Of a DNA stretch of 64,000 nucleotides, positions 1-64,000 are shown piece after piece. A model generated the notes under the pieces. The model searched no databases and was not told the DNA's origin. It was given only the letters and a program-made list of their open reading frames with translations. Source of the stretch: Octopus sinensis (lineage: Eukaryota); NCBI RefSeq assembly GCF_006345805.1, contig NC_043001.1:19158001-19222000 (forward strand), given 5' to 3'. The position numbers and the translations under genes are program-made. Each line of letters begins with the position of its first letter. Within the stretch, counting starts at the first letter, position 1.

Positions 1-361
1 TCTCTTATGGCGACCGAGAGAGTGGTGAAAGTGTTGCACAAGCTTTTGTCATCTAAATTCAGTGACGTACAAATGTCTCACAATTATTTCAGTTTTTTTT
101 ATCTGACAAACTGAAGCAATCATCATGTATGTATATACGTATGTATATAAGTATGTACGTATGCATGTATTGATGTCAGTATGTATGTGCATACGTATGT
201 CTGCCTGCATTCATATATGTATGTCTTTTTCGAGTTTTAATTTATTTGTTATGACCATTTATTTGTTTGTATTCCTTCAATTTGGGATTGAACAACAATA
301 TATTGTATGATGTATGTATTTATACTATTTAGCTCCTCTTTTTAAAAACTTGTTCTTACAG

Positions 362-650
362 ATAAAAAATCCCAATGCCGTAAGATCTGGCCCAAAGGAT
401 ATGGGTGTTGGAGCGAGACGGAATTGGAAAAAATTTTCAAAACCTACTCGGAAAAGGAATCACCGACAACCACTACTCCAACACCAGAAACCACTACTCT
501 AACACCAGAAACCACTAGTCTAACACCAGAAACCACTAGTCTAACACCAACAACCAAAAATCTAACACTGGTTTATTCTTTGGCCACACTTTTGGTATTA
601 GCGATCATATTTATTCTCTTCTTAATTTTATGGATATCATTTAGACGAAA
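362..650 (+). CDS. Paralogue A, exon encoding Cys-containing juxtamembrane segment, Thr/Pro stalk and TM helix
   Basis: Acceptor ttcttacag| and donor aa|gtaagt, phase 1 to 2. Reads KKSQCRKIWPKGYGCWSETELEKIFKTYSEKESPTTTTPT(PETTxLT)3PTTKNLTLVYSLATLLVLAIIFILFLILWISFRR, a hydrophobic TM followed by a basic stop-transfer. Confidence 0.85.
463..546 (+). repeat. Coding 21-nt tandem repeat x4 (PETTSLT-type mucin-like stalk)
   Basis: Units ccagaaaccactagtctaaca start at 484, 505 and 526, with a variant unit at 463. Exactly these 84 nt are absent from paralogue B. Confidence 0.9.
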
Positions 651-654
651 GTAA

Positions 655-850
655 GTAAAGTTTCTGTTTCGACCCCTGTTGTACTCTTTCGCCCAAAATT
701 TCTCTCAGTCTTTCTTCCTGTTTCTTGAGCAACGCTGCGATGGACTGGCGTCCCGTCCAGCGGGGTGGGGGGGGAGAGACACACATATGCCATAGAAACC
801 GGGAAACCGGGCCCATCAGCCTGGCTTGGCTTGAAAAGGGCGAATATAAA
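655..850 (+). mobile_element. SINE 3' half in intron
   Basis: Contains gcgatggactggcgtcccgtccag...gggaaaccgggccc. A related sequence follows a tRNA-like head at 61900-62215 (-). Confidence 0.6.
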
Positions 851-1502
851 ATACCAAAAAAATAACAGTATTAATAAAGATAATTTCTAACAGGGACACA
901 GGGTAGAAATTTTAGGGCTGGATTAGAAGTGGATACAGTTGTTTAGATATAGTAATATTTAGAGTCCCCAGAACAAAATAAATACAAATCATATCTCGGA
1001 GAGATTTGAATACAAAGCGTAAAGAAACGTAACTAAATTGTGTTGCTTTATTCGTTCAGTCAAAAAATCTATCTCTTATCCATAATTCTTGTTTGAAGGT
1101 GTCTACTCCAGCAATTTGCTGTTGTTTTACTCCAGAGACACAAGCATTATAAGTTAACAAAACACTCGATAATTTACAGTACTTCTACTCTACAACAACC
1201 AATTTTAAAAAATCCATGAAAGCTATTTATAGTGGACTGTAACAGCCAGAAGTAAGTGTTTTCGTTATAAATACCACACATATCAACATAGGTGTTGCCA
1301 GCCTTTCGCCTAATAATCCCGTTGGGATCCCCTTTCACACTGGTTTAATATTTAAAATTTTTTTCTGAAAGAAGAACTGGGTGGTGTTTGGAATCTAAAC
1401 GTAAATGAACGTACCTAAATCTCTCAAAATATTTTAACCGATGCCTTACACATCTTGCCGTTCACGTACCACTTAATGATATTCATTTGGTATTTCCTCC
1501 AG

Positions 1503-1572
1503 ACGAAACTCAACTAATGTTCAAAATGTAAATGAGAACAATCATCCGTATGAAGAAATCGATGAAACCACG
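1503..1572 (+). CDS. Paralogue A, cytoplasmic exon with YEEI motif
   Basis: Acceptor tatttcctccag| and donor acg|gttagt. Phase 2 to 0 exactly bridges the flanking exons. Reads (K)RNSTNVQNVNENNHPYEEIDETT. Confidence 0.82.
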
Positions 1573-2973
1573 GTTAGTACTTACTCTATTCCTCTCTCTC
1601 TATCACACACACACTCTCTCTCCCTCACACTCTTTCCTCCTCTCTTTTCTCCTCCTCCTCTCACTCTCTTTCCGTCTTTTTTTTTTTTATACATGCTTAA
1701 GTTATATTTTGTTATTTGAGTTTTTCACAAAATATTGGGCGATCACACTGCACGGCACCTGGGGTAAGTCTATTCTTCCATAGCCTTCAGTCGACCAAAG
1801 ACTTGTGGGGGGGAAATTAGACTGAAACGAAAAGACAGTATCGTTTGAGAAATAAAGTACATTGCTTCGTAGAGTACGAATGACAATGGAAGTAAAGTGC
1901 AAAGCAATCGGTGGAAAGGTCACCAGTTCACATTTTCTCACTGGTAGTAGTATTATAACCTCGACTATAATAATTAATTGTAGAGAACTGATTCTGTTTC
2001 TCCATCTCTTCCGAACAACAAAAAGTCTTCAGGTGCATCATATGACTTCAGGTATAACAACTTAACTTTCTTCCCTCCCTTATTAGTCTCACGCCCTTCG
2101 TTTTTACTCTTTCAACGTAGCACAGCTTCCGTGGAAGGTCGTAAGGATTAGCAACTCTATACTGACCCCACCACACACGGCTACATCTCGATAAAATGAG
2201 CTAGGGATAGGTAGTATTATTTCCTGTGCCCCTGACTGTCGCACATTTATTTCCCCGCTTCATATACTTTGTTGGGGCAATGAAATATAAGTTTATATAA
2301 CAAGCTTACAAGCGGATGTTTCCGCGCAAAATCTCTCATTTCGCATTTCCATCGATTGTGTCCCCGCAGCCCTTCACTGAAAACAAAATATCAAAACGCC
2401 CCTTAATTGGTCCACCTAGAGCAAAGAGAATGCTTTCGTACCTTCAACAGACGAAGGTAGATCAGTTTCTTTTCACCTGTTCCTGAAAACAACTCAACGG
2501 TTTAGGACTGTTCTGTCCATATTTCAAGCTGATGTTGGAAGCTATTTTGTCAAAACTATTGCCATTAATGCATCTTTCGTTTGGTGAGGTTTGTGTGAGA
2601 TTGCCAGTGGTGGTATTGAATTTATTGTTGTTGTTGCTGTTCCAGGTCTGTCCAACTGGAGAAAATCTATAAACAAATGCATTCCAGCAGAGAACGTCAT
2701 ATTTTTGAAAGATAGTGCGTGTAAGACTCTATTATCTGATTCAGGTGGTAGGGTGTAGTTTGAAGAACGTTTAGTTACCAAAATGATCAGACGGAACTTC
2801 ACTTTAAACAATTGGCCCCTGTTTTATTACATCGAAAAAATAAAATACAATGTAAACCTAGGTGGGATTTGAACTCAAAACGTAAGGAGATATAACGAAA
2901 TACTATAAGGTGACCGTTTCTACCATCCACTCATTCACACGGGTTTATATATTTTATTTTTATTTTATTACAG

Positions 2974-3171
2974 ACAACTATTTCCTTCTGCAATAGTAGT
3001 ATAGTGAATAAAAACACTGCAACAACAACAAACCCAAGAAACATCAGTGAGGAAACATATGAAGCCCTAGAAGAAGAGTCTGCTCCAAGATATGATAAAC
3101 TGGCTTTTAACGAACTGGAAATTGTGAACAATGAGAACAGAAATAACTCTTATCACGTCGTTGAAAAATAA
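2974..3171 (+). CDS. Paralogue A, terminal exon with ITAM-like motif
   Basis: Acceptor ttttattacag|, phase 0. Reads TTISFCNSSIVNKNTATTTNPRNISEETYEALEEESAPRYDKLAFNELEIVNNENRNNSYHVVEK*, with TAA at 3169-3171. Confidence 0.82.
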   Translation, partial: TTISFCNSSIVNKNTATTTNPRNISEETYEALEEESAPRYDKLAFNELEIVNNENRNNSYHVVEK

Positions 3172-3371
3172 AATCTACTGGTGATAACGATACGTTTTAT
3201 AACTTAATAATTAATCAAAATCTGTTACAAGTAGCAATCTGTTACTGTTCGATAACCAAAACCTATCGATAGATGATAACAATGTCTTGATGGTTTTCAA
3301 TAGAATATATCACGTGATACCATTATTGGAGTTATCTCACTTCCTTTTTGTTTTCAGATTTTAAAATGTGA

Positions 3372-3446
3372 GATTTCTTCCCTGAAGACGGGGGAAATTG
3401 ATTCCAACGTCAGATGAGACGAGCCCCCGTCTTCAGGGAAGAAATC
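3372..3446. repeat. Hairpin with 23-bp perfect arms and 29-nt loop, downstream of the paralogue A stop
   Basis: gatttcttccctgaagacggggg ... cccccgtcttcagggaagaaatc. The copy at ~20390-20464 has one G-U change. Confidence 0.9.
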
Positions 3447-3561
3447 CTATATTTGAGGTGTTGACAGAAGGGAGATTAAAGGTGGAATTACGATGGAATA
3501 CGACTTTTCTTCAACCCTTTAATTCTTGATATCATTTCTATTCTGTGTAAGTCGGAACTTT

Positions 3562-3607
<46 letters not shown>

Positions 3608-5610
3608 TAACACCTTGTTCAAGTGTCCTTTATCACAATTACAGACCGATCCAAGGCGTTGTAAATTAAATGGCATAGACGGGTAATCTCCATAAGATCG
3701 TCGGATGAGCTTTATCTGTTATGGACTGGTAGACTTAATCCCGCCAATCGGTCCCTCACCACCACATGGTCCCTGATTGCTTTTAGCGAGGTATACCCTT
3801 TTGCAAAACATTATGTTGCATTGAGATTAAACAGCAACAACTGGATTTACAGAATAAGAACTTAAATAAAACTTTATTTCTGAGAAAGATCTTTTTATTG
3901 TAGCCTCCCTTCATTGAATAACCTCCCCTCGGAAATGTTACTCTGATGCGTATTAAGTTGTTCAAAGTTATTTCCCATCTATAGGATTTATTTATCATTA
4001 TCCTTTTAATCCAGATATTTATGTTCTTTTCACACATCTGATACGTATTGATCTCTTCCATGACGTTTTTTTTTTGTCTTTTTGTTAAATAAATTGAATA
4101 GCAATTGTGAATTGTAACTCATTGATTTCTAATATACGGCCAAAAATTTTGGGTAAAGGGATAGTCGATTAAATCTTTACAGAACTGTATTTATTTTATT
4201 GACTCCTGACAGATGAACGGCAAAGCCGATTTCGATGGTGGTACTTGAACTTAGAAAGCGAATTTAAGCAACTAAATATAGCTATACTATCGATTTTGCC
4301 AATCTTCCGTCCTTAATAATGTTAACAGATTATTTAAAAAACATGTAACATAAATGGGAGAACGTTTGAAGACAGCGCATTTTCCTTGAACAGAGAAACG
4401 GATCATAATTCTTGCAGCAAAATAAACTTCGTTGACGGCAACTAAAAGCCGAAAAGTGGCGTTGATATTATTATTTAGATTCAGACCAATACTAATCAAT
4501 TATATCTATGATGAACGATATTCCAGTCTTAATTATCTTACCTTTTCGTATAACCAGGGCTACATATTCTAATCTTAAGACTGTAGGATGCAATCAAGGT
4601 GCGAAATTCGGTGCTTTCTTCCAGCAGAACAGCTTGTTCGGGCTACATCAGCACTAACAAAGAAAAAATATTGTAAACAGTTACAAGTTGGCAAGACACA
4701 CTTGAAACCAAATTTATATTCAACCAAGAAGAACTGTAAAATAAAATCAGGAAATGAAAATTTCTTCTAAAAATACTAGAAACAAAATCTGATGAATCTA
4801 CGAAATGGTAACAAAATACAGAGAAAAATATATTCGAGATACTCAAGAATACTGAATTCTACCAATGACACATTGTCACTCATTTCAGAGATGGAACGTG
4901 GATCGATTCCAGTTCTTGACTGATACTACTTATTTTATCCACCTCGAAGGAACGAAAAGCAAAGCTCATTTTGGCGAAATTTGAACCCGGAAAGTAAAGA
5001 AAATACCAGAAAGTATTTTGCATGCAACTCTACAGATTTTACAATCAACCTAATTCAGTAACATTCCATATAAATACTTCTAAAATAATAGATAAATGCA
5101 TCTAAAGTATTTCTAATGATTGACCATTTTGTTTACATACCAGCTGGAGACTAATTGTAAACTAACAATAATCGTGAGAAGAATAATTCTGTTACACGGT
5201 TCTCTGGTCTAATTGTGTAATTTTGCTCTAAAATGCCAAGAACAATCCTGGAAACAAGCATTATCTAGAAATTTTAAAAAAGTAAAATTCGGTTTTAAGA
5301 GCGGAACATTCTATACGATTGTAATCATTAAATAAATACCTTTCATCTAGTAACATCACGATTCCTGTTTTATTTTTAATTGAGTTTCAATGAGTTATTT
5401 TATTTCATTTTGTCCCTTCTTCTGCACGTCATTCTGATACTGTCACCATGAGTTGAACCGAACCAGCTACAGTTATTTCGATAAATGTTTCAACTTAGAT
5501 CAGATACCATATTTATTTACTGCTGTTTAAATAATGTTGTTGATTTAGATACAAAGTTCAATGCTTACAGAGACCAAGATTTTTATATAAATAAATATTC
5601 CACAAATATC

Positions 5611-6065
5611 CTTACTTACTTGTACTTGTAACGGCGTTTACCCAGGGCGGGTTTACCCAGCGCAGACCGACCACCTGCGGACCTGAGAGTTCGGAGAGGT
5701 CCTCCTTTATCGTCGTTGCCCAGGTCTTCAGCTGCCGGCCCGTGCGTTTGCGCCAGTTGGGAAGTGGAGTTGGGAGGAGGACATCGCGAATCAGCTCACC
5801 TTCTGGACACCGGACCGCATGACCGAACCACCTTAAGCGCCGTTGTAGAAGCACCGAAGGGAGAAGCCGGAGATTCAGGCGATGACGAAGACCGGCTGTA
5901 GAAACCCGATCAATGCGTCGGCAGCGAAGATTGCGGCGGAGACAATCATTGTCGAACACCTCCAGCCTTCGCTGATCTATTCCCCTCATAGGCCATGTTT
6001 CACAACTACAGAGGAGGATTGTACGACCGACGGCCTGATAGATTCGCCCTTTGGTCACTGCGGAG
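5611..6065 (-). mobile_element. RTE-clade LINE 3' fragment
   Basis: Encodes ILLCSCETW...RRLRWFGHAVR...RTGRQLKTW and ends in a (caagta)n-type tail. It has a ~100-nt internal deletion relative to the IR1 copy at 16678-17222. Confidence 0.9.
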
Positions 6066-6492
6066 ATCTCTCTTCTGTCCTACAAGCACAAAAATCCTAC
6101 ATAAATATGACTCAATAATTTGGCGGATCAGTTTTCAATTTAATCCGTTACATGACAAAAATATTGGCATATACATGACAAACACAGGATAAGGCGTACA
6201 GGTCGCAACACAGCATCTCATTCTATTATTCACCACACCAGGTAATGATGCAGAGAATGATCTTCGTATGAATAGAACATCTTGAAGATATACATCTTAG
6301 ATATTTATGGCTCGCACCTAGTAGTTCGATCAACTACCCTCATAACATATCTCTGCTCGATTATATTTGAGGAATGACAGCATCACCAATAGTCATACAA
6401 AATATAAAATGGACAGCATTGGGTGCATGCCTAACCAGTCGCACTGCATGTCGGAATATGGAATTTTATTCAGTTAGGCTGTCAGTTAGGTA

Positions 6493-7542
6493 CAAGATGT
6501 TTGAAATCCTTCAGTTCTATGGGATACCAGACAAAATCATTTCTGCCATCAAGGTCCTCTACACAGATACGTCTTCAACCATCTTAACCCCTGACGGAGA
6601 AACATCATCTTTCTCAATCAAAGCCAGAATACTGCAGGGAGATACACTCGCCCCATTTCTTTTCATCATTGTCGGTGACTATGTGCTACGTATGTCGTTG
6701 ATACCATCTCTGGCAAGGGCTTTGAAATAAAACCAAGAAGAAGTTCCAGACACCCAGCTGAATACTTGACAGACACTGACTTTGCTGACGACATCGCTCT
6801 TATCAGTGATTCTCTCTCCAATGCCCAGTCTCTTTTACAATCTCTTGAACAAGCCTCAAATTGTGTAGGTCTTTACCTCAATGAGGCCAAGACTGAATAT
6901 ATAAACAAGTGCCTGTCCAACAGTGATTGCGTCATCTATACTCTCAACAATGCGCCCTTAAATATGGTTTCTGATTACAAATATCTTGGGTCATACATAT
7001 CATCATCTGGAAAAGATTTTCTAACTAGAAAGGGTATGGCCTGGTCAGCCTGTAATGACATGCATAAGATCTGGTCATCAAATCTAAGTAGAGACTTCAA
7101 ACTTGAAATCTTCAAAGCCACAGTCGAACCAATTCTACTATATGGCTCAGAAACCTGGACGTTATCAAAGAAGCTTGAGAGGCGGTTGGATGGAACCTAT
7201 ACTTGCCTCCTTATGAGAGCTCAAAATCTCTGGTGGAAGCGTCATCCAACCAAGATGCAAATATATGGGAAACTACCACATGTGTCATCTCTTGTGAAGG
7301 GTTGGAGAGTCCAGTTTGCTGGACATTGTTGTAGAGCTGAAAACGAGGCAATTTCTACTCTTCTCCTCTGGAAGCCATCTGCTCGGGATACCAGAGGGCG
7401 CACACTCTCCTACCCTGATGTAATCTCCAGGGATACAGGCATCCAGCAACAGGACCTCCGTATTGCGATGATGGACCGTGAAGTCTGGCTTAGCATGGTA
7501 AATTCCATTGTCTCGACCTCGGTCGATCAATGATGATGATGA
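6493..7542 (+). mobile_element. 5'-truncated RTE-clade LINE inserted only in the left IR1 arm
   Basis: RT motifs ILQGDTLAPFLF, DFADDIAL, YKYLGS and ILLYGSETW, one stop, and a (tga)n tail. The empty site ggta|tatctgg is present in the right arm near 16245. Confidence 0.93.
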
Positions 7543-8452
7543 TATCTGGAACTACAAATCTGTAAATTGCACCTCGTCATTCGCGACTCGACTATTTCCG
7601 CACCAAATGACTTCTTGGTCATCATCAACTTGATGTTTGGCAACGAAAAAGCCCGTATATGATCAACTGAATTATCAGATATAACATCCAAATCAGCCCT
7701 AAATTACACTCTACCACCTCGAAAAAGAAAGGGCACATTTTGAAATGTAACAACAAGTGGCCCAGAATTGTTCTTCGTTAAAAGCATATCCATTTAAATA
7801 AAGCACGATTACATTTCTCTTGGAAAGTTATTTTTCGTGTAAGAAAATAAAAGTTGTTTTCCTATGCGTTCATAACAGCCCGGTGTCAAGTGCATTATAC
7901 GATAGACAGGCGTTAAATAGTAACAACATGATTCAATGGTGTGATTTAAAAGACATTCACCTCATTCTGATATATTAAAGGAAGACACATGATTAAGTAA
8001 ACATAAAAACAGTTTTATTTCATTGGGAAACTCTTATTGGACATAATATACTACTTTCCCACTTGATCTACAACATTAACTATTGAGTGTAGGCATGACT
8101 ATTTCACAGAATTGCCTGCGATAGATGCTAGTTCATGCTGTGGGCCCAAGTGCTTTTCTTTTTTTTTTTATTGTACAGCCACTTTTTTGTTAGCTAAAGA
8201 TGTTGCAAGTTGAGAAATACTATCGATATTACCTCAAAAATATGTGCCATTTGTGTCCAACACAAAGAGGATTTTGAGAACAACATCTACTGCGCGACCC
8301 CCATCCAAGGGATGAGTATGGCAGCAATACCCGAAGAAGCAGCTGCAATAGTCAGTCCTTTGTGTTGACAAATATTCATAAAATGTCTACAAAATTAGGA
8401 ATGCTTTTCCAGTTCTGTCGATAAAATAAACTCCAGCACCACTTTACTGAAA

Positions 8453-8846
8453 CTAGCAGTATCGCCCGGTGTTGCTCGGGTTTGTTTCGACCCTTTAGAA
8501 TTGAAACTTTTGAAAAGTAAAAATTTTGCATTATATAGCTTGTTATTCTCTTTAAGTGAACATTTTTCTGGTTAAAATACACCGAAAAATGGCGACACAG
8601 CAGTCAAAAAATCGTAAAAAATAAGGATTTTCATAGAAAAAGAAGCACCTTTTTGATTTAAATAATTTTTGGTCTTAACATGGTCCGATTTGAATTTTTT
8701 TCTTCTACGGAATGAAGAACAAGCCTTCTTCTATCATACTCTCAATTTTGGTCAACTTGCGCCGCAGAGTCTCGGAGGAGATAGTGTTAGTTGAAGGCTG
8801 CCAAACCTGCCATACACAGACAACTTCAGCTTTATATATAGAGAGA
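8453..8846 (-). mobile_element. Non-autonomous Helitron-like element
   Basis: Minus strand reads A|TCtctatatataaagctg ... cccgagcaacaccgggcgatactgCTAG|T (5' TC, 3' hairpin and CTAG, A/T target). Sister copy at 45211-45536. Confidence 0.8.
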
Positions 8847-9219
8847 TTTATGAAAAATAGAATAAGCTTTCCTCGTGTTGGCAGTAAATTCGGGTTTGTA
8901 AATATAATGTGATACGTCTTTTAAAATTTCTGTTCTACATTATTAACTTCAGTGTGGTTAGGTTGAGAAAGGCCATATGTTTGATGTTCTTGGAATTTAT
9001 ATTTTTTTGTCAACGAGGACTGCCTTATAATTTCATCTACGTAAATCTATTTCAATGTCACCATAAATATTTTTAGATGCTTGAAACCTTCAAGTTCATC
9101 ATGTTATTTGTCAGACTGAATCGCTTACAGCGTTTTAACAGCAAACGGGAAAGAACGCTCAACACTTGTTTGAAATACAGAAACTATTATGTTGCTGGCA
9201 TCAGATTTACAGGGTATCA

Positions 9220-9530
9220 TTCTTCAGTAGTCCAAGTATAAAATATTTCTATCTCTAAGTGTGGCGAACCTTCATCAGTTTTATTCGAAGATCTTGCTGA
9301 GAGCTTGTGCTCTGATCTTTTTGTAGAGGTGTCATAAAAAGAAGTGCTTATGTTAACTGACGTTTGTATTACTGGGCATCATTTTTCGGTAGTCCAAGTA
9401 TAAAACATGTCTGTCTAAGAGTGTGGCAATCCTTCATAAGTTTTAATCGAAGATTTTGCAGAGAACTTGTGTTCTGCCCATCATGGTGAGGAGTCGTAAA
9501 AAGAAGTGTTGATGTTGACTGACGTTTGTA
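9220..9530. repeat. Diverged 162-bp tandem duplication
   Basis: tccaagtata occurs at 9231 and 9393, and the rest of the two units aligns by eye. Confidence 0.8.
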
Positions 9531-9704
9531 TTTGTCAGTGACAGAGTTTGATATGAATATATACTTATATAAAAAATAATAAAACATGTGTGTGTGTGTG
9601 TGTGTGTGTGTGTACATGGATGCTTGCGCATTTGTGTGAAAGTAACGTAAATTCCTCCATCCACCCATACATACATACATACTTACATACATACATACAT
9701 ACAC

Positions 9705-10125
9705 GTATCGGACGACAGGACATCAAAAGATCTCCTATATAGGGAATTGGCCACCGACACAAGATCACGAAGACGACCTCATCTTCGTTTCAAGGACGTC
9801 TGCGAGAGAGATATGAAGTCGCTTGATCTGAGATGGGAGGAGGTAGCAAATGATCGCCCAGGCTGGAGACAAATACTGCGAAAGTGGATGAAGTGAGGAG
9901 AAATGAAAAAGGAATTCGCCTCCAAAGAAAAGCGTACTCGACAGAAAGAAAAAAAAAACAGTAGCGCCGGCAGAGAGCTTCTTCAAATGTAGTCACTGTA
10001 TGAGTGAGTGTCACTCTCGTGCGAGCTGCTACAGCCACAGCAGACGCTAAGCAACCATCAGCAGCTGACACAATTTCTTCGGTTGGAGATCCATGGCCTT
10101 TCGAAATCGACGGTTGACTACTACA
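9705..10125 (+). mobile_element. RTE (BovB-like) LINE 3' fragment
   Basis: Translates to PKDLLYRELATDTRSRRRPHLRFKDVCERDMKSLDLRWEEVANDRPGWR. Confidence 0.8.
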
Positions 10126-10169
<44 letters not shown>

Positions 10170-10632
10170 ACAATAATTGTTTCTTGTCAGGAACAAAAAA
10201 AGGTTTAATAGGACTGCAATAGAAGTGCTCTATTGGAAGAGACAAAAATATCAAACTAAAATCATTGAACAAGCAAATACAAAGTCAACAGCATGTCATT
10301 TCATAATTCGAACATTTAATTATAGAATAAACATATAACCCGCAAGATGGAACAAAATTCATATATACAGCACATAATAATAATAATATGGTATGGTGCG
10401 AGAAAAATTCTTATCATTAAAACTTAGAATTAATATTCTAGCGATTCAAAGAGAATACATTTATAAAAGGACTTAGAAAGCAAAATATAATATAAGTAAT
10501 ATATAAAAATATATAGGTATATAAAAATATAATATATATATATCGTGTAAATAAAGTAAAATAAGGTTCATCGTTTAGAAATCTTAATCAGGTAAAATAA
10601 GCCTTATATATAGGAAGGAAATCATTTTTACT

Positions 10633-10714
10633 TATCCCTATGGCCATTTCAGGGGTGTATTATGTTTAAAGCACAAGGGTGCATTCAGATAATACCTCCT
10701 TCGTCAGGGGGAAA
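10633..10714 (-). ncRNA. Type I hammerhead ribozyme (PLE pLTR)
   Basis: ccc-CUGACGA-stem II (agg..gtattat/ataatac..cct)-GAAAU-ggcc-AUA-ggg. Stem III is short and palindromic. Predicted cleavage is after AUA (10639/10638). Confidence 0.75.
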
Positions 10715-11171
10715 AAAAATATATATATAAACGCAAAGATAGCAATCACGCACCAGGCCCGTACGGTGTTGTTTGCTTTCCCACTTTGGTATTCATGCAC
10801 GGATAGCCCAAAAGACAAGGCAGTGTGAAGAATTTTTGCTTTTAAATCAGTAGAGGAAGCGGTAAAAAAAAAAAAATTTTTTTTAATTTTCAAATCAAAA
10901 TTAATTCCAATTAATTAAAATTGAACTAAATTGACTTAAAAAGAGCATCCGTGGTTTCAAATCCTGCAAAACTTAAATACTTTTATTTTTCAATTTATTT
11001 ACTTTCTATATACTCAAAAAGAATGGGTTTACTTAACTAAATTAAACTGAATTAATTGGGTTAAAATTAAATTAAATTAAATTTAGCCTTCGAGGTTTCA
11101 AATCCTGCAATATCTAAATCAGTTATTTTTATTTTTTTTATTTTTTTACAACTTATCTTTTCGTAAATCCA

Positions 11172-13575
11172 TTACTTACTACAATTTATTTTATTCCTGT
11201 AGATTTTCAGGAATGTAGAAGAAAATTTATGTACGCAAAAGGGGATCACGTCCGTAAATTTTTTCAGAATATGCGGTCCATAACACCTAAGGATGGTAAG
11301 TGATTCCCTTATGCATAGCCTACACTTGCTAATATTTCTCTTGAAGTTTGGGATTTTAGAAATGATGGACCATTCTAGGAAATAATTCTTATTGTTCTTT
11401 CTCAGGTTGTGTATATGCGATGCAAGTGTAGTTGAGTTAAAGTATTTTTCGTTAGTAAAAGAGCTCATGTGTGACCTATATCGCGCCTTAAAATCCATCG
11501 TACTACCTATATAAAATTTGTTTAGATTATCTACATCCCTAACTACACATTTATATATTACGTTGGTGACCAGACATGAACCACCCAAAGGACATAATTT
11601 GGATTTCCTACAGTTACATGTCTTTTCGGGGCCTTTCCTAATTTTTTTCCTATTATTATCTTTACTTATTTTATCTCCAGTTCCAGGCGGGTTTCGCTCA
11701 TTCCTTCCCTCTAAACTACCCTTATTATATGGGTTCGATGAGTCCGGTAAAGGTAGACCATTTATAGCTTTGGTACTCAGCTTTACAGGATTATCAACCA
11801 CATTTCCTTGGTCATCCTCAAAGGAACTTTTTCTGTCGTTCCACCTAGTAAGCTTGCTTCTATTGATTGAAGCAATGATGGAAGCAAAGTTAGGCATTAC
11901 AGAATAGGAGAATTTTATTGTCGACTTATTGCAGATGCTATAATATTTGTGGTCCTTTGGGAAGTTCTCCTTCAGAATCTTAAAAAATAGTTTTGGTAAA
12001 TTCCTTACTCTAAGGGAGAAAGGGGGAGCGAACCAAATAACTTCCCTTATTCTAGGCCGTGAGCTTCCTGTTTTGTTTAACTTCTTATCAGGATTTTTAA
12101 TTTCCTTATACCTACCCTTACTGCTGTTATCCCTAAACATATTATTATTATTTAAAGGCCTTTTATTATTCCTAGACGTATTATTATTATTATAATTATT
12201 ATTCAAAAACTTATTATTATTACAGTATTTATTATTGTATTTATCTGTAGTAATTGCAACTTGCTCAATTGGCAAACCAGCCATCCTGTTTTTTAGTCTA
12301 GTATTAAGGATATAGAATATTTTAGACTTGTAACCACTTAAACTTAGGGCATTATTATACACTGGTGCATGTTGCTCAAAAGTCTCTTCGTTCGCAGATA
12401 AATTGGATATTCTAGTTGAAATCGCAGTTATGATACTATCTATTGTGGATTTCGGATGATTGGATGACACATTGATATATGCTATCGATTTATTAGTCTT
12501 ACGAAAGGGATAGTATAGACCGGTATTAAGACACAAGGTAACGTCCAAGAAGTTTACTACCCTAGAGTTACTGTCGTAGATGATATCAAGATTTAAAAAA
12601 TCTTTCAAAAAGCTTCTCAACGACTTCTTTAATCTGTTCAATTCGGTCTTAGAGAGGCCCTGCACGGCAAAGAGGGCATCATCCCTATATAATCCACCAG
12701 TAAGGTTAGGGAAGCTTTTCCTAACTTCCGAGAGTAGATACAGGCCAACCAAGTCAGTCACCTGCGCAGAATCTGATGACCCCATGGTAATATCAAAGAA
12801 ATTTTCTGAGTCGGCTCTTTGCCATTCACTCTCATTATAGGAGACAAGTGTTTCTCTTGCCGTTAAAATTACCTCTAAATCCGACTTAGGTATCTCAACA
12901 AATCTTCTTGCGAAGATTAAGGCTTTGTTTAGCAAAATAGGGCTTATAGACCTATAGTAATTCGAAATGTCGAATTGTATAAAGCTGAGCTTAGGTTTAT
13001 CTCTGATAGAGTTAAATCAAAGTATTACATCCTCCGTTCCTTTCCATAAGGGAAGTTCGACCTTATCCCTCACAGTTGGGATAATGCTATCGATAATGAA
13101 TTTACTGATTCTGCCCAAATCAGATTTTGTCGGACATATCAATCTAATCGAAGGATTAGATAGAAAGTCAGGCTTATGGTCCTTCAATAAAGCATGGGGA
13201 GTATTTGGATCATAAGGTTGGGTTCTATCAAGCAGGCCCAAACCAGATATTATTTTCAAATGGTTGGCATTAATCTTATTTATGGCATTTTACCTGCATG
13301 TTTATAGCCAGATTTAAGTTCTTTTAAAATCAATTCATCATATAAATCTGGTGGTATAGAGTAAATGTTCCCAGTTTTATCCGACAATACATGTAGGTCG
13401 GGAGACGATTTCATAGACGAAATCTTCTGAGATAGAATCTTCTGGAATGGATTGGTGTATTTTGAAAATTTCAGGCGTTTGATTAATTTCATCAGGTCCT
13501 GTTCAAACTTGGCAAGAGCTGGGTTGGACGGAGGATTTCTACAGGTTTTGAGGTTAAAGTTATTTTTCTCGCCGG
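11172..13575 (-). pseudogene. PLE RT-GIY-YIG ORF (Naiad-type), disrupted
   Basis: Motifs SDKTGNIY, LLKDHKPDF..PSIRLICPTKSDLGRISK, FIQFDISNYY, ITMGSSDSAQV, GLYRDDAL, NFLDVTL, CNC..CPLGGSC, FYIGST and CRLC..C.H. There is a frameshift near 13285 and a TGA at 13017-13019 in a Trp-like position. Confidence 0.92.
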
Positions 13576-13589
13576 TAAAAGCAATTAAG

Positions 13590-14085
13590 ATTCAAGTGAG
13601 TTCTGTTGAATTCACATGAATGCGGTACTTAACTTAGATGCACCAGAAATCTATATGGTATTAACCATAAGATAATGCGGGGTGATTATAAACAGGAAAA
13701 AAGCAACAAAAATGGATCAATATTTCGGTACAATTGTTTCGTACGAAGACCAGCTTTATTAAGACTGCAAATATTGCAGTAAATATAAGTGACCCGTACT
13801 CATCAGCCGAAAAAACATCTGAGTTCTCCAAACATCTAAGTGGGTGATGTTACACTCCTGAAACATCAGGGATAGTTCTATAAAAATAAGATTTAGGTAA
13901 CAAACGGACTTCTAAAAGTTCTTTAATGTTGCACAGTCATATAACAGGTTTTTAAAAAGTATTTTAAAAAACCTCTTAGTTTCCCAGAAAATGAAAATGT
14001 AAATCCATCCATATTGAAGTAAGTTTGATTTCTGGAGATATGAGGAGAGATTTCATACTCACAGAAGATGCATTTATCCATAATT
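13590..14085 (-). mobile_element. PLE pLTR upstream of the Naiad ORF
   Basis: 13692-14085 is the reverse complement of 14694-15086 and contains a hammerhead. The tail 13590-13690 resembles 51355-51440. Confidence 0.85.
13723..13812 (-). ncRNA. Type I hammerhead ribozyme
   Basis: Inverted copy of 14967-15056 with all core nucleotides intact. Confidence 0.88.
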
Positions 14086-14693
14086 AATTTTATCTAATTT
14101 TTAATCTAATTTAGGTAAACCAACTTAAAGCAAATAAGTTAATTTTGTAATTCTTTTATTTACTACTAGTAAATATTGCTAATCCCATAAAAATAATATA
14201 ACGATTTTTCATTATGAAAAACAATACTCTCAATCCTTTCTTTTGACCCCTAAATGTAGTCCCAAAGTCTGCCAATGTATAAGTAGTAACATTAACATTT
14301 TAGACCTCCTTTCTAGTGTTGCACTGAAATCTGTTAACGTTTTTTTTCCTATAGTGATAACCTTTGACCCGCTTTTACCTTCCCATATCCTCTTTATATA
14401 GCAATTAACGACGGTATACTGGTCAAGATTAGCATTCCTCCTTAAAGCTCTTAGATTCTTGCAAATTCTGAATCAGTCAGTTTGTCTCCACTGAAATAAA
14501 CTATTCTGCGTAGTTTGATATTTACACCCCCTTCCACTCTCAGTTACCCCAATATACCCTATGTGAGTGATTGTCTCTACGCTCCATTAACTCTCCTTCA
14601 ACAAATAGAATTCTAACATAGCAGTTTTGAGAAATTATCAGAAATGTAACCAGTATATCATCACACATCAGGAAACACACTTTATTATGGACT

Positions 14694-15086
14694 AATTATG
14701 GATAAATGCATCTTCTGTGAGTATGAAATCTCTCCTCATATCTCCAGAAATTAAACTTACTTCAATATGGATGGATTTACATTTTCATTTTCTGGGAAAC
14801 TAAGAGGTTTTTTAAAATACTTTTTTAAAACCTGTTATATGACTGTGCAACATTAAAGAACTTTTAGACGTCCGTTTGTTACCTAAATCTTATTTTTATA
14901 GAACTATCCCTGAGGTTTCAGGAGTGTAACATCACCCCCTTAGATGTTTGGAGAACTCAGATGTTTTTTCGGCTGATGAGTACGGGTCACTTATATTTAC
15001 TGCAATATTTGCAGTCTTAATAAAGCTGGTCTTCGTACGAAACAATTGTACCGAAATATTGATCCATTTTTGTTGCTTTTTTCTTG
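14694..15086 (+). mobile_element. Inverted PLE pLTR copy ending in (TA)n
   Basis: ~395-bp inverted repeat of 13692-14085 around a ~610-bp spacer. Confidence 0.88.
14967..15056 (+). ncRNA. Type I hammerhead ribozyme
   Basis: tttcgg-CTGATGA(14973)-gtacg...cgtac-GAAAC(15039)-aatt-GTA(15048)-ccgaaa, with a perfect 6-bp stem I. Confidence 0.9.
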
Positions 15087-15101
15087 TATATATATATATA
15101 T

Positions 15102-15690
15102 ATGTTTACGCCCGATATGGGCATGGAAAAAACATGTAAATTGGTGGAACAAATATGCCACAGTACAGGTTCGCTTCGACAGCGAAGAAAAAGCGAAAGA
15201 ACTTTCGACGCTCGCCTTACAGTCGGAAAAACTGATTTTAATTCCGACCTACCTTGGTCAACGTCTGACAAAATTTTCGATAAAAAGTGTCCCTCCAGAA
15301 ATAGAGTCACAATGGCTGTTGTTAGCCATTTGCTACAACATGGAGGAGAACATAAACATCTCGAATTTGCCGCCTTGGAGCAAGAGAAATGGTCGGGGAA
15401 AATGATTCAGTTATAGATGCAAATAGATCAAAACCAAATCAATAGCATTCCACACCAAATTGAGCAGCCCGACGGCAATAACCATTGCGTGGTGGTAGAG
15501 GGTAGTAGGCATCGTTGTTACTTGTGTGGCAGCGAGGAACACCTAAGATGTGATTGCCCAACAGCAAAAAACAACAAAAACCAAAACAAAAACTACAACA
15601 AGGAAAAAGTGCAAAGAGAAAAGAAAAAAAAAGAAAAGCACTTGGGCCCACAGCATGAACTAGCATCTATCGCAGGCAATTCTGTGAAAT
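15102..15690 (+). mobile_element. LINE ORF1 (gag-like) 3' fragment with CCHC zinc knuckle
   Basis: CLRPIWAW...VQVRFDSEEKAKEL...RCYLCGSEEHLRCDCP, split over two ORFs. It runs into the inner end of the right IR1 arm. Confidence 0.75.
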
Positions 15691-16677
15691 AGTCATGCTT
15701 ACACTCAATAGTTAATGTTGTAGATCAAGTGGGAAAGTAATATATTATGTCCAATAAGAGTTTCCCAATGAAATAAAACTGTTTTCATGTTTACTTAATC
15801 ATGTGTCTTCCTTTAATATATCAGAATGGGATGTATGTCTTTTAAATCACACCATTGAATCATGTTGTTACTATTTAACGCCTGTCTATCGTATAATGCA
15901 CTTGACACCGGGCTGTTATGAACGCATAGGAAAACAACTTTTATTTTCTTACACGAAAAATAACTTTCCAAGAGAAATGTAATCGTGCTTTATTTAAATG
16001 GATATGCTTTTAACGAAGAACAATTCTGGGCCACTTGTTGTTACATTTCAAAATGTGCCCTTTCTTTTTCGAGGTGGTAGAGTGTAATTTAGGGCTGATT
16101 TGGATGTTATATCTGATAATTCAGTTGATCATATACGGGCTTTTTCGTTGACAAACATCAAGTTGATGATGACCAAGAAGTCATTTGGTGCGGAAATAGT
16201 CGAGTCGCGAATGACGAGGTGCAATTTACAGATTTGTAGTTCCAGATATACCATAACTGACAGCCTAACTGAATAAAATTGCATATTCCGACATGCAGTG
16301 CGACTGGTTAGGCATGCACCCATTGCTGTCCATTTCATATTTTTGTATGACTATTGGTGATGCTGTCATTACTCAAATATAATCGAGCAGAGATATGTTA
16401 TGAGGGTAGTTGATCGAACTACTAGGTGCGAGCCATAAATATCTAAGATGTATATCTTCAAGATGTTCTATTCATACGAAGATCATTCTCTGCATCATTA
16501 CCTGGTGTGGTGAATAATAGAATGAGATGCTGTGTTGCGACCTGTACGCCTTATCCTGTGTTTGTCATGTATATTCCAATATTTTTGTCATGTAACGGAT
16601 TAAATTGAAAACTGATCCGCCAAATTATTGAGTCATATTTATGTAGGATTTTTGTGCTTGTAGGACAGAAGAGAGAT

Positions 16678-17222
16678 CTCCGCAGTGACCAAAGGGCGAA
16701 TCTATCAGGCCGTCGGTCGTACTATCCTCCTCTGTAGTTGTGAAACATGGCCTATGAGGGGAATAGATCAGCGAAGGCTGGAGGTGTTCGACAATGATTG
16801 TCTCCGCCGCAATCTTCGCTGCCGACGCATTGATCGGGTTCCTACAGCCGGTCTTCGTCATTGCCTGAATCTCCGGCTTCTCCCTTCGGTGCTTCTACAA
16901 CGGCGCTTAAAGTGGTTCGGTCATGTGGCCCGGCGTCCAGAAGGTGAGCTGATTCGCGATGTCCTCCTCCCAACTCCACTTCCCAACTGGCGCAAACGCA
17001 CGGGCCGGCAGCTGAAGACCTGGGCAACGACGATAAAGGAGGACCTCTCCGAACTCTCAGGTCCGCAGGTGGTCGGTCTGCGCTGATGGAACCGCGAATG
17101 GCTGGCTATCTCCAGTGACCTCGCACAGGACCGTCGAGCGTGGTTCGTGATGCCGTCAGGACCAGAGAAGGAGCCGGCTCAACTCGCCCCGGGTAAACGC
17201 CGTTACAAGTACAAGTAAGTAA
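16678..17222 (+). mobile_element. RTE-clade LINE 3' fragment (IR1 copy)
   Basis: Same ORF as 5611-6065, with the complete 3' end ...ggtaaacgccgttacaagtacaagtaag. Confidence 0.9.
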
Positions 17223-17883
17223 GGATATTTTTGGAATATTTATTTATATAAAAGTCTTGGTCTCTGAAAACATTTATCTTTGTATCTAAATCAACAACAT
17301 TGCTTAAACAGCAGTAAATAAATATGATATCTGATCTAAGTTGAAACATTTATCGAAATAACTGTAGCTGGTTCGGTTCAACTCATGGTGACAGTATCAG
17401 ACTGACGTGCAGAAGAAGGGACAAAATGAAATAAAATAACTCATTGAAACTCAATTAAAAATAAAACAGGAATCGTGATGTTACTAGATGAAAGGTATTT
17501 ATTTAATGATTACAATCGTATAGAATGTTCCGCTCTTAAAACCAAATTTTACTTTTTTAAAATTTCTAGATAATGCTTGTTTCCAGGATTATTCTTGGCA
17601 TTTTAGAGCAAAATTACACAATTAGACCAGAGAACCGTGTAACAGAATTATTCTTCTCACGATTATTGTTAGTTTACAATTAGTCTCCAGCTGGTATGTA
17701 AAAAAAATGGTCAATCATTAGAAATACTTTAGATGCATTTATCTATTATTTTAGAAGTATTTATATGGAATATTACTGAATTAGGTTGATTGTAGAATCT
17801 GTAGAGTTGCATGCAAAATACTTTCTGGTATTTTCTTTACTTTCCGGGTTCAAATTTCGCCAAAATGAGCTTTGCTTTTCGTT

Positions 17884-18885
17884 TGTAGCGGTATCTGACA
17901 TCCTCACTGTTTGAGAGACACGGCAGGAATGATCTCGTTTGAGATTACAGCCATCTTTGGCTGAGTTGTTCCTGTTGTGTCCACTGACCTGATTGGTTGA
18001 CATGTGGCGCGATTTGTCTCTACTTATTTCGCGCCACTGTCCAAAGCCAACCAATCACGGCCTTTGGTTAAGGTCCAATTTTCCTAGGCTCTGTTGAGCC
18101 ACCTTTCTTGTGTATAAAGGATTCTTCTCAGTATACTTGGTCTTTGACTCCTGACCTTCTAAGGTCTAGTCACTGACCACAGAGCTACTCAATATGTTCC
18201 AGTTCCAGCGACAGACGATTGCTCCTGCTACAACCAGCGACGACTCTAACATACACCAGCACCGCAGAACACCTTCTTTCTCCGCCGCCGTCGTCACCAT
18301 CATTGTACCAACTTCAAGTCGTCTCTACCATCGTCCACTTTAGATATGTATACACCAACTTCACAGACTCACGCTGATAGAATGAATCCCTTCGCCAAGT
18401 AAAACAGTCCATCTGAAGAATTCTATATTAGGAGAACCAGGTCGGTGATTGAGACCACAGCCGCGGCTCGACAATATTCGCCAACCGGTCTCTGCCCGAG
18501 ACACATCTTTATATGGAACTCTTACATATCGTGTACCTTATGAACTGTAAACCAATCTCCATCATTAACTCTATGCTCTGTACTTTCTGTGTCACACGCA
18601 TTCACCCTTATTTGTATCTGTCACACACACGAACACACAGACACAAACACTTGTTGCATGCACACATACACAACACTTGCTAGCACTCACAACCCTCTAA
18701 CCTTAACACCTTGTAAATAAAATCTTATCTTCTCTCAAACAGTGGAACGGCTTGTCGTCTTTCATCTATATTCTGTTGGCACTGCATTGTATAAATTGTA
18801 TTTATGGCTTATCTTATTTCGTTAGGGATACGACCGTGTGACTTACCTATGTCGCCAACCTCCAAATACGGTCGTATTTCCTACA
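17884..18885 (+). mobile_element. Solo LTR (1002 bp), probably Ty3/gypsy
   Basis: TGTAG...CTACA termini and a 4-bp TSD (cgtt/cgct). The empty site is seen in the left arm at 4941-4960, and aataaa occurs near 18716. Confidence 0.88.
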
Positions 18886-20229
18886 CGCTCCTCCGAGGTG
18901 GATAAAATAAGTAGTATCAGTCAAGAACTGGAATCGATCCACGTTCCATCTCTGAAATGAGTGACAATGTGTCATTGGTAGAATTCAGTATTCTTGAGTA
19001 TCTCGAATATATTTTTCTCTGTATTTTGTTACCATTTCGTAGATTCATCAGATTTTGTTTCTAGTATTTTTAGAATAAGAAATTTTCATTTCCTGATTTT
19101 ATTTTACAGTTCTTCTTGGTTGAATATAAATTTGGTTTCAAGTGTGTCTTGCCAACTTGTTTACAATATTGTTTCTTTGTTAGTGCTGATGTAGCCCGAA
19201 CAAGCTGTTCTGCTGGAAGAAAGCATCGAATTTCGCACCTTGATTGCATCCTACAGTCATAAGATTAGAATATGTAGCCCTGGTTATACGAAAAGGTAAG
19301 ATAATTAAGACTGGAATATCGTTCATCATAGATATAATTGATTAGTATTGGTCTGAATCTAAATAATAATATCAACGCCACTTTTCGGCTTTTAGTTGCC
19401 GTCAACGAAGTTTATTTTGCTGCAGGAATTCTGATCCGTTTCTCTGTTCAAGGAAAATGCGCTGTCTTCAAACGTTCTCCCATTTATGTTACATGTTTTT
19501 GAAATAATTTGTTAACATTATTAAGAACGGAACATTGGCAAAATCGATAGTATAGCTATATTTAGTTGCTTAAATTCGCTTTCTAAGTTCAAGTACCACC
19601 ATCGAAATCGGCTTTGCCGTTCATCTGTCAGGAGTCAATAAAATAAATACAGTTCTGTAAAGATTTAATCGACTATCCCTTTACCCAAAATCTTTGGCCG
19701 TATATTAGAAATCAATGAGTTACAATTCACATTTGCTATTCAATTTATTTAACAAAAAGACAAAAAAAAACGTCATGGAAGAGATCAATACGTATCAGAT
19801 GTGTGAAAAGAACATAAATATCTGGATTAAAAGGATAATGATAAATAAATCCTATAGATGGGAAATAACTTTGAACAACTTAATACGCATCAGAGTAACA
19901 TTTCCGAGGGGAGGTTATTCAATGAAGGGAGGCTACAATAAAAAGATCTTTCTCAGAAATAAACTTTTATTTAAGTTCTTATTCTGTAAATCCAGTTGTT
20001 GCTGTTTAATCTCAATGTAACATAATGATTTGCAAAAGGGTATCCCTCGCTAAAAGCAATCAGGGACCATGTGGTGGTGAGGGACCGATTGGCGGGATTA
20101 AGTCTACCAGTCCATAACAGATAAAGCTCATCCGACGATCTTATGGAGATTACCCGTCTATGCCATTTAATTTACAGTGCCTTGGATCGGTCTGTAATTG
20201 TGATAAAGGACACTTGAACAAGGTGTTAC

Positions 20230-20274
<45 letters not shown>

Positions 20275-20684
20275 AAAGGTCCGACTTACACAGAATAGAA
20301 ATGATATCAAGAATTAAAGGGTTGAAGAAAAGTCGTATTCCATCGTAATTCCATCTTTAATCTCCCTTCTGTCAACACCTCAAATATAGGATTTCTTCCC
20401 TGAAGACGGGGGTTCGTCTCATCTGACGTTGGAATCAATTTCCCCTGTCTTCAGGGAAGAAATCTCACATTTTTAAAATGTAAAAACAAAAAGGAAGTGA
20501 GATAACCCCAATAATGGTATCACGTGATATATTATATTGAAAACCATCAAGGCATTGTTATCATCTATCGATAGGTTTTGGTTATCGAACAGTAACAGAT
20601 TGTTACTAGTAACAGATTTTGATTAATTATTAAGTTATAAAACGTATCGTTATCACCAGTAGATTTTATTTTTCAACGACGGGA

Positions 20685-20864
20685 TTAAGAGTTATTTCTG
20701 TTCTCATTGTTCACAATTTCCAGTTCGTTAAAAGCCAGTTTATCATATCTTGGAGAAGACTCTTCTTCTAGGACTTCATATGTTTCCTCACCGATGTTTC
20801 TTGGGTTTGTTGTTGTTGCAGTGTTTTTATTCACTATACTACTATTGCAGAAGGAAATAGTTGT
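20685..20864 (-). CDS. Paralogue B, terminal exon with ITAM-like motif
   Basis: Same acceptor as paralogue A. Reads TTISFCNSSIVNKNTATTTNPRNIGEETYEVLEEESSPRYDKLAFNELEIVNNENRNNS*. A 1-nt insertion creates TAA and removes YHVVEK. Confidence 0.8.
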   Translation of the reverse strand, partial: TTISFCNSSIVNKNTATTTNPRNIGEETYEVLEEESSPRYDKLAFNELEIVNNENRNNS

Positions 20865-21153
20865 CTGTAATAAAATAAAAATAAAATATATAAACCCGTG
20901 TGAATGAGTGGATGCTAGAAACGGTCACCTTATAGTATTTCGTTATATCTCCTTACGTTTTGAGGTCAAATCCCACCTAGGTCTACATTGTATTTTATTT
21001 TTTCGATGTAATAAAACAGGGGCCAATTGTTTAAAGTGAAGTTCCGTCTGATCATTTTGGTAACTAAACGTTCTTCAAACTACACCCTACCACCTGAAAC
21101 AGATAATAGAGTCTTACACACATTAGAGAGAGAGGAAGAGAGTAAGTACTAAC

Positions 21154-21247
21154 CGTGGTTTCATCGATTTCTTCATACGGATGATTTTTCTCATTTACAT
21201 TTTGAACATTTGAACTGGCGAATTTATCATCTGGAGTTGAGTTTCGT
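21154..21247 (-). CDS. Paralogue B, cytoplasmic YEEI exon
   Basis: Splice sites are conserved and there is an in-frame 24-nt insertion. Reads RNSTPDDKFASSNVQNVNEKNHPYEEIDETT. Confidence 0.82.
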
Positions 21248-22102
21248 CTGGAGGAAATACCAAATGAATATCATTAAGTGGTACGTGAACGGCAAGATGT
21301 GTAAGGCATCGGTTAAAATATTTTGAGGGTTTTAGGTACGTTTATTTACGTTTAGATTCCAAACACCACCCAGTTCTTCTTTCAGAAAAATATTCTAAAT
21401 ATTAAACCATTGTGAAAGGGGATCCCATCGGGATTATTAGGCGAAAGGCTGCCAAAACCTATGTTGATATGTGTGTGGTATTTATAACGAATACACTTAC
21501 TTCTGGCTGTTACAGTCCACTATAAATAGCTTTCATGGATTTTTTAAAATTGGTTGTTGTAGAGTAGAAGTACTGTAAATTATCGCGTGTTTTGTTAAAT
21601 CATAATGCTTGTGTCTCTGGAGTAAACCAATAGCAAACTGCTGGAGTAGTCAACTTCAAACAAGAATTACGGATAAGAGATAGATTTTTTGACTGAACGA
21701 ATAAAGCAACACAATTTAGTTACGTTTCTTTACGCTTTGTATTCAAATCTCTCCGAGATATGGTTTGTATTTATTTTGTTCTGGGGACTCTAAATATTAC
21801 TATATGTAAACGACTGTATCCACTTCTAATCCAGCCCTAAAATTTCTATCCTGTGTCCCTGTTAGAAATTATCTTTATTAATACTGTTATTTTCTTTGTA
21901 TTTTGTACTCGCCCTTTTCAAGCCTAGCCAGGCTGATGGGCCCGGTTTCCCGGTTTCTATGGCATATGTGTGTGTCCCCCCCCCCCGCCCCGCTGGACGG
22001 GACGCCAGTCCATCGCAGCGTTGCTCAAGAAACAGGAAGAAAGACTGAGAGAAAGTTTGGGCGAAAGAGTACAACAGGGGTCGGAACAGAAACTTTACTT
22101 AC

Positions 22103-22310
22103 TTTCGTCTAAATGATATCCATAAAATTAAGAAGAGAATAAATATGATCGCTAATACCAAAAGTGTGGCCAAAGAAGCAACCAGTGTTAGATTTTTGGT
22201 TGTTGGTGATTCCTTTTCCGAGAAGGTTTTGAAAAATTTTTCCAATTCCGTCTCGCTCCAACACCCAGATCCTTTGGGCCAGATCGTATGGCATTGGTGT
22301 TTTTTAGAAG
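22103..22310 (-). CDS. Paralogue B, juxtamembrane and TM exon (short stalk)
   Basis: Acceptor ttctcacag| and donor aa|gtaagt. Reads SKKHQCHTIWPKGSGCWSETELEKFFKTFSEKESPTTKNLTLVASLATLLVLAIIFILFLILWISFRR. Confidence 0.85.
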
Positions 22311-23149
22311 CTGTGAGAACAAGTTTTTAAAAAGAGGAGCTAAATAGTATAAATACATACATCATACAATATATCGTTGTTCAATCCCAAATTGAAGGAA
22401 TGCAAACAAATAAATGGTCATAACAAATAAATTAAAACTCGAAAAAGACATAGATATATGAATGCAGGCAGACATACGTATGCACACACATACTGACATC
22501 AATACATGCATACGTACATACTTATATACATACGTATATACATACATGATGATTGCTTCAGTTTGTCAGATAAAAAAACTGAAATGATTGTGAGACATTT
22601 GTACGTCACTGAATTTAGATGACAAAAGCTTGTGCAAAACTTTCACCACTCTCTCGGTCGCCATAAGAGATTCCAGTGACAAGTATCGCAAGATAACTGG
22701 GACTATTTTGACTGCGAGTTTTTACGACAGATTGTCTTTCTCCTAGAATGACTACCTTCCCCACGGCTTTGTCGGAAATAACGGGAGCCTCCTCTACCCT
22801 TGGGAAGTCTGTTCAATCCACGGATAGGACCATGACAGATAGTACCGTTCCGTATCAGAACCGAACTGGTAGTAAAGGTTTTTAAGAAGTGAATCCACGC
22901 ATCCCACAATTCCAGAGTTCTCGAACTGAAGCCTCGCCACTGGATCAGGATTGAACGACGTACATACATAAACGGAACAGTGAAATTATGTACAGATTTT
23001 GGAAAGCAGCTCAAGAACGAAACATTTACTGTCGGTGTTATCCAAATGCCAACGACAGAATTTTTTACTTCGCTAGAAAAGAACTTTCTTGTGCGAGGAA
23101 TTGTAAACACGCACACACGCGCGCGCTCATAATTGTTCAGTTTTATACA

Positions 23150-24880
23150 TTTATTTATTTCAATATGTGTTGCCAATAAAAAAAGAGCCGGTTTCTCGCT
23201 TAGATTCAAGTCTCCTTCATTGGAATTTCAACATTTGCAAAAGGGTAGTTTTGTATGTATGTATGTACAGATTTGTATGTTTTATGTATGCATTATCGTG
23301 CATATAGTTGCGTATCTAGACATGCTCATATATATTTAAATGATAGACTTCTGGAATGTTTTACAGATTTTTACAGTTCCAGTGATGGATTGGATTTGTA
23401 GTTTTCGAATTCGCTTTCTCCTTTCTGGTTTTGAGAAACCTAGTTTCTCAAGATTGTATTTAGGCAGTATGTTACGTATCCCAGGCCCCCAATAATTACA
23501 GCTAATAAACCTGAACTTGCAATCTGGATAGAGTAACTGCAGATTTCTCAATAGTTCAGAATAGGTGTTCTCTTTGTCACTGATCTTCAGCTTTATGTTA
23601 ACACCCGTCGGGCAGCTTATTTCCACAATTGTGCACAGTTTCTTTTCTCCCTCCCAAATTATTATATCAGGTCTGTTGTGCTTTCATTTCATTGACGACT
23701 TCCCTGGGACATTTCACCAGTTTTCCTTTTTATTATGAGTGGCTAAGGCTTCTACCATATTGTGGGTTTTTATTTCCTTATCCTCGGGATTATCCTTCCG
23801 ACAGATTTCATTTTAGAGTGTCCTAGCTACAACATCATTTCGGGTAACTGCTAATGATGTGGATGATATCTTCAGTGTGAACTCCATAAAGTCTACATTA
23901 GTTGTCACAATTTACGGCTGTACCCCTTTAGTGCATGAGGTACTTGGCTGATATTTCCTGTTCCTCGATTGCAAACGCCTACACTGTAAAGTGGGAGGTA
24001 GTAATCCGGCTATTGGTCCATGATAAGTTGCTTTTACTATCATCACGGAGCTTTCTGCTAACATATCCATGCATAGCTTTCTGCTCATATAGGCTCATCC
24101 TTTCATCTGATGAAACAGTCGTGCGACTTCCTTGGGGATGTATTCTAGTTTATCAGACAAAGGATGTTGTTCAAGGAGCTGCCTTCCAGGTCTTATGATG
24201 TTATTAGCCTCTTGTATGCAAACTTGATCAAGGGATGCACTTCGACATTTGGTGGTTAAAAGATGTTGCCGAAGGGATATGATGCGACATTCAAAGTCAT
24301 TTTGGATTGATGTTAAGCCTCTGCCGCCTTGTTTTCGTTTTAGGTAGAAGTGGGTGCTCTACGTCACTGTTTATGTGGAAATTATGTGTGCTTGTTAGTA
24401 TTTATCGGGTTTCCACATCCATGGCTTGAATCTCATCAAGCGTCCAATCAAGCAGCCCAAATGTTGGTATGAGTACTGACACAGCACATTGTGGGCCATT
24501 GTTTTATTGAATGTAGGGAGTTTTGAGGTCCAAATTTTGTTTATTCGGCTGTAATGTTCTTTAGTGACACGTTTTTTGTTATAGGTACCATTGTAAGATA
24601 TATTTTCATCCACCCTATTATACCTGTAATATTCCTCGTCTGATATAGGGGAAACAGTCAAATCATTGATGGAGATGTTACTAGTCTGGTTTATAGTTTT
24701 CCTCCTTTTCACAACAATATAACAACATTTATCCTGATCAAACTCCATCCCTACATCCTTTGAGAATGTTGCAACTAGTTCAAGGCTCTTTTACATCTCA
24801 TGCATATTCTTTGCATAAAGTTTTAACTCATCCACAAAGAAACAGTGTGTAATTGTGATATTTCGGTTTCCTAGTGAACC
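23150..24880 (-). mobile_element. R4/Dong-like non-LTR retrotransposon, 5'-truncated and decayed
   Basis: HCFFVDELKLY, GMEFDQDKC and KEHYSRINKIWTSKL, with an RLE-type C-terminus (EISCPTGVNIKLKISDKENTYSEL...GTVKICKTF). Confidence 0.8.
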
Positions 24881-25074
24881 GGGAAATATCCTTCAGACTT
24901 CCTTAACATGAATGACAAGGGGGGCGGTTATGTTGGCGGGTGGTGTGTAATGTGTTTGTGGGGGTGGGGATCTGTGTATATGTGAGTGTATAATTTGTGT
25001 GAAGAGGGAAAGAGTGACAGAGAAAGAAACCACTTTCTCTCTTTCTCCTGATAGATGTCGACACTGAACTAACA

Positions 25075-25560
25075 GGGTGTTGTCACACCTTTTACCCAAA
25101 GAAAGAGTAACCTTCGAGGTTTACCTTCGAAGATTTGAACAAATTTTTGAAAAACAATGTCAGGACTGGATGGAGGAAATGAAAACGCGTCTAGTCTTAG
25201 GCAAACTAGCGACAGCGGAGCATGAGAAGTATAGTAACTTCATATTGCCAAAAAAATTAAAAAAAAGAAAAGAAAAAAATCGTCCGACATAAGTTTCACC
25301 GATGCAGTTGACATTTTGTGCAAAATGTTTAGTGCAAAGAGCTTTAATACTAGATGGAAACGTTTAAACATAGAAAAGAACGGAGATAAAGTCTTCACTA
25401 CTTACACAGGCAGAGTCAAGAAAGAATGTAATATTTAGACTGGATGTGCTTACCCCAAATTCTTTCAAGTGTTTGATTTTTGCAAAAGGATTGAGAGATA
25501 AAAGGGATGCAGAAATCCGAACGAAAATTCTAGCAAAACTGGAAACTAAATATTTAGATA
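25075..25560 (+). mobile_element. Ty3/gypsy gag fragment
   Basis: TFEVYLRRFEQIF...KTRLVLGKLATAEHEKYSNFILPK and FKCLIFAKGL...EIRTKILAKLE, frameshifted. Confidence 0.75.
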
Positions 25561-28500
25561 GAAGCAATAATAATGACAATAACAACAATAGTAAGAATAA
25601 AAATAACAAACCCCATAACCACCCCAAACCTAGTAATGGTAACACTCACAACCATTATAACCCTATCAATCATATTACACCTAACACCAATCCATTAGTA
25701 AGTAATTGTTCCCCACAACACAACCTATGCGACTCTAGAAATAACGATAATTGCGCTCTTGGAAATTCTTGTAAAAGAAAAGATGTAAATTACCAGTGCA
25801 TAATCACAACAGTTTAGTAAAACGATATATATAGGAGCTACCCAAAATGAAATGAAACGAAGACTAGCCGCACACCAACACACTTACAGAAAGAGAGATG
25901 AGATTACTCGACCGGATTAAGTAAATATATTTGGGAGCCTAAAGATAACTATATTAGATTTGTTTTAGAATGGAAATTCCTTGCCTCTGCACCTTCGTAC
26001 AATGTAAAATATAAGAAATGTCATATGTGCATCAGTGTAAAATTTTTCATATTAGGGGCCCGACATCCATTACTTTGAGAGAAATAAGCTTGCCTGCACA
26101 AAAGTAAGTTTACCTTCTCTAAATATAAATATCATTAGGAACCCTTTTGCATCATTCCACAAGTAGCGCACTGAGCTCTTCACCATAGAAATAGTAGAAT
26201 TTGATAATAAATGACTGCATATATTAACTTCCAATTAAAGCTAGTTTAATAGTATTACACACCTAGGTCTCTTATAGGTAATCCAGCATTAATATTCCTA
26301 CACCAACATATCCGAGTTTAAAATTCCACCTCCCACACATCTATATATATAAAACTCAACAGGTGTTCTGTGTGTGTATCTGTATGTGCGTCTGTTTGTT
26401 TAACTTCCCGGCACTTCTGAACTGCGCTATTTTTGTTCCGAAATTCATCTCACAAGTGCAAAAATCGATAATTTGTTTGTTTAGGCCTTATCCCATGCAT
26501 TGAATAGTGAACTTTACTCAGTCAACTGTTTGACGTGAACTGTGTTCACCACGCGTGCAAGCATGCGTAAATTGCATGAAAGATAAAAAATCAAGATATA
26601 AAAACCAATCGCCGTAAACATTGTAGAAATTCGGCAAAGAAATGAATTTTCGGGATGTAGACTGAAGGGTTTTTTTGTATTAATCGTTTGGACTTTGTGA
26701 ACACATACCAATTGTTTTCATACATTTTTAACGCTTTGAATTAAATGTGACCATTTTGCGTTGAGTCTGCAGTTAGAATCACTTTAACCAAATTTTAGCA
26801 GGTCGGATTTTTGATCATCACGATACATCGCCAGCGACTCCATGAAACTCTTCCCTGAAATCCCCGTTGATAAATACTGATCTAAAACAATAATTCAGCA
26901 ATGCAATTACTTGATCATCAAAAATTTATGAAACGCTTCTACGTACTTCATATTGAGGAAATGGAACATATAAGCGCAAAAATAGAGGGCATTAAATGCT
27001 TGATTTTAAAACCAAAATGATTGAATTTTGATTGAACTTCATCCAAGTTTAGCTTAATTCGCGCGTGCATAGAACGCACGAGCGCACGTGCCGGGCAATA
27101 CTGCTAGTAATAACTAAATTAAATAATATATAATAAAATGATATAATACATTTATCAATTTATCTTTCTTTAGAATAACCTTCTCACCCCGTTTTAATAA
27201 TACCAGTTCTTTTAACTATGGGACTAGTTTAGAATATAGAGGGCATAAGTACCCATTCCCCCAACAATACTCCCCCCATAAATTGAGCCTGGACCTTAGC
27301 AATGGCTTTATTTGCCACAAACTTTACATTCCACACCGTGTGTTAAATTCTATAACTTTTCATTCTGGACTTAATTTCAGTCAACATGAGACTACTTCCA
27401 TTTATTGGTAACCTCCTATTAGATTTACTCACTTCAGAAACCCGCAACTCGTATAACAAAATTTAACACTTTAATATTAACTTCACACCTCTTTAGATTG
27501 TATTTGCTCGTACTTTGTATTGTGCTTGGCACTTTCCTATGAACTATTATTGTTCTGAGGCATATTAATGCATGCAGGGAAGTGCAATTGTGGTAGCCCC
27601 AATATGTAAGCACCCAAGCAAGGGTTGAGATATCGACAATGTTAGTAATAATAATAATAATATAATAATATATATTAAGTATGGCTGAGTTAACTGTCGT
27701 ATGAGCCTGCATCTGCAACAATAATAGTAATTAACATGTAATTGAATTGTAATCATTTAATTAATTTGGGGGTTTGTACTTATACTTATCCATAGGACGA
27801 CTTGGATGAACGTTAATGTTTGTTTGTCTACTAAGCCCACTACTTAGGTACTTAGGTTCAGAAGTTAGTCTGTGTATTATAATTCTCTAAATGTTAGTCA
27901 CTGCCCTGGCCATTACCTCTCCTTAACTGTAGACTCCCCTTCATCGTAGTTTCACCTTTATCCCCCTCCCTATTCCGTTTCCAACTAATTAATTTCTTTT
28001 CTTTGTGTACTAATTTCTCACTCCTATTTTACAAAGCATTTGTCCAATTCCTTCCCCACAACCGCCTTAATTCACACTTGTCCAAATAGGGACCTCTCTA
28101 GGTTTAATAACACTCCGGGCGTTGTTCTTCGCACGGTGCTTATTTACATATTTGTTTGTTTTTCATTTACAACGTTCTAAGCGGTTTGGGGGCCACTTAC
28201 AACATATACTACTTCTCCATACATTTATCTATTTTTATTTATTTACATCTACCCGTTTAACGTTCTTAATAGCTTGACCATTATTTTAAAATTTAAATGA
28301 CCAATTATATCGAAAGCTGGACTTTGTTCAATCACATTACGGGCAATAGATGGTTGGTCTTACAACATATCAGTATGTAAATAATTGTAATTAACTGAGG
28401 GGTATTTTATTAGGATATTTTTCTTCACTCCGATGAAGCTCCATGTTCCAGATAGGATGTGTTACCAAATATGATGAATATTATTTTCAGAATTTCCAAT

Positions 28501-28600
28501 GGCAATACCGTGGAACATCGGAAGCAGGAACAACTGTTAGACGAGATAAAGTCTATTTGTATTAAAAGGTAATAATCGATGTTGGTCAGTTGTTATTGAT
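25560..28600 (+). mobile_element. Second Naiad-type PLE 3' part (Asn-rich linker, GIY-YIG, 3' UTR/pLTR), decayed
   Basis: C..C.LG.SC...VNYQC, YIGATQNEMKRRLAAH, GLSKYIW, EWKFL and KCHMC. A degenerate hammerhead-like structure lies at ~28430-28540. The 3' limit is approximate. Confidence 0.75.
26340..27107 (+). mobile_element. Non-autonomous Helitron-like element
   Basis: A|TCtatatatataaaac ... gtgccgggcaatactgCTAG|T. Confidence 0.8.
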
Positions 28601-28643
28601 CAATATTTCTCCATTTTCCGTTTACTTCACTCACACACACACA

Positions 28644-28726
<83 letters not shown>

Positions 28727-28839
28727 ATATATATATATACATTTTTTTCTCGCCTTGTTTTTTCTGTGTCCCTTTCTATAGAAGAGCGTAGGCTCGAAAC
28801 GTAAAAGACTTTTCCTATTCCTGAGCGTTATACTAATAC

Positions 28840-30000
28840 ATCTGTTTGTTTTGTACACCACCTGTCTTCGTCTTTTGTTTTTTCCGTAAACTCTCCCTAT
28901 ATATTATATATATATATATATATATACAACTTACATACATATACACAACATGCAAGCATACATAATTATATTCGCCCCTATATGCATATATACATACTTG
29001 TAAACATATACTTATATACAGAGAGAGAGAGAGTGAGAGTGTGTGTTTGTATATGTATGTGTTTTTGCATGTGCATATATGTGTAAGCGTATGTGTATGT
29101 ATGTGTGTATGCATCACTTACAGTCGGGTATTGAACTAAGAAGAAGTTGAGTAATTCAATGTACTGATATAGATTACATAACTTACATTTAATTTCGATG
29201 TAGCATGGTGCACACTCATCATCATTCCTTTGTTGATCATCATCAGTCTGCTGTTGTGTCTGACCATGGCGTTTGTTCCTTTTTCCTCTTGAACCTGAAA
29301 TGTAAGATTATTGTTCTCTGTTGACTCTAACGTGATAGGATAATACTTTATATTGTAGAATACAATAATTATACATAAAATAAAATATAGACCAATAAGC
29401 ATGGTGCGCAAACTAGTTTAGTCTAAGCTTTCACTATTAGACCTGCTGTTTCCACCATCTGTCTTTCTATCGCTCCTCCGTAACCTCTTAGTTACACACA
29501 TGCATTGCTGACTGGCTGTCATGGCTTGTCTCATGTTATTCTGCCTATTAAAACCTCTCTAATTCATTTATATCTACTCTCCCACTCGCCATCGAAGAAA
29601 AACAATCAAACCCCAATAATTATTCAAATGTATGTTCGGCAATACCACCAGGAAACTATTCTCTCTGCTGTGGTAAGTAACAATAACTGACGGACTGTTG
29701 CGTAGCGTTGTGGGTCACCGGACAAATCAATGCACAGGACTCTGTCGTATTATTTATTTCACAGTAAATTACAATATTTATAGATAAGAAGTAGGCCCCT
29801 AGACCTGTTAGGCCCCAGGGCAGCTGCCCAGTGTACCTATGCTTTGAGATGGAGCTGGTTATATTGACCAATTGACCAGTCATTTCTATTAACATCTCGA
29901 ATATTGCATTGTGGAAGAGAGCATTGAAAATCATCTAGAGTATATATATGCGTATAAAATTTATGATTTACTTCATCGCTATTCATGTTCCTTCCACGAT
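28840..30000. repeat. Direct duplication unit 1 (pairs with 32322-33530)
   Basis: Shared blocks in the same order: 28841~32322, 29110~32563 and 29755-29960~33305-33500. The middles are diverged. Confidence 0.85.
29187..29294 (-). CDS. Candidate symmetric phase-1 exon (108 nt) upstream of paralogue B
   Basis: ttacatttcag| ... t|gtaagt. Open frame SRGKRNKRHGQTQQQTDDDQQRNDDECAPCYIEIK, with phase matching the acceptor at 22310. Confidence 0.55.
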
Positions 30001-30007
30001 TCAATAT

Positions 30008-30087
<80 letters not shown>

Positions 30088-30089
<2 letters not shown>

Positions 30090-30244
30090 CGTAGGAGTGG
30101 CTGTGTGGTAAGTAGCTTGCTTACCAACCACATGGTTCCGGGTTCAGTCCGTGGCACACCTTCGACAAGTGTCTTCTACTATAGCCTCGGGCTGACTAAA
30201 GCCTTGTGAGTGGTTTGGTAGACGGAAACTGAAAGAAGCCCGTC

Positions 30245-30246
<2 letters not shown>
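30088..30246 (+). mobile_element. tRNA-derived SINE
   Basis: Head ggagtggctgtgtggtaag...ggttcagtcc, flanked by (TA)n. Related copies at ~38350-38510, 47880-48035 and 63805-63965. Confidence 0.8.
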
Positions 30247-30326
<80 letters not shown>

Positions 30327-31094
30327 ATATGTATACATATATATGTGTGTGTGTGGTGTGTGTGTGTATGTGTATCTATGTTTGTTCCTCCAAAATCGCT
30401 GGTGCGTTTACGACCCGGTAACTTAGTGGTTCGGCAAAAGAGACCGATAGAATAAGGACTAGGCTTACAATAAGTCCTGGGGTCGATTTGCTCGACTCTT
30501 TGAACACATGACCATGCCAAGTCGATTTATGTCTTTTCCATTTAACCCTCTTAACCTCTTCTATGCAACCAAAAGCTTAGAATAGATAAGAATCACCTAC
30601 AACAGTTTCCCGCCATTGTTCTCGGAGATATGTCTCTCTTTCTCACTGCTTTGCGATAATTATAAATACTAAAATCCCGCAAGGGTGAGTTAGTTGGTGA
30701 AACGAAACGACCTCGACCTGAGACTTTCACTGGCTCGCTTTTTCTCTGACAAGTGAAATTCTTTATCTCTCTCTCCGCTGCTACTTAAACGACAGGCAGA
30801 ATGATAGCATCATTTTGTCTTCCTTTTCCATTCGTTGTTGCTCTGTCTTTCTCTTTGACTTACTGCTCATATCGGCCAAAACAGTAAACAACAACACAAG
30901 AAGATAAAAAGAGTGACCTCTTTCTTATTTCAATCGGCATATCGCGAATTTGGAATAAACTACCATTTGTCGACTTCGATCTCTAAAATTGGATTTCAGC
31001 CAATAAGGATTGTGTAAATCCGGATATTATAACAATTCTGTGCTTTCGGACTCAAATCTGTTTGTAACAGCTCTGCGCTCTGGCGGCTTTGTGC

Positions 31095-31525
31095 CGTGAC
31101 CTGAAATATATTTATTTCTTTATTGTCCACAAGGGGTAAACATAGAGGAGACAAACAAGGATAGACAAAGGGGATTAAGTCGATTACATCGACCCTAGTG
31201 CGTAACAGGTACTTATTTAATCGACCCCGAAAGGATGAAAGGTAAAGTCTGACTCGGCGGAATTTGAACTCAGAATGTAACGGCAGACGAAATACCCATT
31301 TCTTTACTACCCACAAGGGGCTAAACACAGAGGGGACAAACAAGGACAGACACAGAGATTAAGTCGATTACATCGACCCCAGTGCGTAACTGGTACTTAA
31401 TTTATCGACCCCGAAAGGATGAAAGGCAAAGTCGAGTCGGCGGAATTTGAACTCAGAACGTAACGGCAGACGAAATACGGCTACGCATTTCGCCCGGCGT
31501 GCTAACGATTCTGCCAGCTCGCCGC
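31095..31525 (-). mobile_element. Two tandem tRNA-derived SINE copies
   Basis: Head ggcggcgagctggcagaatcgttagcacg...gagttcaaattccgcc. Same family at 42790-43400 (+). Confidence 0.8.
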
Positions 31526-31911
31526 CTTATATTCCGTGAACTGGAATATACTATAACAGCTTCGCGGTGTTACAATGTGAGTTTTGACATGTCATTCTCA
31601 ATACATAATTGGATTATACGGGCCCTGTTGTTATTCGTTGATTCTCTTGTCTTATCCGTAACAGAATATATACACCCTGCATGGTTTTCGATTAAGTAGA
31701 AACCGCCTGACACAGCAATTACAACTGCTAAACAAATCAAGTTTAGATGTGTTATATACCTGCCCGCTTCGCAAAACCTTTCATAAAGTTGACCATAAAT
31801 AAAAACATTTGAAAAATACTCTCAAATATAAATTGCAGAACTTTATATATGTTTTCTTTCGGGTGAGCGTTCTGTGTCTAGTTCTGGAAATTGTGTTTTG
31901 TAAGCGACAGA

Positions 31912-31977
31912 CTACGCTGATGAGCTTGCAGACATTTACACTCGTAAATATTAACAAGTGAAGCCATTGGCACGTAG
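31912..31977 (+). ncRNA. Hammerhead-fold RNA with variant core (G15.1-C16.1), in a probable PLE 3' remnant
   Basis: ctacg-CTGATGA-gcttg...caagt-GAAGC-cattg-GCA-cgtag. Stems I, II and III all pair. Confidence 0.65.
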
Positions 31978-32132
31978 GTAATCGTTATTTATTTCGTACA
32001 TTTTCATTTGTCTTGCTCATTTTTACATTCTGGCGTTTTGCTGAAATATTTCTTGGGAACATACTCTTCGTGGTAAGGCACTTTGACGTCTATATTTAGC
32101 ATATTAGGAGTCCATCATTGTGGCCATTCGTC

Positions 32133-32187
<55 letters not shown>

Positions 32188-32190
<3 letters not shown>

Positions 32191-32320
32191 GGTCCGGGTT
32201 GAGTCGGGGTTAACCACAGTAAATAAGGTACTCAATACATAGCAGAGTAAATTAATTTATTTTATTGAAGGAGCTTCTATAGGACTAGAACTGTTTCATT
32301 CAAATGAAATCATCAGGAAG
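32188..32320 (-). mobile_element. PLE-pLTR-like fragment with CTGATGA/GAAAC/GTC core
   Basis: Same family as 52914-53049 and adjacent to (TA)n. Stem I is non-canonical. Confidence 0.45.
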
Positions 32321-32321
32321 C

Positions 32322-32377
32322 TGTTTGTTTTGTATACCACCTGTCTTCGTCTTTTGTTTTTTTCGTGAACTCTCCCC

Positions 32378-32454
<77 letters not shown>

Positions 32455-33039
32455 TGTGTGTGTATTTATATGCATATATACACATCAGAAGAGAGAGAGA
32501 GAAGAAGCGAGAGAGAATGTATATGTATGCGTATGTGTGTGTGCGTGTGTGGGTGCGTGCGTCAGTTACAATCGGCTATTGAACTAGTAAGTAGTTGAAT
32601 AATTCAATGAAATTTTATAGAGTGCAAAACTTACAAAATTTTTTGATGCAGCATAGTGAACATGAATCATTGTTCTCGCTCGGTGGTGAACTATAGCTGA
32701 CACAATCACATGGAGGAAAACGTTTCTCTTTTTTCTTCACTTTGCATTCTTATGTGGTAGGGTAGTACTTTGTATTTTAGAGTACTAAAATATATCATGC
32801 AATAAAAAAGTACACACTTACGCTTCAAAGATGAACTAAAACACAATCTGAAGCGATGCAACATTCCCTTTCCTTCTTGGGGAAACAAAGCATCAGAACG
32901 CAGGACCAGGCGACAGTTTCGCTTCTCCTCAGTTCAAAGACTAGAGTCAAAATTGATTTAGTATTTCGTCATGGTGTTTCGTATTTCATGTTGTTTAAGT
33001 TTTATGACGTCCTGTACCCATATATCCATATATATATCC

Positions 33040-33096
<57 letters not shown>

Positions 33097-33527
33097 TAAT
33101 ATAGGATAAAATTTTTCGTAAAAAATTGTATCAATGTGTAATTAAAAAATATTAAAAAATACCTTTAAAGGTTAAATTTATAAACCACTTATAAACAAGG
33201 GAAAAGAAAAAAAATATCTAATGCCAAATATGCCGAAACTAGACACATCGTCCATAACCATATAATTCATCTCTATAAGCACGCGTCGAAGAAAGCCGAC
33301 AGAAATTTCACAGTAAATTACAGTATTTATAGATAAGAAGTAGGCCCCTAGACCTGTTGGGCCCCAGGGCAGCTGCCCAGTGTACCTATGCTTTGGGATG
33401 GAACTGGTTATATTCACCAGTCATTTCTATTAACATCTCAAATATTGCATTATGGAAGAGAGCATTGAAATCATCTAGAGTATATATATGTGTATAAAAT
33501 ATATGTTATTCATGTTCCTCCGAGAAC

Positions 33528-33530
<3 letters not shown>
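32322..33530. repeat. Direct duplication unit 2
   Basis: See 28840-30000. Confidence 0.85.
32635..32748 (-). CDS. Candidate symmetric phase-1 Cys-rich exon (114 nt) with an ADAM10-like cysteine pattern
   Basis: cataag| ... t|gtaagt. Reads CKVKKKEKRFPPCDCVSYSSPPSENNDSCSLCCIKKF. Its 3' end and downstream intron are homologous to 29187-29294. The acceptor is weaker (AAG). Confidence 0.55.
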
Positions 33531-33600
<70 letters not shown>

Positions 33601-33604
<4 letters not shown>

Positions 33605-34711
33605 CATTAAACAATCATTTATCTAGTTATAGACTTAAACGTAAGGCGGGTTGCACAACGCTGTCTAGTAAAATTTGGGAATTGAAAGGAAAAAAATATC
33701 GAGTTTAACCTAAAATGGGATATAATAAGAAAGTCACAGCTTTATAAAAATAGTAGAGATGGATGTGAACTTTCTGCTATGGAGACATATGAAATTTTGA
33801 AACATAGGAATAATATAAACTTATTGAATAACCGTTTTGATCTAGAAGAATCCTGCATACATTGTGCCACCCGTACTTTTAAGTATTTTAATTAATAGCA
33901 TTCTGACTATCCCTAAATTTTCATATCTTAATGTTTTGTAACCAAATAAGGAAATAGTATACCATACTAGTTTTTATTTAACCTGTATAGATTAAGAAAT
34001 TTAATAATATAAATAAATTGAATAAAGTGAAATAAAGTCTTTTTAAACTTTTCTATATGGAATTGCATAAATTCCATATATCTAATGAAATTATTAAGTT
34101 CATCTTGATTACCTCCCTTCATTACACTTTAAAATATTTTAAAGCCTCTTGATATATGTGCTAATTGATAAGTTTTTCTTTTCTTTCTCTCTTTCTTTTT
34201 TTACAGGAAATAAATAACATGTCTAGCATATGTCTAGCATACAAATAAATTACTATTTACTAAATAACTATAAATCTTTATTAATAATAATCTGATATAT
34301 ATCATATCTATAAAAGGGAGGATGCATGTGCGTGTGTGTACGTGATTGTAATTTATGCACGTCCACAAATTAGCACGCATGTCGCTCAAATTTTAGGAGG
34401 ACATTTGTCAACATCCTATCTGGATTTTGTCAACTTATTTTTTCCCGAGGCACCCGCGGATAAGGTAAAAATCTATTTTCTACCATAGCTTTTAACCATA
34501 ATAAATATCAGCCATTGCTTTTTGATGGCGTCTAACCAAAAAAAAATAAGATAAAGGATAGTGGAAGAAGGAGGCAGAGAGTTTCGCGGGAAAGGCAAAG
34601 TGAGAGGGGGAGAGAGAGAGAGAGAGAGAGAGAGAGCCATTGCGGAGTCTAAAAAAATATAAGATAAAGAAAAGGGGAAGAAGGAGGCAGAGAGTTTCAC
34701 GGGAAAGACAA

Positions 34712-34749
<38 letters not shown>

Positions 34750-34829
34750 ATTGCGGAGTCTAAAAAAATATAAGATAAAGAAAAGGGGAAGAAGGAGGCA
34801 GAGAGTTTCACGGGAAAGACAAAGTGAGA

Positions 34830-34866
<37 letters not shown>

Positions 34867-35530
34867 AGTTATGACGTTCATAAAAATAAAATGTAAAATG
34901 TCTTGTTTTTTTTGTTTTTGAAAGGCACACTATATTATATAATCATAGTATATATACTTTCTCACACAACAATTACAATATATTTATTTTAAATCATTTA
35001 TTTATTTTAAATCGTTCATCTTTCTCCCCCTCTCTCTCACACACACACATTACTTTGGGAGCGAAAGAGTTTTATTTTTATTTTACGCCGATGTACCTCA
35101 GTGAAATTCCTCATTAAAGGGTTGGATTTACGGCTCTGCCATTTAAACAGCCCCTTCCTCTATCTATAAATAGAAAAATTCTTGATTGTCTCCACTGAAC
35201 TTAAAAGAAAAACCCTATCCCCATTGGTAAATCTAAATAACAAAGTGAACTCAGGGATAAAACATCTGCCCATGAGTTAAGATCTTCTACTACCATATTT
35301 TATTGATGAAATTCACCTCTCTGTCTATATACCTATCCTCTTTGTAATGTTGGCAAATGGAATAAGTATAAAAAATGAACATTGTCAATTTAATTTTAAA
35401 AATTCCATATGTGGCTGATGAGTGCTCTACATTTAAAAACTGATGTAATACTTACATTGTTTAATTAAATGAAGTAGCATGAAACGATTGTACTACACTA
35501 CCTTTGGATATCCTTGTTGCTTATTTTGAT
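33601..35530 (+). mobile_element. 5'-truncated Naiad-type PLE (EN C-terminus, 3' UTR, hammerhead), bounded by (TA)n
   Basis: NHLSSY...TTLSSKIWELK..FNLKWDII...LLNNRFDLEESCIH, homologous to 51440-52360. A ~118-bp x3 GA-rich tandem insert lies at 34535-34865. Confidence 0.85.
35410..35497 (+). ncRNA. Type I hammerhead ribozyme
   Basis: tgtgg-CTGATGA(35415)-gtgct...agcat-GAAAC(35481)-gatt-GTA(35490)-ctaca. Confidence 0.85.
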
Positions 35531-35600
<70 letters not shown>

Positions 35601-36420
35601 GATATAATATTTCGGAATATATAAATTCCTTCTTCAGATGTTGCTAGGAATTGACCGAGTCAATGCCACAATCTATTTTCCAAAGGTTGAAATACATACA
35701 TACATACATACATACATACATACATACATACATACATACATACATACATACATACATACATACATACATACATACATGTATGTATATTTATATGCATATA
35801 TATATGGTAGGAAATAGCAAACGATAGCCACGACTCCAAGTTTCGTGCGAAGGTGGTGTCCTACATCCGTCTGATGTGTGTGTTGAATATATAAATAGAA
35901 CACTACAACAAAAAGAAAATAGCTGATGCGGACATCCTGCAAGCAAAGTCGACTGGAAAGGAAAAAACTTATTTTATAGAAAGATAAATAATTCCATTAT
36001 TATGAGGTAAACGGTAGGGGCGGCAGCTTGACGAAGAAGCAAAGTATTATTTCCATGGAGAAGGAGAGTTTGGAAATCCTATTGAAAAAGTATAGGGAGA
36101 GCAATAGACTGAGTAAGAAGTGGGAGAGAAGGAGATAAAGAGAGAGGGCGCGGAAGAAAGAAAAGTATAGGGGGAAAAGGAATAAAGAAATGGAGGACAA
36201 AGATATTAAACGGACGAAAGGACGAAGGACTGAACAAGGGTTCGACCGCAAGAAGCAGTGGGTGTAGAAGCGTTGGTATTGATGCATCTAAGGTGGCTTG
36301 GACCTTTTTTTTAGACAGTTGTTCCGCTCACATGAACAAAGTGTAAGAGTCTCAAATATAACACTTAAGTACATTACGGTCATAAGACGGATGGAATGTA
36401 ACAGCTTGGGTTTGATATAC

Positions 36421-36504
<84 letters not shown>

Positions 36505-36997
36505 TATATATTCAACTAGAAAGAAAGTAAAGGCTAAAGATTCTGAGACGATGAATATTTACGTATAAATATGTAGATATTTATATATTCACGGATTAAA
36601 CTTACACAGAGTACAGACAAGTACAAATGAGTACAAACGAGTACAAATGAGTACAAACGAGTACAAATGAGTACAAACGAGATTTTAAGGGGAAGAGGTA
36701 AGGTATTGTAAGGTATTGTATCTCGGGGCGCGGAGATCCATCATAATGTTGATAGATGTAGTTCACCAAAACATGCGGCCCGTAATGGAAGCAAATAAAC
36801 AATGGATGAGCTGTTATATTTAATTTGTTTATCCGCATAATTGCTTTTATATTTAATTTGTTTATCCGCATAATTGCTTCTATAATTATGCATGCATGCA
36901 TGTATGTATGTATGTGATTTTATACACACACATATGCCTCAAGTATTTAGGAAAAACCGTTGTGGACCATAAGTGATCCAAACTTTAACTAAATACT

Positions 36998-38070
36998 CTC
37001 TCCCTTTTGAACCCAAATGTGGAAGCTTCGAATGTAACGCAGGCCGCGAAAAAGCATGCTGCTTTCGATGCCTTATCCGTCAGCCACCGTGATTCTGGAG
37101 TTGCAGCCTTCATAAATTTTCCCAGGCCCTTTTCAGATCTTAGATCAGAAAAGATCTCTTGGCCCTTAGCGGAGCCAAAAGCAAAATTACACTCCCGATA
37201 ATCAGATATTGTCAAAAAATTCGATTTTGCCTAACTAACCCAGGGCGCCATCAGCAAGTGAAGATGATAGGCAATGACTGTCATTCACTTGCTGAGGTCA
37301 TTGTTGAAGATGCCTGGACAAACTCGATAAACTCGACAAACTCGACTTTTCTGACAATATCTGACTATCGAGAGTGTACAACTGTCACGTGTATTACGTT
37401 CCAAATACCCCGCGATAGGTGAAAATCCGCGAAGTGGAAACAGTTCTGTACTGTATATTTTATTATTATTTTTATAATCTGTATATATCTATTTTATCAT
37501 AATTGCAAAACAACACCACACACTCGCCTTCCGGGTTTCGTTTTTCATACAGTATGTGCGATTCTTTGTTTATTTATCTACGGTACACTACGTATTTTCT
37601 TTTAATATATTTTAATTAATGTGTTATACAGTGCAGTACTGTACTGTATTTTGATTTATTAACTTATTAATTTTTAGGTGATAAAACGCTTATTTTACCA
37701 CAGAAATAATTAAAATCTAAAAAACTATAAATAGCTATCGCCCGTAGAGACCCGCTATATAATGAGGAGTCCGCGATATAAATTTACATATATTAGCCAG
37801 AAAAATCCGCGAAATACTGACGGCCCGATAGGTGAACTGCAATATGGCGAGTGATTACTGTATTTTTGCTTTTGGTGATGGAACATAAATTCCCACTCGG
37901 GGCCAGGAGCTCATTTCTGATCGTAAACACGAAGGGTCTGGCAAAATTTATGAAGACTGCAATTTCAGAATCACTGTGGCTGGCGGTTAAGGCATCGACA
38001 ACATTGCACTATTTCAAACTCAACGTTACATTCGAAGCTTCCACGTTGGGGTTCAAATGGAGGTTTGGAC
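36998..38070. mobile_element. Foldback element with two nested TA-flanked MITEs (37190-37376 and 37379-37860)
   Basis: Outer arms 36998-37187 and 37863-38070 are reverse complements. MITE1 has ~30-bp TIRs (cactcYcgataRtcagatattgtca). MITE2 has a Tigger-like right TIR. Confidence 0.75.
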
Positions 38071-38645
38071 CCCTTATTGTCCTTAGATAGTTGAGGCAGA
38101 TATATATATCAATATCTTCCTTTTTTTTCTTTCTTTTACTTGTTTCAGTCATTTGACAGTAGCCATGCTGGAGCACCGCCTTTATTCGAGCAAATCGCCC
38201 CCAGGAGTTATTCTTTGTAAGCCTAGTACTTATTCTATCGGTCTCTTTTTCCGAACCGCTAAGTTACGGGAACCGTAAACACACCAGCATCAGTTGTCAA
38301 GCGATGTTGGGGGGACAATAATAGACACATAACCATATACACACACACATATATACATACATATATACGACGGGCTTCTTTCAGTTTCCGTCTACCAAAT
38401 CTACTCGGAAGGTTTTGGTCGGCTCGAGGCTATAGTAGAAGAAACTTGCACAAGGTACCGCGCAGTGGGATTGAACCCGGAACCATCTGGTTCGTAAGCA
38501 AGCTACTTACTACAATGGACAATGGACATGCTCTTCCCTGACTTATCATTTCTCTGTTAGTCATAAGTCCTATAATTCCAATCGCTACTTTCCACAAACT
38601 GCTACACTCCGGAACACAACTCTCGAGTTGTTTCCTCTGGTGTAT

Positions 38646-38696
<51 letters not shown>

Positions 38697-40539
38697 ACAC
38701 ACAGACACACACACACACAGACACACAGACACACACACAGACACACACACACACGTACCACATTGTTGAAGTCATCAGAATTTATTAACTTCGAGATAAT
38801 GTTATAAATAATATGAAGTGTGTGTGTGAGAGAGAGAGAGAGAAAGAGTGAGAGAGAGAGAGAGAAAGAGTGAGAGAGAGAGAGAAAGAGTGAGAGAGAG
38901 AGAGAGAAAGAGTGAGAGAGAGAGAGAGAGAAAGAGTGAGAGAGAGAGAGAGAAAGAGTGAGAGAGAGAGAGAGAAAGAGTGAGAGAGAGAGAGAGAAAG
39001 AGTGAGAGAGAGAGAGAGAGAGAAAGTAGACTCTCCAAACATATTTGAAAATAATCGGGAATATATGACCAGCTAAGCACACCTACGAAAAGAAGCTTCT
39101 AAGTGGTTGTCCGATCTGCTAGAACTAGCAGCCAAACCTTTTGCAAATAACAGCGTACTGTCTTAAAAAAGAAGGGACGGCCGAGAGTGGAACGCTTTTG
39201 ATCAAAGACCAGCAGCATTTACTCACGTTTCTTTATGTTTTGAGTTCAAATCCGTCGAGGTGAACTTTAGTAATTACCCTTGCGGGGCGAATAAAGTTTA
39301 GTACTAGTTAAATTATGAGGTCGATTTAATATTCATATAATTTTATACTTATACGATTTTGTGGCAAAGAAGGGTTGAGGCCCCTGTGGCATAAGAAATT
39401 ACAAAGAAGAAAAGCTGTGGGAGTGCAAATTGAAATGTTCTCGATTGACAGCTTAAAGGACTAAACATCAAAAACCAAAGAACATGATGATAAGAGTTGC
39501 TTCTAGAAAGCATCAGTTCGAGAATAGCTATTAGAATTAGAGGACTTAAGAGTAACAAAAAGTTCAACGAAGAAATGATGCGCCTGGGAAGAGAAGCGGG
39601 TGACACATTTTAAGGTCTTGACAGAAGGTATCAGACTAGAAATTTCATCAGAGCAATGACCCTGGAAATACTTGTAGAGTCACAGCGAAAATATATTTTG
39701 ACGGTGAGCAAGACGCCAATCGATTAGAAAGATGACTTAAATCGTTTTCTAATTCGATCAAGGAAGTTAAGGTAATCAAAGCAGGCTCCAGTCGAAAGAT
39801 GACTATGGTATTCAATGCAAGTTCTTATAATGCATCACAGGTGTGAATGGAGTTATGATAATAAGAGAAGACTGTATTTCATTTCAAAATTTTTAGTACT
39901 CAACATTTCAAAATCTTGCGTACTCCTTGAATGGTGAAATTCATAGTTTCCCAATAGAGAGCTTCATCTCCGATTCAATTTTACTGAAAATCATTTAGAT
40001 TTTCATGCAAGAACGATACTTTTACTTTACTTTTCATTGGACTGCGGTCATGATGGAGCACTACCTTCAAGCGTTTTAGTCGAACAAAGAAATCCCGATA
40101 CTCCTTTTTTTAAAGTCTGGTATTTATCTTATTTCGTTACTATTGCCGAATCGCTAAGCTATTGAGATGTAAATGAACAGACGCCGGTTATCAAGAGGTG
40201 ATGAGCGACGAACACAAAGCCACACACACTACAGGCTTCCATCCAGTTTCCATCAACCAACTTTTCCCACAAGGCCTTGATCAGCAGGAGCTACAGTAGA
40301 AGATACTTGCTCAAGAAACTGTGTCGTGGGTCTGAACCCCGGAACCAAGTGGATGCGAAGCGAGCTTCTTCACCACAAAGCCATGCCCACGCCCGTCAAA
40401 AGGGAAAATCGCAACTAGATTCTAAAGGAATCAGCGTTCGTTCGCGACGGCAGAATTTCGTTCATAGGTGTATTCAATAACTTTCATGAACTCTCATACC
40501 TGCCAAAAAGGTTTTAAGAAACCAAAAACAGTTCAGTAA

Positions 40540-40712
40540 CCCTTTCGATATCAACCCTGCTGAGACCGCCTCTGGCTCTCTGGTACAAATGTTTTGTTTT
40601 CAAAAGTTCTGAGTCAAAATCTTCCACCAAACCTTAGTCACGATTTATGTTTCAAACACTAGATTAATGATAGCTTGGTTATATTCTCAACAGAAATATG
40701 GTAACAAAAGGG
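40540..40712. mobile_element. piggyBac-like MITE
   Basis: ccctttcgata...ggtaacaaaaggg termini with degenerate TTAA flanks. Confidence 0.5.
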
Positions 40713-43700
40713 TTCACACTATAGAGGGACCAGAAGTGAAACAATTGGGGCATCGATAGACTTTCATTATTCATATGGTGGGTGGAGTGCAGATTTTGGT
40801 AAATCTCAGAAATTATATCACTTCAAGGTACAACGAAGAAAGGCTCTCTTTTAAAAGTCAGTGCTCAACTGTGTTCAAGGGAGTTATAGAAATCTCATTA
40901 ACTCTGCTTTTGAGCTTTTTAAACTGTTTGATATAGCAGCAAAATATTTTCACCATTTATACTCAGCCATCCATTTAAGATACATTTGACAATGAAACAT
41001 CTGATAGACATGCAGAGATTCGAACAGCAAGATATTCAGTTAGAGATCACGGGTAAGCCACCAGTTTCCCGCGATTGATCTATAAATCAACCTGTCGATG
41101 TGGAGCTGTGGTGTGATATGGCTTCTCGGAAGAGCTAGAATTCGCCCTCCTGTTACTCTATAAAAGCTGTTTGGTGCCTAACTCAGGCTGACCATCTTGG
41201 GCACTCATTGCAAGCAGACTGCTTAGGACGACCAGGAGCAAGAGATGACTTCAGACATATACGATGTCCGACAGCTAGCCTTCAACAAGACACAGAGCAT
41301 ATCTCTCCTCCCAGCCAGCGGTTATTGTTTCTGCATTTTTCTCTTATAGATAGCCGCAAAGTAAATCATGTCCCTCAATAAATATACTAAAAGTTCGTGA
41401 TTTACTTCATTTATAGTACCCGCAGCCAGCTAGACCAAACGACGATGATCTTCAACAATACAACACACACTAACAAGCAACCACCGCGACATTAGTGACC
41501 GAGTAAAATGGCGAAGACCAAAACAAAGGCTGGAGCACCTTTGGTCGCAGGACTGGTCAATCAGAGCGTTGATGTAAGAAGAGCAACATCTTCATCTTCA
41601 TCAACTTCAACAACAACAACAACAACAATAGCAACAGCAGCAGAAGAAAAAAACGAAGAAGAACAACAGCATCAATAACAACAACAACAAAGACTCTTTC
41701 AAGGGAAGAATGAGGTGGGAAAGTGCTTGACTATGCTAACGAATTAAAGAACGATCAGAAATTGTACGGAATCGAACAGGAAATTTTACGGAATCGAACA
41801 GGTAAAAAGCCCTTAAAAAATTAGAAAATTATATTTACCTTTTCCCATTTTCAGTTCAATAAGTAGAAAAAGAAAGAAAAGAGAAAATTAGGAAATAGTT
41901 TCAAATTGATGGTTCCTTGGTTGAACGGGAGAAAATAGAAATAAAATGAAAAGTTAGCCAAGATATGAACTGTAAGTGTTTTAAGCCTCTTCTGTGGTCG
42001 AACAACCTCCACAAACAGAAACAAACTAAACAATGAAAGAATGAGGAGAGAAATAATTAATACAGCAAAATTTCACACCGGATCATCTCTCTCTCTATTT
42101 GTTTCCCCCTCTCACTGTTTCTCTCTATCTAACTGTCTCGCTCTCCCCCTCTCTCTGTTTTTCGTTTCTAACCACTCCCTTCTGATCATTTACTCACGAG
42201 TTTCCTAGTATTTTTCCTGACGTTCCCCTTCTATTTACACTTCCTATGAAACGAGCAAATGACAATATAACAGAACCAGACGATAAACAAAACACATCGC
42301 TTAACATCCAGATAGTACAGTTTATGCATTTCATACGCAATAACAAAACTGAACGTCATGAATCGCCTTGGACGACCATTACACAATTTATTTTTTTGCA
42401 TTCATTCAATATAGCTTACGCAAGCCTTGCGTGCTTTGCATTCACACAGGAAACGCTTTTAAAAGCGTTATTTAGGGGGTTCACTCGACAGCGCAGCCAA
42501 ATGGTACCAAGTCGGCCTATATGCAGTGACCCCTAATAGAGGGTAAGTTGGATTGTATCGAGACGACAGTTTAGAATTGTCGCATCATAATCCCGTTCAT
42601 GCTCTAGCCACGTTCGGAAAGAACCTCATAGCCACAAAATATTACCACAGCTACTAATATTATCAACGTAGACTTCGTTGATGCTCCATTCAGTTTAAGC
42701 AATTCAGGCAAACCATTGTATAAATGTGGTGAGAAACCGAGGTGTATAAACAAACACTTGTATTCGCAAATGTTACGATAAGAATTTTAAAGCGGCGAGT
42801 TGGCGGAATAGTTAGCACACCGGGCAAAACACTCAGCGGTATTTCGTCTGTCGCTACGTTCTGAGTTCAAATTCCGCCGAGGTCGACTTTGCCTTTCATC
42901 CTTTCGGAGTCGATTAAATAAGTACCAGTTACGCACTGGGGTTAATATAATCGACTTAATCCGTTTGTCTGTCCTTGTTTGTCCTTGTTTGTCCCCTTGT
43001 GGGTAGTAAAGAAATAGGTATTTTGTCTGCCTTAATGATTTGAGTTCAAATTCTGCCCATGTCGACTTTGCCTTTCACCCTCCAGAGGTCGACCAAGCAA
43101 GTACCAGCTGAATACTACGGTCCAATGCAATCGACTTAGCCCCCACAAACTGCTGGTCTTGTGCTAAAATTTGAAGGAGGCAGCGAGCTAGTAGAATCGT
43201 TACTGCACCGAACAAATTACTACCGGCATTTTGTCCATCTTTACGTTCTGGGTTCTAATTCCACCGAGGTCGGCTAAGCCTTTGATCCTTTTGGTGTCGA
43301 TAAAATAGGTACCAGTTAAATACTGAGGTTGATGTAATCGAATTAAGTTCCTGCTCCACCCGTTCGAAATTAATGGCCTCGTCCCAAAATTTGAAAACAA
43401 TATTAGGATAAGAATTGATAACCTGCCATTCTTTAAACAAAGCGTTGATAAGGTGGACTATTACAGCAACGAAGCCTTAGCTGACTGCAGCTTCGCGGAG
43501 AAAAGTTCTTACGCACCCAACTTAAATCAACTATCGCCCAGGAAGGGACTCACAAAAATGTTCTGCTTCGCATCCGCTTTTTTCCCTAAGCGAGAATTCC
43601 CGAAGGATGCAGACCACAAGAAAATGATAAAAGTTCTGACAGCTACCTAAATATCTAGAGACACTTCTTTTATAAGTGCCGGCTGCAAAATTCACACTAA

Positions 43701-44134
43701 CCGACTGGAAAATTCTACACACTCTAGTCTGACATGTTTCGAGTCTCCTGCTGAATTTTGAACCATAACTTTTTGATTATTCCGGCTCAGGACCACGATC
43801 TGCCATACCGCCATAAAAAGCAATGTGTCGCTGTGAACCAATGCAAATATAACTCAACCGATCATAATTCATTGACATATAATGGACGATGCGAGGAACT
43901 TCATTGGAAGTGTGCTAGTTTTTTCCGCTAAGTAGATTGTGCGAAGCTTATAAAAAGTTGGCGAATTCAACCTCAGACTAAAGAGCCACTGAGCAGTACA
44001 CACAGAACGATGTCGCTCTGCTCAGTAAATTAGTTTCTCACCTTCTTTTCTTTTACTTAACATGTTTATGTTGAGTCGACATTGAGTTGTAACGTCCAGT
44101 CACACAGACATTAGGAACCTTCTATAAAATATTA

Positions 44135-45689
44135 TTATGTAGTCCGGAAAGTTCTGAACGTTATTTGATATGTAAAAAGTGATATAAATGATTGATATTT
44201 CAATAAATTTCATTCAATGAAATAATTTTCCTTTTTATTAATGACATTTGCCCATCTATCAGGCAATTGAAATATTTACATCAGCATAAAGTTTGATGAA
44301 AAAAAGTAATCTAGATGCATTTTGACTCCATCTGGATAGTTAAATATTTTTCCTTGCAATAAGTTCTGTAGAAACAAAAACAAGTAGTAGTTGGATTGTA
44401 CAATATCAGGAGAATATGGTGGATGGAGTAAGAGATCCCAGCCAAGTCCATGTAACTTTGTTCGGGTAGCGAAAGACACATGTGGTCGGGCATTGTCTCG
44501 TTGGAACACTACCCGTTTCCTGTTGGCGATCTTCAGCCTCAATTCTTTGATTTGTTTGTTTTGAAATTAGCCACGTGACGACAGTACACTTTAGAATTAT
44601 TGGTCTGGTTTTGTGAGAGAAGCTCATTATAAATAATGCCTTTATGCTCCATCCAAACACAAAGCATAGCTTTTTTGGCATGGATATTCGTCTTTGGTTG
44701 CTGTTTTGGGAAATCCTTACACAAACTCCAGGATCTTTTCCCCACACAATCCCTTTTTCATTTTCAGTCACAACTTGTTTCAAAATAGTATGCTTTCATT
44801 CCGTTTCAAAAGATGTCACAAATAGAATACCGGTCTAAGTAATTATTTTCTGAGAGTCGGCGAAGGACCCATACATTATAGCGAGAAATATATTCTAGCT
44901 TCAATAGGTGTTCATGAGCCGTACTTTTAGAAACTTCCAACTCCTCTGCAACTTCTCTAGCCGTGGTATTTGAGTTTTTCTTCGATTGTTGCTTTCAAAA
45001 CATCTTCATCCAAATTTGATTTTGTCCTCTTCCAAGCTAAACTCTCCAGCTTAAAATTTTGCAAGCTTCCATCGAACAGTTGATTCACATACAGGATCAT
45101 TGCCATAAACTTCACAAATGTTTTTGCAAGCGTTTGCAACATTTTGCTTTTTGAGAAAGAAAGCATTACAACGCGTAACTATTTCAAATGTCAATAAAGG
45201 ATAGCCGTAATCTCTCTCTATATAAAGCTGAAGTTGTCTGTGTGTGGCAGGTTTGACCAAAATTGAGAGTATGATATAAGATGGCTTGCTCTTCATTCCG
45301 TAGGAGATAAAATTCAAATCGGACCACGTTAACACCAAAAATTATTTATATCAAAAAGGTGCTTTTTTTTCTATGAAAATCCCGATTTTTTACGATTTTT
45401 TAACTGCTGTGTTGCCATTTTTCGGTGTATTTCAACCAGAAAAATGTTCACTTAAAGGGAATAACAAGCTACTTTTCAAAAATTCCAATTCTAAAGGGTC
45501 GAAACAAACCCGAGCAACACCGGACGATGCTGCTAATGAAAAGATAAATCTATTCTTAGTCAGTAACAAAGAAGAGATGCACTTCCACTTCAAGCAACAC
45601 CAGAGTTTTAACTGTTTCGTTTAAGGTGTGTTCTAGGAAGGCTTAAAAGAATTAGTTTAAAACCGCTCAGAACTTTCCGGACAACCAAA
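44135..45689 (-). mobile_element. Mariner (Tc1/mariner) transposon, decayed
   Basis: TA-flanked TIRs (..gtccggaaagttctga.cg). Transposase motifs KKAMLCVW, FQRDNARPH, HPPYSPD and an N-terminal HTH, frameshifted. Confidence 0.92.
45211..45536 (+). mobile_element. Non-autonomous Helitron-like element nested in the mariner
   Basis: A|TC...cccgagcaacaccggacgatgctgCTAA|T. Sister of 8453-8846. Confidence 0.8.
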
Positions 45690-45949
45690 TAGATGATATT
45701 ATGAATGTTGTTCATAATTATTGAAGACGAAATAAATAGGAAGAATTAAAACTACGTCATTGTATGTTATGTTCGTTATCTCACCAATGTTGTTTCGTTA
45801 AATCAAATATATATTCACATGCTATTATGAACGATGCAGGTTAATAAAAGGATGAAAACTACATGGAAACATCCGTCCGTCCATTCTTCTCTTCCTTTCT
45901 GCCTGCCTTCCTCTCTTTGAACATCTCCTCCATAGAGTCCTGTCAGAAA

Positions 45950-46280
45950 CAACCATAATTAAACTTTCCTGCTAGATTCTCAAACGTGTCTAACAGAGGC
46001 TTTGAACCTTATCCAACTATCTCATTCTTGGTCTACACCTGTCTCCTGCCGATTGATCCAACTAAAAGAACCCATCTTACGATTCATTCCTGTAACATTT
46101 TAATCGCATGTCCGTAGTACCAGGGCTGCGACTTCTCAATGTGAAGTAGTGATTCGACCGTGAGGAACTTCCTGATCTCCGAGTTATGCCCTGTCGAGTA
46201 ACGTTACTCCAGAGATCCTTTGGTAGAGTTCCAGTTCGTCTGCTTGTGTTCGCGATCGTATTTTTACGCATTTTCATACG
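45950..46280 (-). mobile_element. Decayed RTE LINE 3' fragment
   Basis: SEIRKFLTVESLLHIEKSQPWYYGHAIKMLQE...GRRQV. Confidence 0.6.
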
Positions 46281-46802
46281 AAGTACATGTTAAATAAACT
46301 AAGTTTAGAAACTTACTCTAAGCTGGTATTGGGAACAAAATTAGACCTATCAGCATCTTACGATCTCCTGTGATCTCAGATAGAGCATCATTGGATACAG
46401 GTGTAAACCATTGGGGAATAGTGGAGTTTAAAAGAATGAAAAATGAATCACCTTAGTTAATGAAATCAAAATCCCTAAAAAAATATGAATGAAATGTAAC
46501 CAGGTTCAGTTCTACATAGATCCTTTATATGAAATCCAATATTGCAAAGAGTTTGTTAAACTGATGATGATTATAATTATGATGACGAAGATGGGATGGG
46601 ATTTGAGAGGAATCTGACCTGCTCCCTCTAAAAGGTCAGAAGACAACACGGAAGTTTCCTCTTTGGTTCATGTGCTGTTTCTTAAATTCTAAAACAATTA
46701 TACTCTTTGTAAGAAAAGTCCTCTGGAGACAAAAAATAAAAAGAGTTTAAAAAATATGAAAATAGCAGCCAAATCTCCTTTCAATAATACTCCACCAACA
46801 TT

Positions 46803-46803
46803 A

Positions 46804-46862
<59 letters not shown>

Positions 46863-47430
46863 ATTTTTGGCTCAAAAAGCAAAAAGCAAGGCCATGTAGG
46901 GGGACATGGGGTTATGTACAGGGTGGTGTTCATGTAAAGAGTTCAGGCCAGTTGAAGTCAAGGGAGACTTTGAACCGAGCGGTCGTCGGCATCTTCACTA
47001 TCTCGTCCGGCAGCTTATTCCACGGATCCGCAACCCGGACGGAGAAAGCCCCTCTCCTTCGATTGAGATGAAATCGTCGCAGATAGAGCTTTTCGGAATG
47101 ACCCCGCAGCCGACGCTCTGGAGCAGGAGTGAAGAACAGCTCTTTCGAGAGGTTACACTTTCCGCTTATGATGTTGTGAGCAAGAATGAGATCTCCACGG
47201 CGTCGTCGTTTTTCTAGAGAATAAAGGTCGAGCGTCTTCAGCCTTTCTTCATAAGACAAATTCTTGAGACCAAGAACCATGCGGGTAGCCAGCTTCTGGA
47301 CTCTTTCGAGATGCTATATGTCTTTGAGGAGATAAGGAGAAGAGGCTTGAATCCCGTACTCCAATATGGGTCTCACCAGCGTGACATAGAGCGGTAGGAA
47401 TATGGCTGCTGTGAACGTCTACTTTTCCAT
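46803..47430 (-). mobile_element. CR1-clade LINE 3' end with (TAAC)n tail
   Basis: RVQKLATR..GLKNLSYEERLKTLDLYSLEKRRRRGDLI...FSVRVADPWNKLP. Confidence 0.92.
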
Positions 47431-47439
47431 GCTTGCATG

Positions 47440-47710
47440 GGTCAGATGGAATTTGTGCTGATATCATGCAGTAGGCAACCTCTACCTTCTCAAAAGTGGT
47501 TCGTGTTATTTGTGATGAAACTTTTTCAACTAAGGACAATTTGTCACCCACAGCACATATTCAAACAGCAGGAAGACCATACTACTGTGATATCTGTTGT
47601 AAAGCATTTTCTAAAAGCGGTCAGTTGTCGTTTTTCCATCCAAAGGAGAGACCATACCATTGTGTTATCTGTGGTCAGACACTTTATTTTACAAGTGGTC
47701 ATTTTCTTTT
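47440..47710 (+). pseudogene. Degenerate C2H2 zinc-finger array fragment
   Basis: ICDETFSTKDNL..HIQTAGRPYYCDICCKAFSKSGQL..ERPYHCVICG. His ligands are lost. Confidence 0.75.
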
Positions 47711-48518
47711 GCCTTGCTTATTTTTTTACATTTTGGCGTTTGCTGGTTTTTTCTTGAGAACACACTCTTTGTTATGGGGCCGCAAACACTCCCACCACTG
47801 GTTGTGAAGCTATGAAGGGAGGACATAGACACACAAACATACATACATACATACATACATACATACATACATACATACATACAACGGGCTGTTTTCAGTT
47901 TCCGTCTACCAAATCCATTCATTTTCGGTCGGCCCAAGGCTATGGTAGAAGACACTTGCCCAAGGTTTCATGCAGTGGGACTGAGCCCGGAACCATGTAG
48001 CTGGTAAGCAAGCTACTTACCACACAGCCACTCCTGTGTGTTGTGTTCTTGAGCAAGACACTTCATTTCTTGATGCTCCGGTTGACCCAGCTACGTAAAC
48101 TATTTAAAAAAATATATTTACCTTTCCGTGCACTTATATATCTATATGTGCACATAAAGGGTAGAGACCCCTTTCGGTCATAAATGGCCATGGGATTGCT
48201 CCTAGAAATTACCCTCTGAGGCACAAGTCCGGGCAAGGTTGTTTCCTGAAGACCTGTAGTTGCCCATGCAACTCTCCATGCGACGGGTGTTATCCAAGGG
48301 AAAGGCAAAGGGTGACACAGCCTGGCACCAGTGAGATTCGAACTCATTTCTACAGCTGAGCAAACAGGAGCAACATGAAGTAAAGCTCAAGAACACAACA
48401 CACAGTCCAGTCTGGGAATCGAACTCAGTACGTCATGATTGTTAACCAAATCCTCTAAATACATACAATACATATCTATATGTTTAGATGAAAATATATA
48501 GATATGCATTAACATATA

Positions 48519-48903
48519 TCTATATATATAAAAGAAAAGTTGTGTGGTGTCTGTCTCCTACGATTTAGATTCCTAACTACTCCCACATTTTGCGGTGCAG
48601 TTTAACCAAAAGCGGGTATCTTATAGTCGTGATTCATATCCAGCCCTTCTGGGTATTAGCATGCGTCTACGATGAGTCTACGATTGAAAAAAAAATTACC
48701 ATAATTTTTTCCATTTTTAATGCATTTTTTGCTATTATATAAGGGAAGTAATTCTCTAAAAATGTCTACGATGAGTCTACGATTTAAAAAAAAAATTACC
48801 ATAATTTTTTTTCCATTTTTAATGCATTTTTTTGCTATTATATAAGGGAAGTAACTCTCTAAAAAGGCTTATATAGTTAATTCCTTTACAAACCCGAGCA
48901 ACG
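48519..48903 (+). mobile_element. Helitron-like element, 3' end clipped (full copy at 62928-63328 -)
   Basis: A|TCtatatatataaaag... The right-arm copy ends cccgagcaacgccgggcgatactgCTAG|T. Confidence 0.75.
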
Positions 48904-48979
48904 TTTGTATATATAAATATTTGTAGGAATGTATAGTCTGTCTGTCTCCCTGTCCGCGTGTCTGTCTGTATGTGTGTGT

Positions 48980-49069
<90 letters not shown>

Positions 49070-50396
49070 GTGCGTGTTAAATAAAATGAGACTACAAATC
49101 CAAGGCAGTGTGGAATTTCTAGAACATTTATGAAGCGAAAGGTAGTCTTACAGCTATTTCAGGGATATAAAGGATATCAGAGACGATATGCGAGAGTTAA
49201 ATAGAAGGAAATAGTAGAGTTGTGAGTGTGTCTTTGTGTCTGTGTTTGTATCCTCGCCATCGCTTGACAACCGATGCTAGTGTGTTTATGTCCCCGTAAC
49301 TTAGAGGTTTGGCACAAAAAGCCCGATAACGGGAGTACTAGGTTTACAAAGACCAAGTTATGGGGTGGGTCAATTTCTTCGACTATAACCCTTTTAAGCG
49401 GTGCTCCAGCATGGCCGCAGTAAAAATGACTGAAACAAGTAAAAAAAAATAAAAGGATACGAATCAAATCAATTAAATATCAGGAATGCAAACGTCTTAA
49501 TTAAATTTAATTAACAAGACACAGTACCTGAACTAGTCACAGCTCACCGAGTCTTCTATTTCTCTTAGCTTCAAATAATAAAAGACTCGTATTTATATAA
49601 GCGTGGAGGAACATGGTCTAGTGGTTAGAGCAGCGAACTCGCGGTCGAGGGATCGCGGGTTCGAATCTCAGACCGGGCGATGTGTGTGTTTAAGAGCGGA
49701 ACATTTATAGAAGCACGCGATCTTCGTCCCTTGATAATTCCATGTAAAGAGAAAACAACTCTAAAGATAGTTCTGAGCAGTTCCAGTGCAACTTGCCATA
49801 ACAACTACATAGAAAATGATAAATTTATATTCATATTCAATTTGTTTCATTAAAACTTCCAACACTAACTCTTTGTTATCCCTTTTTCTACAAGCATCTG
49901 TGGTTTCTGCTTTAGTCACCAGCATAGCATTGCAGCTAAGCTGAGCAAACGAGACACCTCAACGCTTTTCGCTCGGCCTCGTAGAAATAGCAGTCAAATC
50001 TTCTAGCCACACCTTTCTGTGAGATATGGTTGTAGTAAATACGTTTGTGGTCACAGATGGAATGTATTTTGATCTGAATTGACTTAAGCTATACAACAGC
50101 AACGTAGTGCGTGCAGAAAGGCTGGGTGAAAAGAAGTTGTGTGGTTAAGAGGTTTGTTTCATAAGTATATGATTTGAGGTTCAATCCCACTGCACGACAC
50201 TTTGTTGTTGCATGACTAATATGTTGTGACATCAATGCTGTAGACACAAAACTGGGCAGTGCAGAAGCTCATCGAATACACAATATCCGGTTTCGAGATG
50301 CATAAACAGAACCTTCCCTATGGCATTCCACGATTACACACCAAGCTCCGTGTTTAAGATGAAAAACAATGCCGCGACCAAAAAGGTTGGGTTTAT

Positions 50397-50593
50397 GGCA
50401 CTACTTAAATACAGAGGTCCCGCTGCATCGACGTAACGATGCTTTTACAGTGCACACTCGTTAGGGTACGATAAGGGTCAGTTTCATGGTTATGGTTAGG
50501 GTTTAGAGTTAGGGTTTAGGGTTTAGAGTTTAGGGTTAATTGTAGGATTAGTGTTACGTAGATGCATGAGGACCTCCCTATTTAAGTAGTAGC
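50397..50593. mobile_element. MITE with internal TTAGGG/TTTAGGG-like repeats (copy at 60644-60832)
   Basis: TIR core actacttaaata..gaggtcc at both ends. Confidence 0.7.
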
Positions 50594-50796
50594 AAGTTAA
50601 TTTCAGATATTCTCTGTTTAGTAATCATCTCCAGCTGATCGTTGGCGGAGGTTTGCGCTCTCTGAGTGCTCTTATTGTTTCTAAATATCCTGTTTGACAA
50701 ACAAGCTGGCTTTTGTTTAACCCTCTCTTCACCCCTTCTCTCCACGGTGCGCGTGCGCGTGTGTGTGAGTGTATATATATATATATATATATATAT

Positions 50797-51178
50797 GTGG
50801 AAGCACTCCGTCGGTTACGACGACGAGTGTTCCGTTTGATCCGAATCAACGGAACAGCCTGCTCGTGAAATTAACGTGTAAGTGGCTGAGCACTCCACAG
50901 AAACGTGTACCCTTAACGTAGTTCTCGGGGATATTCGGCGTGACACAGAGAGTGACAAGGCCGGCCCTTTGAAATACAGGTACAACAGAAATAGGAAGTA
51001 AGAGTGAGAGAAAGTTGTGGTGAAAGAGTACAGCAGGGATCACCACCATCCCCTGCCGGAGCCTCGTGGAGCTTTAGGTGTTTTCGCTCAATAAACACTC
51101 ACAACGCCCGGTCTGGGAATCGAAACCGCGATCGTATGACCGCGAGTCCACTGCCCTAACCACTGGGCCATTGCGCCT

Positions 51179-51180
<2 letters not shown>
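50797..51180 (-). mobile_element. tRNA-derived SINE
   Basis: Near-identical reverse complement of 54407-54790 with different flanks. Confidence 0.85.
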
Positions 51181-51239
<59 letters not shown>

Positions 51240-51298
51240 CATAATATGAATAATATATAAATATATGCATATATGTGTGTGTGTGTGTGTGTGTGAGA

Positions 51299-51339
<41 letters not shown>

Positions 51340-52360
51340 TTCAGCAAAAATTTAGATTCAAATGAATATGGTACTTAATTTAGATGCACCAGAATTTTGT
51401 ATGGTGTTGTCCATAAAAATTTGTGGGGTGATTATAATCTATAATCTATATTAATAATATAGAATTCAACCTAAAATGGGATATAGTTAGAAGGGTGCAA
51501 CCTTATAGAAATAGTAGTGATGGTTGTCAACTTTGTCTATGGAAACTTATGAAATTTTAAAACATCAGAGTAATACAAATCTGTTGAATAATCGTCTGGA
51601 GTTGGGAGAATCTTGTATACATTGCACAACCAGAACGTTTAAATACTTTAAATAATAATTTTGTGAGTATTCCTATATTTTTCAAATTTTAATTCTTTAT
51701 AATCAAATAATAAAAGATATACTATACTAGCTTTCAATTTAACATTCATAGATGACTAAAAAAAACTTCACTACAAACTTGAAATTGGAATTTTTTCTAA
51801 ATTTAATCTAGCTTTAAAATTAATAAGGCTTTCCCCCAGTTAAAAAATACTGTGCCTACTCATAATAATAAGTGATAGGTTTTTTTCCCTTTTTTTCTCT
51901 AAATTACACTCTCTGTAAATGGGATTAAGACCATTTGATATTGACCTAGTTTCTCTCACCAAATAGCAGTAATTGGCATTTGTTAGTGGCAATTGCTGTC
52001 TTCAACATGAATTCCTTTTATGGTGTTCTGAAACCTCCTTTACCCCATTTCTACAATTAAAATAATCTTTATTACTTCCAACCTTACGGCAGTTAGGAAC
52101 AGCCATATCTTGGCCAGTTAGTGGAAGGACTTCACTACCTCATATGTTCTTAAAATTTAAATCCACATCTTTATCTGTATATCTACCTTCGCTATAATGT
52201 TGCCACTTGATTTTAAAACTTTTGTATTAATGGAAAACCTCTATAATTGGCTGATGAGTACTCAGCATCTTAAATCTGGTGTAATACTTACAACATTTAA
52301 TAAAATGTAGTACGAAACGATTGTACCAAATTACCGGAGTCATTCTTGTTGCTTATTTTG

Positions 52361-52365
<5 letters not shown>
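51340..52365 (+). mobile_element. 5'-truncated Naiad-type PLE with inverted 5' pLTR piece, bounded by (TA)n
   Basis: The inverted tail at 51355-51440 is followed by EFNLKWDIVRRVQPYRNSSDGCQLC..LLNNRLELGESCIHC, the 3' UTR and a hammerhead. Confidence 0.87.
52247..52329 (+). ncRNA. Type I hammerhead ribozyme
   Basis: ttgg-CTGATGA(52251)-gtac...gtac-GAAAC(52314)-gatt-GTA(52323)-ccaa. Confidence 0.88.
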
Positions 52366-52411
<46 letters not shown>

Positions 52412-52853
52412 TATGCATATATACATATATATGTGTATATACATGCATATATGGGTACAGGACATAAAAAAACGTTGAACACAATGACAAATGAAAGCAT
52501 AAAAGCAAAAACATAGAAACGAACTTTTTTTTCGAACAACGAAAAAAACAGAGAAACGAGACATACAGCATAAAGAATATCCCCCTTCGTCAGTTGTCGC
52601 AGGATCGCAGTTTCGATTCCCAGACCGGGCGTTGTGTGTGTTTATTGAGCGAAAACACCTAAAAGCTCCACGAGGCTCCGGCAGGGGGTGGTGATCCCTG
52701 CTGTACTCTTTCACCACTCTTTCTCCCACTCTTTCTTCTGTTTGCCTGCTCGCTTAGATAGCGGGGTGGCGTCATTCGAAGGCTAAAAACAATGCGAACG
52801 CATTGTGACCAGCGATGTGTAACAACATCTGATGGTCTGGTCGGTCACGTGAT

Positions 52854-52916
<63 letters not shown>

Positions 52917-52982
52917 GGTCCCGGGTTGATTCGGGGTTAACCACAGTAAATAAGGTACTCAATACATAGCAGAGTAAAATTA

Positions 52983-53217
<235 letters not shown>

Positions 53218-53604
53218 AAGCTAGCCTCTGTAACAAAAGTGAAAACACTGCAGTTTATAATACAACAAACTAATTTCTATATAACGATGAAAGTAAAACT
53301 CTTTGCCGGCTGTCAAACAAAATGATACTAGCATATTTTACAATATGAAAGTGAAGCGCTACTCTCAAAAATCGTCCATTCACTCTAAATGGGCGGGATG
53401 ATCACGGCCAGAACGTCTTTCGTCTTATTCAGTTAAATCTGCGTTAAATAACAACGCACCTAAGTATTATTACACCACAGAGATGATACTGAAAGGGAGA
53501 TTCTGGTTAATGGTAACATTACTGATAGTGTATGAACAAAAATATGAATCACTTCCGAGCCGAACTGCGTTAACATAACTTTAAAGGCTGGACTTCCTTC
53601 GGGG

Positions 53605-54160
53605 TACAAACAGAAGTGAAACTCATTAGTAGGGGGAGTTTATGGCCGGGTACACACCAAATGGGTGTGGGACCACTTCTTTAGAGATTCCATCAGCAGT
53701 GAAGGCCGTTCCCGTCGTTCATCCGTTGAAATATGGCTACCATATTTTAACGTCTAAAAGAAACCTTCGTGTAAAAGGGACCCCCGAATTTTGGGTGCTT
53801 AAAATTTGGAAAAAGGGTTTTGTAAGGGATTATAATAGTATCCATTTATAAGGAACTTCCATGCCTTTTGAACCTAATTTCTATACAAACAGAAGTAAAA
53901 CTCATTAGTAGGGGGAGTTTATGGCCGGGTACACACCAAATGGGTGTGGGACCACTTCTTTAGAGATTCCATCAGCAGTGAAGGCCGTTCCCGTCGTTCA
54001 TCCGTTGAAATATGGCTACCGTATTTTAACGTCTAAAAGAAACCTTCGTGTAAAAGGGACCCCCGAATTATGGGTGCTTAAAATTTAGAAAAAAGGTTTT
54101 GTAAGGGATTATAATACTATCCAATTATAAGGAACTTCCATACCTTTTGAACCTAATTTT
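53605..54160. repeat. 279-bp tandem duplication
   Basis: tacaaacagaagt occurs at 53605 and 53884, and the units are nearly identical. Confidence 0.92.
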
Positions 54161-54406
54161 TTGACAAAAAAGGGTTCCTTATACACGTTAAAATACGATA
54201 ATTTGTGTTTGTAAACAGGGTGGTTGTGTTTATATGTTGGAGAAAGGGGGCAACGAGCACACTGACATTACGTTATCGATTTAGGTTATGGGTTCGTCCC
54301 TTTACATATATAATTTTTTGTTTTATAGAGTTAGAGGAGAAGCTAATAATAGAAATAACCAATAAGCTTCCATAAAACCTTTGGTACTGTTTGTATTTGC
54401 TTGCAA

Positions 54407-54790
54407 GGAGGCGCAATGGTCCAGTGGTTAGGGCAGCGGACTCGCGGTCATACGATCGCGGTTTCGATTCCCAGACCGGGCGTTGTGAGTGTTTATTGAG
54501 CGAAAACACCTAAAGCTCCACGAGGCTCCGGCAGGGGATGGTGGTGATCCCTGCTGTACTCTTTCACCACAAATTTCTCTCACTCTTACTTCCTGTTTCT
54601 GTTGTACCTGTATTTCAAAGGGCCGGCCTTGTCACTCTCTGTGTCATGCTGAATATCCCCGAGAACTACGTTAAGGGTGCACGTGTCTGTGGAGTGCTCA
54701 GCCACTTACACGTTAATTTCACGAGCAGGCTGTTCCGTTGATTCAGATCAACCGGAACCCTCATCGTCGTAACCGACGGAGTGCTTCCAA
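54407..54790 (+). mobile_element. Full-length tRNA-derived SINE
   Basis: A-box tggtccagtgg and B-box ggtttcgattccc. Partial copy at 52590-52860. Confidence 0.85.
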
Positions 54791-55106
54791 TCCAATTTGC
54801 TTGCAGTCGGTAGCGATGTTGTTATTTAGTTCCAGATGAACCCTGATTGAGCAGAGCTATTATCAAATTCATTACTGATGTGACCACTCGATACTGTTAG
54901 AACAATGCAGGCTGTTTTAATTTTTCCCTTTTCAAGTAATACGGTGAAATTTCAAGGAGATTTGGCTGCTATTTCGAACAAATAGACCGACCACAATGAG
55001 TCTGTCAGTTATTCATAAGACGTATCGATATTTTGACCTGGTTAACCATCGACGTAATCTTTCCTCTTTGCTTCAGAAATAGCGAGACAGTACAAGTACA
55101 TATGGT

Positions 55107-55126
55107 TATATATGTTTGTGTGTATG

Positions 55127-55160
<34 letters not shown>

Positions 55161-56310
55161 TGTATGTATGTATGTATGTATGTATGTATGTACGTACGTA
55201 TGTATGTATGCATGTATGTATGTATGTACGTATGTACGTATGTATGTAAGTATGTACGTACGTATGTATGTATGTATGTATGTATGTATGTATGCATGCA
55301 TGTATGTATGTATGTATGTATGTATGTATGTATGTATGTATGTATGTACGTATGTATGTATGTATGTATGTATGCATCCATGTATGTATGTATGTATGTA
55401 TGTATGTACGTATGTATGTATGTATGTATGTATGTATGTATGTATGTATGTATGCATGCATGCATGTATGTATGTATGTATGTATGCATGTATGTATGTA
55501 TGCATGTATGTATGTATGTATGTATGTACGTATGTATGTATGTATGTATGTATGCATGCATGCATGCATGTATGTATGTATGTATGTATGTATGTATGTA
55601 TGTATGCATGCATGCATGCATGTATGTATGTATGTATGCATGTATGTATGCATGTATGTATGTACGTATGTATGTATGTATGCATGTATGTATGTATGTA
55701 TGTATGTATGTATGTACGTATGTATGTATGTATGTATGTACGTATGTATGTATGTGTGCTTGTATGTATGTATGTATGTACGTATGTACGTATGTATGTA
55801 CGTATGTACGTATGTATGTATGTATGTATGTATGTACGTATGTACGTATGTATGTATGTATGTATGTACGTATATATGTATGTATATATGTACGTATGTA
55901 TGTATGTATGTATGTATGTATGTATGTATGTATGTATGTATGTATGCATGTATGTATGCACGTACGTATGTATGTATGTATATATGTAAGTATGTACGTA
56001 TGTACGTATGTACGTATGTATGTATGTACGTATGTACGTATGTACGTATGTATGTATGTATGTATGTATGTATGTATGTATGCATGTATGTACGTATGTA
56101 CGTATGTATGTATGTATGTACGTATGTACGTATGTATGTATGTATGTATGTACGTATGTACGTATGTACGTATGTATGTATGTATGTATGTATGTATGCA
56201 TGTATGTATGTATGTACGTATGTATGTATCTATGTATGTACGTACGTATGTATGTATGTATGTATGTATGTATGTATGTATGTATGTATGTGTGTATGTA
56301 TGTATGTATG
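55107..56310. repeat. ~1.2-kb (TATG)n array with TACG/CATG variants
   Basis: Direct reading. It is the source of the spurious 300-430 aa ORFs. Confidence 0.97.
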
Positions 56311-56717
56311 TAAATTCGTTCGTTATTTTATTATTGGAATTTCTCATCAAAGTGGAAAGAGCTGTTTTCTATCCAAAGGACAAGAATCTTTCCTTGCAGT
56401 TTAGACATTAGCTGTTTTGTATAATTCCACATCTATATTGGTGATGAAGTCGGACAGTTGTTGCACTGATGACGGTTGTTGAGGCAGAAACATGTATCCA
56501 CCATCGTACGGCTATCTTCAGACAATAAACCCGTCGTTTTCCTTAGTGGCAGTCAGTTTTAGGGAGTTCTTGACTCTTGAGCTTATCGCCTTTTCTTCTC
56601 AGATGGCGCTGGACTCAATTGCCATTTGGCAATTGTGAAACGTTTTCCAAGAGGAGATAATGCCAATAAATCAAGGTGTTGTATGATGGTTGATATACGG
56701 GTATTTTTCTCTCCCTC

Positions 56718-57110
<393 letters not shown>

Positions 57111-57658
57111 TATATATGTTAATATGTGACCCAATTGCCCGAGGTTACTGTGGTCTTTTCGAAGGTTTTTCTTTCCACAGATAAACCTCCCCATTTCTTG
57201 GGAACTTTTTATACTATTTCGACATTTTTTTTGCATATATCCCCAACGATTTCGATCCCTTTTGATCGTTGTCCCTATTTTTATTGTTTTTTTTATTTCA
57301 CACCCCCTCCCCAGAGAAAAGAAAAACTGTACATTGTAATTGTTCCCTCTGCGTCTAGCCCTGTGTGGCCAATAAAGAAATCTCTCTATCTATTTGTCTA
57401 CCTACCTACCTACCAACCTACCTACCTACATACATACCTACCTACCTACCTATCTACCTACCTACCTAGCTACCTATCTATCTACCAACCAACGAACCTA
57501 CCTACCAACCTACATACCTACGTATCTATCTACCTATCTATCTACCCACCTACCTATCTACCTATCTACCTACCTATCTATCTCTCTGTCTGTCTATCTA
57601 TCTATCTATCTGTTGAGCTACCTACCTACTTATCTATCTATCTCTCCCCCTCTCTCTC

Positions 57659-57720
<62 letters not shown>

Positions 57721-57724
57721 TCTT

Positions 57725-60284
57725 TGCAAGTAAGTAACTCTCTGTTTTAAATTTTTCCGGGTTCATAAGATTATGCTCAAGGTGGCGTCGTCATTCATAC
57801 GTGCCATCCTTGCTACATTCACCCATCATTATTTTGAAACATTCGCTAGACAAAACTTCCCTCTCTACTCTCACTTTCCTTTTCAAGTGATACTTGAAGA
57901 AGTTGATGAGAGATTGACCAGAGAGGAAAGTTTTTGTTTCTAATCCTTTCAGACGCGTTCACCAGATACATTCTTTCGCCATAGCCACAAGTATGACGAA
58001 AGTAGCTCTTCCTTCCCGTTTGAAGGAAGGAGGCGTGACGATATTGACGATAGACTCGGCTGATAAATCGACTCGTTTCACACGTGACTGCAGTCGTTCG
58101 ACATAAGCCCACAGGTCGGAAATTGTTGGACACTGTACGAGTGTGTGCAGAACGGTTCGTCGCTCTGACCGCATCTCGAGCAGGTCGGCCCCGTGTTTCT
58201 TGAGCCGTGTATGTAGAGCTTATCCCGAACGGGTAGCGCTTCTCGGTAGCACTGCCAGACCAGGGATCTCTGGAAGTTGTCCATAGGTCCTGGCCCGAAA
58301 GTCGTCCTGAACAGGCGGGTCAGGTATTCCTCGTCGACGCCCAGGTTCGCCCCGAGCACGTCGTCGTATCTCCCCTCCACTAATCCCCTATATAATGCTT
58401 TGGTTGTGTTGAAGTCACTCAAGGTCGACTCGGGACGGCATAGTTGCTTGAGAGCAATGCGACACTCGCGGTGCCATTCGTCTTTCCTCGGCCTCTTTTT
58501 GATCCACGACTGCAGTTCGGTCATGGAGACGAGTTGCGGGAAAGCGTCCCTCACAAACGGCGACCACACCTGTTCACCGTCGTCTACGTACAGCCGGAGA
58601 TGTCGCAGTCTCAGCGCGTGTCTGCGCATCATCAACCATGGCATGCCCAGTCCTCCTTTTAACGGGTGTTGACAGCAACTGGATCGCCAGACCATCGGGA
58701 CGCATCCTTTCCACAAGAAGCGGAAGAGAATGCGTTCCAGTTTGGTGATGGTAGGGTCGGGACAAGGCACGACGGTCAGGCGGTAGTAGATGACGGACAC
58801 TTTGTACGTGTTCGCCACCTCCACCCGACCTTTTAGGGACAGTTTCCTCTCGGCCCATTGCCGGGCGAGAGTGACCACCATACTCGTTATCTCGTTCCAG
58901 TTATTCTCAATTTCGAGGTCCGGACCAAACCAGACCCCGAGCAACTCGACCGGACCGTCGGTCCAGCGTCCCACGACGGAGGCACTGGTGGACGGCATGG
59001 GCTTGCTTCTCCAGGTGCCGAGCCGCAAGCCCACTGACTTTTCCCCGTTGATTTTCGCTCCTGTCACCGCTTCGTAGTCTTGCAGTGTCTCACCGACCAG
59101 CTCGATGTGCTCGTGGCTAGACACTATGACGGTGACGTCGTCTGCGTATGCAGACACGCTCGTCCCGCATCCCAATTCTCGCGGGATGCCCCTCAGAGTC
59201 GCCAGCTTCCGCAGTAATGGCTCGAGAGTCAATACGTATAGAAGCGACGAGAGGGGGGCATCCCTGACGGACCGAACGTGCAATGTCGAAAGGTCTCGAT
59301 AGATGTCCATTTACGTGAATTACCGAACGGATACCTCTGTACAAAGCAGCTATCCAACCGCAGAAGACGGAACCGAAACTAGCCGCTCTGAGGACAGCCT
59401 CCAAGTATCGATGGTCTACCCTATCGAAAGCTTTCAATTGATCCAAATTGATCAGGGCCCTACCCATGCCAGGTTCCTTAACTACCCTGTCTATGATGTA
59501 GCGCATCAGATAGTGGTTGTCATGGATGCTCCGGCCCTGCACGGCGCATGTTTGCGCTTTGTCGACCAGTTTCTCGATGACAAATGCCAACCTCTTAGCT
59601 AACACCTGGCCAAAAGTTTCAAGTCTGCATTAAGCAGAGCGATGGGCCTAAAGTTATCTATTACGTCCCCCTTGTTTAGATTTTTCTTCAGCAGTGTTAC
59701 GGCTCCTCGGCTCAAAAAACCAGGGATGCTCCCGTTTTGCTGTCAGTTGCAATACACCGCTGCCAAGACGTCTCCAAACAAGTATGGCATAGAACTGTAA
59801 AGCTCGTAGGGTAGACCATCCAAACCCGGCGGTTTGCCCCTCGAGCATTCTGCCATCACGTCCCGCACTTCCACTGCCGTGATAGCACCTTCGCAGCGCC
59901 ATGCCTCTCTTGTGTAGAATCGTGACAGACTGTATAAGTAGGCACTGAAGTCCACCCTACGTTCTTGCCCACCACTCATCCCGAACAATCGGGAAAAATG
60001 CTGTTGAAAGACCTCACACATTTTACTTGGCTCGAGTAATTCGTGCTCCTGTTCATCTACCAGAGACCGAATGGTGACTTTGTTGCCCTGTTGCACCTCT
60101 GCCACCCAAGCCTTTCGCGCGGCTCCAGTACATTCGTTTCTTAGAGCACGCATCCCAGCTCTGACAACACACCCTTCGCGTTGAAGTGTTGGTCGAGGGC
60201 CAACCTCGCCGCCAAAATACCGGATGCGATGTCGCTTCTAATTACCTCGTCTAGCTTCTTAACTAGCACACCCTCTACTCTGTT

Positions 60285-60290
<6 letters not shown>
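57725..60290 (-). mobile_element. Tx1/L1-like LINE RT region, 5'-truncated and frameshifted
   Basis: GKPPGLDGLP.E, KAQTCAVQGRSI, LDQLKAFDRVDH, VRQGCP, SAYADDVT, YLG-like ELLGV, LSLKGR and C-terminal CSRCGQ. Confidence 0.92.
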
Positions 60291-60332
<42 letters not shown>

Positions 60333-60334
<2 letters not shown>

Positions 60335-60465
60335 CTACTTGTGGCTATGGCGACAGAATGTATCTGGTGAACGCGTCTGAAAGGATTAGAAACAAACACT
60401 TTCCTCTCTTGTCAATCTCTCATCAACTTCTTCAAGTATCACTTGAAAAGGAAAGTGAGAGTAGC
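60333..60465 (+). mobile_element. Tx1/L1-like LINE 3'-end copy 3
   Basis: Same 5' junction with (TATC)n as copy 1. Confidence 0.85.
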
Positions 60466-60486
60466 TAGTGCTTTGCTAAACCTAAA

Positions 60487-61497
60487 CGCACCGTGGAGAG
60501 AGGGGTGAAGAGAGGGTTAAACAAAAGCCAGCTTGTTTGTCAAACAGGATATTTAGAAACAATAAGAGCACTCAGAGAGCGCAAACCTCCGCCAACGATC
60601 AGCTGGAGATGATTACTAAACAGAGAATATCTGAAATAAACTCGCTACTACTTAAATAGGGAGGTCCTCATGTAACACTAATCCTACAATTAATCCTAAA
60701 CTCTAAACCCTAAACCCTAACTCTAAACCCTAACCATAACCATGAAACTGACCCTTATCGTACCCTAACGAGTGTGCACTGTAAAAGCATCGTTACGTCG
60801 ATGCAGCGGGACCTCTGTATTTAAGTAGTGCCATAAACCCAACCTTTTTGGTCGCGGCATTGTTTTTCATATTAAACACGGAGCTTGGTGTGTAATCGTG
60901 GAATGCCATAGGGAAGGATCTGTTTATGCATCTCGAAACCGGATATTGTGTATTCGATGAGCTTCTGCACTGCCCAGTTTTGTGTCTACAGCATTGATGT
61001 CACAACATATTGGTCATCCAACAACAAAGTGTCGTGCAGTGGGATTGAACCCAAAATCATATACTTATGAAACAAACCTCTTAACCACACAACTTCTTTT
61101 CACCCAGCCTTTCTGCACGCACTACGTTGCTGTTGTATAGCTTAAGTCAATTCAGATCAAAATACATTCCATCTGTGACCACAAACGTATTTACTACAAC
61201 CATATCTCACAGTAAGGTGTGGCTAGAAGATTTGACTGCTATTTCTACGAGGTTTTTAAATGCCCATATCGGGCGTAAACATTTTTCAATGAGTTCTGGT
61301 GGTGCTTGCTCTGATCTGCGTATTTTTACGTTTCAAATTTTGTATAATATTGTTGTCTTTTGAGTGGTGTCTATGATGTGTTGAGGTATATTCAGGCGTA
61401 GATTTGAACCTTCTTCAGTTAAGAGTCTTTGGTGGCGGTGTTGGTGGATGGTCTGGCGACCTTGGTTTTGTTGTTGTTGTTGTTGCTGTCGTTGTTG

Positions 61498-61529
<32 letters not shown>

Positions 61530-64000
61530 GGTGGTGGTGGTGTTGGTGGTGGTGGTGGTGGTGGTGGTGGTGGTGGTGGTGTCGGTAGCAGAGAAAGCAG
61601 CTGTAGTAGAGGCAGAAACCGCCGTGGTGGTAGTGTCGGTGTCTCGTTGCGTTGAGGTGTCTCGTTGCTCAGCTTAGCTGCAATGCTATGCTGGTCACTA
61701 AAGCAGAAACCACAGATGCTTGTAGAAAAAGGGATAACAAAGAGTTAGTGTTGGAAGTTTTAATGAAACAAATTGAATATGAATATAAATTTATCATTTT
61801 CTATGTAGTTGTCATGGCAGGTTGTACTGGAACTGCTCAGAAGTATCTTTAGAGTTGTTTCCCTTTATATGGAATTACGAAGAAATTACGAGTTCTTCTA
61901 TAAATGTTTGTTGTTGTTTGTTCCTTTGGAGCCACGCCTGGCTCATAAGGGCCGGTTTCCTGGTTTCCCTGGCATATAGGTTCCCCGCCTGGACGGAGCG
62001 CCGGTCATCGCAGGTGAGCCTCAAGATGCATGAAGAAAGAGTGAGAGAAAGTTGTGGCAAAAGAGTCAGCAGAAGTTCGCCATTACTTCTGCCGGAGATG
62101 CGTGGAGCTTAGGAGTTTCGCTCATAAACACACACATCGCCCGGTCTGAGATTCGAACCCGCGATCCCTCGACCGCGAGTTCGCTGCTCTAACCACTAGA
62201 CCATGTTCCTCCACGCTTATATAAATACGAGTCTTTTATTATTTGAAGCTAAGAGAAATAGAAGACTCGGTGAGCTGTGACTAGTTCAGGTACTGTGTCT
62301 TGTTAATTAAATTTAATTGAGGCGTTTGCATTCCTGATATTTCATTGATTTGATTCGTATCCTTTTATTTTTTACTTGTTTCAGTCATTTTACTGCGGCC
62401 ATTCTGGAGCACCGCAGTAAGGTTGGGTTTATGGCACTACTTAAATACAGAGGTCCCGCTGCATCGACGTAACGATGCTTTTACAGTGCACACTCGTTAG
62501 GGTACGATAAGGGTCAGTTTCATGGTTATAGTCGAAGAAATTAACCCACCCCAGAAGTTAGTCTTTTTTAAATCTAGTACTCTCGTTATCGGGCTTTTTG
62601 TGCCAAACCTCTAAGTTACGGGGACATAAACACACTAGCATCGGTTGTCAAGCGATGGCGAGGATACAAACACAGACACAAAGACACACTCACAACTCTA
62701 CTATTTCCTTCTATTTAACTCTCGCATATCGTCTCTGATATCCTTTATATCCCTGAAACAACTGTAAGACTACCTTTCGCTTCATGAATGCTCTAGAAAT
62801 TCCACACTGCCTTGGATTTGTCGTCTCATTTTATTTAACACACACACACACACATACACATACAGACAGACACGCGGACAGAGAGACAGACAGACTATAC
62901 ACTCCTACAAATATTTCTATATACAAACTAGCAGTATCGCCCGGCGTTGCTCGGGTTTGTAAGGGAATTAACTATATAAGCATTTTTAGAGAGTTACTTC
63001 CCTTATATAATAGCAAAAAAAATGCATTAAAAATGGAAAAAAATTATGGTAATTTTTTTTTTAAATCGTAGACTCATCGTAGACATTTTTAGAGAATTAC
63101 TTCCGTTATATAATAGCAAAAAATGCATTAAAAATGGAAAAAATTATGGTAAATTTTTTTTAAATCGTAGACACATTAAGACGCGCGCTAATACCCAGAA
63201 GGGCTCGATATGAATCACGACTATAAGATACCCGCTTTTGGTTAAACTGCACCGCAAAGTGTGGGAGTAGATAGGAATCTAAATCGTAGGAGACAGACAC
63301 CACACAACTTTTCTTTTATATATATAGATATATGTTAATGCATATCTATATATTTTCATCTAAACATATAGATATGTATTGTATGTATTTAGAGGATTTG
63401 GTTAACAATCATGACGTACTGAGTTCGATTCCCAGACTGGACTGTGTGTTGTGTTCTTGAGCTTTACTTCATGTTGCTCCTGTTTGCTCAGCTGTAGAAA
63501 TGAGTTCGAATCTCACTGGTGCCAGGCTGTGTCACCCTTTGCCTTTCCCTTGGATAACACCCGTCGCATGGAGAGTTGCATGGGCAACTACAGGTCTTCA
63601 GGAAACAACCTTGCCCGGACTTGTGCCTCAGAGGGTAATTTCTAGGAGCAATCCCATGGCCATTTATGACCGAAAGGGGTCTCTACCCTTTATGTGCACA
63701 TATAGATATATAAGTGCACGGAAAGGTAAATATATTTTTTTAAATAGTTTACGTAGCTGGGTCAACCGGAGCATCAAGAAATGAAGTGTCTTGCTCAAGA
63801 ACACAACACACAGGAGTGGCTGTGTGGTAAGTAGCTTGCTTACCAGCTACATGGTTCCGGGCTCAGTCCCACTGCATGAAACCTTGGGCAAGTGTCTTCT
63901 ACCATAGCCTTGGGCCGACCGAAAATGAATGGATTTGGTAGACGGAAACTGAAAACAGCCCGTTGTATGTATGTATGTATGTATGTATGTATGTATGTAT
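60487..64000. repeat. Right arm of inverted duplication IR2
   Basis: Reverse complement of 47847-50751 plus arm-specific segments. It runs off the window. Confidence 0.95.
61255..61655 (-). mobile_element. LINE ORF1 5' fragment (same family as 15102-15690), only in the right IR2 arm
   Basis: A Thr-rich start is followed by EEGSNLRLNIPQHII...PELIEKCLRPIWAF. It shares atgtttacgcccgatatgggcat with 15102-15124. Confidence 0.7.

Follow-up and report, generated by a model that had tools for sequence, protein, structure and literature searches.

The window, a 64,000-nucleotide stretch of the Octopus sinensis genome (CM016863.1:19,158,001-19,222,000, containing no Ns), holds two genes of a membrane-protein family lying tail to tail. 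Judging from comparison with O. vulgaris, the pair is a genuine, convergent inverted duplication of a whole gene that arose shortly before the two species split, and we tentatively propose that its products are lineage-specific signalling receptors or transmembrane adaptors acting via tyrosine phosphorylation. Copy A is RefSeq LOC115211728 on the forward strand and copy B is LOC115211668 on the reverse strand, with 17.5 kb between their 3′ ends. Both genes are already annotated and unstudied; a literature search found no paper naming these loci.

The initial annotation had read two protein-coding genes from the letters alone, and the spliced peptides are indeed 100% identical to the C-terminal parts of the O. 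sinensis RefSeq products (copy A to P0001, copy B to P0004/P0005). The three exons that it placed in each arm, with splice phases 1-2, 2-0 and 0-stop in both copies, hold up and are all bounded by AG acceptors and GT donors, but the set is incomplete: three further coding exons precede them, making six (Table 1). The whole copy B gene spans 20685-41848; its exon 2 is skipped in RefSeq isoform X2 (P0005), and some 1-2 kb around its first coding exon is 91-97% conserved among paralogues. The O. vulgaris annotation sets identical exon boundaries.

Table 1. Features of the inverted duplication and its two genes, in window coordinates.
Feature	Position	Strand	Content or evidence
Arm A: 3′ half of LOC115211728 and 5 kb of 3′ flank	1..8167	+	self-BLAST, repeat finder
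Gene A, third-from-last exon	362..650	+	membrane-proximal ectodomain (QCRKIWP..W), Thr/Pro stalk, membrane helix, RRK; exact match to P0001; AG/GT; intron phase 1 in, 2 out
21-nt tandem repeat, 4.8 copies	468..568	+	PETT(T/S)LT stalk units; TRF, protein alignment
Gene A, second-from-last exon	1503..1572	+	RNST..NHPYEEIDETT; 24-nt deletion specific to O. sinensis A
Gene A, final coding exon	2974..3171	+	EETYEAL-x7-YDKL, YHVVEK, stop
Unique repeat-rich spacer between arms	8168..15623	.	collinear with O. vulgaris
Arm B	15624..30069	-	matches window arm A up to 22670
Gene B, final coding exon	20685..20864	-	EETYEVL-x7-YDKL; early TAA at 20687-20685
Gene B, exon 5	21154..21247	-	RNSTPDDKFASS..NHPYEEIDETT
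Gene B, exon 4	22103..22310	-	SSKKHQCHTIWP..W, no PETT stalk repeats, membrane helix, RRK
Gene B, exon 3	29187..29294	-	SRGKRNK..DDECAPCYIEIK; exact spliced mapping of P0004
Gene B, exon 2	32635..32748	-	Cys-rich, ECKVKKKEKRFPPCDCVSY..CSLCCIKKFC; RefSeq mapping
Gene B, first coding exon	41839..41848	-	ATG GGA AAA G = MGK

The products are predicted to be single-pass membrane proteins. From the N-terminus they comprise a Cys-rich region, a variable Thr/Pro mucin-like stalk, an almost invariant membrane helix, RRKR and a tail. In each copy there is one hydrophobic membrane segment, with this basic stop-transfer patch on its C-terminal side, and the tail of roughly 90 residues is predicted to be disordered, the membrane helix being the only confident helix in the AF2 models. 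The tail carries the tyrosine motifs that had drawn attention to the locus: YEEI, the ITAM-like EETYEAL-x7-YDKL (YEVL in B) and YHVV. They resemble motifs found in receptors of immune signalling and are largely conserved across paralogues and species. Of 10 close members, 8 have YEEI and 6 have YH[VI]V; in the distant subfamily the former reads YEE[IV]. The first tyrosine of the ITAM-like motif does not vary. The old subfamily lacks the second ITAM tyrosine, which in copy D (P0009, P0010) is either disrupted or missing, and in one isoform of O. bimaculoides YxxL is replaced by YEDQ. Conservation of the motif columns exceeds that of the remaining tail columns only at P = 0.077.

The family numbers 14 proteins, occurs in octopods only and contains no Pfam domain. 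It includes a local cluster of four fast-evolving genes (A to D) and an old single-copy member, LOC115212034, common to Argonauta too, in which, distant as it is, intron positions and phases (1/2/0) are the same. The only domain-type Pfam match comes from the N-terminal module of the old subfamily (C..DPCDC..Y..C..G....C..T), which resembles Peritrophin-A/CBM14 (PF01607) with scores of 16.6 and 13.7 bits, short of the 22.1-bit cut-off; the counterpart exon in copies A and B is further degenerated. The best PDB fold match to its AF2 model is Aplysia EHEP (Foldseek E = 0.99), which we take to be built of peritrophin-A domains. Weak compositional Pfam matches (ECSCR, TMEM51) all fall under their cut-offs. 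The family profile also picks up a teleost V-set receptor-like protein (P0014) over the part comprising stalk, membrane helix and YEEI (E = 1.5e-6), probably through convergence.

Alignment of the two copies bears out the internal indels of 3, 84 and 24 nt, all in frame, and the count of 11 amino-acid replacements (13 nonsynonymous nucleotide changes) against 1 synonymous change; seven replacements precede the membrane-helix core, in which the copies do not differ, and four are in the tail. A cluster of six A/B-fixed substitutions, together with a 3-nt indel, sits at the 5′ end of gene B exon 4. The 84-nt difference is accounted for by four units of the 21-nt tandem repeat, and the 24-nt difference is a deletion in O. 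sinensis A only, PDDKFASS being present in all other family members. Stalk length and C-terminal motifs do differ between the copies, as had been claimed. Loss of the stalk, however, is true of O. sinensis B and is not a trait of copy B as such, since O. vulgaris B still has one. Loss of YHVV through a 1-nt insertion, which adjoins the resulting early stop, is confirmed, and O. vulgaris B has the same stop. Coding indels across the family are in frame (3, 84, 42, 24, 9 and 3 nt) except for this insertion and one frameshift in copy D.

We hypothesize that the conserved tail tyrosines are most likely phosphorylation-dependent docking sites, pYEEI recruiting the SH2 domain of a Src-family kinase and the doubly phosphorylated YxxL-x7-YxxL recruiting, by analogy with an oyster receptor, a tandem-SH2 kinase of the Syk/Shark type. 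This is the reading we favour, though it falls short of an even chance. Copy B would be a derived variant whose membrane-proximal ectodomain has changed and whose C-terminal YHVV is gone, and not an inhibitory partner. The idea of an activating/inhibitory paired receptor is not supported: A and B share the same uncharged membrane helix and both have YEEI and the ITAM-like motif, while YHVV, the sole motif missing in B, is not an ITIM because its position -2 is Asn. Like the vertebrate KIR, Ly49, PIR, SIRP and CD300 pairs, A and B are neighbouring recent duplicates with similar ectodomains and different tails, but the opposition of an ITIM tail to a short tail with a charged membrane-helix residue recruiting an ITAM adaptor is absent.

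Coupling of an ITAM to Syk is known to work in molluscs: oyster CgIgR, a haemocyte receptor with a tail fitting D/ExxYxxL/I-x(6-12)-YxxL/I, signals from its ITAM through Syk to ERK (PMC6994640). Both CgIgR and the octopus proteins are mollusc single-pass membrane proteins with an ITAM-consensus tail, in the latter read from sequence. However, CgIgR has five Ig domains and experimental support, whereas the octopus proteins have no Ig domain or signal peptide, show no detectable homology to CgIgR and carry YEEI and YHVV in addition. The ITAM-like motif of the invertebrate single-pass receptors Drosophila Draper and C. elegans CED-1 is bound by Shark after phosphorylation by Src42A, and this succession of a Src-family and a tandem-SH2 kinase on a tail ITAM is the working model that we propose. 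Draper nevertheless differs in its EMI/EGF repeats, signal peptide and NPxY motif and is unrelated in sequence; no Pfam or HMM link between Draper/CED-1 and the octopus family was found. Vertebrate transmembrane adaptors (LAT, PAG/Cbp, NTAL, SIT, LAX) are type III proteins that lack a cleavable signal peptide and have one membrane helix and a long disordered tail bearing several YxxL/I/V motifs, and the docking of Src and Csk on PAG resembles the proposed use of YEEI. Their ectodomains have 4-20 residues against 100-150 in the octopus N-terminal region, and they usually possess a juxtamembrane palmitoylated CxxC, whereas no Cys follows the octopus helix (WISFRRKRNST).

All four motifs also match the YxxO endocytic sorting consensus (O, hydrophobic), every A/B tail tyrosine having I, L or V at +3. 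The proteins could thus be sialomucin-like membrane glycoproteins in which YEEI, YEAL, YDKL and YHVV serve as AP-complex signals for endocytosis or lysosomal sorting and not as SH2 docking sites, which we consider rather unlikely. Endolyn/CD164 sialomucins combine a Thr/Pro-rich stalk of the O-glycosylation type, a Cys-rich module, one membrane helix and a near-C-terminal YHxO, a layout that the octopus stalk, Cys-rich region and YHVV recall; CD43 is a further comparator. Apart from YEEI, no motif is better conserved to Argonauta than the near-C-terminal YN[IV][VL] / YH[VI]V, and the ITAM pairing is not kept in the old subfamily. On the other hand, the exact spacing of 7 is retained in every member with both YxxL halves, though indels are common elsewhere in the tail, and the acidic residues ahead of the tyrosines (EETY, HPYEEIDE) are typical of kinase and SH2 motifs. 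The octopus tail is also far longer than typical sorting tails, that of endolyn/CD164 included, and has four tyrosine motifs; the octopus proteins show no sequence homology to these sialomucins. Sorting and SH2 docking are not mutually exclusive; if sorting were the role, the loss of YHVV in B would alter trafficking, not signalling.

Positive selection between the copies, which the replacement counts had seemed to suggest, is not supported: the ratio of 13:1 does not differ significantly from the neutral expectation (binomial P = 0.17). Exons of A and B diverge as fast as flanking introns (3.38% and 3.24%), dN/dS across the family is 0.7-1.2, and paralogues differ more in exon 4 than in the introns around it (74% vs 81-87% conserved). 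Together with the premature stop in B and the frameshift in D, these values would suit redundant, drifting genes, that is, transcribed lineage-specific ORFs under little or no selection, with B (and D) on the way to pseudogenes and the motifs compositional accidents kept by common descent. We regard this as improbable, since one block, running from the membrane helix to YEEIDE, is strongly constrained. Its pN is 0.024-0.048 vs 0.17-0.29 elsewhere (Fisher P from 8e-5 to 2e-9), and O. vulgaris A and O. bimaculoides share about 96% identity there, compared with 82-87% in mostly intronic alignable segments. Purifying selection is concentrated on this block, whereas the ectodomain and distal tail change at about the neutral rate; in the distal tail, which holds the ITAM-like motif, pN about equals pS. 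Moreover, ORFs, splice sites and frame are kept in three Octopus species, although about 5% of random point changes make a stop, conservation of the family extends to Argonauta, YEEI and intron phases included, and the truncated form of B has stayed intact in both species since before their split.

A docking role for the tail would place it in the cytoplasm, as the positive-inside rule predicts. Signal peptides and hydrophobic N-terminal segments are absent from all gene models of the family, so that an outward N-terminus needs type III insertion of a 100-150-residue domain, mis-annotated 5′ ends or a reversed topology. In the last case the MG-starting, Cys-rich N-terminus would be cytosolic and the Asn/Ser/Thr-rich tail lumenal or extracellular and N-glycosylated, and the tyrosine motifs would be irrelevant to SH2 signalling. 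An in-frame stop 13 codons upstream of the B ATG, five N-x-S/T sequons in the A tail (NST, NSS, NKT, NIS, NNS) and the MGNDFT and MGKDFT starts of copies C and D, which fit the loose N-myristoylation pattern, are consistent with it. We think it highly unlikely: A and B start with MGKECK, outside that pattern, the mucin-like stalk and disulfide-type Cys pattern (with its weak CBM14 resemblance) point to an extracellular N-terminus, and RRKR (KKxKK in the distant subfamily) directly after the helix, with an acidic or neutral N-terminal flank, predicts a C-in orientation.

The inverted repeat itself is genuine, as self-BLAST and a repeat finder agree: window 1-8167 pairs with 22670-15624 in HSPs of 94-99% identity, the arms being about 97.5% identical overall (2.5% substitution divergence). 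It extends past the window start; beyond 22670, arm B matches off-window A (L003) and both O. vulgaris copies to about 33100. Arm A aligns collinearly with the A locus of O. vulgaris (L001), and the A-only segments 1603-2712 and 6493-7541 are part of that collinearity. In the separate O. vulgaris assembly (OX597818.1) the convergent pair recurs, with 18.6 kb between the 3′ ends, together with the spacer, the A-only 1.1-kb and 1.0-kb segments and the TAA of B. A false palindrome assembled from two haplotypes or a fold-back read, which the low arm divergence and a 100-N gap within O. sinensis gene A slightly upstream of the window might suggest, is thereby effectively refuted, as is a misassembled inversion of alleles, the window being free of Ns and 37 sites grouping the sequences by copy across both species.

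The shared pair also makes the duplication, the ectodomain changes of B and its truncation older than the species split, and the family is in this respect not as young as had been supposed. Parts of the duplication have since been homogenised by gene conversion between the arms: noncoding site patterns among the four sequences (O. sinensis A, 125-8160) number 30 by copy, 15 by species and 9 crosswise, the copy-grouping sites lying at 357-3818 and the species-grouping sites at 4176-7762, and a 117-nt indel is common to both arms within each species. The spacer contains a 587-aa ORF (11172-12935, reverse strand) that matches nothing in Pfam, along with a nested 400-nt inverted repeat (13687-14086 / 14693-15092).

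Copies A and B are both real genes, yet RefSeq already lists the two loci, uncharacterised. The C-terminal 184 residues of 'uncharacterized protein LOC115211728' (P0001) are the spliced peptide of copy A at 100% identity, and isoforms X1 and X2 of LOC115211668 (P0004 and P0005) are identical to the spliced peptide of copy B. Exact spliced mapping reproduced the exon boundaries and phases proposed in the initial annotation: all six exons have AG acceptors and GT donors, with phases 1-2, 2-0 and 0-stop. The three exons recognized in each copy are the last three among six coding exons; the first coding exon of copy B has 10 nt and codes MGK alone. A literature search found no mention of the four LOC identifiers of the family.

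Coordinates of copies A and B in O. sinensis (window positions; position 1 is CM016863.1:19,158,001) and of their O. vulgaris counterparts
Feature	Position	Strand	Source
Copy A coding exons	362-650, 1503-1572, 2974-3171	+	exact spliced mapping
Copy B coding exons 4-6	22310-22103, 21247-21154, 20864-20685	-	exact spliced mapping
Copy B upstream coding exons	29294-29187, 32748-32635, 41848-41839	-	exact spliced mapping
B-like gene (P0003)	OX597818.1:50,428,384-50,449,377	+	O. vulgaris
A-like gene (P0002)	OX597818.1:50,468,024-50,498,598	-	O. vulgaris

The upstream exons of copy A lie outside the window and are masked in the O. sinensis assembly by a 100-N gap (11335-11434 of L003, the off-window part of the locus), about 23 kb upstream of window position 1 on CM016863.1. 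O. vulgaris has about 20 kb where this gap stands, including coding exons 1 and 2 of gene A. Loss of exons 1-2 from O. sinensis copy A was rejected, since the break coincides with the assembly gap. It is because the gap hides these exons that the RefSeq model of LOC115211728 has an odd 5′ end, chimeric, repeat-derived and transposon-like in look (MKGKNAEQITSMILKQLEMDDINIQDCRGQ...). The intron just upstream of copy B exon 3 (~29298-29360, minus strand) translates to YYPITLESTENNNLTF. This is the 3′ portion of exon 2 (YY..S.SNDSCSLCC) in decayed form, and indicates an old internal duplication. In copy A the RefSeq model runs on through the corresponding sequence.

Both copies belong to an undescribed, octopod-restricted family with a strongly conserved helix-to-YEEI block and an ITAM-like motif. 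Family profile searches over 5.8 billion proteins and 1.84 billion cluster representatives returned 14 proteins, all octopod (O. sinensis, O. vulgaris, O. bimaculoides and Argonauta hians); among the 1.84e9 representatives there was no member outside Octopoda. E-values range from 1e-41 to 1e-112 within the subfamily, and the profile reaches the distant members at 1.5e-80 (P0012) to 2.1e-68 (P0016, the LOC115212034 protein). The intron phases 1/2/0 are identical across LOC115211618, LOC115211668, LOC115211728 and LOC115212034, and significant homology together with this common exon structure places the four in one octopod family. In O. vulgaris, four genes (C, D, B and A) lie within ~150 kb, from which the positions of C and D in O. 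sinensis were inferred. The distant, single-copy LOC115212034 is on the same O. sinensis chromosome, 109 Mb from the cluster; its O. bimaculoides counterpart is similarly distant from its own cluster, and Argonauta also has a member. With A to D, LOC115212034 shares an ectodomain signature (DPCDC..Y..C, PW..C, CRKIWP..W), a membrane helix followed by a basic patch, and the intron phases. Its tail has YEE[IV], one YxxI and a near-C-terminal YN[IV][VL], and is without the second ITAM tyrosine.

No family member has a Pfam domain above threshold. The sub-threshold matches of four members to TMEM51, ECSCR and Cadherin_C_2 are driven by the membrane helix or by composition and were rejected as evidence of homology. 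A teleost protein, the V-set Ig receptor-like P0014 of Scortum barcoo, aligns to the family profile over the stalk, the helix and YEEI (E=1.5e-6, three repeats) and has a tail of the form ...YANV...REYEEIRED; this looks like convergence on tail layout, not homology.

The genes are arranged as an inverted duplication. Positions 1-8167 match 22670-15624 reverse-complemented, with HSP identities of 94-99% and an overall substitution divergence of 2.5%, and the two copies converge on a 7.4-kb spacer, their 3′ ends 17.5 kb apart. On the B side the similarity extends to ~30-33 kb when compared with the off-window part of A, so whole genes were duplicated. The initial annotation had allowed that the arms might be alleles misassembled as an inversion, which we reject because the separately assembled O. 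vulgaris sequence OX597818.1 has a matching layout (3′ ends 18.6 kb apart), both O. sinensis arms are collinear with their O. vulgaris counterparts, including the A-only segments 1603-2712 and 6493-7541, the premature stop of copy B (TCT TAA TCC CGT) is letter-identical in both species, and the window contains zero Ns. The same pair and the same stop in O. vulgaris also make the duplication older than the "young" event first proposed. The A-only insertion harbors a reverse-transcriptase fragment at 6766-7533 (plus strand).

We aligned the four arms (A and B from two species) and counted site patterns over positions 125-8160 of O. sinensis A. Noncoding columns (5,294) group 30 sites by copy, 15 by species and 9 crosswise; coding columns (470) group 7, 0 and 3, respectively. 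Copy-grouping sites fall at 357-3818, the gene body, and species-grouping sites at 4176-7762, the inner arms. A further 34 sites with a species pattern, all within alignment columns 1-110, came from O. vulgaris slices starting inside a 117-nt indel and were left out. This 117-nt segment is present in both O. vulgaris arms (37413-37529 of L001, the A locus, and 28950-29065 of L002) and absent from both O. sinensis arms (~100 and ~22572); an indel common to both arms in each species suggests that the arms exchanged sequence by gene conversion once the species had separated. Pairwise divergences differ little: 2.52% for A vs. B within O. sinensis, 2.25% for A across species and 2.32% for B across species. 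The simplest reading is that the duplication slightly preceded the species split and that patchy gene conversion between the arms came afterwards. Crosswise sites in exon 6 (3046 and 3065 in A, and the matching positions in B) give Ser/Gly (NISEE/NIGEE) and Ala/Val (YEAL/YEVL), O. sinensis A agreeing with O. vulgaris B and O. sinensis B with O. vulgaris A; they could reflect old polymorphism or reciprocal exchange between arms. The locus is a clean invertebrate example of an autosomal palindrome in which gene conversion is region-specific, and two sister species show it.

Our recount of the differences between O. sinensis A and B agrees with the one made initially: 11 amino-acid replacements (13 nonsynonymous nucleotide changes) and 1 synonymous change, with 7 replacements before the membrane-helix core and 4 in the tail. 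The positive selection suggested from these counts does not hold up, as neutrality, given 355 nonsynonymous and 95 synonymous sites, is compatible with a 13:1 split (binomial P=0.17) and exon divergence (16/473, 3.38%) matches that of flanking noncoding sequence (53/1638, 3.24%). The beginning of exon 4 is non-random: its first 40 nt (362-401) hold six copy-fixed substitutions and a 3-nt indel, and five changes in 22 nt have a Poisson probability of 2.4e-7 at the noncoding rate. The codon preceding the conserved Gln-Cys is different in every lineage (TCC, CAC, ACT, AAT). Conversion of this patch in B from another of the paralogues compared was rejected, the patch being limited to the two B copies; the cluster could stem from focused diversifying selection or from one complex mutational event.

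The 84-nt difference between A and B equals four units of a 21-nt repeat, and stalk length is unequal in all four genes. The loss of the stalk reported for copy B is true of O. sinensis B and not of B in general: O. vulgaris B retains a stalk. The 24-nt difference arose by deletion from O. sinensis A, since all the remaining members have PDDKFASS.

Across the family, pairwise dN/dS in the last three exons is 0.7-1.2, and exons are conserved no better than alignable, mostly intronic segments; exon 4 is 74% identical between A and C, vs. 81-87% around it. Constraint is sharply localized. The 53 codons from LATLLVL to YEEIDE have pN of 0.024-0.048, vs. 0.17-0.29 for ectodomain and distal-tail codons (Fisher P between 2e-9 and 8e-5), and O. 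vulgaris A and O. bimaculoides agree at ~96% in the helix-to-YEEIDE block. Coding constraint also shows in the reading frames, which are intact though ~5% of random point changes would make stop codons, and in the coding indels, which are in frame except for a 1-nt insertion beside the B stop codon and a frameshift in D. The genes are functional, and selection acts most protectively on the helix, on RRKR and on the region around YEEI.

Both A and B carry YEEI and an ITAM-like motif, as first described. The consensus [D/E]xxYxx[L/I]-x(6-8)-Yxx[L/I] is matched by EETYEAL-EEESAPR-YDKL in A and EETYEVL-EEESSPR-YDKL in B, and the motif with the same spacing of 7 also occurs in O. vulgaris A and B, paralogue C and O. 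bimaculoides isoform X2. In an alignment of ten close members, YEEI is found in eight, the first ITAM tyrosine is invariant, YxxL-x7-Y[DN]KL is found in eight with a spacing that never varies, and YH[VI]V in six. Among the exceptions, the O. bimaculoides isoform P0011 keeps both tyrosines and their spacing with YEDQ replacing the first YxxL; the old subfamily (LOC115212034 type) has no second ITAM tyrosine, P0009 has a frameshift at this point, and the P0010 model lacks the tyrosine, stopping after YENL. Copy D (locus L007; P0009 and P0010) has NEEIYEN in place of YEEI, a second natural tail variant of the cluster, and in O. sinensis a frameshift after YD destroys the second ITAM half. The eight key columns (Y and +3 of the four motifs) show 0.25 changes per column vs. 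0.70 in the rest of the tail, a difference that reaches only P=0.077 by permutation. The two residues before YHVV are N-S (Asn at -2), and those before YHIV of paralogue C are N-I. All four tail motifs also match the YxxO sorting consensus (O, hydrophobic), and SH2 docking and adaptor-complex sorting cannot be separated from sequence alone.

The initial annotation had cast A and B as paired receptors. In the activating/inhibitory sense this fails because neither copy has an ITIM ([S/I/V/L]xYxx[I/V/L]) and neither combines a short tail with a charged helix residue for recruiting an ITAM adaptor: both have the same uncharged membrane helix, LATLLVLAIIFILFLILWISF, with zero charged residues, and both tails are ~90 residues long and each carries YEEI and the ITAM-like motif. 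The helix is the single hydrophobic segment (Kyte–Doolittle 19-residue mean ~3.2). An N-terminal hydrophobic stretch or signal peptide is present in no family member, and the ATG of copy B has an in-frame stop 13 codons upstream. By the positive-inside rule, the RRKR basic patch C-terminal of the helix predicts an N-out, C-in topology. Such a topology implies type III insertion of an N-terminal domain of 100-150 residues, which is unusual and is the main weakness of a receptor reading. Adaptors of the LAT/PAG type share the absence of a signal peptide; however, their ectodomain is very short and their juxtamembrane region has a CxxC for palmitoylation, whereas the octopus proteins have 100-150 N-terminal residues and a juxtamembrane RRKRNST without Cys.

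For the ectodomain the only domain-type hint is CBM14, which we treat as no more than a lead. PF01607 (CBM14, peritrophin-A) scores 16.6 bits (E=0.0089) on P0016 and 13.7 bits on P0012, below the gathering cut-off of 22.1, and has no match in copies A to D. AF2 modelled the P0016 (LOC115212034) ectodomain with moderate confidence (pLDDT 75.7, pTM 0.67); Foldseek found nothing at E<=0.001 with this model, and its best PDB match is weak (E=0.99, probability 0.25, 42 aligned columns), to Aplysia EHEP (8in3), a protein built of peritrophin-A domains. An ectodomain profile against PDB sequences gave one chance match, to ribosomal uL2 (E=0.57), and the AF2 model of full-length paralogue C (10-sequence alignment, pLDDT 40.5) is confident in the membrane helix alone.

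Gene structure, duplication history, family range, localized constraint and the retention of the motifs in most members are observed here; beyond them, we infer topology, phosphorylation, binding partners and biological role. We consider it most likely that the family proteins would be lineage-specific single-pass surface glycoproteins with tyrosine-phosphorylated cytoplasmic tails, in which pYEEI would hold a Src-family kinase and a Syk/Shark-type kinase would next be drawn to the dual pYxxL. The model for this is oyster CgIgR-CgSyk, a mollusc precedent for ITAM-Syk coupling (PMC6994640). Drosophila Draper is a second model. To our knowledge, experiments have linked few ITAM receptors of invertebrates to Src or Syk kinases, Draper and CgIgR among them, and cephalopod immune and surface-recognition receptors are poorly known. 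Syk, Src, SH2 and ITAM go unmentioned in a paper on the O. vulgaris haemocyte transcriptome.

If the tails are phosphorylated and recruit Src and Syk, the octopods would have a lineage-specific receptor family with a previously undescribed ectodomain, and its natural variants (with or without YHVV, the second ITAM tyrosine or YEEI, and with stalks of 0 to 4 repeats) would serve for motif tests. If the tails are not so used, this is an ordinary fast-evolving orphan gene pair, already in RefSeq. A far more elaborate picture seems improbable to us: octopod-own innate immune or chemosensory receptors with a CBM14-like, possibly chitin- or glycan-binding, Cys-rich ectodomain, a mucin stalk adjustable in length, no signal peptide and a near-invariant helix leading into a Src-docking YEEI and a Syk-docking ITAM, palindromic duplication, patchy gene conversion and repeat slippage being the sources of ectodomain diversity in the 19 Mb cluster, and the six-change burst in exon 4 being a footprint of diversifying selection.

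Other elements occupy the spacer and the remainder of the window. An Asn-rich spacer ORF of 587 aa (11172-12935, minus strand) has no Pfam match even at E<=1; by eye its C-terminus is GIY-YIG-nuclease-like (NVIYKC..FYIGST), and it may be a Penelope-like element. A nested inverted repeat (13687-14086 / 14693-15092) lies near it. At 55096-56312, a microsatellite-like array of ~1.2 kb (ATAC/ATGT-type units) yields long spurious ORFs on both strands (HTYIHTYI..., MYVCMYVC...). Reverse-transcriptase ORFs at 58078-59605 (minus strand; Pfam RVT_1, 31 and 35 bits), in a GC-rich (54%) island, probably belong to a LINE-type retroelement. A second inverted repeat, unrelated to the receptor genes, pairs 47847-50751 with 60487-64000 at 92-97.5% in several blocks and runs off the window end.
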